From: Clostridia bacterium
Lineage (GTDB): Bacteria; Bacillota; Clostridia; TANB77; CAG-508
Length of the DNA: 64,000 nucleotides
Assembly: GCA_017625465.1 (NCBI GenBank)
Contig: JAGAKS010000017.1
Span: 156,946-220,945, forward strand
Direction of reading: 5' to 3'
In this document: positions 1-64,000 of the stretch, one piece after another
Position numbering within the stretch: the first letter of the stretch is position 1
How the letters are laid out: each line of letters starts with the position of its first letter
Position numbers and translations under genes: made by a program
Notes under the pieces: model-generated
Databases searched by the model: none
Told to the model about the DNA's origin: nothing
Seen by the model: only the letters and a program-made list of their open reading frames with translations

Positions 1-880
1 TACAAAAGAAAGTTTAATGGAGTTATTTGAACTTGCTTCAAAGATTAAAGCTCATCCAGAAAACTATACTGAGGAGCTAAAAAATAAAGTTATAGCAGTA
101 ATGTTTTTTGAACCAAGTACAAGAACAAGAATGTCATTTGAAGCAGCTATTCAAAGATTAGGTGGAAAAATGATAGTAACAGAAAATGGAAGAGAAAATT
201 CTTCAGCTAGAAAAGGTGAATCTTTGGAAGATACAATTAGAGTTTTAGATAAATATACTGATGCAATTGTTATGCGCCATTCAAGAGATGATGCAGCAAT
301 TGTTGCAGATAGTGTTTCAAGAGTACCAATTATAAATGCAGGTAGTGGTAAATCAGAACATCCTACGCAAGCACTTTTAGATGTATTTACAATAATGAAT
401 AAAAGAGGTAGCGTAGATGGAACAAAATTGGCGATTTTAGGCGATTTAAAGTATGGAAGAACAACTCACTCATTACTTCAATTAATTTCGTTATTTGACG
501 ATATAGAGGTTTTTGGATTAAGCAAAAAAGAATTTATGCTACCACAAGAATATATAGATTTCTTAACTTCAAAAGGAATAAAATATACAGTATGTAATAG
601 TTTTGAAGATTTACCAAAAGATATTGACGTTTTATACCATACTCGTATTCAATCTGAAAGATTTGAAGGAGATTTTGGAAAAGAAGAATATATAATAAAT
701 AAAGCTGTCTTAGATACTTTCTCAGATAAAGCTATGGTGCTTCATCCATTACCAAGAAATGAAGAAATTTCAACAGATATTGATGATGATCCAAGAGCTA
801 TGTATTTTGAACAAGCAGAGAATGGTATGTATATTAGAATGGCACTTTTAAAGGATATTTTAGTAGATAGCAAAAAATAA
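1..880 (+). CDS. pyrB: aspartate carbamoyltransferase catalytic subunit, 5' end outside window
   Basis: STRTR carbamoyl-phosphate binding motif, HPTQ and C-terminal HPLP motifs; frame is open to position 2 so the N-terminus lies upstream of the window. Confidence 0.85.
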   Translation, partial: TKESLMELFELASKIKAHPENYTEELKNKVIAVMFFEPSTRTRMSFEAAIQRLGGKMIVTENGRENSSARKGESLEDTIRVLDKYTDAIVMRHSRDDAAIVADSVSRVPIINAGSGKSEHPTQALLDVFTIMNKRGSVDGTKLAILGDLKYGRTTHSLLQLISLFDDIEVFGLSKKEFMLPQEYIDFLTSKGIKYTVCNSFEDLPKDIDVLYHTRIQSERFEGDFGKEEYIINKAVLDTFSDKAMVLHPLPRNEEISTDIDDDPRAMYFEQAENGMYIRMALLKDILVDSKK

Positions 881-891
881 TTTTGTATAAA

Positions 892-928
892 TAAACAGGA
901 ATGAATTTTTTCATTCCTGTTTTTCTTT
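892..928. terminator. bidirectional rho-independent terminator between convergent pyrB and small ORF
   Basis: inverted repeat aaacaggaatgaa/ttcattcctgttt flanked by T/A runs. Confidence 0.6.
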
Positions 929-1141
929 TTGTGTAGAGTTGGATTTTATAAATTTATCAATTTTTTTGTTTATTGAATTAATTTTTATACCAGCTAGAAA
1001 ACCGTTTGCTTTCATGATTTCGTGCTTTTTGTCTAGCAATTCTTTGACCTCTTGAACATTTTCAGGAGATACTTTTGAAAGAATGGTATCATATTCAATT
1101 TTAAGTGTTACTAAGTCTAAATATCTTGAATTTGCTTCCAT
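911..1141 (-). CDS. hypothetical small protein (76 aa)
   Basis: ORF with good RBS (AAGGAAGGAG) upstream of ATG; no recognisable motif. Confidence 0.45.
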   Translation of the reverse strand: MEANSRYLDLVTLKIEYDTILSKVSPENVQEVKELLDKKHEIMKANGFLAGIKINSINKKIDKFIKSNSTQKEKQE

Positions 1142-1179
1142 AAAATAACTCCTTCCTTTTTTGTTACTTAAAAATTATA

Positions 1180-1875
1180 TCATAATTCTTTAAAATAGTC
1201 CATAATTCCAGCATAAATTCCCCAAGCAATATTATTTTGATATTCATCCGTTTGAAGGAGTTTGGTGTCTTCATAATTAGAAAGAAAGCCACATTCAACA
1301 GTAATTGCAGGAATTTTGCTATTATCCATCAAATATATATTTGATAATGGCAGAATAGTCCTTTTATTCGGACGGTCAATTGCATAGTTTAAATTGTTTT
1401 GAACAAAACTTGCAAGTTTTTTACTTTTCTCATTTTCTTTTTGGTAAAAGGTTTGCCAGCCATAGTATTGCTTGCCATTAATTTTATTAAGATGTACAGA
1501 TACTAAAATTTCTGAAATTGAATTATTTGCTAGTTCAACACGTTTAGATAAATCAGAATATTTTTTGCTTTTAGCATCCGCATCATAAATACCGTTTTCA
1601 TCTGAACGAGTAAGGATTACGTTGCAGTTGGATGCTTCTAATAGCTCTTGCAGTTTAAAGATAATGTTTAAATTTATTTCTTGTTCAGAAATTCCATCTT
1701 CGCTTACAGCTCCACCATCTGGTAGTCCATGCCCAGCATCTAATACAACTGTGTGGTCTGTTACGGGTGTAGAAGAGGTGGGAAGCGTAGCGGGAGTTCT
1801 AAATGAAAAATATGAAATACTGAAAACTATTGCTAAACACATAAATATAATTTGCTTTTTTCTTAAAACATACAT
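1180..1875 (-). CDS. cwlD: N-acetylmuramoyl-L-alanine amidase, CwlD-like (germination-specific, Amidase_3)
   Basis: N-terminal signal/TM, VVLDAGHG...E...H (LVSVHLN) zinc-binding pattern typical of Amidase_3/CwlD, ~230 aa. Confidence 0.8.
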   Translation of the reverse strand: MYVLRKKQIIFMCLAIVFSISYFSFRTPATLPTSSTPVTDHTVVLDAGHGLPDGGAVSEDGISEQEINLNIIFKLQELLEASNCNVILTRSDENGIYDADAKSKKYSDLSKRVELANNSISEILVSVHLNKINGKQYYGWQTFYQKENEKSKKLASFVQNNLNYAIDRPNKRTILPLSNIYLMDNSKIPAITVECGFLSNYEDTKLLQTDEYQNNIAWGIYAGIMDYFKEL

Positions 1876-2009
1876 AATATCACCTATCTTATAGTGTATG
1901 AAAATGAATAAGTTTTATGACTAAATAGACATTTGTTAGGGGGAATATAGAAAAATAAAATGTTTTATGATATAGTAATAAAGTCAAAGAAAATATGGAG
2001 GAAAATTAT

Positions 2010-2360
2010 ATGAATTTATTTGTTGAATATCCAAAATGTACTACTTGTAAAAAGGCTAAAAAATGGCTTGAAGATAATAATATCGAGTTTGTAGATAGAA
2101 ATATTGTTACTGAAACACCGACAGAAAAGGAGCTAATAGAATGGATAGCTAAAAGTGGGTTAGATATTAAAAAATGGTTTAATACTAGTGGGTTAAAATA
2201 TAAAGAACTAAACTTGAAAGAAAAACTATTAGTAATGAGCGATGATGAAAAAATTAAGTTACTAGCAAGTGATGGAATGCTTATAAAGAGACCATTATTA
2301 ATATCTGACAAAGGTATTTTTGCTGGATTTAAAGAAGAAATGTGGAAAGTATTAAGGTAA
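2010..2360 (+). CDS. ArsC/Spx-family protein (YffB-like arsenate-reductase fold)
   Basis: N-terminal YPKCTTCKKAKKWL thioredoxin-like CxxC-type motif and ~115 aa size; start chosen at ATG 2010 after GGAGG RBS. Confidence 0.7.
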   Translation: MNLFVEYPKCTTCKKAKKWLEDNNIEFVDRNIVTETPTEKELIEWIAKSGLDIKKWFNTSGLKYKELNLKEKLLVMSDDEKIKLLASDGMLIKRPLLISDKGIFAGFKEEMWKVLR

Positions 2361-2363
2361 AAT

Positions 2364-2864
2364 ATGTTATATATATGTTCACAAATTGTGGGATTTATTG
2401 GATTTATAATATCTTTAATTGCATATCATAGGGATACCAAAGAAAAGATTTTTAAAAGTATGATTATAGCTAATATTTTAGACATAGTACATTATTTATT
2501 ATTGTCTGCGTACAGTGGCTGCGCTACTAAAGTAATGGCTTTAATTAGAAATATTGTAATTGTTATTAAAGAAAAAATAAAATTTTTACAATCTGTTTTG
2601 ATTTTGGCAATATTTATAATGCTGTATGTTTTGGTAGGAATATTTACATACAATGGCTTTTGGTCAATTCTCCCTGTTTTAGCTGCAATTATTTATATGA
2701 TTGCTGTTTGGAATGGAGATGAAATTACAGTCAAAAAAGCTGCTTTTGCATGCTACTTTTTATGGCTTGTATACAATATATTTGTTTTCTCTATTGCAGG
2801 TATTGTATCAAATACAATTGCTATTGTTTCAACGTTTGTGGCGGTGAGGAGAGAAAAGAGATAG
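2364..2864 (+). CDS. polytopic membrane protein (YgjV-like)
   Basis: 166 aa, several hydrophobic helices; no catalytic motif. Confidence 0.45.
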   Translation: MLYICSQIVGFIGFIISLIAYHRDTKEKIFKSMIIANILDIVHYLLLSAYSGCATKVMALIRNIVIVIKEKIKFLQSVLILAIFIMLYVLVGIFTYNGFWSILPVLAAIIYMIAVWNGDEITVKKAAFACYFLWLVYNIFVFSIAGIVSNTIAIVSTFVAVRREKR

Positions 2865-2894
2865 AGTAATATTGAAATGAAAATAGTAGGTTAG

Positions 2895-2910
2895 CTCATA
2901 ACCCGAAGGT
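2895..2910. repeat. left copy of 16-bp direct repeat CTCATAACCCGAAGGT (att core)
   Basis: identical 16-mer recurs at 20531-20546; the two copies bracket an integrase-bearing region. Confidence 0.65.
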
Positions 2911-2939
2911 CGTAAGTTCGAGTCTTACCCCCGCAACCA
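2895..2939 (+). tRNA. 3' half of initiator tRNA-fMet (anticodon CAU) - fragment only, no 5' half; forms the left att repeat
   Basis: CTCATAACCCGAAGG = anticodon loop (C-U-CAU-A-A) with three C of the anticodon stem; then GTAAG-TTCGAGT-CTTAC T-arm, CCCCGCA acceptor 3' strand, discriminator A and CCA; near-identical to E. coli tRNA-fMet 3' half. Upstream sequence cannot pair as D-arm/acceptor 5' strand. Confidence 0.75.
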
Positions 2940-2950
2940 AGAAATTAACT

Positions 2951-2988
2951 AGAGTCGCAAGAGATTGCAGACTCTTATTTTTTTGACC
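2951..2988 (+). terminator. rho-independent terminator immediately after the tRNA fragment
   Basis: agagtc...gactct stem followed by TTATTTTTTT. Confidence 0.65.
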
Positions 2989-3028
2989 TTGACGTAATTT
3001 TGACGTAAATGGGGACAGCTTGGGGACA
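2989..3028. promoter_or_regulatory. candidate integrase/Xis arm-type binding repeats (2x TTGACGTAA, 2x GGGGACA)
   Basis: TTGACGTAA at 2989-2997 and 3000-3008; GGGGACA at 3011-3017 and 3022-3028; GGGGACA also occurs twice near the other end (20393-20399, 20404-20410). Confidence 0.35.
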
Positions 3029-3132
3029 CAAGCTTTTATAAAGCTCATAAAATAGCATAAATCCTCATTTATAATATTAAAAAAAGCAATTTTTGAACTT
3101 ATTGAAATCAAGAGTTTTAGCTGATAAGTATG

Positions 3133-4335
3133 TTAGTTTTTATCTACTAATAAATTTTGCAAGACTATACCTGCACTTCTATTATGAGAAGCAAGTGGAT
3201 GGACATAGAAATTAAATGTTGTGCTAATTTGAGCATGTCCTAATCTTGCAGCTACAACTGCTACATCAACATTTTGTGAAATAAGTAGAGTAGCATTTGT
3301 ATGTCTGATACCATGAAAATTCAAATAAGGTAGTCCTATCTTTTGAACAAATTTAACAAACCATTTACTTACTGTATCAGGATGCATAGGTTTGCCATTA
3401 TCTTGTATAAATAATCTATTAGATTCTTCCCAGAATTCACCACAAAGATCTTTTTGACTATCATACCATATTTTATATTCCTCTAGTATTTCGATGACAG
3501 AATCAGGTATAGAAATATGTCTAAAAGAACTAGGTGTTTTAGGTGGTTTTGTATAAACTCCTGTACTTGCTAAATATTGACTTGATTTGTTTACAGTTAT
3601 TTCTTTATTCTTGAAATCAATATTTTCCCAGTCAAGTCCCATTAATTCACCTAATCTAACTCCAGTAAATACTGTAAGAATAATAGCAACCTTATACTTC
3701 ATCTCATTCTCTGCAAGCTCATTTAATCCTTTTAGAAGAACTTTGCATTGTTCATCATCATAGAATCTACGTTGAGCTTTTGGTGCTCTTGGTGGTTGAA
3801 CTCTTTCAGCGGGATTATAAGGTATAAGTTGCCAATATACAGCTTTGTGTAGCATTGCACTTATTAATCTATGATGTTCTAGAATAGTCTTTTTTGATAA
3901 TGGTTTTAAAGTACGTTCACCATTGTTTTTAGCAAGTCTTTTTATTTGTGTATCTTGTTCTAGCATATCATATAATTTCATAAGATTTGTAGGTTTGATT
4001 TTTTCTAAAGTAAAAGAACCTAAGTAAGGAAGAATTCTGCTCTCTAACATTCCAACATATCTGTTATAAGTAGATGGTGCTAAATCTTTTGTGCCATAGT
4101 TTACTTGCCATATATGATAGAATTCTTCAAAAGTTACTGGTTTTCCTTCAGGTACTAATCCACGATTAGCTTCTGTAACAAACTCTGCAAGTGCAATCTC
4201 AGCGTCTTTACGAGTTCCGTGAATAGTTTTTGTTCTTCTAGCTCTAGATCCATCAAGATTTTTACCAGTAGATACTACTAACCTATAAGTATTTTCACCT
4301 CTTTTTTCAATACTCCCAGCCATTGCCTTTTTCAC
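3133..4335 (-). CDS. int: tyrosine site-specific recombinase (phage-type integrase) with N-terminal arm-binding domain
   Basis: C-terminal HGIRHT...LGHAQISTTFNFYVH (R..H-x-x-R...Y catalytic pattern), N-terminal AP2-like arm DNA-binding region, 400 aa. Confidence 0.9.
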   Translation of the reverse strand: MKKAMAGSIEKRGENTYRLVVSTGKNLDGSRARRTKTIHGTRKDAEIALAEFVTEANRGLVPEGKPVTFEEFYHIWQVNYGTKDLAPSTYNRYVGMLESRILPYLGSFTLEKIKPTNLMKLYDMLEQDTQIKRLAKNNGERTLKPLSKKTILEHHRLISAMLHKAVYWQLIPYNPAERVQPPRAPKAQRRFYDDEQCKVLLKGLNELAENEMKYKVAIILTVFTGVRLGELMGLDWENIDFKNKEITVNKSSQYLASTGVYTKPPKTPSSFRHISIPDSVIEILEEYKIWYDSQKDLCGEFWEESNRLFIQDNGKPMHPDTVSKWFVKFVQKIGLPYLNFHGIRHTNATLLISQNVDVAVVAARLGHAQISTTFNFYVHPLASHNRSAGIVLQNLLVDKN

Positions 4336-4596
4336 CTCCTTTCAGGCATAACCATGGGTGAGAGTTTCATATTTAATTGTGATTATTATATATCAAAATA
4401 TTGATGATTACTAGTGGATTTTGCTTATTTTTCAAGTATTACAAAGATTACAGTATAATTCATAAAAGAACTTATATAAAACAATAAAAAACTAGATAAA
4501 ATGTAATATTAGATTAAAATGTCGTAAAAAGTCGAATTATATCAGAAAAAAGATATTACAAATGTTTACTCATATATGGATAAAAAAGGAAAAATA

Positions 4597-4605
4597 TGTT
4601 ATAAT
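4597..4605 (+). promoter_or_regulatory. extended -10 promoter element (TGTTATAAT) upstream of the KAP NTPase gene
   Basis: TGnTATAAT match, weak -35 TGGATA 17 bp upstream. Confidence 0.4.
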
Positions 4606-4620
4606 TTCTGTATCACAAAA

Positions 4621-4655
4621 GAGAAAGTAGAAAATTACCTACTTTCTCTTTTTGC
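4621..4655 (+). promoter_or_regulatory. leader hairpin plus T-run between promoter and start codon (terminator/attenuator-like)
   Basis: gagaaagtag-aaaattac-ctactttctc perfect 10-bp stem followed by TTTTT, located 10 bp before the RBS GGAG. Confidence 0.4.
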
Positions 4656-4670
4656 TTATAGGAGATGAAA

Positions 4671-7600
4671 ATGAAAAAGTTATTATTGAAAATAAAAAGA
4701 ATTGCACTTATGGAGATAAGTTTTAAGAAAAGAAAACAAAATAACAAAATAGAGGGAAATAACAACTCTGTTGTTTATATAAATAAACCTATAAATGAAA
4801 TAAATAATGATGTGCTAGGAATAAATACACACTTAAATAGAATCGACAAAGCAATAGATAAAGGTGCAAATGTTATAGGAATAATAGGAGATTATGGTAC
4901 AGGTAAATCAAGCCTAATAGAATTATTAAAAAATAAGTATGAAAAACCTATTATGATAAATATGTGGAACTATTCTAATGCAAATAGTAATGAAGATGAT
5001 GGAATAAATGGTCTTACAAGAAATTTTTTATTTCAAATGGCTATAGGTGAAGATACAAAATTTGCTCAATATGTAAATAAAAAATTAAGTAAAAATTATG
5101 GGATTTTATCTATAATTAAATCTGGAGAAAAATTTTGGCGTAATTTTATACCTGCAATTGTTTTTTGGATAATATATAAAATTGGAGAAACATTTCCAAA
5201 TAGTATATATGATACAGCTGCATACAAATCACTTAATAATGCATATGGTGCAAACTTTTTTCCAGACGGATTATGGCAAAATATAATATATGTTTTGTAT
5301 GGATTTGTAGCTAATTTTTATATAATATTTGCTTTAGTAGCTTTGTTCTTTGCAATAAAAGCAATTCTAAAAACAACAATAGTTTTTTCTTTATGGGATT
5401 CTCAAGGGAAAAGATGTCCAGATGCAACTGATATATATGATATATATCTAGAAGTTGCTCAAAGAATATTAAAAGGTAAAAATAAAAGAATTGTCATAAT
5501 TGAAGATTTGGATAGAATTAATGATATAGAAAAAATAAAAGAATTTATAAAGGAAATCTATAGATTTAATAATGTATTGCCTGAAAACTTAAAAAATAAA
5601 CTAGTGTATGTGATTGAAGTTAAATCAGAAGAGGCTATGAGTATTATAGAAAACCAAATAGAAGAAGTGAATATAGACAAATTATTTAAAAAAGTTTTTT
5701 ATTTTAAAGTATTATTAAATCCAATTCATAATATGGATTGCGATGAAATAGTTTTGGATTTGCTTAAGAATCAAGAAGAAAGGATAAATAAACAATTAGG
5801 CATAAAACTAGGGAATACACTACCTGAAGAATTTGCGTATATTGTCAAGGGAACAAATTTAACAATTAGAGATTTGAAAGATAGATTAAATAGAAGTTTC
5901 GAAATATATGAAAATCTAGATGAGAAAGGGAAAAAGACGGGTGCAATTATTGATTTTAGAAAATGTACAATTGTAGCTTATTTAGAAAGCAAATATCCAC
6001 AAAGTATTAGAAAGTTTGTAACTGAAGAAGAATACTTCAAAAATCTTCTAAATAATTCATATGTCATTAAGCAAATGCCAAATGTGTCATTAACAGATAA
6101 AAAAGATAGAATAAAAAAACTAATAGATATAAAAATAGATGATGATTTTAAGGATGAAGTAGCTAATTTAATAGCAAATGATCTAATTAATGATGATTTC
6201 AGACTGTATTTTTATAATTACCCTAAAGGTCAGAAAATAAAAAGCAGTGAAGAAGAATATGTAGAACGATTACTATTATATCCAAGCAAAAATGAAGAAG
6301 TAGATGAAGAGAAAATTAAAAAAGCGCTAAAGGAAGATAGCAACATAGTTTACAAATGTTTGGATAGAAGAAGAAAAGAAAATTTATTGTTTGATAGAAC
6401 AATATTTGAAAGTGAGACTTTGTATTCAATAGCAATAAAATTCTTCTATGATAAAGTACAGGAATTATTACAAAAAGATATAAAATGGAAATCTGAATAT
6501 AGAAATGAATCAGGAAGAGTTTTAAATAAAATATCTAAATATAATGTGGATTCAAAGAATCTTTTTGAAGAATATTCAAAGTTTTTAACTAAAGAATTTA
6601 AGCAACTGTCTGAAAAAGAGTTAATAGGTGCAAGGGCAGAGATAATAAAAAATTCCAATGAGTATATTACATGTTTTAAGTCTATATTTATAAATGATGA
6701 TATTAGTTTAATATCGAAAGAAGAAATAGATTTAATAGAAGATATTGGCATTGTAATGCAATTGGTAAATACAGATGCAATAGATGAAAAAAATGCAGAA
6801 TATATAATAAATATACTAAATGCTAATAAATTATCAGATGAGAATTTTATATGTGCAAAAGAAATATATTATTCTATGGATGAAACCGTAGAATTGGAAA
6901 GCATTGCTCATAGTTTATTAGATTTTCTAATGATAAATAATAAAACTGATGATCTATTATTCAAAAATGTTGTAAACAATTATTTGAGTACTGATTCAGA
7001 AATAGAAGAAATAGAGATAGTTAAGTATTTAAATTTATTAGATATTAATGATATTACAGAAGAATATCTAAATAATATTGATTTATTGAAGATAACTGAA
7101 GAATTGTCAGAAGATATACTAAATAAGTTAAAGGAAAATGGATTAAAACATACATTATGGATAAATTTAATTATACAAGATAGATGTAATGAAGTAGACT
7201 TAAGTGAAAATTATGAAGAAAATTTAAAAATTATTTCAGAAATATCTGATGTATTAGATGATAGTATAATAAATCTAAGAAAAGAATTAATAAGTAAAAA
7301 TTTATCAAATGAATATAAAGAACTGTTTTTTGATGATTATCCTATAATTACACCTGAAGAATTGGGAATGTTAGATACTATTGGAGGTATTATTAATTTA
7401 ACGAATTTTAATAAAGTTGATATTAATAATTTAAATGGTATTGTTAATAAAATTAATAATCTATATTCAACAGGAGAAGAATTAATAGAAATTATAGGTG
7501 TATTTGATAAGAAAGAAAATAGTATTTCAGATATAAATATAACAAATAAATTTTTTGATATATTTGAATGGAATAAAGACCTAGTAAAAATGCTAACAGA

Positions 7601-8351
7601 AGATCAGAGAAGTTATATATATAATGTTTTAAAGAACAATTTAAGACTGACTGACTATAACTATGAAATAAAATTTTCACATAAAATAGGTTATATTATA
7701 ACTGAAATAGATAATGAATTATATATAAAGGCTAAAAATGATATAAATTGTTATGAACAGTATATGGAATTAGTAAATCAATTGGATATACCAACAGAAC
7801 AAACTATAACCAATATAATAAACTTTAATAGCGAATATAAACTTAATATTAATATAACGAATTATTTATGGAGCAAAGGATATTATACAGAAAGTATAAT
7901 AGGAAGAGTTCTTTTTGAAAATAGTATTAATGTTAAGTTGGCCAAGGAATCATTAAACCTATATGCAGAGGCATATAATAAAACAGAAAAAGCACATGAT
8001 ATAATGGCTAGTAATGATGAATTTATACAGTTAATGATGGATAATGAGAATTATAAAGAATTTAAGACAAAGAAAAAATTAGAACCTTTCTATAGATTAA
8101 GACAGCCTATAACATTTGTAAAACATGTTTTTGAAACTTTAGAAGAAACAGACATATATGAATATTTAAAATGCAGTTGGCATTTAGATACAGAAGAAGA
8201 TAGTGAAAAATTTCAAAGATTGATTTGTGAAGATAGGTATATAAAGTTTATAGAAAGTTCTGAAATGTATAATATTGTTTGGGAGAAATTATGGAAAACA
8301 TCTCATAAAGGATTATTAACAAAGGCAAGAAATAAAAGATACAATAATTAA
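4671..8351 (+). CDS. KAP-family P-loop NTPase with transmembrane insert and ~800-aa C-terminal extension (1226 aa)
   Basis: Walker A GDYGTGKSS; two to four hydrophobic helices (IPAIVFWIIY..., IYVLYGFVANFYIIFALVALFFAIKAIL) inserted before the Walker B RIVIIEDLDR (hhhhDDLDR KAP signature); start at second ATG (4671) with RBS spacing. Confidence 0.75.
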   Translation: MKKLLLKIKRIALMEISFKKRKQNNKIEGNNNSVVYINKPINEINNDVLGINTHLNRIDKAIDKGANVIGIIGDYGTGKSSLIELLKNKYEKPIMINMWNYSNANSNEDDGINGLTRNFLFQMAIGEDTKFAQYVNKKLSKNYGILSIIKSGEKFWRNFIPAIVFWIIYKIGETFPNSIYDTAAYKSLNNAYGANFFPDGLWQNIIYVLYGFVANFYIIFALVALFFAIKAILKTTIVFSLWDSQGKRCPDATDIYDIYLEVAQRILKGKNKRIVIIEDLDRINDIEKIKEFIKEIYRFNNVLPENLKNKLVYVIEVKSEEAMSIIENQIEEVNIDKLFKKVFYFKVLLNPIHNMDCDEIVLDLLKNQEERINKQLGIKLGNTLPEEFAYIVKGTNLTIRDLKDRLNRSFEIYENLDEKGKKTGAIIDFRKCTIVAYLESKYPQSIRKFVTEEEYFKNLLNNSYVIKQMPNVSLTDKKDRIKKLIDIKIDDDFKDEVANLIANDLINDDFRLYFYNYPKGQKIKSSEEEYVERLLLYPSKNEEVDEEKIKKALKEDSNIVYKCLDRRRKENLLFDRTIFESETLYSIAIKFFYDKVQELLQKDIKWKSEYRNESGRVLNKISKYNVDSKNLFEEYSKFLTKEFKQLSEKELIGARAEIIKNSNEYITCFKSIFINDDISLISKEEIDLIEDIGIVMQLVNTDAIDEKNAEYIINILNANKLSDENFICAKEIYYSMDETVELESIAHSLLDFLMINNKTDDLLFKNVVNNYLSTDSEIEEIEIVKYLNLLDINDITEEYLNNIDLLKITEELSEDILNKLKENGLKHTLWINLIIQDRCNEVDLSENYEENLKIISEISDVLDDSIINLRKELISKNLSNEYKELFFDDYPIITPEELGMLDTIGGIINLTNFNKVDINNLNGIVNKINNLYSTGEELIEIIGVFDKKENSISDINITNKFFDIFEWNKDLVKMLTEDQRSYIYNVLKNNLRLTDYNYEIKFSHKIGYIITEIDNELYIKAKNDINCYEQYMELVNQLDIPTEQTITNIINFNSEYKLNINITNYLWSKGYYTESIIGRVLFENSINVKLAKESLNLYAEAYNKTEKAHDIMASNDEFIQLMMDNENYKEFKTKKKLEPFYRLRQPITFVKHVFETLEETDIYEYLKCSWHLDTEEDSEKFQRLICEDRYIKFIESSEMYNIVWEKLWKTSHKGLLTKARNKRYNN

Positions 8352-8354
8352 AAA

Positions 8355-8392
8355 TAAGTAGAGTCCATTTGGATTCTACTTATTTTTTGCTC
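8355..8392. terminator. bidirectional terminator between convergent KAP NTPase gene and 292-aa gene
   Basis: aagtagagtcc/ggattctactt imperfect inverted repeat flanked by A/T runs. Confidence 0.5.
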
Positions 8393-9254
8393 TATTTTTA
8401 TAAACATTTGCTTTATTCTTACATTGAGGAGTATGATATTCTGCTTTAGGATTAACAGCAAGAAAAGCTTTATTACAGAATTTACATATCTTTAATAGAT
8501 TAATATCTTGTGCTACTGTTTTAGCAAAGTAATAATCGATATATTGTTTTAAACAGGTGATTTGAAATTCAACAACTAAAGTTTCTTTTCTAGATAAACT
8601 CATTTTAATATTGTTAATTTCAAATTGTTTTAATAATTCATCTATATTGTAATTATCTTCATTAGAAATATTATTTAATAAACTATATAAGTATTTAGCA
8701 TATTGAATAAACATATCTAGAGGTTCACAATATAAATTAGATCCTGCTAATAATTTATTTACATCATATAACATATATTTTTCCATGGCAGGAGTTTCAG
8801 CTAATTTAATTGCGGCATTTATTAATTCCTTAATCTGACTATCATCACAAGTAGGGAAGAACAATTTAAAATATTTCTTTCTATCTACTACTGTTGTTAA
8901 ATCAGAATTTCCAATATAGTTATAATCTTTTAAAACTATTTTATTATCTAAGAAAAAGTATTTATTTAAAGGTAAATCGTTTATTAATCCTAATGTAGAA
9001 TATTTATTTACAAAGTCTAAAACACTTTTTTCTATATCATTTTCGTTATAAAAAGCTAATTTACCAATATTTAATAAATCTATTAAAATAGATTCTTCAA
9101 AATCTTTTTCTATATCAATTAATGGAGCACCACTAGAGTGCTTTTTATTTATACTATCTGAAACTATATATTTAGTTTTGCTTATTTCTTTAATTTCATA
9201 TTTAGCAAATTTAAAAATATTTTTTCCTTCAAATGCACTAAAATTAAGGCTCAT
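8376..9254 (-). CDS. hypothetical protein (292 aa) with C-terminal Cys/His cluster, convergent partner of KAP NTPase
   Basis: long ORF with strong RBS (AGGAGG); C-terminal CKFCNKAF...HTPQCKNKANVYKNRAK suggests zinc-ribbon; no other motif recognised. Confidence 0.5.
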   Translation of the reverse strand: MSLNFSAFEGKNIFKFAKYEIKEISKTKYIVSDSINKKHSSGAPLIDIEKDFEESILIDLLNIGKLAFYNENDIEKSVLDFVNKYSTLGLINDLPLNKYFFLDNKIVLKDYNYIGNSDLTTVVDRKKYFKLFFPTCDDSQIKELINAAIKLAETPAMEKYMLYDVNKLLAGSNLYCEPLDMFIQYAKYLYSLLNNISNEDNYNIDELLKQFEINNIKMSLSRKETLVVEFQITCLKQYIDYYFAKTVAQDINLLKICKFCNKAFLAVNPKAEYHTPQCKNKANVYKNRAKNK

Positions 9255-9509
9255 ACGAATACCTCCTAAAAAATTATAAAAAATTTACAGTAAGCCCTTG
9301 ACAAACATAATAGATTACTGATATATTTTAACCAGAGTAAGTGATTATTACACAAAATCAATTACAGAAGTAAAAACCAGTCAAGACCTGACTTTTAAGT
9401 AAAATTACAGCATAAAACAAGTAATTGATTACTTACAATAATAGCTTACCACACAAAAGATAAGTTGTCAACAAAGAAGATAAAATTTCAAAAGAAAGGA
9501 GGAATGTAT

Positions 9510-9707
9510 ATGGAATTTCAGGAAGTCAAAAGAATAACTCTAACAATGAGAGAAGCAGCAGACTATTTAGGAATATCATATTGGTTAATTAATCAATTGG
9601 TTAAGAAAAAACAAATACCATATTCAAAAGTAGGCGGCAAGTTCTTGTTTAGAGTAAAAGCACTGGATGAATATCTATGTGAAAAAGAACGAGCTTCAGT
9701 AAGATAG
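9510..9707 (+). CDS. xis: excisionase / AlpA-MerR-type HTH DNA-binding protein
   Basis: LTMREAADYLGIS...LVKKKQIPYSKVGGKFLF helix-turn-helix of the excisionase (HTH_17) type; start at ATG after AAGGAGG. Confidence 0.65.
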   Translation: MEFQEVKRITLTMREAADYLGISYWLINQLVKKKQIPYSKVGGKFLFRVKALDEYLCEKERASVR

Positions 9708-9723
9708 CAAAGGAGGAAGAAAA

Positions 9724-10200
9724 ATGGTTGAAGTTCATTGGTTTAAGATACAGGCAGATATATTTGACAATGAAAAAATTAAAAAACTACTTAATAGTAG
9801 GGATGGGGACACCTATTGTAGAGTATGGTTTCAACTATTAGCATTAGCTGCAAAGTGTAATGCACATGGAGCAGTTCTACTTGGTGAGAATATTCCAATA
9901 ACAATAGATGATCTTGCAAGAATTATGAACAAGACAGTAAACAAGCTTGCAACGATCATGCAACAACTAGTGAATCTTCACATGATATTCGTAGAAGATG
10001 GAACAATCTATATTAAAAATTGGGATGTTTACCAAAATCTTGATAAGCTCGAAAAAATCAAGGAAGACAACAGGAAAAGACAGCAAAGATTTAGAGATAA
10101 ACAAATGATAAATAACGTTACTGTAACGTTAGATAACGCAGAAGATAAGAATAGAGAAGAAAAGATTAGAATAGAAAATGATAGTGGTTTTAAAGACTAA
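9724..10200 (+). CDS. phage replisome organizer N-terminal domain protein
   Basis: WFKIQADIFDNEKIKKL...YCRVWFQLLALAAKCNAHGAVLL matches the replisome-organizer N-terminal pattern; strong RBS. Confidence 0.6.
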   Translation: MVEVHWFKIQADIFDNEKIKKLLNSRDGDTYCRVWFQLLALAAKCNAHGAVLLGENIPITIDDLARIMNKTVNKLATIMQQLVNLHMIFVEDGTIYIKNWDVYQNLDKLEKIKEDNRKRQQRFRDKQMINNVTVTLDNAEDKNREEKIRIENDSGFKD

Positions 10201-10235
10201 AAAAGCAATTTTTAATTATGAAAGGAGAAATTTAT

Positions 10236-11048
10236 ATGATAAGTACAAGAACAATTAAAAGAGAAAAATGTAAATTCTGTGGAAAGGAATTAGAACAAAA
10301 GACAATGAGTTTTATAGTAGGAGATAGAGAGTTCGTTCTATCAGGAGAACCTGTAAGATGTGACTGCATGAAAGCAAAGATATATTGGAAAAAGGTTGAT
10401 GATAGAAGAGCTGCAATAGAATATAAAAGGGAGTATAACAGAAAGATGATGCTAAGAAAGAGATATTACTTAAATAGCAAAATGAACAAAAGATTAATGG
10501 AATATAATTTTGAAAATTATATGACTAATAATGACAATAGAATGGCTTATGAAAAGTCAAAAAGGTATGCAGAGAATTTTGTAAAAGGTGATAATAAAGG
10601 AAGCTTATTTATAACTGGAGGAGTTGGAACAGGTAAAACACATTTAGCAGCTAGTATTGCAAATTACTTAATAGAAAATGAAATACCAGTTATATTTGGA
10701 ACACTAATAACTTTACTAAATGATATAAAGGACACTTACAAAATTGATGGCGATTGTGAGAGTGATGTTATTGAAAAATATTCAAAGATTCCATTGTTAA
10801 TAATTGATGATTTGGGTAAAGAAAGACCTAGTGAATGGACATTAGAAAAGCTATTTACAATAATAAATAATAGATACGAAAACAATTTACCAATAATAAT
10901 TACAACAAATTATAACAAGGAAAAGTTAAGAAAAAGACTTTTATGTAATAGCAATGAAGAAATAGTAGATTCTATAATATCAAGACTTTATGAAATGTGT
11001 AGAGGAATAATCATCTTTGGAAAAGACAAAAGAAAAGAGTTAGTATAA
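10236..11048 (+). CDS. DnaC/IstB-like AAA+ ATPase (helicase loader) with N-terminal Cys cluster
   Basis: Walker A GGVGTGKTHLA, Walker B LLIIDDLGKE, sensor region TTNY; N-terminal CKFCG...RCDC. Confidence 0.75.
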   Translation: MISTRTIKREKCKFCGKELEQKTMSFIVGDREFVLSGEPVRCDCMKAKIYWKKVDDRRAAIEYKREYNRKMMLRKRYYLNSKMNKRLMEYNFENYMTNNDNRMAYEKSKRYAENFVKGDNKGSLFITGGVGTGKTHLAASIANYLIENEIPVIFGTLITLLNDIKDTYKIDGDCESDVIEKYSKIPLLIIDDLGKERPSEWTLEKLFTIINNRYENNLPIIITTNYNKEKLRKRLLCNSNEEIVDSIISRLYEMCRGIIIFGKDKRKELV

Positions 11049-11133
11049 GCCGCAAAACTAAATACTAACCCAAATGTTTATAAATATATTTTAATATAAA
11101 ATTTTAGAAAAGTAAATAAAAAGGAGGAAAGTT

Positions 11134-11490
11134 ATGGATATAACTTATAAAAAAGTAGGAGATTATTATTATCCTGAATTGGAATTACCAAAAAAATATA
11201 AGGATTTTAGATTAGATAAATATGGAAGGTTAAGACTTAATTATTTAAAGGAAAATAAGCATATACAATATGAAATTATGAAGTGTGAAGATACTTTAAT
11301 AGATCATTTAAAAGAAGTACAAGAGTTAGCTAATAAAAGATACAATCAGCTTATGGAAGAGTTCAAAAAGAGAGAAAATATTACTGAAGAATTAAAACAA
11401 AAAGACCAAATGAAGTGGGTTGGACTAATGAATAATATAAGCAATTGTGTAGATGAAATTGTACTAAAAGAATGCATTTATGATGATTAA
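11134..11490 (+). CDS. TnpV-like transposon-encoded protein
   Basis: MDITYKKVGDYYYPELELP...YGRLRLNYLKENK resembles TnpV N-terminus of clostridial mobilizable transposons. Confidence 0.5.
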   Translation: MDITYKKVGDYYYPELELPKKYKDFRLDKYGRLRLNYLKENKHIQYEIMKCEDTLIDHLKEVQELANKRYNQLMEEFKKRENITEELKQKDQMKWVGLMNNISNCVDEIVLKECIYDD

Positions 11491-11493
11491 ACT

Positions 11494-11616
11494 TAAGGAA
11501 TAATGCCTGAATTTTTGAAACAAATTTGGGCATTTCCTTCCATATTTTAGTTATAAGTTATGTATCAGCAAGCAATGAATTTCTGTAGCTCGAAATTCAA
11601 AATGGGGAAATTCCCC
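11494..11616. promoter_or_regulatory. candidate oriT / relaxase promoter region with inverted repeats
   Basis: imperfect hairpin AAGGAATAATGCC...GGGCATTTCCTT (11494-11539) and perfect 13-bp palindrome GGGGAAATTCCCC (11604-11616) immediately upstream of the relaxase start. Confidence 0.4.
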
Positions 11617-11649
11617 AAGCCCCTTTTTATTTTTAGAAAGGAGAAAATT

Positions 11650-12483
11650 ATGGCTACAACAAAAATATGGAAAGTAGAAAAAAGATTAGATCATGTGATG
11701 GATTATACAACTAATGAAGAAAAAACAAAAAATGAATATTTAGAAAATGGAGTAGATGATTACGATAGCATAAGACAAGTAATGATGTATGCAACTAATG
11801 CAGATAAAACAGAAAAACAGTTTTATACAACAGGTATAAATTGTGATGTGGATTCTGCAGTAGAAGAAATGAGAAATGCAAAAGATTTCTGGCACAAAAC
11901 AGATGGCATATTAGCATTTCATGCAGAGCAATCGTTTAAAGAAAATGAAGTAACACCAGAAATTGCTCATGAAATTGGAGTAAGACTTGCAGAAGAAATG
12001 TGGGGAGATAGATTTCAAGTAGTAGTATCTACCCACTTAAATACGAAACATCTTCATAATCATTTTGTAATTAATTCAGTTTCCTTTAAAGATGGATATA
12101 AGTATTATAGTAATTTTGAAAATACAGCATTATTAAGGAAAACATCAGATGAACTTTGTGAAGAATATGGCTTAAGTGTATTAGAAGAAAAGAAATGTAA
12201 ATCTGGAATTAATTTTGAGAACTTTTATAAAAAACATATACAAGAAAGTGATTATCATAAAGAAGTTAAAGAGGATTTAGATTATGCAATTAAAAATTCT
12301 TATACTACAAAAGATTTTCACAGAATATTAGAATCAATGGGATATAACTATTATTATAGCGCAGGAAAACTATCTGTAAGGAGAGAACCATATAAAAGAA
12401 ATATAAGAGTTGAAAGAGCTTTTGGAGAAGAATATTCTGTTGATAATATTACAAAAAGAATTCTTCAAAATGATTATGTTTGA
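11650..12483 (+). CDS. MobA/MobL-type relaxase (mobilization nuclease domain); terminates at an in-frame TGA
   Basis: HLHNHFVIN HUH-type histidine motif, upstream tyrosine-containing N-terminus; start at ATG 11650 after AGGAG. The ORF-track N-terminal extension from 11560 is rejected. Confidence 0.8.
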   Translation: MATTKIWKVEKRLDHVMDYTTNEEKTKNEYLENGVDDYDSIRQVMMYATNADKTEKQFYTTGINCDVDSAVEEMRNAKDFWHKTDGILAFHAEQSFKENEVTPEIAHEIGVRLAEEMWGDRFQVVVSTHLNTKHLHNHFVINSVSFKDGYKYYSNFENTALLRKTSDELCEEYGLSVLEEKKCKSGINFENFYKKHIQESDYHKEVKEDLDYAIKNSYTTKDFHRILESMGYNYYYSAGKLSVRREPYKRNIRVERAFGEEYSVDNITKRILQNDYV

Positions 12484-12651
12484 AGACCAGATATAGTCCC
12501 TTATAGAATTACAAAAGCAAAGTTTTATTCATCTAAGAATAGCATAAAGAGAAAATATAAGCCTAAAGGAATAATTGCATTATATTACTATTATAAGTTT
12601 TTATTAGGCTTTCATAAAAAGAACAATATAGAATATAAGCTAACACCAGAA

Positions 12652-13026
12652 ATGCAAAAAGAAGTAAAGAAAATGGAATTCTATTCAGAACAGATTAGAT
12701 TTATGTGTAAATATAAGTTGGAAACAACAGATGCAGTAGATGAGCTAAAAACTAAGAAACTTAGAGAAAAACAAATAATACTAAATAAAAGAAACAAATT
12801 ATATTATCACAGAAATAAGTGCAATAATGAGGAAGATAAGGATTCTATTACTAAAGATATTATTCTTGTTACAGATATGCTGAAGAAAGTAAAGAAGGAA
12901 ATAAAACTATGTGATGTAATTTATAATAATGCTCCAGAAATGAAACAGCAAATTAAAGAGGTGGAAGATAAGGAACTGGAAAAGGAGCAAAAACAAAAGA
13001 GAAAAACAAAGAGTTATGAATTGTAA
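12652..13026 (+). CDS. Lys/Glu-rich coiled-coil protein, same frame as relaxase (possible C-terminal relaxase segment or MobC-like accessory)
   Basis: in the same frame as 11650-12483 with no other stop between 12484 and 12651. Confidence 0.4.
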   Translation: MQKEVKKMEFYSEQIRFMCKYKLETTDAVDELKTKKLREKQIILNKRNKLYYHRNKCNNEEDKDSITKDIILVTDMLKKVKKEIKLCDVIYNNAPEMKQQIKEVEDKELEKEQKQKRKTKSYEL

Positions 13027-13153
13027 AATAGGCACAGAAATGTGCCTATTTTACATACGCATAAAAAATGCATAATATATATATTAAATACGTATAAAAA
13101 TGTTGACATGAAATCATTTTATTTATATAATACAAAAAGAGAGGTACAAAAGT

Positions 13154-13324
13154 ATGAAAGTAAATAAAAAGGGAAGACCAAAAGGTATAAAAAAAGATGA
13201 AAGATTACATGTGATGATATCAAGTGATTTGAAAGAAAAATTCCAAAAGAAGGTTGAACAAGAAGGAAGCAATATTTCAGTTAAAACATGTGAATTAATA
13301 TCTAAATATATTGAAAATAATTAA
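13154..13324 (+). CDS. small basic protein, ribbon-helix-helix-like (56 aa)
   Basis: MKVNKKGRPKG...RLHVMISSDLKEKFQKKVEQEG pattern (beta-strand then two helices) typical of CopG/Arc regulators; RBS GAGAGG; not in ORF track. Confidence 0.35.
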   Translation: MKVNKKGRPKGIKKDERLHVMISSDLKEKFQKKVEQEGSNISVKTCELISKYIENN

Positions 13325-13346
13325 CTAAAAAGAGAAGAGGTATAAT

Positions 13347-14147
13347 ATGGGAACAAATATATATGATGAAAGAAATACAGTAAATGACCTTACAGGTTCA
13401 GAATGGAAATTCAGCACAAAAACAGTTATTAATAAGGCTTATCCTATAAATATGCAACATAAGTTAAGATCGGAACATGGAGGTCAAAAACCACCAGAAT
13501 TATGTGCTGATATCATAAAAATTTTTACTAAAAAGGGAAATTTAATTTTAGATCCTTTTATGGGAGTGGGTGGTACACTACTTGGCGCAAGTCTTACAGA
13601 TAGAAATGCTATAGGAATAGATATAACGAAAAGATGGATAGATATTTATAAAGAAGTTAGTAAATTAGAAAATTTAAAGGAACAAAAAACAATACTAGGT
13701 GATTCTCTAAAAAAATTAGATAAAATAGAAAATGATTCAGTAGATTTTATACTAACAGATGTACCATATTGGAATATCGATACATTAAAGCAAACAAGGA
13801 ACAAGAAAATAAAGCAATCTAAACTTAATAATTTTGACAATGATACGCAAAATCAGACAAAAGAAGAATGGCTACAGCAAATGTATGATATAATATATAA
13901 AGCATCTAGAAAATTAAAAATTGGAAAATACATGGCTATATTTATAGGAGATATGTATAGAGATAAAGAATATCATTTTTTATCTGCTGAACTAGCTATG
14001 AAAATAAATGAGGCAGAAGATTTGAAGATGAAATCCAATATTATTTGGGTAGACAACAGCAAATCATTACATGTTTTTGGATATCCTAGAGCATATGTAC
14101 CATCGATGATACATCAAAATATATTAGTTTTTAGAAGAGAGGAATAA
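13347..14147 (+). CDS. DNA methyltransferase, N4-cytosine/N6-adenine family (variant DVPY motif IV)
   Basis: HGGQKPPEL followed by AdoMet motif DPFMGVGGT, then TDVPYW in place of canonical (D/S/N)PPY. Confidence 0.7.
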   Translation: MGTNIYDERNTVNDLTGSEWKFSTKTVINKAYPINMQHKLRSEHGGQKPPELCADIIKIFTKKGNLILDPFMGVGGTLLGASLTDRNAIGIDITKRWIDIYKEVSKLENLKEQKTILGDSLKKLDKIENDSVDFILTDVPYWNIDTLKQTRNKKIKQSKLNNFDNDTQNQTKEEWLQQMYDIIYKASRKLKIGKYMAIFIGDMYRDKEYHFLSAELAMKINEAEDLKMKSNIIWVDNSKSLHVFGYPRAYVPSMIHQNILVFRREE

Positions 14148-14150
14148 AAT

Positions 14151-16049
14151 ATGAGTAGTTTATTACCTAAGAATGAATATAAATTTAAAAATTTAGAAAA
14201 AGAAGAATATGAAAATGGTAAGGTATTTTATTTTTATTGTGATAACTTACAAGAAGGAATGCATATTTTGTTTTGGCTAGAAGAGTATAATAAAGAGATG
14301 AAATTAATAAAAAGAGGGTATAATGGTATATCTAATTATATATCTATTTATGATATAAATGGAGAAAAATATACAATTATAATTTGCTCTTTTTATCATA
14401 ATGGTGAATTGCCACGATTAGTTAGACAAATAATATATAAAATAGATAAACCTGATGTAGTAATATATTCACAAGATGAGGATAAAATAGTATGTGGAAT
14501 TGAAAATACAGAGACTGGATTTGTTGGAAATGCGACATGGCAAAGACATGGAAGAATAATGAATTTTTTAGGTAATGATTTTCCTTTTGTATTTTTTGCT
14601 TATTATTCTAAAAAAGATATTTCACAAGATACAATCAGAAAACCAAGCCCATTACTAGTTTTATCATTTTTTTCATTATCTATCGAATATTCAACACCTG
14701 CAATATTATCATTATATGATCACGAAGATATAACACAAAATATAATAAATGATGATGGCTCAAAAATGATTGATACAAGAAAAGAATCTTTGAGCTATAT
14801 ATTAAGCTTGATGCTGCATGGACAGGACGCAGATGAAACACAAGAAAAATTAAAAAAATGTTTTTACGATATGAAATATTATTATAAAGAAGAAATAAAA
14901 AGAGTTAAGAATAATGAATTACCTTTAAAAACATTAGAATTATTGAGAAAAGATAATTTTGAAGATGAAATCGTAGAAAAAATCATAAAGAAAGATAAAA
15001 ATTATCCATTGTTCTTTAAAGATATATCTCCATGGAACCCAGTATCAGCAAAAGAATTTAAAATAAATAATGAAAAAGTTGGAATAGGTGAATATATAAA
15101 AAATCAATTATATGATATTGATTTTTATCAATTATCACCTAAATGTCCAGTTGGAATTACTTTTGACACAAATAAATTGGTTACTAGATTAAATGAAATA
15201 AAAAATACAGGTGATTATTTTTGGGAAGATTCTTTAAGATTAGATATTCCAACTATAATTATATTATTAAAGCTTACTAAAAAAGGAAAATTAGCATTAC
15301 CAGATCCATACAATGGTAGAATTCCAGCTTTTTATGAGCTTTATAAACAATCTTTTGGAGAAATTAATTGTATTATATATTTAATGGATCATTCAAGCGA
15401 AAATGAATATGATCCAGCTTATGCAAAAAATATGAAAATATATAAGTCGATTAATGATTATGCTACAATTTTTCTAGATAGAGATTTAAATGTACTTGAT
15501 AAAAATTGCGATAAAGCAGTAAAGGACTCTAGAAAAAAATATGAAGAAGAAATAACAGAAGATAATGTTACATGTTTTTTTGAAACAATACTCAAAATGG
15601 AAAACATAAAGCCTTCATTTATAAATCCACCATGTGGTTCTTGGTCTGATTTTAAATTATATCCTATAAATAAATTTTTCTATTTAAAAAGAGATGATGA
15701 TAGGCCAGATATTGCATATTATATTCCTAAAAATCAACAACTATACTTTAATGATGGCATATATTATGTAGGAGAAAGTAAAGCAAACTATTCATCATTT
15801 AAAAATGATGAAAAATTCAATTTTGAAATAGAGAGAATTAATAGATTAATTGAAATTATAGACAAAGAAATAGGTATAGATTTAAAATATAAATCATTTA
15901 TATTATTTAAAGGAATTGCAGAAGTGGGAATAGAAATAGTAAATGAAGTACGTGAAGGTAAGAAAAAACATGTGGATTATGTTGTGGTTATTGAAGAAGA
16001 CAATGAGAATATAGAATATAATATTAGGATGATTATATTAGAGGTATAA
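14151..16049 (+). CDS. hypothetical 632-aa protein, putative restriction endonuclease (possible PD-(D/E)xK: KPD-x8-DEDK)
   Basis: tightly packed between two methyltransferases (4-nt and 1-nt gaps); KPDVVIYSQDEDKIV resembles PD...(D/E)xK; otherwise no motif. Confidence 0.35.
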   Translation: MSSLLPKNEYKFKNLEKEEYENGKVFYFYCDNLQEGMHILFWLEEYNKEMKLIKRGYNGISNYISIYDINGEKYTIIICSFYHNGELPRLVRQIIYKIDKPDVVIYSQDEDKIVCGIENTETGFVGNATWQRHGRIMNFLGNDFPFVFFAYYSKKDISQDTIRKPSPLLVLSFFSLSIEYSTPAILSLYDHEDITQNIINDDGSKMIDTRKESLSYILSLMLHGQDADETQEKLKKCFYDMKYYYKEEIKRVKNNELPLKTLELLRKDNFEDEIVEKIIKKDKNYPLFFKDISPWNPVSAKEFKINNEKVGIGEYIKNQLYDIDFYQLSPKCPVGITFDTNKLVTRLNEIKNTGDYFWEDSLRLDIPTIIILLKLTKKGKLALPDPYNGRIPAFYELYKQSFGEINCIIYLMDHSSENEYDPAYAKNMKIYKSINDYATIFLDRDLNVLDKNCDKAVKDSRKKYEEEITEDNVTCFFETILKMENIKPSFINPPCGSWSDFKLYPINKFFYLKRDDDRPDIAYYIPKNQQLYFNDGIYYVGESKANYSSFKNDEKFNFEIERINRLIEIIDKEIGIDLKYKSFILFKGIAEVGIEIVNEVREGKKKHVDYVVVIEEDNENIEYNIRMIILEV

Positions 16050-16050
16050 T

Positions 16051-17073
16051 ATGAAATATATAGGTAATAAATCTAGGTTAATTGGATTCATTGAAGAGTG
16101 CTTAAAAGATTTTAATATTAATTATAATAATTGTAAGGTTTATGACTTGTTTTCAGGAACAGGAAGTGTTAGTGAATTTTTTTTGAAAAATGATTGTAAA
16201 GTGTTATCATGCGATAATATGAATTATGCTATAGCAGAACAATATAGAAGACTATATTTTAGAAAAGAGCCTATATTTAATGAATTGAAAAATATAATTG
16301 GATATGAAAAATTAGATGATATATTAAAGTATTTGAATAGTTTAGAAGGAAATGAAGGATATTTTTTTGAAAATTTCTGTGAAGAAGGAAAATATAAAAG
16401 AAGATTTTTTAGTAGCTCAAATGCAAAAAAAATAGATGCTATAAGAAATAAAATAGACGAATGGAAAGATATATTGCCTTATGAAAAATATATTTTTTTA
16501 GTTGGTATTTTAATGAATTCAGCAGATTTTGTTTCAAATACTGCTGGTACATATGGTGCATATTTAAAAATATGGAGAAGTATGGCGCTAAAAGAATTAA
16601 AACTTGAAAAACCAGAGTTTATTAATAGTGGAGAAATCAAGATGTATATCAGTGATGTTATTGATTTTGTAAAAGAACAAAACAAAGCAGATATTGTATA
16701 TCTTGATCCACCATATAATACAAGACAATATCCTGCATATTTTAGTGTTCTTGAAAGCATTGTTGTAAATGATAATCAAGTTTTAAATGGAAAAACGGGA
16801 TTAAGAAATTATGAGAAACAAAAATCTAAATTTTCAATAAAAAAAGATGTAAAAGAGGAATTTGAAAAGCTTATTAACAATATTAAATCAGATTATATTG
16901 TGATGAGTTATAGTACAGAGGGAATATTAGATTCAAATTTTATAATGGAAGTGTTAAAAAGAAAAGGTAAGACAAAGATGTATAATACATCTTATAGAAG
17001 ATTTAAAACTAATGCATGGACAGAAAAGAATACAAATCTAAAAGAAATATTATTTATATGTAAAGTATTATAG
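16051..17073 (+). CDS. Dam-like (D12 class) N6-adenine DNA methyltransferase
   Basis: N-terminal YIGNKSRL, AdoMet motif DLFSGTGSV, catalytic DPPY. Confidence 0.8.
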   Translation: MKYIGNKSRLIGFIEECLKDFNINYNNCKVYDLFSGTGSVSEFFLKNDCKVLSCDNMNYAIAEQYRRLYFRKEPIFNELKNIIGYEKLDDILKYLNSLEGNEGYFFENFCEEGKYKRRFFSSSNAKKIDAIRNKIDEWKDILPYEKYIFLVGILMNSADFVSNTAGTYGAYLKIWRSMALKELKLEKPEFINSGEIKMYISDVIDFVKEQNKADIVYLDPPYNTRQYPAYFSVLESIVVNDNQVLNGKTGLRNYEKQKSKFSIKKDVKEEFEKLINNIKSDYIVMSYSTEGILDSNFIMEVLKRKGKTKMYNTSYRRFKTNAWTEKNTNLKEILFICKVL

Positions 17074-17082
17074 GAGGAATAT

Positions 17083-18357
17083 ATGGAAGAATTAGATACA
17101 AAGAAAGTATTTACAGATACAAAAGATTATCCATTAAGCATAATTAAAGAAATGTTTGATGACGGAGATATAATCCCACAACCAGATTATCAAAGAGATT
17201 ATATTATGGATGAGAAAAAAGCATCAAAATTAATTGAATCTGTTTTATTACAAATACCAATTCCTACGGTTTATCTTTGTGAAGAAAGTGATGGTACACT
17301 ATCTATAATAGATGGACAACAAAGACTAACTTCATTTGTGAAATTTCTAAAAAATGAATTTGCTTTAAAAAACTTAGAAGAATATACCGATTTTAATGGA
17401 AAAAGATTTGCAGATTTAGATAAGGCAGTTCAAAGAACAATAAAAAATACAAGTATTCATTCAATAGTTATAAAAAAAGAATCACAAGAACTAAAATATG
17501 AAATATTTGCAAGATTAAATCAAGGTTCTACAAGTTTAAAGCCACAAGAATTAAGAAATTGTATATATAGAGGTAGCTTTAATAATATGCTAGAAGATAT
17601 TTCAGAAAGCAATAAGACACTAGCTTTTCTTATAGGAACTGAAAATAAGAGAAAAAACTATCAGGAAACAATATTAAGATATTTTGCATTAAAGAATTTT
17701 CAAGAATATAGCAGTTCAATATCTAAAACATTAAACTTGTATATGGAAAAACATCAAAATGACTCAAAAGAAGATATTGATCAATTTAAGAAAGAATTTA
17801 ATTCAAATATAGATATTATTAAACAAGTGCTTGGAGAAGATGCATTTTTTGGATATGATAGAACAAAAGGAAAAATGATGAATAAGTTTAGTGGCTCTAC
17901 ATACGATTCAATTATTATTGGATTTTCTATGTTTAACAATCATGATATCATGGTGCATTCAGATGAAATAAGACAAAGAATAAAAGAAATGAAAATGAAT
18001 GATCCAGAATATCAAGATTATACATATGCTGCAACAGGTTCAAAAGTTAGAGTTATTGGAAGAATTATGAAAGTATATGAATTACTTTCTCAAATTATTG
18101 GTAAAAAAGGTGATTATGGAGTAGAAAGAACATTTTCCAAAGAAACAAAGGAAGACCTATGGCATGAAGGCTATATTTGTTCATATTGCGGAAATGAAAT
18201 ATTAAGTATGGATGATGCAGAAGTTGATCATATAGAGGCATTTGTATCTGGAGGAGAGACAATTAAAGAAAATGCACAATTGCTTCATAGACATTGTAAT
18301 AGAGAAAAACATGATAATGACGTAGAGTTTGAAAATGAAGAAGAATTAGAAAACTAA
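17083..18357 (+). CDS. DUF262 (ParB-like, DGQQR) + C-terminal HNH nuclease; GmrSD-like type IV restriction-type protein
   Basis: IIDGQQRLTSF DUF262 hallmark; C-terminal CSYCG...VDHIEAF...HRHCNREKHD HNH motif. Confidence 0.75.
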   Translation: MEELDTKKVFTDTKDYPLSIIKEMFDDGDIIPQPDYQRDYIMDEKKASKLIESVLLQIPIPTVYLCEESDGTLSIIDGQQRLTSFVKFLKNEFALKNLEEYTDFNGKRFADLDKAVQRTIKNTSIHSIVIKKESQELKYEIFARLNQGSTSLKPQELRNCIYRGSFNNMLEDISESNKTLAFLIGTENKRKNYQETILRYFALKNFQEYSSSISKTLNLYMEKHQNDSKEDIDQFKKEFNSNIDIIKQVLGEDAFFGYDRTKGKMMNKFSGSTYDSIIIGFSMFNNHDIMVHSDEIRQRIKEMKMNDPEYQDYTYAATGSKVRVIGRIMKVYELLSQIIGKKGDYGVERTFSKETKEDLWHEGYICSYCGNEILSMDDAEVDHIEAFVSGGETIKENAQLLHRHCNREKHDNDVEFENEEELEN

Positions 18358-18365
18358 ATTGAAAC

Positions 18366-18417
18366 AAAAGCAAAATAGGTTTGGAAACAGACATTTCCTA
18401 CATTATTTTGCTTTTTT
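18366..18417 (+). terminator. rho-independent terminator after the 4-gene operon
   Basis: aagcaaaata...tattttgctt stem followed by TTTTTTT. Confidence 0.5.
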
Positions 18418-18476
18418 TATACAAATTTCGACAAATTTCTTGAAAAAAATATTGTAAAATATGAAAGGAGGTAAAA

Positions 18477-19976
18477 ATGAAATCTATTAATCTTAAGGCA
18501 TTAGTAAATATATATTTAGCAAATAACAGGGAAATTCCTAAAGAATATCAACAATTTATAGGAGATGACTATAGTTTATCAATAAAGAAGAATGAAATAG
18601 AACCACTTGTGCAACTTGTAGAAAATATAGAGAAAATTGATATTCAAGGAAATATGAATAAATATAATCATTTTTATATAGGGTATCAAATTCCACAGAT
18701 TGGTAAAGAATTTGATTTATTAAGATTTGATGAACAAAACATATTAAATATTGAGTATAAAAGAGAAATTAAAGATTTAGAAAAAATAAAAAAACAATTA
18801 ATAAGAAATAAGTACTATCTAAGTTTTTTAAATAGAAACAGTATTTTAATAGGATATATACAAGATATGGACAAATTATTTCTATTAAAGAATGAAGAAT
18901 TAGAGGAAATATCATATATAAAGTTATTAGAAATTTTGAATGATTGCTTAACTTGTGAAGATATAAATCTTAATACTTTATTTAAAGCATCAAATTATTT
19001 AATTTCGCCATTTAATAAAACCAATGAATTTATGAATGGTCAGTATTTTTTAACAAAGCAACAAGAAGAAATAAAAAATAAAATGATTGAAGATATGCAT
19101 CTAGGAGAAAAAACTTTTTTGATTCAAGGAGATGCTGGAACAGGGAAAACATTATTAATATATGATTTGGCAAAACAATTACTTGAAAATGATAAGCAAG
19201 TTGCTATTATACATTGTGGACAGCTTAATCAAGGACATGAAAAATTAAAGGCTATATATAATTGGCATATATTTTCGATAAGAGATTATTATATTGTAAC
19301 GAATAATACATTTGATGTCATATTTATAGATGAAATACAAAGAATAAAAATGGACCAATTTGAAGAAATAATGGAATATATTAGGAAAAATAAAAATATA
19401 GTAATTTGCAGTGGAGATAAAAAACAAATTTTAAAAGCAACGGAAGGAGGTATATTAGAGAAGCTAGAAAGCCAAACTTTGAACAAATATACATTATCAA
19501 AAAAAATACGAACTAATAAGGAACTGGCTAATTTTATAAAGGTAGTTTTAGATTTAAATAAAAAACAAGAATTCAATCTGAATACGGATAATATAAATAT
19601 AGTATATTGTAATAATTATTTAGAAGCAAATAGATATATTTCTTCCAAAAATAGTTATAGTTTTATATCATATACGCCTACTTTGTATCCAGAAAATGGT
19701 TTAGTTGGATTTGAAATAACTTGCGAAAACAAAAATACGGTTGGAAATCCCCACAAAGTAATTGGACAAGAATTTGAAAATGTAGGAGTAATTATAGATA
19801 AGCATTTTTATTATGATGAGAATAATAAATTAAGAGCTATGCAAATGTATAATAATGTATATTCGCCTAAAAATATGTTATATCAGGCTTTAACTAGAGT
19901 AATTGAGACATTAGAAATAATTGTTGTAGAAAATATAGAAATATTTAATATTTTAATAGAGCTATTCAAAAAATAA
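18477..19976 (+). CDS. NERD/PD-(D/E)xK-like N-terminal domain fused to DUF2075/SF1-like P-loop ATPase
   Basis: N-terminal FDLLRFDEQNILNIEYK (D...ExK); Walker A GDAGTGKT, Walker B VIFIDEIQ (DEAQ-like box). Confidence 0.5.
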   Translation: MKSINLKALVNIYLANNREIPKEYQQFIGDDYSLSIKKNEIEPLVQLVENIEKIDIQGNMNKYNHFYIGYQIPQIGKEFDLLRFDEQNILNIEYKREIKDLEKIKKQLIRNKYYLSFLNRNSILIGYIQDMDKLFLLKNEELEEISYIKLLEILNDCLTCEDINLNTLFKASNYLISPFNKTNEFMNGQYFLTKQQEEIKNKMIEDMHLGEKTFLIQGDAGTGKTLLIYDLAKQLLENDKQVAIIHCGQLNQGHEKLKAIYNWHIFSIRDYYIVTNNTFDVIFIDEIQRIKMDQFEEIMEYIRKNKNIVICSGDKKQILKATEGGILEKLESQTLNKYTLSKKIRTNKELANFIKVVLDLNKKQEFNLNTDNINIVYCNNYLEANRYISSKNSYSFISYTPTLYPENGLVGFEITCENKNTVGNPHKVIGQEFENVGVIIDKHFYYDENNKLRAMQMYNNVYSPKNMLYQALTRVIETLEIIVVENIEIFNILIELFKK

Positions 19977-19977
19977 A

Positions 19978-20010
19978 AAGGAAATAGAAAAACTATTTCC
20001 TTTTCGTTTT
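19978..20010. terminator. bidirectional terminator
   Basis: ggaaatag-aaaaa-ctatttcc stem followed by T-run. Confidence 0.55.
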
Positions 20011-20301
20011 TTACTCAAAGCATCCCATAACTAACTGAGAACCATCTACAAAGCCGTTTCTATAATATTTCTCATTCCAGTAGCAAAGATAGTCCATAAA
20101 GTTTTTATCAAGTTGATCTAATTGTTTCTGAACATATTTCTTATTTTGTTTTGGCACATTATTCAAAATCTTTTCAGCCAATTCATCAAAATATATACAA
20201 TATTTTTTATCTTGAGGAGTCATATTGCAAAATGCAGTTTCCTCCCTAAATTCTAACCATTCCTTTATAATATCATCATTCACTTCTCTAAAATTATTCA
20301 T
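20011..20301 (-). CDS. hypothetical protein (~96 aa) at right end of island
   Basis: ORF with GGAGG RBS before internal ATG (MNNFRE...); no recognisable motif. Confidence 0.4.
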   Translation of the reverse strand: MNNFREVNDDIIKEWLEFREETAFCNMTPQDKKYCIYFDELAEKILNNVPKQNKKYVQKQLDQLDKNFMDYLCYWNEKYYRNGFVDGSQLVMGCFE

Positions 20302-20530
20302 AAATAAACCTCCAAAATATATAAAAATCAAAATGTCCCCAATTTGCAAATGTATATTTGAACGTCTTGTGCGACAAGACTTTCAAAATCTTGGGGACAG
20401 AAAGGGGACAAAAGTCCACAAAAATGACCTAAAATCGCACAAGAGTTCAGTAAAAGAAAAGTGCTATAAACACTTATATTTCAATAAAAACTAAACATTT
20501 CAATAAACTTCAAAAATGGCTAATTGAATT

Positions 20531-20546
20531 CTCATAACCCGAAGGT
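20531..20546. repeat. right copy of 16-bp direct repeat CTCATAACCCGAAGGT (att core)
   Basis: exact match to 2895-2910; flanking sequence differs on both sides. Confidence 0.65.
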
Positions 20547-20577
20547 ATTTTCCCATCTTCCCACAATCCCCAATCTA

Positions 20578-20586
20578 TGGTATAAT
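20578..20586 (+). promoter_or_regulatory. extended -10 element (TGGTATAAT) of host gene just outside right att repeat
   Basis: TGnTATAAT 32 bp downstream of the att core, 25 bp upstream of the HAD gene start. Confidence 0.4.
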
Positions 20587-20610
20587 TGTGGAAAGATGAA
20601 AGGGAAAATT

Positions 20611-21108
20611 ATGAAAACAATAGATGAATTAGTGGCAGATAAATTGATGGATTTAGTGCAATATGCTTTATCAAAGTTTATAAAACCCGATATTACATTA
20701 GAAAAAGTAAAGCAATTAGATGCAACAGTTATTGACATATTGAAAGAACGATATGGTATAGAAGGAATAATTTTAGACGTTGATGAAACATTAAGAAAAG
20801 AAATGAAAGATATTCCAAAATGTAATAAAGAATGGATAGAAAGCTTGAAAGGCCAACTTAAGGTTATAATTCTAAGTAACGGAAAAGATCAACAAATAGA
20901 GCAATACTTTAGAGAAAATGGAATAGACTATATAGGTTTTGCACATAAACCATTAAAGAAAAATTTTTTGAAAGCTTGCGAAAAAATGGATATAAGCCCA
21001 GAGAAAGTATTGGTTGTTGGAAATGATTTGTTGACAGATATATATGGTGGCAGAAGAAACAACATGAAAACAGTTTTAATAAAAAATGTTGAGCACACAG
21101 AAAGATAG
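20611..21108 (+). CDS. HAD-superfamily (subfamily IIIA, YqeG-like) phosphatase
   Basis: IILDVDETL (DxDxT nucleophile motif), later LSNG and GNDLLTDI motifs; start approximate (20596 or 20611). Confidence 0.7.
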   Translation: MKTIDELVADKLMDLVQYALSKFIKPDITLEKVKQLDATVIDILKERYGIEGIILDVDETLRKEMKDIPKCNKEWIESLKGQLKVIILSNGKDQQIEQYFRENGIDYIGFAHKPLKKNFLKACEKMDISPEKVLVVGNDLLTDIYGGRRNNMKTVLIKNVEHTER

Positions 21109-21189
21109 AAATATTGAATAGTTATATGGTAAAATGTACAAAATTAATATATAAATTATAAAAACCAATGAAATCGAAAGGAATAAACC

Positions 21190-21693
21190 ATGGAAATTAG
21201 AACAGAAGAAAACATAAAAAAGTTAATATCAATTTTACAAGATAGAAATGAGATAATTTCTACAATGGAGTCTTGTACAGGAGGGCTTTTAGCAAGTGAA
21301 ATTACTAATAATAAGTCTGGAAGCTCAGAAGTTTTTCGCTATGGGCTTGTTACTTATGCTAATGAATTCAAAATAAAAAACGGTGTAAAAGCTGAAACAA
21401 TAGATAAATATTCTGTTTATAGTCAAGAAGTTGCAGAAGAAATGGCTAACCAAATAATTGATATAGCGGATTCTGACTGGGGTATTGGAATTACAGGGCA
21501 AATTGGTAGATTAGACCCAGAAAATCCAGGTGCTGAAGCAAACACTGCATATTATTGTATTGCTAATAAAAAGCTTAATATATCTAATAAATACAAAATG
21601 CACTGCAATGAGAATCTTACCAAAAAAGAGAAGAAGGAAGCTATTGTTACCGAAGTAATAAAATCGTTATTAGATATTTTAGAAAACAAATAG
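21190..21693 (+). CDS. CinA C-terminal domain protein (nicotinamide-nucleotide amidase-like)
   Basis: ISTMESCTGGLLASEITN...GLVTYANEFK typical of CinA_C. Confidence 0.8.
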   Translation: MEIRTEENIKKLISILQDRNEIISTMESCTGGLLASEITNNKSGSSEVFRYGLVTYANEFKIKNGVKAETIDKYSVYSQEVAEEMANQIIDIADSDWGIGITGQIGRLDPENPGAEANTAYYCIANKKLNISNKYKMHCNENLTKKEKKEAIVTEVIKSLLDILENK

Positions 21694-21780
21694 AGATTAA
21701 AAGATGCTAATTATTGCATTAACCACAAAATTACTTTTGAGGCTTAAAAGCAAATTAAGCATCTTTAATTTTTGTAGTTA

Positions 21781-21855
21781 TTTAGATAATTATCTAAATA
21801 AATATTGACAAACAAAAATCAAAGTAATATACTATATTTAGATAAATATCTAAAT
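21781..21855 (+). promoter_or_regulatory. sigma-A-type promoter flanked by two 20-bp palindromic operators
   Basis: TTGACA(21805-21810)-17-TATACT(21828-21833); palindromes TTTAGATAATTATCTAAA (21781-21798) and ATTTAGATAAATATCTAAAT (21836-21855). Confidence 0.55.
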
Positions 21856-21873
21856 ACTAAGGTAGGTGATAAT

Positions 21874-22152
21874 ATGGGAATGTCGGAAACGCTAAAAGCT
21901 ATTTCAGATCCAGTAAGAAGAGAAATTTTAAATTTACTAAAAGATGGCAAGAAAACGGCTGGTGAAATAGTAGAACAGTTTAATTTAACAGGAGCAACAG
22001 TTTCACATCATTTAGCAACATTAAGAAAAGCAGGTTTGATTGTCGAAACTAAATACAAGCAATTCATATATTATGAACTAAATATTTCAGTATTTGAAGA
22101 AGTTCTAATATGGATAAAAGAATTAGGAGGGGATTTAAATGAAAAAAATTAA
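21874..22152 (+). CDS. ArsR-family transcriptional repressor (SdpR-like)
   Basis: ISDPVRREILNLL...ATVSHHLATLRKAGLI winged-helix ArsR signature; overlaps start of downstream membrane gene. Confidence 0.75.
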   Translation: MGMSETLKAISDPVRREILNLLKDGKKTAGEIVEQFNLTGATVSHHLATLRKAGLIVETKYKQFIYYELNISVFEEVLIWIKELGGDLNEKN

Positions 22153-22774
22153 TATGAAAACTCTAATAATAACTTCAATAGTATGTTTATTGCCAATAAT
22201 TTTAGGAATGTTGGTGTATAATGAATTACCAGAGCAAGTTGCTATTCACTGGGGCATAGACAATAACCCTAATGGTTATTTTTCAAAACCAGCATTTGTA
22301 TTTGGAATGCCAATTATGATGCTTGCATTACAAATATTTTGCTGTGTTGTTAGTGATATATCAGATAAAAATCCAGAAGCCAATAAAAAAGCTGTTACAG
22401 TATATAAATGGATTATTCCTATTCTAACAGTTATTTTATATATTGTTACTGTCATGATTGCACTAGGAAGCAATTTAGATATACGAAAAATAGTTATGAT
22501 AATACTTGGAATTGTATTCATTGTTTCAGGTAACTACATGCCAAAGTTAAGAGCAGATTATTTTATGAATATGAAAGCTTTTTGGGTAAAAAATAGAGAT
22601 GAAAAATTAGTAAATAAAGCTTCAAGAATAACAGGATATATGCTAATAATTAGTGGATTCTTATGTATAGCAAGCATCTTATTTAAACCGCTAGTAAGTG
22701 TAATAGTTATAATATTAAGCATTTTAGCAACAATATTAATCTATTTTTACGTATTTTGCAAAAGTAGAAAATAA
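22139..22774 (+). CDS. SdpI/YhfL-family membrane protein
   Basis: six hydrophobic segments; gene overlap with ArsR-family regulator as in sdpR-sdpI pairs. Confidence 0.6.
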   Translation: MKKINMKTLIITSIVCLLPIILGMLVYNELPEQVAIHWGIDNNPNGYFSKPAFVFGMPIMMLALQIFCCVVSDISDKNPEANKKAVTVYKWIIPILTVILYIVTVMIALGSNLDIRKIVMIILGIVFIVSGNYMPKLRADYFMNMKAFWVKNRDEKLVNKASRITGYMLIISGFLCIASILFKPLVSVIVIILSILATILIYFYVFCKSRK

Positions 22775-22848
22775 ATTAATAAAAATTATAGTAAATTTAA
22801 TTCTTTTATGATAAAATACAGCCAAATGCAAATCAAAGGAGGAATAAT

Positions 22849-23229
22849 ATGAAAAAAGAATTAATTATAAAAAAATGTATGAAATGTGGAGCAGTTGTAA
22901 AAGTTATAGAAGATTGCAACTGTGAAGACTGTGGAATTAAATGTTGTGGAGAGCAAATGGTAGTTTTAAAACCAAACACAACAGATGCAGCAGTTGAAAA
23001 GCATGTACCTACTTATGAAAGAGTAGAAGATGAAATTTTCGTAAAAGTAAACCACGTTATGGAAAAAGAACACTTTATTGAATGGATTGCAATGGTTACA
23101 GATACACAAGAATGTACAGTAACATTATATCCAGAACAAAATGCTGAATGTAGATTCAAATATGTTCCAGGAGCTATGCTTTATGCATACTGTAACAAAC
23201 ATGGTTTATGGTCAGCAGAAGTAAAATAA
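22849..23229 (+). CDS. dfx: desulfoferrodoxin (superoxide reductase)
   Basis: N-terminal desulforedoxin-type C-x2-C...CC Fe site (CMKCG...CNCEDCGIKCCGE), C-terminal neelaredoxin H/C ligands; 126 aa. Confidence 0.85.
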   Translation: MKKELIIKKCMKCGAVVKVIEDCNCEDCGIKCCGEQMVVLKPNTTDAAVEKHVPTYERVEDEIFVKVNHVMEKEHFIEWIAMVTDTQECTVTLYPEQNAECRFKYVPGAMLYAYCNKHGLWSAEVK

Positions 23230-23804
23230 TAAATAACTAAAAAGGCTTTTATCATTAGATAAAGGCCTTTTTAAATTTTAAAGTCTTTATTTCAAATTTC
23301 ATATAAAAATCAAAAATATCTAAAAATTTTAACTATAATTATTGAATTGATACTAGTATATATACATATAGTTTAATCTTTTGTATAGATTTTAGACCTC
23401 CTTTCTTATTTAATTGAGAATTGTGATTATTATTTGTTTGAATAAACAAATGATAAATTGAATAAAATAATTTCATGAAATTGTAAATATAATAACACCA
23501 TAGTAAATTTATGTCAAGTAATGGCTTAAAAAATAATAATTTATACATTTTTTAAAAGTGTGCATATAATAATATAAAAAGCAAAAATTGAAAAAGATTA
23601 AAAATCGAACATATAGAAAAAGCGAGAAAAAACGAGTAAAAAGTAGTATACTTTCAATATGGTAAAAAATGGCTAAACTTAAATAGAATAATTTAGAATA
23701 AAATTGATTAAAATACAAATATGGTAAAATTATTTTATTGCAATCAGTCTCAGATTGTGGTAAAATATTATTTATGTGACGTTTAAAAAACATACAAAAG
23801 GAGA

Positions 23805-24842
23805 GTGAATTTTATTCTAGGAAATTGGGTGAAATATTATACAAAAGAAGTTTGCAAAACCCTTAAAATTGTCCTAATTGGTTGTTCGGTAATAACAATA
23901 GCAGCAGTTATCAAATACAAACCTGTATATGCAGTCACATTATCAGGTAAAACAATAGGATATGTAGCAGACAAAGAAAAAACTGAAAAAAAAGTAAATA
24001 ATTATATTAATGATAAAGAAGGAAATATAGCATTTAGAATTGCAAATGCTATGCCAGATTATAATCTAGTGTTTGTTTCAAGAGCACAAGAAACAGATGA
24101 AAAACAAGTGTTAATGGCAGTTGAAGATAATATAACAACAACTTATGAAATTTATGCTATTACATTAGATGGTGAAAAGAAAGCTGAAGTATCTTCTGAA
24201 GAAGATGCAATGCAAATTATTGAAGAAATAAAAGCTGGAGCAAATGAAGAAATAGAAATGAAATTGGGTATTGTTACAGAATATACAAATGATTTCACAG
24301 TTATTTCAAAAGATCAAGCTTTAGCATCATTAAATGAAATAAAAACACAAAAAATAGCAGCTTATGAAACTAAAAAAGCAGAAGAAGCAAAAGCGGCTAG
24401 AATTGCTGCACAGAAAAAAGCTATTGCTTCTACTACACAAGTAGCTGCGTCAGGTGTAATCTCAGGATTACAATTATCAATACCAGTAAATGGTAGTATC
24501 AGTTCTAGATTTGGAAGTAGAAGTGCTTCAAGATCAAGTATTCATACAGGTTTAGACATTTCTACATCTTTAGGAACAGGAATTAGACCTATCGCTGGTG
24601 GTACAGTAACTTATGCAGGATATAAAGGTTCTTATGGTAATTTAATTATCATAAATCATGGAAATGGTATAGAATCATATTATGCACACTGTAATGAGTT
24701 ATATGTAGGAGTTGGAGCAAATGTTGATGCAGGAACAACTATTGCAGCAGTAGGTAGTACAGGAAATTCAACAGGACCTCATTTACACTTAGAAATAAGA
24801 GTAAATGGTACTCCAGTAAATCCACAACAATATTTATATTAA
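23805..24842 (+). CDS. membrane-anchored M23 (LytM-domain) peptidase
   Basis: HTGLDIS...GNLIIINHGNGIESYYAHC...GPHLHLE zinc-ligand motifs; N-terminal TM helix; start uncertain (GTG overlapping RBS). Confidence 0.75.
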   Translation: MNFILGNWVKYYTKEVCKTLKIVLIGCSVITIAAVIKYKPVYAVTLSGKTIGYVADKEKTEKKVNNYINDKEGNIAFRIANAMPDYNLVFVSRAQETDEKQVLMAVEDNITTTYEIYAITLDGEKKAEVSSEEDAMQIIEEIKAGANEEIEMKLGIVTEYTNDFTVISKDQALASLNEIKTQKIAAYETKKAEEAKAARIAAQKKAIASTTQVAASGVISGLQLSIPVNGSISSRFGSRSASRSSIHTGLDISTSLGTGIRPIAGGTVTYAGYKGSYGNLIIINHGNGIESYYAHCNELYVGVGANVDAGTTIAAVGSTGNSTGPHLHLEIRVNGTPVNPQQYLY

Positions 24843-25054
24843 AATAAAGCACATTAGTTTAGAAATATTCTAAATTAGTGTGTTTTTTTGTTCTTCAAAA
24901 TACTTATTTTCAGCATAATATTATCAAAATATTCATAATTAAATAATAAGAAAATTGTCAAGGAAAAAATTATGAAATGATATTGCAAATAAAAAGATTA
25001 TTCTATATAATCTAAAAGTAAGAGTTTTTTGAAAAAATTAAAGGAGGTCACAAT

Positions 25055-27667
25055 ATGGCTGATGTAACTGAACAAGAAAGACAAGAAATTGAAACTATGA
25101 TTAATGATTTAGTTGCCAGAGCAAGAAAAGCTTCTGAAGAATATAAAAAACTAGATCAAGAAACCGTAGATAGAATTGTCAAGAAAATGTCAATGGCAGG
25201 TTTAGATAATCACATGAAACTTGCAAAAATGGCAGTAGAAGAAACAGGAAGGGGAATCTACGAAGATAAAATAACAAAGAATATGTTCGCAACTGAATAT
25301 GTTTATCATAGTATAAAATATGATAAAACAGTTGGCGTTATAGATGAAAATGATGAAGAAGGTTATTCTTTAATAGCAGAGCCTATTGGAGTTATAGCAG
25401 GTGTTACACCAGTTACAAATCCAACATCAACAGTTATGTTTAAATCAATGATTGCAGCAAAAACTAGAAATGTAATTATTTTTGGTTTCCATCCATTTGC
25501 ACAAAATTCAAGTAGAGAGGCAGCAGAAATAGTAAGAAATGCAGCTGTTTCAGAAGGAGCACCAGAGGACTGCATTCTTTGGATAGATAAACCATCAGTT
25601 CTTGCTACAAGTTTACTTATGAATCATCCTGGAGTTGATTTAATACTTGCAACAGGTGGTCCTGGAATGGTTAAAGCAGCTTATTCTAGTGGAAAACCAT
25701 CACTAGGTGTTGGACCAGGAAACGTTCCTTGTTATATAGATAAAACAGCAAAATTAAAAACATCTGTAAACGATTTAGTAATGTCAAAATCTTTTGATAA
25801 TGGTATGATTTGTGCTTCAGAGCAAGCAGTTATTGTAGATACAGAAATTTCAAAAGAATTTGAAAAATTAATGAAAGAAGCAGATTGTTATTTTGCAACA
25901 GAAAGTGAAAAAGCAAGATTACAAGCAGTTATGTTTGATAGCTCTGCTGGAAATAAATTAAATGGTAAAATAGCTGGTCAAAGTCCATATACAATAGCTA
26001 GTTGGGCAGGAATTAAAATTCCAGAAAGCACAAAAGTTATAGTTGTTAGAGAAGATGGTGTTGGAACTGATCACCCATTCTCTCAAGAAAAATTAAGTCC
26101 AGTTTTATCATACTATAAAGTAAAAAATGCTGATGAAGGAATTGCTTTAGCAGATAGTCTTATCAAATTTGGAGGAATGGGACATTCAGCTGTTATACAT
26201 TCTGAAGACAAAGAAACAATTGAAAAATTTGCAAACACTGTAAAAACAGGTAGAATTATAGTAAACTCTCCATCAACTCATGGAGCAATTGGTGATATAT
26301 ATAATACAAATTTACCATCACTTACATTAGGTTGTGGTACTTTTGGAGGAAATTCAACAACATCAAATGTATCTTCAGTAAACTTAATAAATGTTAAGAG
26401 AGTTGCAAAGAGGAGGGTAAATATGCAATGGTTTAAAGTCCCAGAAAAAATATATTTTGAAGCAGGTTCTATTTCATACTTAGAAAAAATGCCTGATATT
26501 ACAAAAGCATTTATCGTTACAGATAAATCAATGGTACAATTTGGATATGTAGATAAAATCTTATATCATTTAAGAAAAAGAGCAACTTATGTACATTCAA
26601 AAATTTTCTCTGATGTTGAACCAGATCCATCTTTTGACACAATCAAAAGAGGTGTTGCAGAAATGAACACATTTGAGCCAGATGTTATTATCGCTCTTGG
26701 TGGTGGTAGTGCTATGGATGCTGCAAAAGGTATGTGGTTATTCTATGAACATCCAGATGCAGATGTTGAAGGCTTAAAATTAAAATTCATGGATATTAGA
26801 AAAAGAACATATAAATTCCCTAAACTTGGAGAAAAAGCAAAAATGGTTGCTATACCAACAACTTCAGGTACAGGTTCAGAAGTAACATCATTTGCAGTTA
26901 TTTCAGATAAAGTAAAAAATATCAAATATCCTTTAGCTGATTATGAGTTAACACCAGATGTTGCAATTATAGATCCAGATCTTGTTATGACATTACCAAA
27001 ATCACTTACAGCAGATACAGGTATGGACGTTTTAACACATGCTTTAGAAGCTTATGTATCAGTAATGGCATCAGATTATACAGATGGTTTAGCAGAAAAA
27101 GCTATTGAGCTTGTATTTAAATATTTACCAATAGCTTATAGTGATGGTTCAAATAGAGAAGCAAGAGAAAAAATGCACAATGCAAGCTGTATAGCTGGTA
27201 TGGCATTTACAAATGCATTCTTAGGAGTAAACCACTCAATCGCTCATAAACTTGGAGGAGAATATCACATTCCACATGGTAGAGCAAATGCAGTTATATT
27301 ACCTTATGTAGTTAAATATAATGGTTCAAAACCAACAAAAATGGTTTCTTGGCCAAAATATGAAAGCTATATAGCAGATCAAAAATATGCAGAAATTGCT
27401 AGAAAATTAGGATTGCCAGCTAGCACACCAGAAGAAGGTGTAAATTCATTAGTTAAAGCTATTCAAGAATTAATGGCCAAAATAAATGAACCAACAAGCA
27501 TTAAAGATTGTGGTGTACCAGAAGAAGAATTCTTTGCAAAAATTGATATGCTTTCTGATAGAGCGTTTGAAGACCAATGTACAGGTGTAAACCCAAGAGT
27601 TCCATTAGTTACAGAAATCAAACAAATTTTAACAGATAGCTATTATGGAAATCCAATAAAATTCTAA
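25055..27667 (+). CDS. adhE: bifunctional acetaldehyde-CoA / alcohol dehydrogenase
   Basis: 870 aa; N-terminal aldehyde dehydrogenase domain (catalytic Cys region MICASEQ) and C-terminal Fe-ADH domain (GGGSAMD). Confidence 0.95.
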   Translation: MADVTEQERQEIETMINDLVARARKASEEYKKLDQETVDRIVKKMSMAGLDNHMKLAKMAVEETGRGIYEDKITKNMFATEYVYHSIKYDKTVGVIDENDEEGYSLIAEPIGVIAGVTPVTNPTSTVMFKSMIAAKTRNVIIFGFHPFAQNSSREAAEIVRNAAVSEGAPEDCILWIDKPSVLATSLLMNHPGVDLILATGGPGMVKAAYSSGKPSLGVGPGNVPCYIDKTAKLKTSVNDLVMSKSFDNGMICASEQAVIVDTEISKEFEKLMKEADCYFATESEKARLQAVMFDSSAGNKLNGKIAGQSPYTIASWAGIKIPESTKVIVVREDGVGTDHPFSQEKLSPVLSYYKVKNADEGIALADSLIKFGGMGHSAVIHSEDKETIEKFANTVKTGRIIVNSPSTHGAIGDIYNTNLPSLTLGCGTFGGNSTTSNVSSVNLINVKRVAKRRVNMQWFKVPEKIYFEAGSISYLEKMPDITKAFIVTDKSMVQFGYVDKILYHLRKRATYVHSKIFSDVEPDPSFDTIKRGVAEMNTFEPDVIIALGGGSAMDAAKGMWLFYEHPDADVEGLKLKFMDIRKRTYKFPKLGEKAKMVAIPTTSGTGSEVTSFAVISDKVKNIKYPLADYELTPDVAIIDPDLVMTLPKSLTADTGMDVLTHALEAYVSVMASDYTDGLAEKAIELVFKYLPIAYSDGSNREAREKMHNASCIAGMAFTNAFLGVNHSIAHKLGGEYHIPHGRANAVILPYVVKYNGSKPTKMVSWPKYESYIADQKYAEIARKLGLPASTPEEGVNSLVKAIQELMAKINEPTSIKDCGVPEEEFFAKIDMLSDRAFEDQCTGVNPRVPLVTEIKQILTDSYYGNPIKF

Positions 27668-27675
27668 AAATTTAA

Positions 27676-27706
27676 GGAATGCTGTAAAAAGCATTCCTTT
27701 TATGTC
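27676..27706 (+). terminator. rho-independent terminator after adhE
   Basis: aaggaatgct-gtaaaa-agcattcctt stem + TTTTAT. Confidence 0.6.
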
Positions 27707-27803
27707 ATTTTTGTAACATTTAGCAAAAATATTGACTTTTTAAGACCTATAATGTAAATTATAAGTGAAAATTATAGTTATATATAAAAGGAGTGGACAA
27801 AAG

Positions 27804-28127
27804 ATGGCTGAAATCGAAAATAATGTAGAAAATAATGAAAAAATAGAGCAAGTAAACGGAAGCAAAAAAAATTGGCTTACAACATTAATATTATGTTGGT
27901 TCCTTGGATTTTTAGGAGTACATCGTTTATATGCTGGTAAATTAGGAAGCGGATTCTTAATGGCTTATGGAACAGCAGTTGCAGCATGTATTTTAGCAAC
28001 AGAATTCTATTTAGGCTTAATAGCTTTTGTTGTTGTTGGTGGATTTGTAGTTAATGATTTTCTAAGAATTGCTACAAAAACATTTACAGACTGCAAAGGT
28101 TTATATATTGAAGAAGATAGAGTTTAA
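27804..28127 (+). CDS. TM2-domain membrane protein
   Basis: WLTTLILCWFLGFLGVHRLYAGK TM2 signature; start at ATG after AAAGGAG. Confidence 0.65.
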   Translation: MAEIENNVENNEKIEQVNGSKKNWLTTLILCWFLGFLGVHRLYAGKLGSGFLMAYGTAVAACILATEFYLGLIAFVVVGGFVVNDFLRIATKTFTDCKGLYIEEDRV

Positions 28128-28194
28128 GAATTATTTAATTACTAGCGAATATATATGTAATATATTCGCTTAATTTTTTGGGGAGGATGTAAAA

Positions 28195-28824
28195 ATGGAG
28201 ATTGACAAAGAAAATCTAAAAAACGAAACAAAAGAAACAGTTAACCAAGTAAAAGACACACTAAAGAATGTTGATATCAACAAAGAAGCAAAAGAAACAA
28301 AAGGTTTTATCAAAGAAATGCTTGTAGCACCATTTGAAAAAATTGAAAAAATTGCAAAAGGTGAAGAAGATGCCTTCAAAAAAGCAATTGTATTATTAAT
28401 TGTAAATATTGTTGCAGTACTAGTAGCTGCATTAATTAGTGCTTTTAAATACAGCTATGGTAGCTTAGGAAGCAAATTATGGGATTTAATTACCGCAGGA
28501 ATTTCACCTATACTTGCTATTTTAGTACCAGCAATAATTATTCTTATAATGAATAAATCAAATAAAAAACCTTTAACAACAATTATAGCAACTTTAGTAG
28601 TTGCAGAAATACCATCAATTCTAGCAGAAGTAATTGATATAATAGAAGTTATACTTCCAAGAATTTTATTAATTTCAAGTCCAATTTCATCTGCATTATC
28701 AGTAATGACAATTGTACTTACTTTCTTTGGAATGAGAACTTTATTTGGAGAAGAAAAAGAAAGCTTCTTATTCAAATTTGCAGGAATTAAATTTGTAACA
28801 GCTCTAGTTTTATATATAATTTAA
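28195..28824 (+). CDS. hypothetical membrane protein
   Basis: charged N-terminal region followed by 4-5 hydrophobic helices; good RBS. Confidence 0.45.
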   Translation: MEIDKENLKNETKETVNQVKDTLKNVDINKEAKETKGFIKEMLVAPFEKIEKIAKGEEDAFKKAIVLLIVNIVAVLVAALISAFKYSYGSLGSKLWDLITAGISPILAILVPAIIILIMNKSNKKPLTTIIATLVVAEIPSILAEVIDIIEVILPRILLISSPISSALSVMTIVLTFFGMRTLFGEEKESFLFKFAGIKFVTALVLYII

Positions 28825-28827
28825 AAA

Positions 28828-28862
28828 AATAAAATCCCGATTGTTAAAATCGGGATTTTTTT
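28828..28862. terminator. bidirectional terminator
   Basis: aaatcccgatt-gttaaa-atcgggattt perfect stem followed by TTTTTT. Confidence 0.65.
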
Positions 28863-29454
28863 ATCCATTTATTAATTTTCGTATTGTATCAAATAAGTAT
28901 TCTTTATATTCATCAATAGGCAGAGGTTCTTGGTATGAAATAGAACTAAAACATGTAGAGCTTACTAATTCTATTATCATATATAAAGTAACATCTGGAT
29001 TTTTTAATTTTATATTATTATCTTTAATGCCTTTTTGAAATAATTTATATATACCATCTTCTTCGTCTTCATAATTATCATGTATTTTTTTTACGGTTTT
29101 TGTATAAATTCCCCAAGAAAGATTTTTAGATATGAAACTTAAAAGTAAAGGTTTTTTCTTAAGTTCTTCTATGACATGATCAACTATAAATATTACTTGT
29201 TCTGTTAAGTCAGTAATATTAGTTTTTCTTAAATCTGTCAATGCATCATAGAAAAGTTTTTGAGATTTTTTCTCGATTAGTATATCTCTTATTTCATATT
29301 TATCTTTGAAATATAAGTAGAAAGTACCTTTTCCAACATCAGCATTATCAACAATTTCTTGAATGGATGTATTTTTAATTCCTTTTTCTGTAAATAGTTT
29401 AAAAGCAGTATCTAATAGTCTATTTTCTTTATTTCCATTTTCTACATTTTTCAT
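28861..29454 (-). CDS. TetR/AcrR-family transcriptional regulator
   Basis: N-terminal LLDTAFKLFTEKGIKNTSIQEIVDNADVGKGTFYLYF HTH. Confidence 0.8.
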   Translation of the reverse strand: MKNVENGNKENRLLDTAFKLFTEKGIKNTSIQEIVDNADVGKGTFYLYFKDKYEIRDILIEKKSQKLFYDALTDLRKTNITDLTEQVIFIVDHVIEELKKKPLLLSFISKNLSWGIYTKTVKKIHDNYEDEEDGIYKLFQKGIKDNNIKLKNPDVTLYMIIELVSSTCFSSISYQEPLPIDEYKEYLFDTIRKLING

Positions 29455-29491
29455 AATCGGTGCTCCTTATAAATATATTATTACATAAATC

Positions 29492-29572
29492 TGACTATCA
29501 GTCAATATTTTTTTGAAAAGTATTGACTAATGGTCAGTAAGGCGCTATAATATATAAAGTGACCAATGGTCA
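29492..29572. promoter_or_regulatory. three TetR-type palindromic operators overlapping a consensus promoter for the MMPL gene
   Basis: TGACTATCAGTCA (29492-29504), TGACTAATGGTCA (29524-29536), TGACCAATGGTCA (29560-29572); TTGACT-17-TATAAT (29523-29551). Confidence 0.55.
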
Positions 29573-29595
29573 TAATTTAAAAAGGAGGTTATTAT

Positions 29596-31662
29596 ATGGA
29601 AAAGTTAGGCAATTTTATATGTAAGCATAGAAAAATAATTTTACTAATTTCACTTATATTATTAATTCCATCTTTAATTGGAATTAGTATGACTAGAATC
29701 AATTATGATATATTAGTATATTTACCAGATAATATAGAAACCATACAAGGCGAAAAGATCTTATCTAGTGAATTTGATATGGGAGCTTTTTCTATTATCA
29801 TATTAGATAATATGCCTACAAAAGAAATTCTAAAATTGGAAGAAAAAATAAAGCAGTTAGATAATGTAGAAATGGTAATTTCGGCGGCCGATGTGTTAGG
29901 AACAAGTATACCAGTTGATATGCTTCCAGAGGATATAAAAGATAAAATATATAAAGATGATGCAACAATTATGATGGCAACCTTTAAAGAAGGAATTTCT
30001 GATGATAAAACGATAGAAACTATTGAAATACTTAGAAACATAACAGATGAAAGATGTAAGATAAGTGGAATGACAGCTGTTGTATTAGATACTAGAGATT
30101 TATCAAATTCAGAAATATCAATATATGTAATAATAGCTGTAATATTATGTTTGGTAGTTCTTGAAATTGCTTTAGATTCATACGTAGTTCCATTTTTATT
30201 ACTAATGAATATAGGAATTGCAATTTTATATAATATGGGAACTAATGTATTTTTAGGAGAGATATCATATATTACTAAGGCAATAAGTTCGGTGTTGCAA
30301 TTAGGTGTTACAATGGATTTTGCTATTTTCTTATATCATAGTTATATGCAAGAAAAGAAAAAAGAAAGTAACATGGAGAAAGCTATGGCTACAGCAATTT
30401 CAAAAACTATGACTTCAGTTGTGGGAAGTTCATTTACAACAATTGCAGGCTTTTTAGCTTTATGCAGTATGAATTTAACACTTGGAAAAGATATTGGAAT
30501 TGTTATGGCAAAAGGTGTTATGTTTGGTGTAATTTGTGTAATTGTAGTATTACCAACAATGATACTTGCTTTTAATAGAATTATTGAAAAAACAAAACAT
30601 AAACCAATAATGCCTAAGTTTACGAAAATAAAAGAATTTGCAATAAAACATTATATATTTGCCATAATTGCTTTTATAGTAATTTTACCAATAGCTTATT
30701 ATGGTTACACACATACAGATATATACTATAATTTAGACAAAAGCTTGCCAAAAACTTTGCAAAGTATAACTGCAAATTCAGAATTGAAAGAAAAATTTAA
30801 TATGGTTTCAACAGAAATCATACTAATAGATAAAAATATTCCAGATAGTAAGATTAATGAGATGCTAGATAAAATTGAACAATTAGATGGAATCGAATGG
30901 ACAATGGGATTAGCAAAATTATCAGATTTTGGAGTTCCAAAAGACATAATACCAGATGAGATTTTAAATAAAATACAAAATGAAAAATATCAATTAATTA
31001 TCGTAAATTCAATATATGAAATGGCAACTGACGAACTAAATTCACAGGTAAATTTGGTTAACAATATTATTAAAGAATATGATGAAAATGCTATTTTAGC
31101 TGGTGAAGGCCCACTAATGAAAGATTTGGTAGAGATTAGTGATCATGATTTTAATAGTGTTAATAGTGTTTCTATAGGTATTATATTTATTATTATGATT
31201 TTTGTATTAAAATCTATTTCATTGCCAGTAATTTTAATAATAGTAATAGAATTTGCTATTTTTATAAATATGGGTATACCATGTTACACTAATACAGAAA
31301 TACCATTTATAGCATCTATAGTTATTGGAACAATTCAATTAGGTGCTACAATAGACTATGCTATATTAATAACGACAAAGTATATTAACCATAGAAAAGA
31401 AAGTTTATCTAAAAAAGAAGCGATAGGTAATGCTCTTGAAACTTCAATTGGTTCAATTATAGTTAGCGGATTGTGCTTTTTTGGAGCCACTTTTGGAGTG
31501 GGAGCATGTTCAAAAATAGAAATGATTGGTTCTTTATGTACTTTAATGGCAAGAGGAGCCATAGTAAGTATGATTACAGTTTTGTGTGTTTTACCAGCAT
31601 TTTTGATAGTATTTGATAAATTAATTATAAAAACTACAATTGGTATGAAAGAAGTTAAATAG
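29596..31662 (+). CDS. MMPL/RND-superfamily membrane transporter
   Basis: 688 aa, two blocks of ~6 TM helices separated by hydrophilic loops, typical MMPL architecture. Confidence 0.75.
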   Translation: MEKLGNFICKHRKIILLISLILLIPSLIGISMTRINYDILVYLPDNIETIQGEKILSSEFDMGAFSIIILDNMPTKEILKLEEKIKQLDNVEMVISAADVLGTSIPVDMLPEDIKDKIYKDDATIMMATFKEGISDDKTIETIEILRNITDERCKISGMTAVVLDTRDLSNSEISIYVIIAVILCLVVLEIALDSYVVPFLLLMNIGIAILYNMGTNVFLGEISYITKAISSVLQLGVTMDFAIFLYHSYMQEKKKESNMEKAMATAISKTMTSVVGSSFTTIAGFLALCSMNLTLGKDIGIVMAKGVMFGVICVIVVLPTMILAFNRIIEKTKHKPIMPKFTKIKEFAIKHYIFAIIAFIVILPIAYYGYTHTDIYYNLDKSLPKTLQSITANSELKEKFNMVSTEIILIDKNIPDSKINEMLDKIEQLDGIEWTMGLAKLSDFGVPKDIIPDEILNKIQNEKYQLIIVNSIYEMATDELNSQVNLVNNIIKEYDENAILAGEGPLMKDLVEISDHDFNSVNSVSIGIIFIIMIFVLKSISLPVILIIVIEFAIFINMGIPCYTNTEIPFIASIVIGTIQLGATIDYAILITTKYINHRKESLSKKEAIGNALETSIGSIIVSGLCFFGATFGVGACSKIEMIGSLCTLMARGAIVSMITVLCVLPAFLIVFDKLIIKTTIGMKEVK

Positions 31663-31677
31663 ATAAGGAGGAAAAAT

Positions 31678-33936
31678 ATGAATAAAATTATTAAAAAAGT
31701 TGTTTCAGGAATGGCTTTATGTACAATGCTAACATATACAATGCCTATCTTGGCATATACAAACGAAGAAACGATTTATTCAAAATTAAATTCTTCAGGA
31801 GAAGTATACAAAAATATAGTAAGTACAACTGTTGAAGATGAAAATGGAACAGAAAACATACAAGAAGATATGAGCTTAGATAAAGAATTACCAGTAGAAT
31901 GTAAAGTAACATATACTTTAGATGGTAAGGAAATGAAAGCAAGTGATATGGCAGGAAAGAGTGGAAAAGTAAATATTACAATAGAATATGAAAATAAAGT
32001 AAAAAGCACAGATGGTATATATACTCCATTTTTAGTTATTTCTGGCGTAGTTATAAATAATGCAAATAATAAAAATATAGAAATCAGCAATGGAAAAGTA
32101 GTTAATAATGGAGATAAAACTATTGCTATTGGTTTTGCTCTTCCTGGAATGCAAGAAAACTTAGAAATGCTTGATGATATTGATATTCCAAATAAAATAG
32201 AAATAAAAATGGAATCAAAAAACTTTGAAATTGGAAATATTATGAATTTTGCTACACCTAGAATTTTAGAAGAGGGTAGTTTAGATGAAGTTTATGATAA
32301 ATTAGACGAAATATATTCTCAAGTAAATGATTTAGAAGATGCAACTGGAGAATTAGAAGATGGAACAATAACATTAAGAGATGGAATAATCACTTTAAAT
32401 AATGGTGCTCAAACCTTGAATAATGGAGTACAGAGTCTAAATAGTGGAGCACAAACTTTAAACAATGGTGTTCAAAGTTTAAATAATGGAGCACAAAGTT
32501 TAAATAGTGGTGCTAAAGAATTAAAAACAGGAATTGATACTTTAAAAACAGGAAGTGGTCAGTTAAGTGATGGGGCAAATTCATTGAAAGCAGGTACTGC
32601 AGAATATGTTGCTAATTCAAATTTAATAAATGAAAATATGAAACAAATTTCAGCTGGAGCAAATGAACTTAATTCAAGCTATGAACAAATAGATGGAGGT
32701 ATTAAAGAAATAGAAACACAAGTACCAAATTTAGTAGCAGGTGCCTCAGGATTAAAAACAGCATTAACAGATAATATTTTAAGTACAATGAAAACTTTAA
32801 ATGCTGGTTTATCATCTGTTACTGGAACTATGCCAACATCTTCAAATACTACAAATAGCTTAGCTTTACAATCTGTAAATAGTGCTATTGATGCTGTACA
32901 TTCAACTAATGCAACAGTAACTTCTACTGCAGATACATCAGAGATTGCTCAAAAGCAATCAGAGATACAAGGACAAATAGATGGTTTAAATGCATCAAAA
33001 GCAAATTTAGAAGCATTATTAGAAACAGTACCAGAGGTACAATCAGCGATTGATAACATAAATAATTCAATAGCTATATTAGAAGCAAGTAAGTCAAGTT
33101 TAGCTTCTGTAAATGTAACAGCTACTGCAACAGTTGATTTAGAACCAATAGAAAATAGTTTAGTAAACGCTCAAAGTGCTTTATCTAATGCAAATCCTAC
33201 AGTTACAAATAATTCACAAGTACAAAGTATTGTAGATGGATATGCTGGTTTAGCTACAGCTTTAGAAACACAAGTAATACCAGTAGCTACTCAATTAGAA
33301 GCTGGTGCAAACGCATTAGGTACAGGAGTAAGTGCAATAAGTGCAGGTTCAGATCAAGTAAAGAGTGGTATATCTACTTTAAGTTCTTCAACAGCACAAT
33401 TAAGTGTTGCTAATAATAGTTTAAATTCTGCTGCAAATACAATTTCTCAAGGTGCAGTATTTTTAGCAGATGGTGCTATAAGCTTAGATGCAGGAGTAGG
33501 AAAATTAGTAGATGGTTCTAAAACTTTAGTAGATGGAGTAGGAACTTTGACAAATGGAACTGGTGAACTTGTAAATGGTGCTAGTAGATTAGTAAGTGGA
33601 GCAAGTGAACTAGTAAATGGAACAAATTCATTAGCAAATGGTACAAATGAATTATTAAACGGAGGAAATTCTTTAGTAGAAGGTGTTCAAAAATATAAAA
33701 ATGAAGGTATTCAAAAAATTTGTAATTTAGTAAATGGTGACTTAAGAAAAGTAGAAAGCAGAGTAAAAAGAATGGAAATTTTATCAAATGATTATCAAAA
33801 TTTTGCAAGTGATACTTCAAGAGATGAAATTAAATTTATAAGTATTTTAGATTCTATAAAAATAAGTAATAAAGAAAAGAACAATGATGAAATTATTGAA
33901 ACAACTCCAATAGATGTAAAAAAAGAAGAAAAATAA
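31678..33936 (+). CDS. YhgE/Pip-domain protein with X-X-X-Leu-X-X-Gly heptad repeats
   Basis: tandem LNNGVQSLNSGAQTLNNG... heptads; partner of MMPL in Firmicutes. Confidence 0.65.
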   Translation: MNKIIKKVVSGMALCTMLTYTMPILAYTNEETIYSKLNSSGEVYKNIVSTTVEDENGTENIQEDMSLDKELPVECKVTYTLDGKEMKASDMAGKSGKVNITIEYENKVKSTDGIYTPFLVISGVVINNANNKNIEISNGKVVNNGDKTIAIGFALPGMQENLEMLDDIDIPNKIEIKMESKNFEIGNIMNFATPRILEEGSLDEVYDKLDEIYSQVNDLEDATGELEDGTITLRDGIITLNNGAQTLNNGVQSLNSGAQTLNNGVQSLNNGAQSLNSGAKELKTGIDTLKTGSGQLSDGANSLKAGTAEYVANSNLINENMKQISAGANELNSSYEQIDGGIKEIETQVPNLVAGASGLKTALTDNILSTMKTLNAGLSSVTGTMPTSSNTTNSLALQSVNSAIDAVHSTNATVTSTADTSEIAQKQSEIQGQIDGLNASKANLEALLETVPEVQSAIDNINNSIAILEASKSSLASVNVTATATVDLEPIENSLVNAQSALSNANPTVTNNSQVQSIVDGYAGLATALETQVIPVATQLEAGANALGTGVSAISAGSDQVKSGISTLSSSTAQLSVANNSLNSAANTISQGAVFLADGAISLDAGVGKLVDGSKTLVDGVGTLTNGTGELVNGASRLVSGASELVNGTNSLANGTNELLNGGNSLVEGVQKYKNEGIQKICNLVNGDLRKVESRVKRMEILSNDYQNFASDTSRDEIKFISILDSIKISNKEKNNDEIIETTPIDVKKEEK
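32380..32540 (+). repeat. in-frame 21-bp tandem nucleotide repeats encoding the heptad array
   Basis: ttaaataatggWgcacaaagt units repeated ~7 times. Confidence 0.6.
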
Positions 33937-33942
33937 GAGTAT

Positions 33943-34003
33943 AAGAAAAAAGCTTTAGTTAAGGTGTAATCTTTATTATGGTTTACACTAGGCTAAAGCT
34001 CTT
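33943..34003 (+). terminator. terminator after yhgE/pip-like gene
   Basis: agctttag...ctaaagct stem followed by TTTTTTT. Confidence 0.4.
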
Positions 34004-34478
34004 TTTTTCTAAAATATCACAAATTGAGATATTTTATCACAAAATGAGATAAATTATTGATAAAAAGATAAAACCTTTTATAATATAGTTATAACTTATA
34101 ATTCAAAAAATCTTAAAATATATCGTTTTAAATCAAAAAAATTTTCAATATTTTTTAAAGAACAAGTAAATACAATTAGAATAAAATTATTTGTTGTTAT
34201 ATTACAATTGGGCAAGCAATTGTATTTATAAAATACAAACAGTTTTATTATTGTACAAATTTTAATTCAGGTGTAATCTACACTGTTTCTTTGGCATATT
34301 TTTAAGAATGAATTTTAAGTTAAATTTAATAGAAAAGGAGGTTCATTAAAAAAGTTCCTAAGTCTATAATTGACAATAATTGATATAATTAAATTTAAAG
34401 GCGCCGATGGGTGCCTTTAAAATATTGATATTAAAGTTTTTTTATGATAGAATAATGAGCGTAAAGGAGGAATGTTTT

Positions 34479-36251
34479 GTGAACGAATATGACTGGAATT
34501 TAAAAGAAATTTTTAAAGATGATGAAGAAATAGAAGAAGCAATAAATAGATTATATAAAGAAATAGATAATGTAAAAAAATATAAAGGAATTTTAGGTGA
34601 TAGCTCAAATAATGTTTTAGAGTGTCACAGAAACTTGACAGTTTTATTAGAATTAGAGGAGAAGATTTATGCTTATGCAATGCTTAAATATCATCAAGAT
34701 ATGTCTAATGTAGAAGCTATCAAGTTATATAAAAGAGTGGAGAAAATAGGTACAGATGTATCTACTTCTACAAGTTTTATATCACCAGAATTAAGCAGTT
34801 TAGAAGATGGTAAATTAGAGCAATTTTTAAATGAAAATGAAGAATTAAGAAAAGAATTTAACAAATCTATTCAAGATATTATTAAAGAAAAGAAACACAT
34901 TTTGTCAGCAGATGTTGAAGAAGTTTTGGCAAATTATTCTGAGATATTTGCATCAACTGAAAACACTTATGACATTTTTACTAATACTGAATTTGAGTAT
35001 CCGTCAATTAAAGGTGAAAATGGGGAAGAATTAGAAGTTACATCTGCACTATATCAAAAGTATTTAGCAGATAAGAATCCGGAAATAAGAAAGCAAGCTT
35101 TTGAAGCTATGTATAGCTTATATAAAAAACATATTAATACTATTACAGAACTATATTTGACAAGAGTAAAAACAAGAGTAATTAGCAGTAAACTTAGAAA
35201 ATATGCATCTTCATTAGATGCAGCAACTAGCAATGATGACTCAACTGTTCAAGTGTATGAAACTTTATTAAAAGAAGTAAATAAGAATCTAAACTTAAAT
35301 TATGAGTATATGGAAGTAAAGAGAAAACTACTAAATCTTGACAAAATACATGTGTATGATGTATATGTTAATGCTTTGGAAAAAGAAGAGCAAAATATAC
35401 AATATGAAGAAGCTCAAAAAACAGTGTTGAATGCACTTGAGGTTATGGGAGATGAATATACTAGCATGTTAAAACATGCATTTAACAATAATTGGATAGA
35501 TGTGTTTGAAAAAAAGAATAAAATGTCTGGCGGTTATAGCATGGGAGTTCATTCAGTTCATCCATACATTTTACTTAACTATATAAATACTTCAAGAGAT
35601 GTTTCAACATTGGCACATGAATTAGGACATACAATGCACAGCTTTTATGCAAGTAAAAATCAAAATATTATAAATGCGAATTATACAATAACGGTAGCAG
35701 AAGTTGCATCAACAGTAAATGAAATTATACTTGCAAATTACCTTATAAATAAAGAAACTGATAAAGTAAAAAAAGCAGCTTTAATAAATGAACAACTTGA
35801 CATGATAAGAGCAACACTAATACGTCAAAGTATGTTTGCAGAGTTTGAGAAAGAGGTTCATTCAAAAGTAGAAGCGAATGAAAGCTTGACATCAGAAAAC
35901 TTAAACGATATTTATTATAAACTTGTAAAAAAATATTTTGGAGAAAATGTTATTATTGATGAAGATATAAAATATGAGTGGGCTAGAGTACCTCATTTTT
36001 ATAGATGTTTCTATGTATATAAATATGCAACAGGAATTACTTCTGCAATAGTAATTGCAAATAAAATTTTAAACAAAGAACCAGGATATGTAGACAAATA
36101 TATCAAAATGTTAAGTTTAGGGGGATCAAAAGGTTCTTTAGACCTTTTAAGAATGGTAGATGTAGACTTAGAAAAAGAAGATACTTACGAAATTGCATTT
36201 AATTATTTTAGAAAAAATTTAGAAGAATTAAATAAATTAATAAATGACTAA
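34479..36251 (+). CDS. pepF: oligoendopeptidase F (M3B)
   Basis: HELGHTMH zinc motif and downstream E; start assigned to GTG 34479 after AAGGAGG rather than upstream ATG. Confidence 0.8.
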   Translation: MNEYDWNLKEIFKDDEEIEEAINRLYKEIDNVKKYKGILGDSSNNVLECHRNLTVLLELEEKIYAYAMLKYHQDMSNVEAIKLYKRVEKIGTDVSTSTSFISPELSSLEDGKLEQFLNENEELRKEFNKSIQDIIKEKKHILSADVEEVLANYSEIFASTENTYDIFTNTEFEYPSIKGENGEELEVTSALYQKYLADKNPEIRKQAFEAMYSLYKKHINTITELYLTRVKTRVISSKLRKYASSLDAATSNDDSTVQVYETLLKEVNKNLNLNYEYMEVKRKLLNLDKIHVYDVYVNALEKEEQNIQYEEAQKTVLNALEVMGDEYTSMLKHAFNNNWIDVFEKKNKMSGGYSMGVHSVHPYILLNYINTSRDVSTLAHELGHTMHSFYASKNQNIINANYTITVAEVASTVNEIILANYLINKETDKVKKAALINEQLDMIRATLIRQSMFAEFEKEVHSKVEANESLTSENLNDIYYKLVKKYFGENVIIDEDIKYEWARVPHFYRCFYVYKYATGITSAIVIANKILNKEPGYVDKYIKMLSLGGSKGSLDLLRMVDVDLEKEDTYEIAFNYFRKNLEELNKLIND

Positions 36252-36315
36252 TTTTTCACACAAAAAACATAATAAAGTAGTATTATGTTGGAAGTAGTAA
36301 TAATGGAGGTATCGT

Positions 36316-36996
36316 ATGAAAGATTTAACAGTTTTAGTAGTAGATGATGAAGCAAGAATGAGAAAACTTATAAAAGATTTCTTGGCACAAAAGGATTTTA
36401 ATATTTTAGAAGCAGAAGATGGAGAAAAGGCTTTAAAAATATATAATGAAAACAAAAATAAAATAAATTTAATATTACTAGATGTTATGATGCCTAAATT
36501 AGATGGTTGGTCTGTTTTAAGACAAATTCGTCAAGAAAATAAAACACTTCCAATTGTAATGCTTACAGCTAGAACAGAAGAACAAGATGAATTGTTTGGT
36601 TTTGAATTAGGTGTAGATGAATATATTGCAAAACCATTTAGTCCTAAGATTTTAGTAGCTAGGGTTGAAGCAATACTTAAAAGAACAGCACCAAAAGAAA
36701 AAGAAACAAAGGATTATGATGGAATAGTTATAGATAACGAAGGAAGAACTGTTACCGTTGATGGAAAACCGATTGAATTAAGCTTTAGAGAATATGAGCT
36801 ATTAAAATATTTGTTAGATAATGAAAATATTGCTCTTTCAAGAGATAAAATATTAAATACTGTATGGAATTATGATTATTATGGAGATTCTAGAACAATT
36901 GATAGTCATATTAAAAAGATAAGACATAAACTTGGCAAAAAAGGAAAACATATACAAACTATTAGAGGTATAGGTTATAAATTTGAAATTAAATAG
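36316..36996 (+). CDS. OmpR-family response regulator
   Basis: receiver domain (VVDDE...LLDVMMPKLDG) and winged-helix C-terminal domain. Confidence 0.9.
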   Translation: MKDLTVLVVDDEARMRKLIKDFLAQKDFNILEAEDGEKALKIYNENKNKINLILLDVMMPKLDGWSVLRQIRQENKTLPIVMLTARTEEQDELFGFELGVDEYIAKPFSPKILVARVEAILKRTAPKEKETKDYDGIVIDNEGRTVTVDGKPIELSFREYELLKYLLDNENIALSRDKILNTVWNYDYYGDSRTIDSHIKKIRHKLGKKGKHIQTIRGIGYKFEIK

Positions 36997-37004
36997 AGGA
37001 AAGT

Positions 37005-38504
37005 ATGAAAAAAATTTTTAATTCCATTAGAGCAAAGTTATTTTGTACGCTTTGCATTGTTATTGTAATGATAATAGGATTTTTAGTTATTGTAAATAGT
37101 GTTTTTTTAGAGACTTTATATGTGTATTCAAAAAAAGAAAGTTCTCTTGAAACCTTTGAATATATTAAAGCAAATTATTCGGAAGAAATTAGTGATGAAT
37201 TAAAAAAAGAATTAGAAAAATTTTCACTTAGTAACAATTTTGATATTTTAATAATGAATGGAGAAGAGGCTGTTTTTTCAACAGAAGATAACTTTTTGAA
37301 AAATTTTAGCAACATCAAAGAAGTTAATTATGATGTGGGTTATAGCATTTTCTCAAAAGGCGATATATTATATTCAACTAAAGATATAACAATTTCAAGA
37401 GAGCAAGATAGACAATATGGTTTTAGTTTTATAGTGCTTTCTGGAAACATTAGAGAAAATGTAAAAGCATATATAAGAATGCCTATTTCACCTATTCAAG
37501 ATAGCGTAAAAATATCTAATCAATCATTGTTTGTATTAGGTTTTGCAACAATGATTATTGGTGGTATTGCCATATTAGTAATTACTGAAAGATTTACTAA
37601 GCCAATTGAAGAATTAAATGACATTGCAAATGGAATGGCTAATTTAGATTTTAGCAAAAAATACAGAATACAAGATAATGAAGATGAAATAAATGAACTA
37701 GGTAGAAGCATAAATACATTATCAGACAAACTTGAAGATACTATTCATCAATTAAAATTAAATAATATGGAGCTTGAAAAAGATATTGAACAGCATTCTA
37801 AAATAGATGAAATGAGAAAACAATTTATTTCAGATGTTTCTCATGAATTAAAAACACCAATAGCTTTAATTCAAGGGTATGCAGAAGGTTTAGTCGAGAA
37901 TGTTATAACAGATGAAGAAAGTAAGAAGTTTTATAGTGAAGTTATATTAGATGAAGCCAACAAGATGGATAAATTAGTTAAAAGGCTTCTAGAACTTATG
38001 AAATTGGAATATGAGGAAAGAAAATTTAATGATAAGGTATTTGATATAACAGAGGTGATAAATGAAGTTATAAAGAATTCTAAGGTTATGTTAGAAGAAA
38101 AAAATACCAATGTTGAATTTAAAGTAACAGGACCAGTTGAGGTTTATGCAGACGATTTTTACATTGAGCAAGTCATTACTAATTATTTTACAAATGCCAT
38201 AAAAAATGTTGAAGAGGTAAAAGGGAAAAATTTAATTAAGATAAATGTAAAAAAGGGAAAAACTCCTGGCAAGTTAAGAGTATCAGTCTTTAATACTGGA
38301 AAAAATATTTCTGATGAAGATTTATCTCGAATTTGGAATCGTTTTTATAAAGTAGATAGTTCTAGAAATCGTTCTAATGGAGGTACAGGTATAGGGTTAT
38401 CATTGGTAAAAGCGATTATGAATAGATATAACAATAAATATGGTGTTAGCAATAAAATAGATGGGGTAGAGTTCTATTTTGAAATTGAAGAAGCAAAAAA
38501 ATAA
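37005..38504 (+). CDS. sensor histidine kinase (2 TM, HAMP, HisKA, HATPase)
   Basis: phospho-acceptor box SHELKTP, N/G1/G2 boxes (GGTGIGL). Confidence 0.85.
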   Translation: MKKIFNSIRAKLFCTLCIVIVMIIGFLVIVNSVFLETLYVYSKKESSLETFEYIKANYSEEISDELKKELEKFSLSNNFDILIMNGEEAVFSTEDNFLKNFSNIKEVNYDVGYSIFSKGDILYSTKDITISREQDRQYGFSFIVLSGNIRENVKAYIRMPISPIQDSVKISNQSLFVLGFATMIIGGIAILVITERFTKPIEELNDIANGMANLDFSKKYRIQDNEDEINELGRSINTLSDKLEDTIHQLKLNNMELEKDIEQHSKIDEMRKQFISDVSHELKTPIALIQGYAEGLVENVITDEESKKFYSEVILDEANKMDKLVKRLLELMKLEYEERKFNDKVFDITEVINEVIKNSKVMLEEKNTNVEFKVTGPVEVYADDFYIEQVITNYFTNAIKNVEEVKGKNLIKINVKKGKTPGKLRVSVFNTGKNISDEDLSRIWNRFYKVDSSRNRSNGGTGIGLSLVKAIMNRYNNKYGVSNKIDGVEFYFEIEEAKK

Positions 38505-38556
38505 ACTAAAAAAGAAGAATATGTTAAAAAGCATATTCTTCTTTTTATATTAATAA

Positions 38557-39630
38557 TTATCTATCTTCATGAGTTGAATTAACATCTTTTGAAGGAGCTG
38601 TATTATTAGGTATGTTTTTAGCTTCTGCTACAATTTGATTAGCAATAGCTAATTTCTTTTCAGGAGTAGTAAAAGCAGACTTTATAGAATCTAAATTCAT
38701 TTGTATTAAATTTGATGTAGTTAAACCAGTTTCACTTAAAACCCAAGCATATTCTTGTTCAATATCTGTATTAGAAACGGTGTCATTGTCTGTATTAAGT
38801 CCAACTGGAATGCCAAATTTAAATATTTTTTCAATAGGATAGCTTCCGTCTGTTTTTCCAGTTACAGCTTGTGTTTGAAAATTACTTGTAGGACAAATTT
38901 CTAATAAAACTTTTTTATCTTTTAATTCTTGCATAACTTCTTTATCTTCAATACATCTAACACCATGTCCAATTCTTTGAGCTCCAAATTGTAAAGCACT
39001 TTTAATGCTTTCTGGTCCATCAGCTTCTCCAGCATGAATAGTAAATGGAACTCCTAATTCTTTTGCTTTTGCAAAAACTTCTTCAAAATTTTTAGTAGCA
39101 AATAAAGCTTCTGCACCAGCTAAATCAGCTGCACATACACCTTTCCCTAGATATTTTTTTGCTAATTCAATTGTATCAAGATTAGCTTGCTCATTATTAT
39201 CGCCTCTCATACAACATAAAATTAAACCGCCATCAATTCCATATTTTTCTTTTGCTTCATCCATACCAGCAATTGCAGCTTCTACAATTTGCTCATAAGA
39301 TAGACCTTTTTGCAAATGTAGGCTTGGTGCAAATCTTACTTCACTGTAAACGACATTTTGCTTAGCTAAATCTTCATATAATTCGTAAGTAGCTCTTTTG
39401 ATATGTTCTTCGCTTTGAAGAAATAGAAGTGGTAAATCAAATTTTTCTAAATACTGATTTAAATCTTTACAATCCTTAGCTACCATAAGTTTTGCTTTAA
39501 CTAAGTCTAAATCAATATCTTTTCCATCTTCGTGTAGCCATTCTTGAACAGTTTCTGGTCTTAATGAACCATCTAAATGTAAATGAAGCACTACTTTTTT
39601 CATTTCATGAATTCTTGCTTGTGTGTCCAT
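38557..39630 (-). CDS. add: adenosine deaminase
   Basis: HLHLDGS metal-binding start, HAGE, and SLNTDN-type motif. Confidence 0.85.
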   Translation of the reverse strand: MDTQARIHEMKKVVLHLHLDGSLRPETVQEWLHEDGKDIDLDLVKAKLMVAKDCKDLNQYLEKFDLPLLFLQSEEHIKRATYELYEDLAKQNVVYSEVRFAPSLHLQKGLSYEQIVEAAIAGMDEAKEKYGIDGGLILCCMRGDNNEQANLDTIELAKKYLGKGVCAADLAGAEALFATKNFEEVFAKAKELGVPFTIHAGEADGPESIKSALQFGAQRIGHGVRCIEDKEVMQELKDKKVLLEICPTSNFQTQAVTGKTDGSYPIEKIFKFGIPVGLNTDNDTVSNTDIEQEYAWVLSETGLTTSNLIQMNLDSIKSAFTTPEKKLAIANQIVAEAKNIPNNTAPSKDVNSTHEDR

Positions 39631-39642
39631 AAAATACTCCTT

Positions 39643-40363
39643 TTATAATCCTAATATTTTTTTTGCTTTATTTATTTCTTCTTGTGTAGGTATTGGAACG
39701 TTTTCTAATGGATACTTATCTCCATATTCTTTCCATTTGAATTTTCCCATATCGTGATAAGGGAGAAGTTCTATTTTTTGAACGGAATTTAATGTGTCTA
39801 TAAAATCTTTCAATTTGTGCAAATCTTCTTCATCGTTTGTGATACCAGGAACTAAAACTTGTCTAATCCATATTGGTATATTATGCTCACTTAAATATTT
39901 TGCAAAATTTAAAGTATTATGGTTTGGAACACCAGTTAATTCAATACATTTATCATTGTCTATGTGTTTAATATCTAAAAGAACTAGATCTGTATATGAT
40001 AAAAGTTCTTTAATATCTGGTGTGATTTTTACACTTCCAGAAGTATCTAAACAAGTATGAATTCCGTTTTCTTTTAATCTTTTAAATAATTGAATCAAAA
40101 ATGGTACTTGAAGTAGTGGTTCTCCACCCGATATAGTAACTCCACCATTAGAGCTATCTATGTAGGTTTTGTTACGAAGTATTTTATTAAATACTTCTGA
40201 AACAGTGTATTCTGTTCCGAGAATGTATATCCCAAGTATCTCTGTTGTGACAATATTTACACTTTAAAGGACAGCCCTGAAGGAATACGACAAATCGTAT
40301 TCCTGGGCCGTCTACAGTGCCTAATGATTCAAATGAATGTATTTTTCCAATTAAATTTTCCAT
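39643..40363 (-). pseudogene. pflA: pyruvate formate-lyase activating enzyme, interrupted by a 1-nt frameshift near 40225
   Basis: N-terminal 50 codons ([15 protein letters not shown] radical-SAM cluster) are in one frame and hit a stop; remainder (GTEYTVSEV...GGEPLLQ...) continues in the +1 frame. Confidence 0.6.
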
Positions 40364-40366
40364 TTT

Positions 40367-42601
40367 CTATATTCTCTCATGAATTGTTCTATTTATAACA
40401 TCTAATTGTTGTTCTCTAGTTAATTTAATGAAGTTAACAGCATATCCTGAAACTCTAATTGTAAGTTGAGGATATTTTTCTGGATGTTCCATAGCATCTT
40501 CTAAAAGTGCTCTATCAAATACGTTAACATTTACATGGTGACTTAATTGAGCAAAGTAACCATCTAATAAAGATACTAAGTTATTAGTTCTAGATTCTTC
40601 ATCTTTACCTAAAGCTGCTGGTACAATAGCAAAAGTATAAGAAATTCCATCTTCAGAATGTTTGTATGGTAATTTTGCAAGAGTATTTAGTACTGAAACA
40701 GCACCATTTGTATCTCTTCCGTGGATAGGGTTTGCACCAGGTCCGAATGGAGCACCAGCACGTCTACCATCTGGAGTATTTCCAGTAGCTTTACCATAAA
40801 CAACGTTAGAAGTAATTGTTAAAATACTCATTGTTGGTTTAGAATTTCTATAAGTTTTTTGTTTTCTAAGTTTGTCCATAAATACTTTTTGAATTTTAAC
40901 AGCGATTTCATCAACTCTGTCATCATCATTTCCGTATTTTGGGAAATTTCCTTCTATTTGATAATCAACTGCTAAACCTGTTTCATCTCTGATAACTTTT
41001 ACTTTTGCATATTTCATAGCTGAGAAAGAGTCTGCAACTATTGATAAACCTGCAATACCACAAGCCATTGTTCTTAAAATATCTTTGTCATGAAGAGCCA
41101 TTTCAATTGCTTCATAAGCATATTTATCATGCATATAATGAATAATGTTTAGAGCATCAACATAAATTTGTGCAACATAATCCATCATATTGTCAAATTT
41201 TTCCCAAACTTCATCATAATCTAAATATTCTGAAGTAACAGGTGCAAATTTTGGTGTAATTTGTTTTCCAGAAACTTCATCTCTACCACCATTGATAGCA
41301 TAAGTTAAAGTTTTTGCAAGGTTTGCTCTAGCTCCAAAGAATTGCATTTGTTTACCAATTCTCATAGCAGAAACGCAACAAGCTATTCCATAATCATCAC
41401 CCCAATATTCTCTCATAAGGTCATCATTTTCATATTGAATAGAGCTTGTCTTTATTGACATTTCAGCACAGAATTTTTTAAATCCTTCTGGAAATCTAGT
41501 AGACCATAATACAGTTAAGTTTGGCTCTGGTGAAGGACCTAATGTGTTTAATGTGTGTAAAACTCTAAATGAGTTTTTAGTAACCATTGTTCTACCATCT
41601 ATTCCCATACCACCAATACTTTCAGTAACCCAAACTGGATCACCACTGAATAATTGATCATATTCAGGTGTTCTTAAGAAACGAATTAATCTTAATTTCA
41701 TAACGAAATGATCCATATATTCTTGAGCTTCTGATTCTGTAATTAAGCCTTTTCTTAAATCTCTTTCAATGTAGATATCTAAGAAAGTAGAAGTTCTACC
41801 AATACTCATAGCAGCACCGTTTTGATCTTTAACAGCTGCTAAGTAACCAAAGTATAACCATTGAATAGCTTCTTTAGCGTTTGTAGCTGGTTTAGAAATA
41901 TCAAAGCCGTATTTTGCAGCCATTTCTTTTAAAGCATTTAAAGCTTTAATTTGTTCAGCAATTTCTTCTCTTTCTCTAATAATTTCTTCTGACATCCAAT
42001 TTGAACGAGCATTAGCAAATTGTTCTTTTTTATCTTCGATTAAAGCGTCTACACCATAAAGTGCAACTCTTCTGTAATCTCCAATTATTCTTCCACGACC
42101 ATATCCATCAGGTAAACCTGTGATTAAGTGTGAACTTCTAGCAGCTCTAATTTCTGGTGTGTAAGCATCAAAAACACCATCATTATGAGTTTTTCTATAA
42201 TTATGGAAAATATCTTCTATTTTATCAGATACTTTTCTATTGTATGCTTCACAAGATTTTTCAACTATTCTAATACCACCATTTGGCATTATAGCTCTTT
42301 TAAGTGGAGCATCAGTTTGAAGACCAACAATATCTTCTAAATCTTTATTTATATATCCTGCATCATGGCTTGTAATAGTTGAAGCAATATCATCAGATAT
42401 GTCTAAAACTCCGCCATTTTCTCTTTCTTTTTTATAAAGTTCAAGAACTTCATTCCATAAAGCTGTTGTCTTTTCAGTTGCACCAGCTAAAAAACTAGAA
42501 TCTCCTAAATAAGGTGTGTAGTTTTTTTGAATGAAATCTCTTACATTAATTTCTTTAGTCCAGTCGCCTGAAACAAAATCATTCCATGCATCAAATTTCA
42601 T
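40367..42601 (-). CDS. pflB: formate C-acetyltransferase (pyruvate formate-lyase)
   Basis: 744 aa; glycyl-radical motif RVSGYAV near C-terminus, active-site CC region. Confidence 0.95.
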
Positions 42602-42775
42602 AAAATCCTCCTTTTTTGTTACTTATTTTATTATATCCATTTGGAAAAATTCTATCATATAAAAACGAAAAACACAATAGATTATATGTGTTATTTTTAT
42701 GAATTTTGATTGACACGTCGCTTATTAAAATATATAATTTTAATATAAAAATTTTTAGAAAAAAGAGGCGAAAAA

Positions 42776-43360
42776 ATGAAAGTTATTTTAGCATCTTCTT
42801 CACCAAGAAGAAAGGCACTTATGGATTTAGGAAGATTTGAATATGAAGTTTTAGTTAGTGATTTTGAAGAAATGAGAAATACTACTTTATCTATTGAAGA
42901 ACAATCAAAAGATTTAGCATATCAAAAGGCGAAAATAATTTATGATAATACACAAGGTGATAGAACAATTATTGCTGCTGATACTTTAGTTGTTCAAGGC
43001 GACAATGTTTTTGGCAAACCAGTAGATAGAGATGATGCAATAAGAATGTTAAGAGAATTACAAGGAAAGAAACACTATATTTATACAAGTATAGCTGTAC
43101 TTATTGAAAATAAAGGAAAAGAAAAAGAATATAAAGAATTGCATAAAACAGCTGTATATGTAAGACCTATGAATGATTTAGAAATAGCAGAATATATTGC
43201 AACAGAAATGCCTTATGATAAAGCAGGTAGCTATGGGATACAAGATTCTTTCTCAATATTTATTGACAGAATAGAAGGAAATTATACAAGTGCATTAGGA
43301 CTTCCAATTCAAAGAATTTATGAAATTTTAAAAGAAAATGGAATAGTAGGAACTATATAA
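42776..43360 (+). CDS. maf: Maf-family nucleoside triphosphate pyrophosphatase
   Basis: MKVILASSSPRRKALM start and conserved D/E/K pattern, 194 aa. Confidence 0.85.
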   Translation: MKVILASSSPRRKALMDLGRFEYEVLVSDFEEMRNTTLSIEEQSKDLAYQKAKIIYDNTQGDRTIIAADTLVVQGDNVFGKPVDRDDAIRMLRELQGKKHYIYTSIAVLIENKGKEKEYKELHKTAVYVRPMNDLEIAEYIATEMPYDKAGSYGIQDSFSIFIDRIEGNYTSALGLPIQRIYEILKENGIVGTI

Positions 43361-43398
43361 AAAATAAAAGCTTGAGCCAAACTCAAGCTTTTTATATG

Positions 43399-43674
43399 TT
43401 AAAAATCAGATTTTATTTTTGAAAAAAATTCGTTTATCATTGTATTTTGAACTGCTTCCCAGTCTTCATCTAATACATTTGAAACATAGTATTCGTTTTT
43501 CTCTTCTTTTACAACTTCTAATATATCTAAATTATTATATGCACTGTTTTGACTAAAAACGATATCTCCGTTATTTAATGCAACATAGCTCTTGCCGTTT
43601 TCGCAAGTGAAAGCCAAAACTAAATCTGCTTTTTTTGGTATTCCTTTATAATTTACAATTGAAATCTTTTTCAT
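43399..43674 (-). CDS. hypothetical small acidic protein (DUF1292-like)
   Basis: 91-aa ORF with composition and length typical of DUF1292 proteins; weak. Confidence 0.35.
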   Translation of the reverse strand: MKKISIVNYKGIPKKADLVLAFTCENGKSYVALNNGDIVFSQNSAYNNLDILEVVKEEKNEYYVSNVLDEDWEAVQNTMINEFFSKIKSDF

Positions 43675-43683
43675 AATAACTCC

Positions 43684-44031
43684 TTAGTCTAATGGTTTTA
43701 AAGTTTCAAAAAATGGATGATTTAAAATGAAGTTATCCTCAATTGGTTCATCATCATTTGTGTTAGTAACTGTTTGTTCTTCTTTTTTAGAAGTTTCAAC
43801 TAATACTTGATTTAATTTTTGTATTGTAAGTAAATTTGCATCTTGATTTAATATAATAGTTGAATTTTGTGGTAAATAATTTAATTTTCCGACTTGAACT
43901 GCAAAATTGTTTTGTGTATATGCTGAAAATAATTTTGAATTTATTAGTTGCCCTTCATAGAAGTTAGATAATACATCAACATTTTGTTTAGTTACAACAA
44001 CAACACCTTTACATGGAAAAACTGCTTTCAA
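43684..44031 (-). CDS. hypothetical protein
   Basis: 115-aa ORF adjacent/co-directional with previous; no motif. Confidence 0.35.
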   Translation of the reverse strand: MKAVFPCKGVVVVTKQNVDVLSNFYEGQLINSKLFSAYTQNNFAVQVGKLNYLPQNSTIILNQDANLLTIQKLNQVLVETSKKEEQTVTNTNDDEPIEDNFILNHPFFETLKPLD

Positions 44032-44144
44032 AGTAGATACCTCCTAAATTTAGATATATCATACCAATAATATATTTTTTTGTAAACAATTAAAAATAAA
44101 AAAGACTGAAAAATTTGAATGAATTTTTTCAGTCTTTTAAAATT

Positions 44145-45458
44145 TTATCTAAACAAATCCCAAATGCTTGGTGTATTGTTTTGTGGTTGAGATGGCGTTT
44201 CGTTTGGTTTGTCTTGATTAGAAGTATTAGAAGACTCTTTGTTTTCTTCTACAGGTTCTTCACCAAGAGTAATTTTAATTTCTTGTTCTTGACCATTTCT
44301 TAGAATTGTTAATGTAACAGTATCACCGATTTTGTAAGTATATTTGATTTTATTTAATTCTGAAACAGTTTTTACTTCTTGACCTTCAATTTTTGTAATG
44401 ATATCACCTTTTTGAATTCCAGCTTTTTGAGCAGGTGAATTTTCTTCAACAGTTTGAACAGATATTCCTGCTGGTAAACCATAAATTTCTGTTATACTTT
44501 CGTCTATTGCTTGACCTGCTATACCAATATATGGACGTTTAACAGTTTTATATTCAATAAGTTGAGAAACAACATCTGTAGTAGAATTTATAGGAATAGC
44601 AAATCCAATTCCTTCAATACCAGTTCCTGATAATTTTAAATTATTTATACCAATAACTTCACCATTACTATTAACTAAAGCACCACCACTGTTTCCAGAG
44701 TTTATGGCAGCATCTGTTTGTATTGCAAGATATGTTGTGCCATCACTTCCTGAAACTTCACGATTAACTGCACTAACAATTCCTGCAGTAACAGAGAAGT
44801 CCATTCCAAGAGGATTTCCTAATGCCATTACAAATTCTCCTACTTGAAGTTTATCTGAATCACCTAAAACAGCAGGAGTAAGTCCATTTTTCTCAATTTT
44901 TATAACAGCTAAGTCTGTATAAGCATCTGTACCTATTATTTTAGCTTCATATTCTGTATCATCTCCATAAAGCTTAACTTTTAAGCCAGTAGCTTCTGTA
45001 ATTGCATAATATGAAGAAGAGCCACCAGTTGAAACAACGTGATTGTTTGTAATAATGTATCCATCTTCACTAATGATTACTCCTGAACCAGTGGCAGAAG
45101 CTTGACTATTTCCAAACCAAGAATTAACATTGTATGTTACTTCAATACCTACAATACTAGGCAATACAGAACTTGCAACTTCAACGGCTACATCAGAAGA
45201 ATGTGAAACGTTTTTTAAAGTTGTATTATTTGAATTTTGTGGTGTAGAATAACTTGTAGTTGGAGTTTTTGAGGATTCTCCAATTAAAGTTGATTTTACA
45301 GAAGGAACACCAAAACAAATTCCAATAACTAAACTAGCACCAACTATACCTGATAAAAAAGGTACAAATACTGTTTTACCAAAACCTGATTTTTTAGGTG
45401 GAGTAGCTTGCTTAAATTGTTGATCCACGCTATAATTAAATTCATTTTCGTTATTCAT
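44145..45458 (-). CDS. htrA: HtrA/DegP-family serine protease with PDZ domain
   Basis: N-terminal TM, catalytic triad context (ITNNHVV, D, GNSGGAL), C-terminal PDZ. Confidence 0.9.
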   Translation of the reverse strand: MNNENEFNYSVDQQFKQATPPKKSGFGKTVFVPFLSGIVGASLVIGICFGVPSVKSTLIGESSKTPTTSYSTPQNSNNTTLKNVSHSSDVAVEVASSVLPSIVGIEVTYNVNSWFGNSQASATGSGVIISEDGYIITNNHVVSTGGSSSYYAITEATGLKVKLYGDDTEYEAKIIGTDAYTDLAVIKIEKNGLTPAVLGDSDKLQVGEFVMALGNPLGMDFSVTAGIVSAVNREVSGSDGTTYLAIQTDAAINSGNSGGALVNSNGEVIGINNLKLSGTGIEGIGFAIPINSTTDVVSQLIEYKTVKRPYIGIAGQAIDESITEIYGLPAGISVQTVEENSPAQKAGIQKGDIITKIEGQEVKTVSELNKIKYTYKIGDTVTLTILRNGQEQEIKITLGEEPVEENKESSNTSNQDKPNETPSQPQNNTPSIWDLFR

Positions 45459-45612
45459 AAAAGCCTCCTAAATTTTAATTTGTATTAAATACATAATAAC
45501 TCTAAAATTATGTATATTCAAGATAATTTTTTTCTGTTTTTTATTGAAAAAAATATCTTATATAGATATAATACATATAAATAATTAAAATAAACTTAAA
45601 TGAGGAAAAAAT

Positions 45613-46050
45613 ATGTTAAAAAATAATAAAGGCGTTACTTTAACTGTGTTAGTAGTTACTATCATTGTTATTATAATTTTAGCTGGAGTTACTATATCTT
45701 CTTCAGATTCTCTTATAAAAAACACAAAAGTTAAAAATATGGTAACAAATATGTATTTAATTCAAGCAAAAGCAGAAGCCTTGTATGAGGAATATCAGTT
45801 TAATGGGACAACTACTTATGTAGGTACTCCTACAACTGATGTTACTTCTTATGGTGAATCTGCTGGTTCAGAAGATAAATGGTATATATGGGATAAAATT
45901 ACAATAACTCAGTTAGGTTTTGATGAAAATATGCTTTCAAGTGGAGGCGATTTCATTGTAAATTATGCCACTGGAGAAGTTATTTATACTAAAGGGTTAA
46001 AAGATGATGACGGAAATGTAAAATATACTTTATCAAAGCTTACAGAGTAG
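45613..46050 (+). CDS. small secreted/pilin-like protein with prepilin-type N-terminus lacking Glu5
   Basis: MLKNNKGVTLTVLVVTIIVIIILAGVTIS: Gly then hydrophobic helix like class III signal peptides; shares N-terminal motif with the glycine-rich gene at 55427. Confidence 0.45.
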   Translation: MLKNNKGVTLTVLVVTIIVIIILAGVTISSSDSLIKNTKVKNMVTNMYLIQAKAEALYEEYQFNGTTTYVGTPTTDVTSYGESAGSEDKWYIWDKITITQLGFDENMLSSGGDFIVNYATGEVIYTKGLKDDDGNVKYTLSKLTE

Positions 46051-46063
46051 GAGACTTAAAATT

Positions 46064-46690
46064 GTGAAAGAAAAAGAAATTGAACGACTAAATTTATTAA
46101 AACAAGAAGAAATGTCAATATATAGTGATAAAATTCAGTATATCTGTGGAATAGATGAAGCAGGAAGAGGACCTTTAGCAGGACCTGTTGTAGTTGGTGC
46201 AGTTATTCTTCCAAAAGATTCATTTATTGAAGGGGTTAACGATTCTAAAAAGATTTCTGAAAAAAAGAGAGAAAAAATATATGAGCAAATTATTTCAGAA
46301 GCAATTAGCTATGGTGTAGGAATTGTAGATCAAAAAACAATAGATGAAATAAATATATTAAATGCTACAAAATTAGGACTAAAATTAGCAATAGAACAAA
46401 TGAAAACAAAGCCAGATTTTATATTAACTGATGCTTTGAATAATATAGAAACTTTTGGTATTCCATATAAGCCAGTAGTAAAAGGTGATGCAAAACATTA
46501 TTCAATTGCAGCAGCTTCCATTATCGCAAAAGTTACAAGGGACAGAATAATGAGAGAGTGGGATGAAATTTATCCAGTATATGGTTTTGAAAAGCATAAG
46601 GGGTATGGAACAGCAGCTCATATTGCTGCTATAAAAGAATATGGACCATGTATGTTACATAGAAAAAGTTTTATAAAAAATTTTATATAA
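46064..46690 (+). CDS. rnhB: ribonuclease HII
   Basis: ICGIDEAGRGPLAGPVV active-site motif. Confidence 0.9.
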   Translation: MKEKEIERLNLLKQEEMSIYSDKIQYICGIDEAGRGPLAGPVVVGAVILPKDSFIEGVNDSKKISEKKREKIYEQIISEAISYGVGIVDQKTIDEINILNATKLGLKLAIEQMKTKPDFILTDALNNIETFGIPYKPVVKGDAKHYSIAAASIIAKVTRDRIMREWDEIYPVYGFEKHKGYGTAAHIAAIKEYGPCMLHRKSFIKNFI

Positions 46691-46714
46691 AATACTAAAG
46701 ATAGGAGAAATACA

Positions 46715-48016
46715 ATGGATATAAAAAGCATTATTGCTAAGAAACGTAATAGAAAAGAACTTACAAAAGATGAAATAAAAGTATTTGTTGGAAAATACAC
46801 AAAAGGTGAAATTTCAGATGCACAAGCCGCAGCTCTTTTAAGTTACATTTATACCAATGGACTAACAGAAAGAGAAATTGTAGATTTTACTCTTGAAATG
46901 GCTAGCTCTGGAGATATGATAGATTTAAGTCAAATTTCAGATAATATTGTAGATAAGCATAGTACAGGTGGAGTAGGAGATAAAGCAACACTTATATTAA
47001 TGCCAATAATTGCTTCATTAGGACTTCCAGTTGCAAAAATTTCAAGTCGTGGTTTTGGAATTTCTGGCGGAACTATTGATAAATTAGAGTCAATTCCAGG
47101 TTATGATTCAGAAATATCTTTAGAAGAATTCAAGCAAAATGTAGAAAAAGTTGGTGTAAGCATTATTCATCAAAGTTTTAATTTAGCACCAGCAGAAAGT
47201 AAAATATATAAATTAAGAAATGAAATAGGTTGTGGAGATAGCCTTCCAATAATTGCAGCTAGTCTAATGAGCTTAAAAGTAGCTTCTGGAAGTAATAAGA
47301 TTGTATTTGATATTACTTGTGGAAATGGAACATATATTAAAACAAGAGAAGAGGCAAAACGTCTGGCTAGATTATTAAAAAGATTAGGTGTATTACTAGG
47401 TAAAGATGTGGGTTCTGTAATTACATCAATGGATGAGCCATTAGGCTATTCAGTAGGACATATTTTAGAGATAAAAGAAACTTTGGAATGTTTGCAAGGT
47501 AGAATGTCGCAAGATGTAGGAGATGTTGTTGTTTCCCTTGGTAGAGTTATATTAGAGCTTTCTACAAATGTAAAAGATAAAGTACAAAATGAAAGAACAA
47601 TTATTGAAGCAATAAAAAGTGGAAGAGCGTATGATAAATTTAAAGAAATGGTTGCTAGTCAATATGGAAGTTTGGAATACATAGATAATGTTGAAAAATT
47701 CCCAGTTGCAAAAAATGTAATACCTGTATATTCTACTGAAGACGGATTTGTTGAAAGAATAGATGCTGATATTGTAGGAAGTATAGCAAGATATTTAGGC
47801 GCAGGTAGAATGAATAAAGATAGTGAAATTAATAGAACAGCGGGAATAGAACTTAAGAAAAAAATTGGCGATGAAGTAAAAACAGGAGATATTTTAGCGT
47901 ATATTCATACTGATGATGATACAAAAGTAATGGGAGCAACGCAAAATTTAAAAGATGCTTTTAAACTTACAACTAAAAAAGTTATTGTTAAGTCAAAAGT
48001 ATTAGATATTATTTAG
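46715..48016 (+). CDS. pdp: pyrimidine-nucleoside (thymidine) phosphorylase
   Basis: HSTGGVGDK phosphate-binding motif, 433 aa. Confidence 0.9.
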   Translation: MDIKSIIAKKRNRKELTKDEIKVFVGKYTKGEISDAQAAALLSYIYTNGLTEREIVDFTLEMASSGDMIDLSQISDNIVDKHSTGGVGDKATLILMPIIASLGLPVAKISSRGFGISGGTIDKLESIPGYDSEISLEEFKQNVEKVGVSIIHQSFNLAPAESKIYKLRNEIGCGDSLPIIAASLMSLKVASGSNKIVFDITCGNGTYIKTREEAKRLARLLKRLGVLLGKDVGSVITSMDEPLGYSVGHILEIKETLECLQGRMSQDVGDVVVSLGRVILELSTNVKDKVQNERTIIEAIKSGRAYDKFKEMVASQYGSLEYIDNVEKFPVAKNVIPVYSTEDGFVERIDADIVGSIARYLGAGRMNKDSEINRTAGIELKKKIGDEVKTGDILAYIHTDDDTKVMGATQNLKDAFKLTTKKVIVKSKVLDII

Positions 48017-48022
48017 GAGTTT

Positions 48023-49327
48023 ATGATGAATATAAAAGATATTATTGAAAATAAAAAAAGAGGAAATGAGCTTACAAAAGAAGAGATAGAATTCTTTGTA
48101 AATGGTTATACTAAAGGAGAAATTACAGATTATCAAGCTTCAGCTTTGATTATGGCAATTTGCTTAAATGGTATGGTTATAAGAGAAATTTCAGATTTAA
48201 CTATGGCTATGGCATATTCTGGTGAAGTGTTAGATTTAAGTGACATAGCACCAAACATAGTTGATAAACATAGTACAGGTGGAGTAGGAGATAAAATTAC
48301 TTTAATTTTAATGCCTATTATAGCATCTATTGGTGTGCCAGTTGCTAAAATGTCAGGAAGAGGGCTTGGTATTACAGGTGGAACTGTTGACAAATTACAA
48401 TCTATTCCAGGATATGTAACTGATATAGATATTAAAGAATTCAAACAAAATGTAAAAGAAATAGGTATTTCTTTAATTAGTCAAAGTATGGATTTAGCTC
48501 CTGCTGATAAGAAAATATATGCTTTAAGAGATGCAACAGCTTGTGTTGATAGTATTCCACTTATTGCATCTAGTATTATGAGTAAAAAAATTGCATCTGG
48601 CGCAAAAAACATTATTTTAGATGTTACTTGTGGTAAAGGTGCTTTTATGGAAACAAAGAAAGATGCAAGAGTTCTTTCAAAATTGATGAAATATATAGGT
48701 AAAAATTCTGACAGAAATGTTATGTGCATACTTACTAATATGAATGAACCAGTGGGTTATAGTGTTGGTAATTCTTTGGAAGTTGTAGAAGCTGTAAAAG
48801 CTTTAAAAGGAGATATGTCAGAGGATGTAAAAGAAATAATTTTAACATTTGGTTCATATATGCTAAAAATGGCTGGCTTAGGAGATAATATAGAAGAAAA
48901 CAAAGCTAGAATAATGAAAGAAATTGAAAGTGGCAAAGCTTATGATAAATTTGTAGAAGTTGTTAAAAAGCAAGGTGGAGATATATCATATATAGAAAAC
49001 TTAGATAAATTTGAAAAAGCACCATATATAATGCCAGTGCTTAGTCCGAAAGCTGGATATGTTGCTGATTTAAGTGCAGAACTTGTAGGAAGAGCTAGTG
49101 TTGAATTAGGCGCAGGCAGACAAAGAAAAGAAGATGAAATAGATCCAAGAGTTGGAATAATAGTATGCAAAAAAACTGGAGATAAAGTGGAAAAAGAAGA
49201 GGCTATTGCTTATGTTCATGCAAATAGTCCTGAAAAAGCAGAAGAAGCTGTGTTGAAAGTAAAAAATGCATATACTATTGTAGATAAAAAAGTGAAAAAA
49301 CCTAGTGTTATACTAGAAATATTATAA
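48023..49327 (+). CDS. pyrimidine-nucleoside phosphorylase, tandem paralog
   Basis: second HSTGGVGDK protein, 434 aa, collinear similarity to upstream paralog. Confidence 0.9.
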   Translation: MMNIKDIIENKKRGNELTKEEIEFFVNGYTKGEITDYQASALIMAICLNGMVIREISDLTMAMAYSGEVLDLSDIAPNIVDKHSTGGVGDKITLILMPIIASIGVPVAKMSGRGLGITGGTVDKLQSIPGYVTDIDIKEFKQNVKEIGISLISQSMDLAPADKKIYALRDATACVDSIPLIASSIMSKKIASGAKNIILDVTCGKGAFMETKKDARVLSKLMKYIGKNSDRNVMCILTNMNEPVGYSVGNSLEVVEAVKALKGDMSEDVKEIILTFGSYMLKMAGLGDNIEENKARIMKEIESGKAYDKFVEVVKKQGGDISYIENLDKFEKAPYIMPVLSPKAGYVADLSAELVGRASVELGAGRQRKEDEIDPRVGIIVCKKTGDKVEKEEAIAYVHANSPEKAEEAVLKVKNAYTIVDKKVKKPSVILEIL

Positions 49328-49344
49328 TAAAAGGAGGAAGGTAA

Positions 49345-64000: not shown

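Follow-up and report, generated by a model that had tools for sequence, protein, structure and literature searches.

The locus analyzed here raises the question of how an element whose ends are copied from an initiator tRNA came to lie at an integration site without a tRNA gene, and this is its main interest. The window, i.e., the whole 64-kb stretch of DNA analyzed, contains a 17.6-kb island at positions 2895-20546 with a GC content of 25.7% compared to 28.9% in the flanks. Outside the island, the window consists of core chromosome, including the genes for AdhE, PFL, MutL, FTHFS and XseA. The left flank carries a ygjV-like membrane protein gene (2364-2864, + strand; Pfam Imp-YgjV, 1e-28), whose stop codon is separated from the island by 30 nt, and two runs, represented by the Logan contigs L001 and L002, show the same left junction. 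In the right flank an extended −10 promoter-like site (20558-20586, + strand) precedes the gene of a yqeG-like HAD phosphatase (20611-21108, + strand). The initial annotation had placed the insertion directly upstream of a host promoter, here that of yqeG, and its motif TGGTATAAT is present at 20578-20586.

The 16-mer CTCATAACCCGAAGGT was found exactly twice in the 64-kb window by sequence search, both times on the + strand: at 2895-2910 (attL core) and at 20531-20546 (attR core; the same right junction is present in L003 and L004). A third copy was not found in the window even if one mismatch was allowed, and the motif did not occur in 100 dinucleotide shuffles. The repeats are therefore real and not due to chance. 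They bracket integrase, xis, replication genes, relaxase and defense cargo as described before, and all genes listed earlier were found at their places. In an initiator-type tRNA-Met(CAT), the 16-mer corresponds to the anticodon loop, the 3′ strand of the anticodon stem and the variable loop, and the same string lies within intact tRNA genes adjoining related integrases (L049-L052). In at least eight independent contexts of relatives, divergence begins directly 5′ of CTCATAA. In L015 the integrase is 99% identical, yet the attL core differs at positions 8 and 9, which is at odds with a crossover restricted to CTCATAA unless these differences arose by later mutation.

The heptamer GGGGACA was found seven times in the window compared to approximately one expected occurrence, and five of the seven copies are located within the two island ends. 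It is likely to represent an arm-type integrase site. Two direct repeats of this candidate site are present in the P′ arm (3011-3028, + strand) and three in the P arm (20334-20410), namely at 20334 (− strand), 20393 and 20404 (both + strand).

The backbone of the island starts with a tyrosine integrase gene (3133-4323, − strand; Pfam Phage_integrase and Phage_int_SAM_3). Counted from the ATG, the protein has 396 aa, which is also the length in relatives; the ORF itself reaches further, to a GTG at 4335. An identity of 99% was found both to P0001 and to the representative of a 1001-sequence cluster, and the residues R220, H337-x-x-R340, H363 and Y373 are all present. The Xis excisionase gene (9465-9707, + strand; HTH_17 3e-11, Tn916-Xis 1.5e-5) probably starts at 9510, judged from relatives of 65 aa, and a promoter-like site is located at 9298-9327. 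It is followed on the + strand by a replication module (9724-11048; Pfam, PHROGs) consisting of a replisome organiser (Phage_rep_org_N; 9724-10200) and a DnaC/IstB-like loader ATPase (10218-11048), a TnpV-family protein (11134-11490; PF14198, 1e-36) and a MobA/VirD2-type relaxase (11560-12483; PF03432, 8e-40). The relatives of the relaxase begin at an internal ATG, which corresponds to 277 aa. A tblastn search with the relaxase against plasmids returned 1332 records, 949 of them predicted to be mobilizable. A 124-aa protein (12652-13026, + strand) is also encoded 3′ of the relaxase in L017. At the right end, a conserved gene of 112 aa (probably 96 aa) was identified (20011-20349, − strand); homologues with 50-61% identity lie directly inside the right ends of L005, L012 and L014, and genes of 96 or 97 aa occupy this position in L039-L048.

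Divergent from xis, a gene of 292 aa (8376-9254, − strand) encodes a protein with a C-terminal zinc-ribbon-like motif (CxxC...C), which is a candidate regulator. Profile searches gave no family match for it, nor a significant match to DUF6076, which is found at the same position in other relatives. It had been regarded as the partner of a neighboring KAP NTPase. However, the protein is conserved with 93-94% identity in L015 and L023, where CBASS or other genes occupy the adjacent position, and 96% identical in L070 with Gabija-like genes, so it belongs to the backbone and is no KAP partner. The proposed oriT found no support either: the sole strong inverted repeat, a perfect 15-nt repeat at 13022-13055, 3′ of the 124-aa gene, is absent from relatives, and no oriT was identified in the island. 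Conjugation-pore genes were not found in the island, nor a T4SS or coupling protein among its ORFs of at least 50 aa.

The cargo is located in two variable slots, one between integrase and 292-aa gene and the other between relaxase plus 124-aa gene and the 112-aa gene. All defense activities are predicted from gene content. Slot 1 carries a presumably membrane-inserted KAP/YobI-type P-loop NTPase of 1228 aa (4665-8351, + strand). Its N-terminal 450 aa match PF20693 (2.6e-9) and PF07693 (9.6e-5), both above the cut-offs, with Walker A at 75-82, Walker B at 276-284 and a hydrophobic stretch at approximately 206-245; homologues carry PF07693. The C-terminal 800 aa or so are modeled as an all-helical alpha-solenoid (AF2 pLDDT 90). 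In PADLOC, this protein gave a weak N-terminal match to PifA and nothing else.

Slot 2 carries three units on the + strand. The first (2a; 13103-17073) comprises a consensus promoter (13103-13131), an RHH-like ORF of 56 aa (13154-13324), the N6_N4-class methyltransferase M1 (13347-14147), a protein of 632 aa (14151-16049) and the D12-class methyltransferase M2 (16051-17073). Thus, M1 and M2 do flank the 632-aa protein as noted earlier; the latter, listed as an unknown, is assigned to the BsmI class of restriction enzymes, which makes slot 2a an ordinary type IIS R-M system. M1 and M2 would be its two strand-specific methyltransferases. The 632-aa protein has no phmmer match to any PDB sequence and no match in Pfam, NCBIfam or PADLOC. 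The second unit (2b; 17083-18357) is the DUF262-HNH nuclease already recognized in the initial annotation (Pfam GmrSD_N 2e-28, HNH 5e-12), which is NsnA-like (PADLOC NsnA 2e-76, PD-T4-2_A 8e-48). The third (2c; 18477-19976), a protein of 499 aa with the Pfam matches SLFN-g3_helicase and AAA_30, had been described as a NERD/DUF2075-like ATPase. It proved to be an AbiO/Nhi-like nuclease-helicase, matching AbiO (5e-148) and Nhi (5e-142) over the full length in PADLOC.

Many metagenome contigs contain this backbone too, elsewhere in the chromosome and combined with different defense genes. In the same two slots, the relatives carry CBASS (L015-18), an AAA_23/21 protein (L019), two proteins of unknown type (L023), ThsA_Macro and type I R-M (L025), a protein kinase (L039-48), KAP and type I R-M (L053) or Gabija-like genes (L070). 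The earlier description as an integrative mobilizable element (IME) with defense-island cargo is supported by this backbone, its recurrence with exchanged cargo and the lack of pore genes. We regard positions 2895-20546 as very probably one integrated IME copy of a large gut-Clostridia family with exchangeable anti-phage cargo, located at a non-tRNA site.

Two other explanations concern the state and the mode of transfer of the island. It could be an old arrival that is immobile and decaying and now serves as a fixed chromosomal defense island. An unoccupied ygjV-yqeG site was not found, the genome scan returning other species only, with rearranged neighborhoods; neither an empty site nor an attP circle appeared in either of the metagenome scans or in the viral scans. 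Identical junctions in two independent readable runs and trapped relatives such as L053, whose att is truncated, also agree with a remnant. However, the backbone ORFs are all full length, the integrase is intact in its catalytic residues and close to its cluster representative, the cores are identical and each end has arm repeats. Moreover, the P arm (20350-20546) is approximately 96% identical to the arms abutting another element's integrase at active-looking P-O-P′ tandem junctions (L039, L041, L044). A fixed remnant is therefore unlikely. Considerably less probable still is a PICI-like phage satellite, with excision and replication triggered by phage infection and packaging by a helper phage. 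The phage-type integrase, Xis, replisome organiser and DnaC-like loader would fit such a satellite, as would relatives in tandem with prophages using the same att core. No PHROGs or Pfam match was obtained for a terminase small subunit, capsid-remodelling or packaging genes, though, and the relaxase is conserved after TnpV in every relative whose contig reaches there (L015-L017, L025, L026, L070).

The integration site of this probable IME was compared with the tRNA. The P′ arm contains a 45-nt tRNA-fMet 3′ half from the anticodon loop to CCA (2895-2939, + strand), which ends in CCCCGCAACCA and matches that of the intact tRNA-Met(CAT) of L051 with 100% identity. Such a 3′ half adjoins the integrase in all relatives compared (integrase identity 70-99%). 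It is followed by a terminator-like hairpin with a T-run (2951-2985, + strand; read from the sequence), and both lie inside the element. The sequence tagagtcgcaagagattg..gactc after the tRNA half is common to L015, L023, L025 and L056-L060 (integrases approximately 85-99% identical to that of the window); the more distant relatives L039-L052 have a different hairpin in its place. The tRNA-like sequence is part of the element's own attachment site, at a site without a tRNA gene. The earlier assignment of the ends to tRNA-fMet is thus correct for the 16-mer, without a tRNA gene in the window. To the right of the attR core, the sequence is unlike a tRNA 3′ half, as 1245 of 2000 shuffles score equally well.

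A canonical island within a functional initiator tRNA gene, with the 16-mers as its duplicated 3′ end, would explain why the repeat and the 45 nt are tRNA-fMet sequence and is the form of insertion found in L049-L052 and L066, but it is the least probable explanation and already refuted for the window, in which ARAGORN detected no tRNA gene and an Rfam scan of positions 1-24000 (E ≤ 1) no tRNA match, in which the 30 nt between the ygjV stop and the left core show no similarity to the tRNA 5′ half and no such half lies upstream, in which the right core shares just 16 nt with the tRNA instead of the approximately 45 of a displaced 3′ half, and in which a misassembly at 2865-2895 is opposed by the same junction in L001 and L002.

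As neither an unoccupied site nor an attP circle came up in the scans, how a perfect 16-nt tRNA-like core arose outside a tRNA gene has to be inferred; most likely, the element occupied 16 nt left over from an earlier junction between tRNA-fMet and an element. Support comes from the recurrent use of the locus upstream of yqeG. The core was found there with at most one mismatch in four related species (L009, L011, L012, L014), in L014 with a homologue of the 112-aa gene directly inside it and in L011 followed by a decayed but statistically recognizable tRNA 3′ half. The relatives also differ in their sites. Of the integrases with 70-99% identity, some lie in an intact initiator-type tRNA-Met(CAT) gene, others next to a family member or prophage in a tandem arrangement and others at non-tRNA sites. 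In L049-52 the integrase adjoins an intact tRNA-Met(CAT) with C1xA72 and the GGG/CCC anticodon-stem features. A tRNA 5′ part flanks the integrase P0018 in L066. This integrase, unchanged in protein sequence, occurs with at least three different left flanks.

From gene content and junctions the following life cycle may be proposed. Integrase and Xis would recombine the two 16-nt cores to an excised circle, which would be replicated by the replisome organiser and the DnaC-like loader. The MobA-type relaxase would nick the circle, and a helper conjugative element would provide the mating pore for its transfer. In the new cell, the integrase would recombine attP with the anticodon-loop region of the initiator tRNA-Met gene, which the 45-nt 3′ half and the terminator of the P′ arm would rebuild. 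The integrase would also use any other site in which crossover segment and right half-site are preserved, such as the ends of resident family members or prophages, giving tandem arrays, or orphan remnants. The window copy occupies a non-tRNA site of this kind, with ygjV on one side and the yqeG promoter on the other.

Among the cargo, the slot-1 NTPase resembles KAP/YobI NTPases (PF07693, PF20693) in its Walker A and B motifs parted by a hydrophobic insert and in its location among mobile-element defense genes. Unlike KAP/YobI conflict NTPases, it has the predicted alpha-solenoid C-terminus without a recognizable effector domain. We know of no defense activity in the KAP/YobI-like family. The Menshen system includes NsnA, NsnB and NsnC, and the C-terminal nuclease of GmrSD is DUF1524. 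The DUF262-HNH protein is similar to NsnA in its DUF262 part, whereas its C-terminal nuclease is HNH; as an NsnB/NsnC partner is absent, it forms no Menshen system. In the class represented by BsmI and Mva1269I, type IIS enzymes are monomeric and have two active sites (PDB 9ezd; PMC11889245). Compared with this class, the 632-aa protein reaches a sequence identity of only 15%, and its spacers are PD-X15-E and PD-X21-E-X-K compared to X17 in BsmI.

For integrases using the anticodon-loop sublocation (mycobacteriophage L5 type), attP carries the whole tRNA 3′ part. Here, too, the identity block begins at the anticodon loop and the element brings the 3′ half and terminator, so that the tRNA gene is rebuilt in L049-L052. 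Unlike in the L5 type, the right identity in the window is only 16 nt, the left flank contains no tRNA, and members of the family frequently lie at non-tRNA sites or in tandem. In the literature, no named description was found of a backbone of Phage_rep_org_N, DnaC-like loader, TnpV, PF03432 relaxase and 292-aa protein or DUF6076. Firmicutes IMEs with defense cargo that form tandems have been described in a Faecalibacterium survey (PMC12084326) and a ciMGE defense survey (PMC10201445). The island shares with them the tyrosine integrase and Xis, its own relaxase, the lack of a mating pore and site-specific integration. Further common features are accretion in tandem at att sites of elements already resident, prophages included, and a cargo mostly of R-M, Abi and other anti-phage systems. 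In contrast to the Firmicutes IMEs surveyed, att is the tRNA-fMet anticodon-loop region, and the window copy is located at a non-tRNA site.

The island was found to be bounded by two copies of the 16-nt sequence CTCATAACCCGAAGGT on the same strand, at positions 2895–2910 (attL) and 20531–20546 (attR) of the window. No further copy with up to one mismatch was found elsewhere in the 64-kb window, and a match by chance was obtained in 0 of 100 shuffles. The GC content is 25.7% in the island compared to 28.9% outside. The flanks and the other 43 kb represent ordinary chromosome, with ArsC and YgjV encoded on one side and YqeG, CinA, AdhE, PFL, MutL, FTHFS and XseA on the other. A 752-aa ORF at 31678–33936, located directly after an MMPL-family transporter gene, gave no Pfam match at 1e-5. 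The heptamer GGGGACA occurs seven times in the window versus approximately one expected copy, and five of the seven fall within the island's ends, at 3011 and 3022 on the left and at 20334, 20393 and 20404 on the right. As judged from the sequence, this distribution is the pattern expected for arm-type integrase sites of one element.

Genes were called using Pfam, NCBIfam, PADLOC and PHROGs. The island starts with a tyrosine integrase gene (int; minus strand) whose catalytic set is intact, followed by the genes of a 1228-aa protein, a 292-aa protein (minus strand), Xis (HTH_17/Tn916-Xis), a replisome organiser, a DnaC/IstB-like ATPase, TnpV, a MobA/VirD2-type relaxase (PF03432, 8e-40) and a 124-aa protein. 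Next come a 56-aa RHH-looking ORF, an N6_N4 methyltransferase, a 632-aa protein, a D12 methyltransferase, a DUF262(GmrSD_N)-HNH protein, an AbiO/Nhi homologue and, as the last gene, a 112-aa protein on the minus strand. The convergent pairs of the 1228-aa and 292-aa genes (8350–8387) and of the AbiO-like and 112-aa genes (19975–20005) are parted by long AT-rich hairpins that have T-runs and resemble terminators in either direction, located at the borders of cargo and backbone or beside them.

The initial annotation had read the island as an integrative mobilizable element (IME) with defence cargo, and this main reading was supported. A recombinase is flanked by unique 16-nt direct repeats with arm repeats on both sides, and the element encodes its own relaxase. 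None of the 16 main ORFs matched T4SS, VirB4 or T4CP families; conjugation-pore and coupling genes are absent. A phage-inducible chromosomal island or satellite was rejected, since no packaging or capsid-redirection genes (terS, cpm/ppi-like) were found by Pfam and PHROGs. The whole island gave no megablast match to plasmids and phages. The proposed candidate oriT could not be corroborated: the inverted repeats near the relaxase gene are weak, and the strong one at 13022–13055 is absent from all 70 loci compared with the window and more likely represents the terminator of the backbone operon.

The integrase has 3,232 relatives at E ≤ 1e-30, the closest cluster of which is 99% identical to the window integrase and comprises 1,001 sequences. 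The relatives are 396 aa long, which places the start codon of the window integrase at position 4323. The 400-aa form of the ORF has no exact record, as the real start is the ATG giving 396 aa. The comparison of the backbone, which included the contexts of eight relatives, revealed a shared gene order with two exchangeable slots. In the left part, attL is followed by int, slot 1, a divergent 292-aa or DUF6076 gene and xis. The right part consists of the genes for the replisome organiser, DnaC-like protein, TnpV and relaxase, a small gene, slot 2, a 112-aa-like gene and attR. Depending on the relative, slot 1 was found to carry CBASS (SMODS, E2 and S_4TM), an AAA_23/21 protein of 919 aa, a pair of unknown proteins (636 and 774 aa), a cassette with a protein kinase, Gabija-like genes (AAA_15/OLD-TOPRIM and UvrD), a 94% homologue of the 1228-aa protein, or no gene at all. 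Slot 2 contains methyltransferases, ThsA_Macro, T5orf172, type I restriction-modification (R-M) and other genes. The 292-aa gene, previously described as the partner of the 1228-aa KAP NTPase, is 93–94% identical in L015 and L023 despite different slot-1 cargo and 96% identical in L070 next to the Gabija-like genes. It is thus a backbone gene and not an NTPase partner. Its position divergent from xis, the usual place of a regulator in such elements, suggests a regulatory function. The protein gave no match in Pfam, NCBIfam, PADLOC, PHROGs or PDB. In a profile-profile comparison with DUF6076, the alignment was limited to a 17-column zinc-ribbon motif (E 0.1).

The left copy of the repeat extends into ...GGTCGTAAGTTCGAGTCTTACCCCCGCAACCA (2895–2939), followed by a hairpin and a T-run. 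This stretch corresponds to the 3′ half of a tRNA-Met(CAT) and spans the anticodon loop through CCA. An island inserted in a tRNA gene, with the intact gene at the integrase-proximal junction, is realized in L049–L052, the most abundant relative (integrase 70% identical), but not in the window. ARAGORN detected 0 tRNA genes in the 64 kb, Rfam gave no tRNA at E ≤ 1 within positions 1–24000, and the 30-nt spacer from the ygjV stop codon to the left repeat bears no significant likeness to a tRNA 5′ half. In L049–L052 the half belongs to an intact tRNA-Met(CAT), cgcggggtggagcag...tcgggCTCATAA...CCCCGCAACCA, with a C1xA72 mismatch and a GGG/CCC anticodon stem. Both features are typical of initiator tRNA. 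The 16-bp repeats do match initiator tRNA-fMet, as read in the initial annotation, and the 16-mer lies within the intact tRNA genes of relatives; the window itself lacks a tRNA gene, and the annotation was corrected on this point. Downstream of the right copy lie unrelated sequence and the promoter-like site TGGTATAAT (extended −10) that belongs to the yqeG-like gene. A decayed tRNA 3′ half in this right flank was rejected, since its score is not significant in the window and no remnant extends past the 16 nt. The predicted junction strings are AATGGCTAATTGAATT-CTCATAACCCGAAGGT-CGTAAGTTCGAG for attP and AATAGTAGGTTAG-CTCATAACCCGAAGGT-ATTTTCCCATCTTCC for attB.

The tRNA 3′ half adjoins int in every relative, and the hairpin following it is common to relatives with an integrase identity of approximately 85% or more. 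On the other side of the core, the flanks differ widely. In L066 the tRNA 5′ part is also present. Left of the core, L039, L041 and L044 have a P arm sharing about 96% identity with the right end of the window element; these loci are tandem arrays of two family members each. In L025 (11367–12532), L027 (1496–2661) and L042, L043 and L046 (around 5429–9188), the element borders on the lysis end of a prophage, with the junction at the same CTCATAA core. Phages and IMEs thus appear to share an attachment site and to form mixed tandem arrays. Left flanks of yet other kinds were found in L015, L023, L056–59, L060 and L065. The same backbone occurs at different chromosomal flanks in other samples, and even one and the same integrase protein (P0018) was observed with three different flanks. 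As the divergence starts immediately 5′ of CTCATAA in all these cases, the crossover is most simply placed in the anticodon loop. Judging from these junctions, the integrase would evidently tolerate any left arm, given the crossover segment and the right half-site (CCCGAAGG...). In L015 (11385–11429), positions 8–9 of the attL core are both changed, giving CTCATAAAGCGAAGGT, although the integrase is 99% identical to that of the window. The element in L053 (7880–8500), which encodes a KAP/YobI homologue with 94% identity, has its tRNA half cut to CCCCGCAACCA and abuts a Mob_Pre element, the arm of which carries two GTCAAGGTAG repeats; the L053 element gives the impression of a copy that is trapped and decaying. 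The length of the repeat at another non-tRNA insertion was sought in L070, whose 10-kb flank ended before the far end.

The insertion between ygjV and yqeG implies the attB site GGTTAG-CTCATAACCCGAAGGT-ATTTTCC. Sixteen nucleotides of tRNA-fMet cannot be present within this intergenic spacer by chance. The same core, with 0–1 mismatch, was found upstream of yqeG in four related species, each time with non-coding, element-like sequence ahead of it. In L014, the gene just before the core is homologous to the 112-aa end gene. L009 and L014 have a common host flank with different element arms, indicating turnover at one site. The core in L011 (5378–5425) leads into a tRNA-fMet 3′ half that has decayed but can still be recognised, with approximately 69% identity and a score reached by only 1 of 2,000 shuffles. 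This core lies 1.1 kb upstream of ArsC and YqeG; the two are immediate neighbours in L011, and ygjV is missing from between them. The best reading of these data is that an ancestral tRNA-fMet/element junction in the ygjV–yqeG neighbourhood would have eroded to an orphan remnant which still works as an att site and would have been repeatedly re-used by incoming elements.

The search for an unoccupied site included several sequence collections. The YqeG scan of genome contigs yielded only other species with 65–82% identity and rearranged upstream regions, none of them with a clean unoccupied site. The exact predicted attB string had 0 matches in metagenome contigs, where the YgjV scan found homologues without conserved synteny and no empty site. 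In L032 (534–3788), from another species, the element found after a ygjV homologue and a second paralogue is a different one: it carries a relaxase gene (36% identity) and a gene resembling that of the 124-aa protein in opposite orientation and lacks the CTCATAA core. In viral contigs, the attP and junction strings had 0 matches, and the integrase scan yielded a single 66% relative, which was uninformative, being located at the end of its contig. With the exact YgjV and YqeG proteins as queries, only the same strain was recovered, showing the same junctions. Short-read contigs of this strain break at positions 4463 (L001), 2819 (L002) and 1 (L003 and L004), corresponding to window positions 2924 and 20442. 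The breaks of L001 and L002 are exactly 30 nt into the tRNA half and those of L003 and L004 are inside the P arm, as expected if a true tRNA-fMet or sister elements add copies of the arms in the same samples.

Regarding the cargo, the methyltransferases were correctly described as flanking the 632-aa gene, which itself is no longer an unknown. BsmI carries the catalytic motifs PD-X17-E-X12-QR and PD-X17-E-X-K (PMC11889245). The 632-aa protein contains P101-D102-X15-E118-X12-Q131-R132 as first and P519-D520-X21-E542-S-K544 as second site, and D102, E118, Q131, R132, D520, E542 and K544 are invariant in 29 homologues. Both proteins thus have two different PD-(D/E)XK-type sites, as in a monomeric endonuclease, and a similar whole-chain fold, whereas the PD-E spacers are X15 and X21 compared to X17 in BsmI. 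Together with the directly flanking N6_N4 and D12 methyltransferases, the two motifs assign the genes to a BsmI/Mva1269I-class type IIS R-M system, in which the 632-aa enzyme would cleave an asymmetric site by using a different active site for each strand. The operon is headed by the 56-aa ORF (13103–13324, including a perfect TTGACA-17-TATAAT sigma-70 consensus promoter), which may encode the R-M controller. The 499-aa protein is, by its profile match, a full-length AbiO/Nhi homologue (PADLOC AbiO 4.9e-148, residues 1–497 versus profile positions 1–467 of 468; Nhi 4.9e-142). The DUF262-HNH protein matches PADLOC NsnA (2e-76), but a Menshen (NsnABC) system was rejected, as no match to NsnB or NsnC was found among the neighbouring ORFs. 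It is read as a putative stand-alone nuclease of the GmrSD-like type IV kind.

For the 1228-aa protein, residues 1–450 gave 22.2 bits for KAP_NTPase (PF07693, cut-off 20) and 37.5 bits for YobI-ATPase (PF20693, cut-off 27), both of which were missed by the full-length scan. Between Walker A (75–82) and Walker B (276–284) lies a hydrophobic insert at about 206–245, which is a KAP hallmark; the protein is accordingly a KAP-family P-loop NTPase. The C-terminal 808 aa form an alpha-solenoid (pLDDT 90.4) with only generic HEAT/ARM-like matches. As a single-gene cassette, the gene would move between different elements, being located in the slot proximal to the integrase in both the window and L053. 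As a guess only, the solenoid would serve as sensor, the NTPase as switch and the insert would act on the membrane in a mechanism of the abortive-infection type. We tentatively propose, at somewhat less than even confidence for the two parts jointly, that this KAP/YobI NTPase, with a membrane-inserted P-loop domain, an alpha-solenoid of approximately 800 aa and no enzymatic effector domain, is a self-contained uncharacterised anti-phage system, and that the integrase family requires just the 7-nt crossover segment and one half-site. If true, such a minimal-site integrase would be able to colonise orphan 16-nt tRNA-fMet remnants as well as the termini of prophages and sister elements, and shared 'att hubs' would arise at places distant from tRNA genes.

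The window element is a clean example, with both ends defined, of an IME family that is very common in human-gut Clostridia and apparently has no name; the family acts as a two-slot carrier of anti-phage systems. The contents observed comprise CBASS, Gabija-like, type I and type IIS R-M, Thoeris-like ThsA, AbiO/Nhi, KAP NTPases and several unknowns. New defence genes may therefore well be found among those that recur in the two slots. The 632-aa protein, as a distant BsmI-class enzyme, is of possible use as a nicking-enzyme scaffold. The frequent location of a tRNA-targeting integrase family away from tRNA genes matters for tools which delimit islands via tRNA genes. Such integrases carrying the 3′ part of the tRNA in attP are classical. 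IMEs of Firmicutes with many defence systems, forming tandems via the att sites of resident elements and prophages, have been described (PMC12084326, PMC10201445). The kind of element is thus already known. Beyond the ordinary are the wide distribution and modularity of the apparently unnamed family, its frequent residence away from tRNA genes, and the KAP/YobI-solenoid cargo gene.

Follow-up and report, generated by a model that had tools for sequence, protein, structure and literature searches.

Williams is said to have distinguished, in 2002, a class of tRNA-targeting integrases whose sublocation is the anticodon loop. Secondary attachment sites are known for site-specific elements such as NBU1 and ICEBs1. 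In the Islander model, genomic islands with tyrosine integrases target tRNA and tmRNA genes (PMC4383910), and in Firmicutes integrative mobilizable elements (IMEs) undergo tandem accretion with decayed cis-mobilizable elements, or CIMEs (PMC5704250, in which the accretion work is cited to Pavlovic et al. 2004). Secondary sites and tandem arrays are documented for SGI1 (PMC2297512) and for other IMEs (PMC5704250). For the heterobivalent Tn916-family integrase of mv4, a 7+7+7 organization of the site was shown (10.1101/2023.11.06.565760). In the tRNA-dependent lysogeny of mycobacteriophages, the integrase targets a tRNA gene through a short common core and the tRNA is not rebuilt (PMC10865867).

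The stretch of DNA analyzed here (64,000 nucleotides, the window) holds an island of 17.65 kb at positions 2895 to 20546 that is bounded by 16-bp direct repeats. At the left boundary, positions 2894 to 2939 read GCTCATAACCCGAAGGTCGTAAGTTCGAGTCTTACCCCCGCAACCA on the plus strand, which is a perfect 3' part of tRNA-fMet comprising the anticodon loop (CAT), the CCC 3' strand of the anticodon stem, the variable loop, the T arm, the 3' strand of the acceptor stem, and CCA. These 46 nucleotides are identical to positions 31/32 to 76 of tRNA-Met(CAT) genes that are intact in related genomes (e.g., L005, L104, and L108) and carry the initiator features of a GGG/CCC anticodon stem and C1xA72, and the 46-mer did not occur in any of 100 shuffles. 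Folding of the region gave, besides the T-arm hairpin, a second one at 2951 to 2975, followed by TATTTTTTT at 2976 to 2984 (z = −2.85). The second hairpin contains G+C, leads directly into the U-run, and is present in both the minimum free energy and the centroid folds, as is typical of an intrinsic terminator; a simple, strict terminator pattern scan left it unflagged because of a 1-nt bulge in the stem.

No complete cloverleaf of the kind required of a functional tRNA gene was found. ARAGORN detected no tRNA in the whole 64-kb window, and neither did Rfam at the gathering threshold, with a permissive run returning one partial tRNA match of 12.8 bits at 2907 to 2928. Upstream of 2894, where the D arm and the 5' strand of the acceptor stem are absent, there are only the terminal part of ygjV and an AT-rich stretch of 42 nt. 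The sole other copy of any part of the fragment in the window is the 16-mer CTCATAACCCGAAGGT at 20531 to 20546, and both junctions are found again in independent Logan contigs of two samples (L001 and L002 the left one, L003 and L004 the right one). The sequence-only reading is therefore confirmed in its description of the locus: a tRNA-fMet 3' half at the left boundary, a terminator of its own after it (2951 to 2984, predicted from the fold), no 5' half at either boundary, and a right boundary that consists of the 16-bp core alone. An intact tRNA spanning about 2860 to 2939, the finding that it had named as contrary, was folded by neither program. Unlike the described tRNA islands (PMC4383910), the window has no whole tRNA at either junction, and its far junction is made of 16 bp, with no displaced native 3' fragment. 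Since both the regenerated tRNA and the displaced fragment are missing, we classify this insertion as a member of a tRNA-targeting family that sits at a secondary site.

About 130 related junctions of this family were read in all, about 75 of them integrase-proximal. The loci included 80 with integrase relatives, taken from one-genome-per-species contigs and all belonging to uncultured gut Clostridia. BLAST comparison of the window with these loci revealed that homology starts at 2894/2895 in about 60 related elements, whatever DNA lies upstream. In nearly all integrase-proximal junctions, the 45-nt fragment, usually with the same terminator, is found about 195 nt from the integrase stop codon and on the opposite strand; agagtcgcaagagattgcagactct, downstream of the fragment, is conserved in L005 to L013 and L104 to L113. 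The constant start of homology and the recurrence of the fragment beside the integrase gene strongly support its assignment, together with the terminator, to the element and not to the host, as the beginning of the P' arm of attP. The earlier suggestion that the island may carry its own partial tRNA is thereby strongly supported. For annotation, this means that tRNA halves beside integrases in low-GC gut Clostridia are to be taken as element-borne attP arms and not as pseudogenes of essential tRNAs.

At about 30 junctions (29 to 30 by census) the fragment is preceded by cgcggggtggagcagttggcagctcgtcggg, and ARAGORN recognizes an intact tRNA-Met(CAT). The family as a whole thus carries the 3' part of its target tRNA and regenerates the gene, which, with the integrase beside the att site and the direct repeats at the ends, is the behavior of tRNA islands (PMC4383910). 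It departs from these islands in that about 45 of the 75 integrase-proximal junctions (about 60%) lack the 5' half and approximately half of the right junctions lack a remainder of the tRNA. The expectation that a canonical element should regenerate a tRNA at one junction is consequently borne out at about 30 related loci and fails at about 45 others.

The fragment occurs in 27 alleles, of which that of the window is the commonest (56 copies, 20 joined to a 5' half). The T stem varies in a compensatory manner (GTAAG/CTTAC, GTAGG/CCTAC, GATAG/CTATC, GCAAG/CTTGC, GGAGG/CCTCC, and others). Pairing of this stem is perfect in 11 of 11 alleles joined to a 5' half, and the four alleles with broken pairing are confined to orphan fragments. 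The anticodon stems are complementary in 29 of 29 rebuilt tRNAs. The compensatory T stems and the complementary anticodon stems indicate that the fragment is selected to function as half of a tRNA.

The position of strand exchange was approached through P-arm families that are found upstream of two different cores. This is the case for two of them (L027, L060, and L061 versus L045; L079 versus L048), and the version of the core follows the downstream arm (CCCGAAGGT with cgtaag..., CTCTAAGGT with gagttt...) independently of the upstream arm. Core positions from 9 onwards therefore belong to the P' side, which leaves CTCATAA(C) for the exchange. Identity with the tRNA in the P arms begins at C32. 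From these comparisons we infer that strands are exchanged in the anticodon-loop heptamer CTCATAA, with the flanking anticodon stem supplying the inverted half-sites. The anticodon-loop class is reported to cross over likewise in these 7 nt, with the symmetric anticodon stem on either side.

A sub-family with integrases of about 65% identity has CTCATAA followed by C-T-C-T-A-A-G-G-T, so that its P' arm is CTCATAACTCTAAGGT and then non-tRNA DNA. The conserved consensus that is left is C-Y-C-K-A-A-G-G-Y. By analogy with the 7+7+7 organization of the mv4 site, the 16-mer may be made of the crossover heptamer and an adjacent 9-bp integrase half-site (CCCGAAGGY). This sub-family parallels the mycobacteriophage case (PMC10865867), with the difference that the phages carry a whole compensating tRNA gene and the element of the window carries a rebuilding half. 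The resemblance to mv4 Int (10.1101/2023.11.06.565760) extends to the SAM-like N-terminal domain of the integrase, the Tn916-type Xis, the short half-sites, the candidate arm repeats on both sides, and the deduced 7-bp exchange region; unlike in mv4, the left half-site of the element attP (tgaatt) is no mirror of the right one.

Exchange at the right edge of the core, around GAAGGTC/TCGTAAG, was also considered and was rejected, because whether a P-arm family is joined to CCCGAAGGT or to CTCTAAGGT depends on the downstream arm. The grounds that had once favored it were the end of right-flank similarity at position 15 to 17, the CCCTG found in the tRNAs of L149 and L013, and an ACCCGAA/TTCGAGT inverted repeat. 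An apparent polymorphism between attL and attR of L149 was discarded as evidence for this position, given that the left tRNA of L149 does not form the attL of that element. A model of the Tn916 type, in which the circle joint carries two cores, was likewise discarded: double cores were found neither in viral_contigs nor in the junctions of the fetched loci, and such a model cannot rebuild tRNAs.

In the window, the left copy of the core (2895 to 2910, plus strand) consists of CTCATAA in the anticodon loop and the candidate integrase half-site CCCGAAGGT, and is an exact repeat of the right copy (attR, 20531 to 20546, plus strand), which follows a P arm that ends in ...ggctaattgaatt. At a tandem junction in L049, the match to the window stops exactly at 20546. 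The P' arm has two copies each of TGACGTAA (2990 and 3001, the only ones in the window) and GGGGACA (3011 and 3022) within 2990 to 3028 of the plus strand, and the P arm has TGTCCCC (20334) and two copies of GGGGACA (20393 and 20404) within 20334 to 20410. Of the seven copies of GGGGACA/TGTCCCC in the whole window, five are no more than about 200 nt away from an end of the island, and the GGGGACA and TGACGTAA motifs are conserved in relatives. These repeats are candidate arm-type sites, to which the integrase may bind as it may to the 9-bp half-site.

The gene content of the island is that of an IME. The tyrosine integrase (396 aa, 3133 to 4323, minus strand; PF00589 and PF14659) is convergent with the tRNA fragment, its gene lying 194 nt from the fragment end and so directly beside the att site; 3232 homologues were found at E<=1e-30. 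It is followed by a first variable cargo slot, which here holds a 1228-aa P-loop protein (4665 to 8351, plus strand) with no Pfam or PADLOC match, and in relatives holds CBASS, OLD/UvrD, KAP NTPase, or other genes. Next come a conserved backbone ORF of 292 aa (8376 to 9254, minus strand), present in 10 of the 10 loci from the Xis look-up, an excisionase-like HTH protein of 65 aa (9510 to 9707, plus strand; Pfam HTH_17 and Tn916-Xis), a replication/maintenance module (9724 to 11490, plus strand) with Pfam matches to a phage replisome organiser N domain, a DnaC/IstB-like ATPase, and TnpV, and a MobA/VirD2-type relaxase (11560 to 12483, plus strand; PF03432). A second variable slot (13347 to 19976, plus strand; Pfam and PADLOC) carries defence genes, namely an N6/N4 methyltransferase, an ORF of 632 aa, a Dam-type methyltransferase, a GmrSD-HNH protein (NsnA/PD-T4-2-like), and an AbiO/Nhi-like helicase, with both methyltransferases being type II. 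The right end holds a conserved ORF of 96 aa (ORF96; 20011 to 20301, minus strand), the exact protein of which was found in 220 blocks, always about 230 nt from the right core. A Pfam scan of 19 island ORFs revealed no type IV secretion or coupling-protein domains. Because an integrase, a Tn916-Xis-like HTH protein, and a relaxase are present and conjugation genes are absent, the island is an IME with defence cargo.

This element shares with Firmicutes IMEs (PMC5704250) the Int-Xis-relaxase module without conjugation genes, the site-specific att, the frequent tandem arrays, and the variable cargo. It differs from them in its family target, tRNA-fMet, in its hosts, which are uncultured low-GC gut Clostridia, and in a backbone with a phage-type replisome organiser, a DnaC-like protein, and TnpV. 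The public collection lists the exact Xis protein for 7803 blocks, and near-identical backbones of the element were found across many genomes and sites; IMG/VR contained no copies of its right end. The element is of an ordinary kind, and its family appears to be undescribed: in the literature searched we found no description of the family, nor any IME reported to target tRNA-fMet in gut Clostridia. What emerges is a family of very widespread IMEs that shuttle defence systems, target the initiator tRNA, pile up in arrays, and often sit at non-tRNA sites.

The island of the window lies between ygjV and yqeG. The left flank is a gene for a ygjV-like membrane protein (166 aa, 2364 to 2864, plus strand; PF10688), the C terminus of which is shortened relative to a 176-aa form: in the sister strains L085 and L088 to L090, and in P0241, a homologue with 93% identity, the protein ends in ...EKTCNKV. 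Since the 176-aa tail is common to the 93% homologue, the truncation in the window is the derived state. Homology of ygjV to the sister strains breaks at 2852/2853, 42 nt left of the core, and some rearrangement has therefore occurred beside the junction. The 42 nt (2853 to 2894) are not a block common to other loci. They have a weak collinear similarity to the region after ygjV in L085, which ends at the island boundary of that strain (17 of 500 shuffles reach the score), and are probably chromosomal intergenic DNA that forms the B side of attL.

On the right, L117 shares the promoter region of yqeG (20547 to 20610, plus strand) from core position 16 on, and L114 shares it from 20556; the gene of a yqeG-family HAD phosphatase (20611 to 21108, plus strand; Pfam, and the NCBI name of the identical protein P0121) follows. 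Alignment tests detected no resemblance of the 20547 to 20610 flank to the T arm or acceptor of the tRNA (z = −0.4 and 0.9). The idea that it is a hypermutated tRNA remainder was rejected for the window on these values, and holds at some other loci. A 17-nt match of the region upstream of yqeG to other loci was set aside as a shared promoter-like motif and not att DNA.

Other strains of the same species were found by exact-protein look-ups, for which Spx, ORF96, Xis, and variants of YqeG and YgjV were the informative queries; look-ups with the window's YgjV, YqeG, CinA, Dfx, and Int returned same-strain contigs only. In one strain (L085/L114), ygjV is intact with 176 aa and is followed by 9.6 kb of a decayed relative of the element and then by yqeG, with homology to the window resuming at 20556; the decayed island retains a relaxase remnant, other defence genes, and an ORF96 homologue, and has neither int nor core. 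A second strain (L086/L116) has a UvrD/Fic/kinase island in the interval. In a third (L117), the P arm of a different element is joined to CTCATAACCCGAAAC and then to the chromosomal flank that the window also has, TATTTTCC...CTTCCCACAATCC. A lineage with 93% identity in YgjV (L150) has a NUDIX gene after ygjV. The interval is a hotspot: sister strains carry four different islands in it, and a tRNA is absent from all five strain versions.

These comparisons bear on what the sequence-only reading had offered as causes of the missing half. A deletion of the 5' part finds no support on the left, where the flank is weakly homologous to the sister chromosome up to the junction, or on the right, where the flank is chromosomal from core position 16 on and conserved in another strain (L117). 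A tRNA-fMet gene between ygjV and yqeG in related strains, which had been proposed for comparison, was found in none of the five versions. Insertion into a pre-existing tRNA remnant holds in a weak sense, as the tRNA-like core of the target is no more than 16 bp long. To call the initiator tRNA of this locus non-functional is correct to the letter and yet misleading, there being no sign that a tRNA-fMet gene ever stood here. Because the hotspot holds a tRNA in no sister strain, we find no evidence that would support the loss of an initiator tRNA gene at this locus.

We consider it probable that the half tRNA is the rebuilding piece of the element, and that the element resides here at a secondary, non-tRNA site in the ygjV-yqeG hotspot that resembles its target over 16 bp. 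In the mechanism that we propose, the integrase would recombine the circular element with a chromosomal tRNA-fMet gene, with exchange in CTCATAA, and the element copy would replace the 3' part of the gene, so that an intact chimeric initiator tRNA would stand beside int. The terminator of the element would then stop the transcript of the rebuilt tRNA before it runs antisense into the convergent int. In this genome, the recombination would have involved a secondary site in the ygjV-yqeG interval instead of a tRNA gene, a site composed only of the crossover heptamer and the adjacent 9-bp half-site CCCGAAGGT. The rebuilding piece would be inert, having been joined to non-tRNA DNA, and the far end would be the 16-bp core alone. 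Several family members may have used this secondary site.

The circle junction expected from this mechanism would be ...ggctaattgaattCTCATAACCCGAAGGTcgtaagttcg... and the empty site ...aaaatagtaggttagCTCATAACCCGAAGGTattttcccatc.... A search of genome_contigs and metagenome_contigs with the pattern GAAATGAAAATAGTAG N{5,35} CCCATCTTCCCACAATCC returned no match, and the pre-insertion sequence is for this reason a deduced one. Comparison of L111 with L101 as an empty-site pair was uninformative, the homology stopping some 300 nt short of the core. Sixteen base pairs of identity with tRNA-fMet are too many for chance, and the 16-mer of the interval must therefore descend from tRNA or att DNA. Like SGI1 at its secondary sites (PMC2297512), the element has integrated away from its primary target, in a site with resemblance to the core. 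The known secondary sites match the core in part, whereas both copies here are a perfect 16-mer, and the ygjV-yqeG locus, again unlike known secondary sites, has served no fewer than two or three different elements across strains.

A different history, which we regard as unlikely, is that the element was the inner member of an array at a true tRNA-fMet gene and that deletions fused the array to ygjV and yqeG, removing the tRNA 5' half with the upstream element or elements as well as the displaced native 3' remainder. Arrays are indeed common in the family. Many of the junctions without a 5' half are internal junctions of tandem arrays, with recurrent P arms and ORF96-like genes upstream of the fragment, and intact tRNAs are found 3 to 7.5 kb further upstream in L022, L043, and L111, all of which fits the accretion/CIME model for IMEs (PMC5704250). 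The loss of the last approximately 10 codons of ygjV, the unclear origin of the 42 nt before the core, and the decayed relative held by L114 at the same locus would also suit such a history. It would, however, need two independent deletions, each ending exactly at the outer edge of the 16-bp core. Moreover, the 42 nt resemble the DNA that a sister strain itself has after ygjV, the right flank is common to L117 from core position 16, and neither a tRNA nor a remnant is detectable at the locus in any strain.

Somewhat less probable still is an origin of the site in an ancient tRNA-fMet gene between ygjV and yqeG that decayed save for the 16 bp still in use as an att site. The tRNA derivation of the 16-mer and the occupation of the locus in several strains are compatible with such a relic, and the right junctions of the family do grade from intact to heavily decayed tRNA remainders. 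Neutral decay, though, would strike the 16-mer as often as its surroundings, the flanks in the window retain no similarity to either half of a tRNA, and no tRNA lies beside ygjV or yqeG in the available loci of related species. That the assembler joined ygjV to the element through repeated tRNA-like sequence is hardly credible, even though the source is a metagenome-assembled genome and same-sample Logan contigs break within the fragment (L001 and L002 end in ...cgtaagttcgagtc) and the P arm (L003 and L004 start at 20441), since Logan contigs span ygjV, the 42 nt, the core, and 14 nt of the T arm on one side and the P arm, core, and yqeG on the other, each join is crossed in two samples with the 5' half and the native remainder seen in neither, and dozens of unrelated assemblies show this architecture again, among them a 1.4-Mb NCBI contig (L100).

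The 16-bp core is a concrete candidate minimal attB of the integrase, which may be of use in organisms without genetic tools. The P-arm family of the window provided 43 right junctions in about 33 contexts. In about half, an intact or visibly decayed remainder of the tRNA follows, and the decay is graded through L120, L142, L149, L130, L145, L134, and L122. In the other half or so, no remainder is detectable directly after CCCGAAGG, and similarity to the tRNA ends exactly after the 16-mer. This pile-up at the edge of the half-site is not predicted by random decay; so sharp a boundary is a testable oddity in the evolution of tyrosine-recombinase sites. Solo cores as common free-standing targets were considered and discarded, as no free-standing 15-mers were found in 2 Mb of related flanking DNA.

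A more general proposal, of which we are doubtful, is that the 16-bp unit is a portable, self-sufficient attachment site across the family and that the native 3' half, once displaced, is lost through the integrase, leading to host dependence and to new sites. If such integrase-dependent removal were to take place, the host's copy of tRNA-fMet would depend on the half brought by the element, which would be a form of addiction, and new non-tRNA attachment sites like that of the window would be seeded. L110 has a right junction without a remainder although its left junction is a rebuilt tRNA-fMet. In the remainder-free right-junction contexts, position 16 is always T or C.

At locus L110, which carries a related element, the two ends of one element differ in what they hold of the tRNA gene. 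An intact rebuilt tRNA-fMet lies at the left, integrase-proximal junction (3333-3408), and the right junction (19337-19352) consists of the 16-bp core alone (CTCATAACCCGAAGGC) followed by unrelated DNA. On this sequence arrangement, excision of the L110 element would leave a truncated tRNA gene behind.

Right junctions that lack a tRNA remainder were compared in about 16 contexts (L100, L106, L110, L121-L129, L133, L136, L144, L147, L148, and position 20547 of the window). The base after CCCGAAGG is T or C in every one of them; 9 of 16 have C as the second base, and the triplet TCA follows in 5 of the approximately 16. The flanks of these junctions are low in G, and a TGnTATAAT-like promoter is often found 50 to 100 nt beyond them.

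A distinct element-borne arm is found in a sub-family with ∼65% identical integrases (L045, L047, L048, L050, L053, L056, L057, L064, L075, and L082). The arm, located about 150 to 300 nt past the int stop codon, reads CTCATAACTCTAAGG(T/C) followed by gagtttgaaat; it retains the anticodon loop and the 9-bp candidate half-site. The T arm and the acceptor are absent from it at all 10 loci, and it is therefore unable to rebuild a tRNA. A tRNA 5′ half was joined to this arm at none of the 10 loci listed.

At three further loci, an intact tRNA-fMet gene lies 1.4 to 8.5 kb from an element-borne fragment that is orphaned and in the opposite orientation: L008 (fragment at 11416, gene at 12867-12942), L063 (6651 and 12146-12221), and L081 (1044 and 9509-9584). 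These inverted pairs could have arisen from integrase-mediated inversions. At L080, a tRNA-fMet gene that adjoins a related integrase (83% identity) is split within its anticodon loop by a group I intron (11507-11757, minus strand; Rfam RF00028, 86.8 bits, E = 1e-22); the two exons lie at about 11742-11780 and about 11455-11500. The intron would be expected to destroy the att site, since it splits the heptamer used for strand exchange by this integrase family.

The ygjV-yqeG interval (2853-20610 in the window) harbors four different islands in strains of one species: the intact IME of the window, a decayed relative of it without int (L085/L114), an island with UvrD, Fic, a 1,210-aa protein, and a protein kinase (L086/L116), and a further element whose right arm is different (L117). 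Comparison with L085 (6483-7013) showed that a stretch of about 50 nt with the original stop codon is missing from ygjV of the window (2364-2864); the product of this gene has 166 aa, and those of the sister strains and of a 93% homologue have 176 aa and end in EKTCNKV.

Upstream of yqeG lies a 17-nt motif, TGGTATAATTGTGGAAA (20577-20594), made up of an extended −10 box and start region, and identical copies precede unrelated genes in several genomes (L113, 19399-19415; L107, 337-353; L006, 12472-12488; L093, about 5490-5506). Elsewhere in the window, the desulfoferrodoxin gene is separated from the M23 peptidase gene by ∼575 nt (23230-23804) in which the only ORFs are of low complexity and on the minus strand.

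Within the element, neither the 1,228-aa P-loop protein (4665-8351) nor the conserved 292-aa backbone ORF (8376-9254) had a match in Pfam or PADLOC. The slot of the P-loop protein is occupied in relatives by CBASS, OLD-TOPRIM/UvrD, KAP NTPases, radical SAM genes, and others instead.

What the first reader, a model, noticed from the sequence alone, without database searches (positions are those of the whole stretch)
4671..9254. Giant (1226 aa) membrane-inserted KAP NTPase with ~800-aa uncharacterised C-terminal extension, convergent with a Cys-cluster 292-aa gene, as first cargo after the integrase
The Walker A box (GDYGTGKSS), the hydrophobic insert and the IIEDLDR Walker B box define a KAP-family NTPase. 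This family is enriched in defense islands but has no established mechanism. This one is about twice the usual length, with a long acidic/Asn-Lys-rich helical C-terminal region. It is paired tail-to-tail with a 292-aa protein ending in a zinc-ribbon-like motif, and the two share a terminator. This could be a two-gene abortive-infection-type module that has not been described.
Basis: partly seen in the sequence, partly recalled or inferred. Interest (0 to 1): 0.72.

Follow-up and report, generated by a model that had tools for sequence, protein, structure and literature searches.

The report
Tmn-like membrane NTPase defence cassette
The giant gene is a stand-alone, membrane-anchored KAP/YobI-type NTPase of the recently characterised Tmn kind of antiphage protein, sitting in a swappable defence-gene slot of a small mobile element in a gut Clostridia bacterium. 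The neighbouring 292-aa gene is part of the element's backbone and is not its partner.

Summary
The sequence observation holds: a 1226-aa ORF (w4671-8351) with Walker A and B boxes and two hydrophobic helices between them, convergent with a 292-aa Cys-motif ORF across a shared hairpin terminator, next to a tyrosine integrase.

The NTPase passes Pfam YobI-ATPase (37.8 bits, cutoff 27) and, marginally, KAP_NTPase. About 1200 aa is the normal length for its family. Its C-terminal ~800 aa is a confidently predicted all-alpha solenoid with no enzymatic domain. This is the architecture published for Tmn, a single-gene antiphage NTPase.

The two-gene module is refuted. The 292-aa gene is a backbone gene of a ~17.65-kb tRNA-Met-type integrative mobilisable element (w2895-20546). 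Among 36 sibling loci, the slot between it and the integrase holds 21 different cargo sets, including Gabija, Hachiman, Qat, Ppl and another KAP NTPase. DNA homology to siblings breaks exactly around the NTPase gene. Eighteen distant NTPase relatives lack any 292-like neighbour.

Caveats: PADLOC's Tmn model does not hit this clade (no positive control was available), and function is inferred.

Verdict: new member of a known kind, of modest interest. The hotspot could serve as bait for finding new defence genes.

The parts
2895..2941 (+). Left end of the mobile element. It comprises the 16-bp att core repeat (2895-2910, CTCATAACCCGAAGGT) and the element-borne 3' half of a tRNA-Met(CAT) gene.
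   Evidence: The 16-mer is repeated at 20531. Homology to all sibling elements starts at w2892-2895. An intact tRNA-Met(CAT) lies at the integrase end in L005, L006 and L022, but the window has no tRNA. The sequence was read.
3133..4335 (-). Tyrosine integrase of the element
   Evidence: Pfam Phage_integrase 5.6e-27 and Phage_int_SAM_3 1.5e-13. It is conserved at the slot border in sibling elements.
4511..8376 (+). Swapped cargo cassette, made of the NTPase gene and its 5' region. It is the only stretch not shared with sibling elements that are 91-96% identical.
   Evidence: In blastn, L005/L006 match w2894-4510 and w8380-13046, and L011-16 match w2895-4609 and w8377-9435.
4577..4605 (+). Promoter-like site (TGGATA-17-TATAAT with a TG extension). 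The TATAAT box is invariant in related loci.
   Evidence: The region is shared with the Gabija-carrying siblings up to w4609. This is a consensus match only, so function is inferred.
4606..4662 (+). Conserved 5' leader hairpin (inner 13-14-bp stem at 4617-4652, then a U-run). The outer stem pairs with part of the AGGAG ribosome-binding site.
   Evidence: RNA fold -23.1 kcal/mol, z -5.6. The hairpin is present in L001, L019, L020, L021 and L068 with one compensatory GC<->AU pair. L004/L022 have an unrelated hairpin at the same place, and distant relatives have none.
4671..8351 (+). KAP/YobI-type membrane-inserted P-loop NTPase, 1226 aa, with a Tmn-like architecture
4887..4913 (+). Walker A motif, GDYGTGKSS
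   Evidence: G78, G80, K81 and S83 are invariant in 25 relatives.
5127..5396 (+). Two hydrophobic helices (residues about 155-180 and 207-244) inserted between Walker A and Walker B, forming a membrane hairpin
   Evidence: Kyte-Doolittle hydropathy of the protein and of the family average. Long helices appear at these positions in the AlphaFold model.
5490..5516 (+). Walker B motif, IVIIEDLDR
   Evidence: D281, L282, D283 and R284 are invariant.
5862..8348 (+). All-alpha C-terminal arm of about 830 aa, solenoid-like. Residues about 729-928 are the most variable stretch among close relatives, making this the putative trigger-sensing surface.
   Evidence: In the AlphaFold2 model the region has pLDDT around 90 and only helices. 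Foldseek finds only generic HEAT/ARM/TPR solenoids. No Pfam or NCBIfam domain is found.
8350..8387 (.). Bidirectional terminator-like palindrome with a 17-bp stem, overlapping both stop codons
8376..9254 (-). 292-aa backbone gene of the element, unrelated to the cargo. It belongs to an uncharacterised family with a C-terminal zinc-ribbon and a basic tail (codons at w8424-8489).
   Evidence: It always lies beside the Xis/replication/relaxase module and next to variable cargo. There are 224 family representatives. The consensus is CKHC..FCSxxCRN. Pfam zf-CGNR hits 3 of 48 relatives.
9465..9707 (+). Excisionase-like HTH gene, transcribed divergently from the 292-aa gene. It is the start of the element's Xis / replisome-organiser / DnaC-like / TnpV / relaxase backbone, which runs to about 12483.
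   Evidence: Pfam HTH_17 3.1e-11 and Tn916-Xis 1.5e-5. The remaining backbone genes are annotated.
20531..20546 (+). Right-end copy of the 16-bp att core repeat

Best explanation
w4671-8351 encodes a self-contained, single-gene defence protein of the KAP/YobI (Tmn-like) kind.

[quoted passage not shown] It is followed by a cytosolic alpha-solenoid arm of about 830 residues with no enzymatic domain. The gene is a one-gene cassette in a variable defence-gene slot. The slot lies between the tyrosine integrase and a conserved 292-aa backbone gene of a ~17.65-kb integrative mobilisable element (w2895-20546) of tRNA-Met type, in an uncultured gut Clostridia bacterium.

Proposed working (inferred by analogy with Tmn): The solenoid arm, especially the hypervariable stretch around residues 729-928, binds a phage protein. 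Binding stimulates NTP hydrolysis in an oligomeric membrane assembly. That in turn causes a membrane or ion-homeostasis collapse, such as Mg2+ export, ATP depletion and plasmolysis, which arrests phage replication. A conserved terminator-like 5' leader hairpin probably keeps basal expression low.

The 292-aa protein (inferred): It is most likely a zinc-ribbon nucleic-acid-binding protein serving the element, for example in regulation or maintenance. It is not part of the defence function.
For: Family and architecture:
- Pfam YobI-ATPase 2.1e-9, 37.8 bits (cutoff 27), and KAP_NTPase 21.6 bits (cutoff 20) on the N-terminal domain.
- Of 21 relatives, 14 hit YobI-ATPase (best 8.7e-18) and 16 hit KAP_NTPase (best 3.3e-11).
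- Exactly two hydrophobic segments lie between the Walker motifs, and they are conserved across the family.
- The AlphaFold2 model has mean pLDDT 84.6 and an all-helical C-terminus. Foldseek matches the N-terminal domain to BrxC, RdrA and Orc1 ATPases at probability 1.0, and the C-terminus only to generic HEAT/ARM/TPR solenoids, including the Avs4 sensor arm.
- The published Tmn description matches: two TM helices inside the P-loop domain, about 1270 aa, a variable alpha-helical solenoid arm acting as sensor, and no conserved operon partner.

Single-gene cassette:
- Homology breakpoints fall at w4510-4609 and w8377-8380.
- There are 21 cargo configurations in 36 bracketed slots.
- None of 18 distant NTPase loci has a 292/DUF6076-like neighbour, and no other neighbour is conserved.

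Defence context:
- Sibling cargo includes GajA 2.8e-184, GajB 1.6e-120, HamB 1.4e-75, QatA 6e-118, Ppl 4e-44 and another KAP NTPase.
- The element carries a second cargo block with two methylases, a GmrSD-HNH protein and a Schlafen-type helicase.

Sensor arm:
- The N-terminus is 35% identical among distant members and the C-terminus 25%.
- Among close relatives, identity falls to 44-60% at residues 729-928 while the core stays at 70-87%.

Leader hairpin.
Against: - No match to any PADLOC Tmn model for this protein, its N-terminal domain or 29 relatives, even at E<=10. Only PifA and QatA give weak hits. By the operational definition used in the Tmn preprint (PADLOC HMM, at least 50% coverage, E<1e-10) it is not Tmn. 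No genuine Tmn was available as a positive control.
- The Pfam YobI match covers only profile positions 13-239 of 363.
- No direct sequence or structural superposition with an experimentally studied Tmn could be made. The afdb50 library was unavailable, and no solved relative exists in the PDB.
- Every functional step is analogy: antiphage activity, trigger binding by the arm, oligomerisation and the membrane effect. The Tmn mechanism itself rests on a preprint with an 11.6 A map.
- The E. faecalis KAP defence is reported as non-abortive and has an unknown effector region, so mechanisms within the superfamily may differ.
Confidence: 0.6

Rival explanations
1. The NTPase and the convergent 292-aa zinc-ribbon protein form an obligate two-gene abortive-infection module.
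For: In all 9 loci of the >=44%-identity NTPase clade, the NTPase is followed by a convergent 292-like or DUF6076-like gene 12-74 nt away. The two genes share a terminator hairpin.
Against: - The 292-aa gene neighbours 21 different cargo sets, and only 1 of 36 bracketed slots holds this NTPase, plus 3 on partial contigs.
- The homology breakpoint falls exactly at the 292-aa gene's stop codon.
- None of 18 distant NTPase loci has such a neighbour.
- Divergence of the two genes is discordant.
- The adjacency in the close clade is explained by all of them occupying the same slot of related elements, each with the homologous integrase upstream.
Confidence: 0.04
2. The NTPase works for the mobile element against other mobile DNA, for example by excluding competing conjugative elements or plasmids, or by stabilising the element through an addiction-like effect. 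Antiphage defence would not be its main role.
For: - It is carried next to the integrase of a mobilisable element.
- Its N-terminus gives its best PADLOC hit to PifA, an F-plasmid exclusion protein.
- Wu et al. argue that plasmid-borne tmn and Gabija may also serve conflicts between mobile elements.
Against: The same slot holds classic antiphage systems (Gabija, Hachiman, Qat, Ppl). The experimentally studied relatives Tmn and EF_KAP act against phages. The PifA similarity covers only about 54-70 N-terminal residues.
Confidence: 0.15
3. It is a defence NTPase of the same superfamily, but its output differs from Tmn's Mg2+ export and plasmolysis. Examples would be PifA-like membrane depolarisation and leakage (abortive infection), or NTP-dependent remodelling of a bound phage complex by the solenoid arm.
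For: The clade is too divergent to hit the PADLOC Tmn model. L082, the other giant KAP protein in the same slot, shares only the N-terminal ~430 residues, which shows that arms are exchanged on a common engine. The EF_KAP defence is reported as non-abortive with an unknown C-terminal effector.
Against: The arm shows no recognisable effector domain. The overall layout is the one described for Tmn.
Confidence: 0.2
4. It is a non-defence membrane NTPase with a housekeeping or signalling role that happens to lie on the element.
For: KAP NTPases were originally proposed as regulators of membrane-associated complexes (cited). There are no functional data for this clade.
Against: The gene lies in an exchangeable cassette inside a mobile-element defence hotspot. 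Its distribution across Clostridia MAGs is patchy, and a tyrosine integrase is its most frequent neighbour. It has a hypervariable arm segment.
Confidence: 0.03

Closest known systems
Tmn (transmembrane NTPase; E. coli plasmid and chromosomal defence; Wu et al., bioRxiv 10.1101/2022.08.21.504612 and 10.64898/2026.03.01.708804)
   Same: - YobI-type P-loop NTPase with two TM helices inserted between Walker A and Walker B.
- About 1200-1270 aa.
- No identifiable accessory domain.
- A long alpha-helical solenoid arm that is the most variable part.
- Acts as a single gene without a conserved operon partner.
- Carried on mobile elements, often near Gabija-type systems.
   Different: It is not detected by the PADLOC Tmn HMM. 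It comes from gut Clostridia and is very AT-rich. It rides in the integrase-proximal slot of a mobilisable element, not in a plasmid leading region. The close clade has a conserved 5' leader hairpin. Oligomeric state, trigger and output are untested.
YobI family (Pfam PF20693), named after the B. subtilis membrane protein YobI. From my own knowledge YobI is about 1200 aa; this was not checked here.
   Same: The Pfam model is passed (37.8 bits, cutoff 27). The layout and size class are the same.
   Different: Only profile positions 13-239 of 363 are matched. Many relatives score as well or better on the KAP_NTPase model, so the clade sits between the two Pfam models.
PifA (F plasmid, excludes phage T7) and classical KAP NTPases (PF07693)
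   Same: KAP-type N-terminal region and Walker A neighbourhood. PADLOC PifA scores 4.9e-7 on the window protein and up to 3.6e-11 in relatives. Both are defence or exclusion functions carried on mobile elements.
   Different: The PifA match covers only about 54-70 residues. PifA is about 720 aa and, according to the Tmn preprint, lacks the TM helices.
EF_KAP and gut-metagenome KAP NTPase fusions (PMC13552941)
   Same: Firmicute or gut KAP P-loop NTPases with TM helices, fused to C-terminal regions of unknown fold. They are experimentally antiphage, both domains are required, and they were found next to a recombinase used as bait.
   Different: EF_KAP has a C-terminal region of about 322 aa, and the bait there is a small serine recombinase. 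Here the arm is about 830 aa and the neighbouring recombinase is a tyrosine integrase. Sequence relatedness to those proteins was not tested.
Defence hotspots of mobile elements (P4/P2 hotspots, pipolins, E. coli defence islands)
   Same: A fixed slot between conserved backbone genes, filled by many alternative defence systems with sharp homology breakpoints.
   Different: The carrier here is a tRNA-Met-type integrative mobilisable element of gut Clostridia, and the slot is bounded by the integrase and an uncharacterised 292-aa zinc-ribbon gene. I found no description of this particular hotspot, but the literature check was limited.

Membership tests
KAP P-loop NTPase (Pfam PF07693) | Match to the family model at or above Pfam's gathering score | tested here: met
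   The N-terminal domain scores 21.6-22.6 bits against a cutoff of 20, which is marginal. Of 21 relatives, 16 match, best 3.3e-11. The full-length protein gives no hit.
KAP P-loop NTPase (Pfam PF07693) | [quoted passage not shown] | tested here: met
   Walker A is at residue 75 and Walker B at 276. Two hydrophobic segments (155-180 and 207-244) lie between them and are conserved in the family average. They form long helices in the model. Membrane insertion itself is inferred.
YobI-like P-loop NTPase (Pfam PF20693) | Match to the family model at or above the gathering score | tested here: met
   37.4-37.8 bits against a cutoff of 27, E 2e-9, covering profile positions 13-239 of 363. Of 21 relatives, 14 match, best 8.7e-18.
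YobI-like P-loop NTPase (Pfam PF20693) | No readily identifiable accessory domain, and a long alpha-helical C-terminal region | tested here: met
   No Pfam or NCBIfam hit in the C-terminal ~810 aa. The region is all-helical at pLDDT around 90.
Tmn defence system | Hit to the PADLOC Tmn HMM with at least 50% coverage and E<1e-10, the definition used in the Tmn preprint | tested here: not met
   No Tmn model is reported for the protein, its N-terminal domain or 29 relatives, even at E<=10. Caveat: I could not obtain a genuine Tmn to confirm that the library copy recognises one.
Tmn defence system | Solenoid-like distal arm of ARM/HEAT-like repeats that determines specificity | tested here: inconclusive
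   The arm is all-alpha, and its only structural matches are weak ones to HEAT/ARM/TPR solenoids (best E 7e-4, TM<0.2). A hypervariable segment lies at residues 729-928. Repeats were not counted, and no superposition on a Tmn model was possible.
Tmn defence system | Self-contained gene without a conserved operon partner | tested here: met
   No neighbour is conserved across 27 full-length loci. The swapped cassette contains only this gene.
Tmn defence system | Decameric membrane complex, trigger-stimulated ATPase, Mg2+ export and plasmolysis, and an antiphage phenotype | not testable with these tools
   These need biochemistry and phage assays.
PifA | Full-length similarity to the PifA model | tested here: not met
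   Only residues 40-93 match profile positions 8-65 of 720.
DUF6076 (Pfam PF19553), considered for the 292-aa protein | Match to the family model, or profile-level homology to DUF6076 proteins occupying the same position | tested here: inconclusive
   The 292-aa protein and 48 relatives give no Pfam DUF6076 hit. hhalign against the DUF6076-like proteins of L004, L019, L020 and L022 gives probability 1.2% with a shallow alignment. With a deep alignment it gives 43%, E 2.5e-4, confined to the zinc-ribbon.
zf-CGNR zinc finger (Pfam PF11706), considered for the C-terminus of the 292-aa protein | Match to the family model | tested here: inconclusive
   The window protein gives no hit. Of 48 relatives, 3 match, best 1.6e-4. 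The family consensus CKHC-x13-15-FCSxxCRNxxNVYKSR resembles the motif. In the window protein the third ligand is His.
Integrative mobilisable element with a defence hotspot | Integrase, excisionase and relaxase without a conjugation apparatus; flanking att repeats; a variable slot with sharp homology breakpoints filled by defence systems | tested here: met
   The 16-bp direct repeat lies at w2895 and w20531. There are 21 cargo sets in 36 slots, including Gabija, Hachiman, Qat and Ppl. Mobility itself was not tested.

The most novel reading that the evidence does not exclude
This Clostridial clade could be a distinct, currently undetectable lineage of KAP/YobI defence NTPases, given that it gets no PADLOC Tmn hit and is annotated only as 'hypothetical protein'. 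It could have its own trigger specificity and possibly its own membrane output, and its expression could be gated by a conserved 5' attenuator-like hairpin. Separately, the slot between the integrase and the 292-aa gene of this tRNA-Met-type element family could be an unmined defence hotspot in gut Clostridia. Its cargo proteins with no annotation (for example L053 908 aa, L051 643 aa and L079 569 aa) could be new defence genes. The conserved 292-aa zinc-ribbon protein could control expression or exchange of whichever cargo is present.
Probability: 0.2. Interest if true: 0.55.

Novelty: new member of a known kind. Interest (0 to 1): 0.3.

Why it matters
- **Annotation.** This protein and more than 100 full-length relatives in gut Clostridia are unnamed in public databases. 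They are missed by the defence-system library tested here, although they have the Tmn/YobI architecture. Defence inventories of gut Firmicutes are therefore likely to undercount this class.
- **Discovery.** The conserved pair of tyrosine integrase and 292-aa gene brackets a slot that holds at least 21 different cargo sets. Several of those have no recognisable domains. The pair is a ready-made bait for finding new defence genes in an under-studied group of bacteria, analogous to the serine-recombinase bait of PMC13552941.
- **Mechanism.** A Gram-positive, AT-rich, divergent Tmn-like protein would test whether the mechanism proposed for E. coli Tmn (sensor arm, then ATPase, then ion export) is general.

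None of this changes current concepts, so the interest is modest.

Tried and rejected
**1. Positive control for the PADLOC Tmn model and direct comparison with a genuine Tmn (failed)**
- tblastn of the N-terminal domain against plasmids found nothing.
- The reference plasmid CP083423 / NZ_CP083423 is not in the collections.
- The Tmn preprint has no supplements held.
- I searched for tmn next to Gabija on E. coli plasmids, starting from a GajA query. No large P-loop NTPase gene turned up in the three regions inspected.

**2. Libraries without a useful result**
- Foldseek against AFDB: the library was unavailable.
- A PDB sequence profile search with the NTPase family gave nothing meaningful, best E 0.055.
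- NCBIfam on the full-length protein, the N-terminal domain and the C-terminal part gave only generic P-loop noise.

**3. Structure of the 292-aa protein**
The AlphaFold2 model was poor (pLDDT 42.8) because the allowed alignment was shallow. I did not run a fold search on it. A PDB profile search with the deep alignment also found nothing.

**4. Homology of the 292-aa family with DUF6076**
Not demonstrated. I treat the two as positional analogues that share a zinc-ribbon.

**5. Cassette-flanking recombination repeats**
Only a 10-nt inverted match was found in AT-rich DNA, probably chance.

**6. A conserved partner other than the 292-aa gene in distant NTPase loci**
None found.

**7. Literature on DUF6076**
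No papers found.

Full report
**Observation**

The large ORF runs from 4665 to 8351 on the + strand. The ATG at 4671 is the better start, because the AGGAG at 4660-4664 abuts the first ATG and lies 6 nt ahead of the second. The exact 1226-aa product is in NCBI as MBO5398353.1, 'hypothetical protein', from an uncultured Clostridia MAG.

Numbering from the 4665 ATG, Walker A (GDYGTGKSS) is at residues 75-83 and Walker B (IVIIEDLDR) at 276-284. The only hydrophobic segments, about 155-180 and 207-244, lie between them. They are conserved in a family-averaged hydropathy profile of 89 sequences.

The 292-aa ORF (8376-9254, - strand) is convergent and 24 nt away. A 17-bp-stem palindrome at 8350-8387 overlaps both stop codons and is flanked by T-runs. 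A tyrosine integrase (3133-4335, - strand; Pfam 5.6e-27) lies directly upstream.

**What the large protein is**

Scanned whole, the protein misses Pfam's KAP model. Scanned alone, the N-terminal ~420 residues pass YobI-ATPase PF20693 (37.8 bits, cutoff 27) and marginally KAP_NTPase PF07693 (21.6 bits, cutoff 20). Across 21 N-terminal domains of relatives, 14 hit YobI-ATPase (best 8.7e-18) and 16 hit KAP_NTPase (best 3.3e-11).

The protein belongs to a family of more than 110 full-length relatives of 1170-1430 aa, with identity down to about 26% at 97-98% coverage. So its length is normal for its kind. Relatives occur almost entirely in gut Clostridia MAGs.

An AlphaFold2 model of residues 29-1228 is confident (mean pLDDT 84.6, and about 90 over the C-terminal part). 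It shows an alpha/beta P-loop core interrupted by two long helices, followed by about 830 residues that are purely helical. Foldseek against the PDB finds no close relative. The N-terminal domain matches BrxC, RdrA and Orc1-type ATPases at probability 1.0. The C-terminal part matches only generic HEAT/ARM/TPR solenoids, including the sensor arm of Avs4, at very low TM-scores. The arm has no Pfam, NCBIfam or PDB sequence match.

Conservation is higher in the N-terminal ~530 residues than in the arm. Among close relatives, differences concentrate at residues about 729-928, which fall to 44-60% identity while the core stays at 70-87%.

**Comparison with the literature**

[quoted passage not shown] Tmn has two TM helices embedded in the P-loop domain, a length of about 1270 aa, no identifiable accessory domain and no conserved operon architecture. 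Its variable alpha-helical C-terminal region forms a solenoid arm that binds the phage trigger and sets specificity. The proposed mechanism is a decameric membrane complex that raises ATP turnover and exports Mg2+, causing plasmolysis (bioRxiv 10.64898/2026.03.01.708804). Tmn was earlier called a KAP NTPase and shown to synergise with Gabija (10.1101/2022.08.21.504612). KAP NTPases fused to unknown C-terminal regions from Enterococcus and gut metagenomes have also been shown to be antiphage (PMC13552941).

**The caveat on membership**

The Tmn preprint defines Tmn by PADLOC's Tmn HMM. In the PADLOC library available here, no Tmn model appears for this protein, its N-terminal domain or 29 relatives, even at E<=10. 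Only PifA (N-terminal ~54-70 residues) and QatA give weak hits.

I could not obtain a genuine Tmn sequence as a positive control. I therefore file the protein as a YobI/KAP-family, Tmn-like NTPase and not as Tmn in the strict sense.

**The partner-gene hypothesis**

Homologues of the 292-aa protein at 72-95% identity always lie next to the same module: an HTH_17 excisionase-like gene, a replisome organiser, an IstB/DnaC-like ATPase, TnpV and a relaxase. What lies between them and the integrase differs:

| Loci | Content between the 292-aa gene and the integrase |
|---|---|
| L005-7 | AAA_21 ATPase, metallo-beta-lactamase-fold protein and others |
| L011-16 | OLD-TOPRIM ATPase, UvrD helicase and a DpnII-type enzyme |
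| L017 | protein kinase and two unknown proteins |

A metagenome scan added 49 loci. In the 36 loci where both the 292-aa gene and the integrase bracket the slot, the slot is 2.3-7.2 kb long and holds 21 different cargo configurations. Only one of these is this NTPase, plus three more on partial contigs.

Representative cargo is annotated as GajA (2.8e-184), GajB (1.6e-120), HamB (1.4e-75), QatA (6e-118), Ppl (4e-44), a PADLOC candidate system, a subtilase, a PNP-domain giant protein and a different 1243-aa KAP NTPase. That KAP protein shares only its N-terminal ~430 residues with this family.

DNA comparison with sibling elements that are 91-96% identical places the homology breakpoints at w4510-4609 and w8377-8380. 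The swapped cassette therefore contains the NTPase gene and nothing else.

In the other direction, I examined 27 full-length NTPase loci. A 292-like or DUF6076-like convergent gene follows the NTPase only in the >=44%-identity clade, whose members all occupy the same slot of related elements. None of the 18 distant loci has one, and no other neighbour is conserved.

Divergence of the two genes is also discordant. In L021 the NTPase is 45% identical while the 292-aa gene scores E 6e-176. In L001 the NTPase is 94% identical and the partner 72%.

**The 292-aa protein**

It belongs to a real family of 224 representatives at 50% clustering, with full-length relatives down to about 25% identity. The conserved C-terminus is CKHC-x13-15-FCSxxCRNxxNVYKSR, a zinc-ribbon with a basic tail. 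In the window protein the ligands are C256, C259, H273 and C277.

Three of 48 relatives hit Pfam zf-CGNR. Homology to the DUF6076 proteins that occupy the same position in related elements is suggestive only (probability 43%, limited to the zinc-ribbon). The structure prediction failed (pLDDT 42.8).

My inference is that it is a nucleic-acid-binding backbone protein of the element. Its function is unknown.

**The element**

A 16-bp direct repeat, CTCATAACCCGAAGGT, lies at w2895 and w20531. w2895-2941 is the 3' half of a tRNA-Met(CAT) gene carried by the element. Sibling loci have an intact tRNA-Met at the integrase end, but the window has no tRNA. Here the element (w2895-20546, about 17.65 kb) seems to sit at a secondary site between a YgjV-like gene and a HAD hydrolase gene.

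It has an integrase, an excisionase-like gene, replication genes and a relaxase, but no conjugation apparatus, which makes it an integrative mobilisable element. A second cargo block (w13347-19976) encodes two DNA methylases, a 632-aa unknown protein, a GmrSD-N+HNH protein and a Schlafen-type helicase.

**Expression signals**

Upstream of the NTPase lie a promoter-like site with an extended -10 box (4577-4605) and a strong hairpin with a U-run (4606-4662; -23.1 kcal/mol, z -5.6). The outer stem of the hairpin pairs with part of the ribosome-binding site.

The hairpin and the TATAAT box are conserved in the close clade, with one compensatory base-pair change. L004 and L022 have an unrelated hairpin at the same place, and distant relatives have none. 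I read this as an attenuator-like or stabilising leader. That is an inference.

**Mechanism and verdict**

Shown:
- A single-gene cassette in a defence hotspot.
- A KAP/YobI-type NTPase with an intradomain membrane hairpin and a solenoid arm that has a hypervariable segment.

Inferred by analogy with Tmn:
- The arm senses a phage protein.
- NTP hydrolysis in an oligomeric membrane complex leads to a membrane or ion-homeostasis collapse that stops the phage.

The main uncertainties are how close this clade really is to Tmn and which output it uses. Overall it is a new member of a known kind. The unannotated Clostridial clade and the hotspot bracketed by the integrase and the 292-aa gene are nonetheless useful leads.

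Noticed in passing
window 4606-4662 (also L001, L019, L020, L021 and L068 upstream of their NTPase genes): A conserved terminator-like 5' leader hairpin with a U-run lies between an invariant TATAAT box and the RBS of the NTPase gene (-23.1 kcal/mol, z -5.6). It shows one compensatory GC<->AU pair across loci. L004/L022 have an unrelated hairpin at the same place, and distant relatives have none. It may be an attenuator or an mRNA-stabilising leader.
   Followed up: partly
window 2895-2941 and 20531-20546: The element carries the 3' half of a tRNA-Met(CAT) gene and is flanked by a 16-bp direct repeat, but the window has no tRNA gene. Sibling elements sit at an intact tRNA-Met. Here the element appears to be inserted at a non-tRNA secondary site between a YgjV-like gene and a HAD hydrolase gene.
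   Followed up: partly
window 13347-19976: There is a second cargo block at the far end of the same element. It holds an N6/N4 DNA methylase, a 632-aa protein with no Pfam hit, a D12-class adenine methylase, a GmrSD_N+HNH protein (type IV restriction-like) and a Schlafen-group-3-type helicase/ATPase.
   Followed up: partly
L053:8890-11616 (908 aa), L051:6691-8622 (643 aa), L079:8896-10605 (569 aa): These large cargo proteins occupy the same slot between the integrase and the 292-aa gene in sibling elements and have no Pfam or PADLOC match. By position they are candidate new defence genes.
   Followed up: no
L082:8899-12630 (also L065): A different giant KAP NTPase (1243 aa; Pfam KAP 4e-24, PifA 1e-17) occupies the same slot as a single gene. 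It is homologous to the window's NTPase only over the N-terminal ~430 residues, so it has the same engine and a different arm.
   Followed up: partly
L061:8887-12885 (also L054): A 1332-aa cargo protein with an N-terminal purine-nucleoside-phosphorylase-superfamily domain (a PADLOC 'Effector' model, 1e-12) is paired with a 595-aa KAP-like/PDC-S49 protein in the same slot.
   Followed up: no
L011-L016, about 4.7 kb downstream of the 292-aa gene: In the Gabija-carrying sibling elements, the integrase is split into three ORFs (114, 176 and 63-75 aa) in all six loci. This suggests an immobilised element that is nevertheless widespread (24 contigs read).
   Followed up: no
window 4577-4609 compared with L011-L016: The Gabija-carrying siblings share the backbone up to w4609, which includes the promoter-like box upstream of the cargo. 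A backbone promoter may therefore drive whichever cassette is inserted.
   Followed up: no
P0220 compared with the other 292-aa homologues (alignment A3): The 292-aa family is mosaic. P0220 follows the 67%-identity group in its N-terminal half and the window group in its C-terminal half, which suggests recombination within this backbone gene.
   Followed up: no
L040 (Methanobrevibacter MAG) and L029 (Treponemataceae MAG): Full-length relatives of the NTPase at 25-28% identity occur on contigs binned to an archaeon and a spirochaete. This could be horizontal transfer within the gut or a binning error.
   Followed up: no
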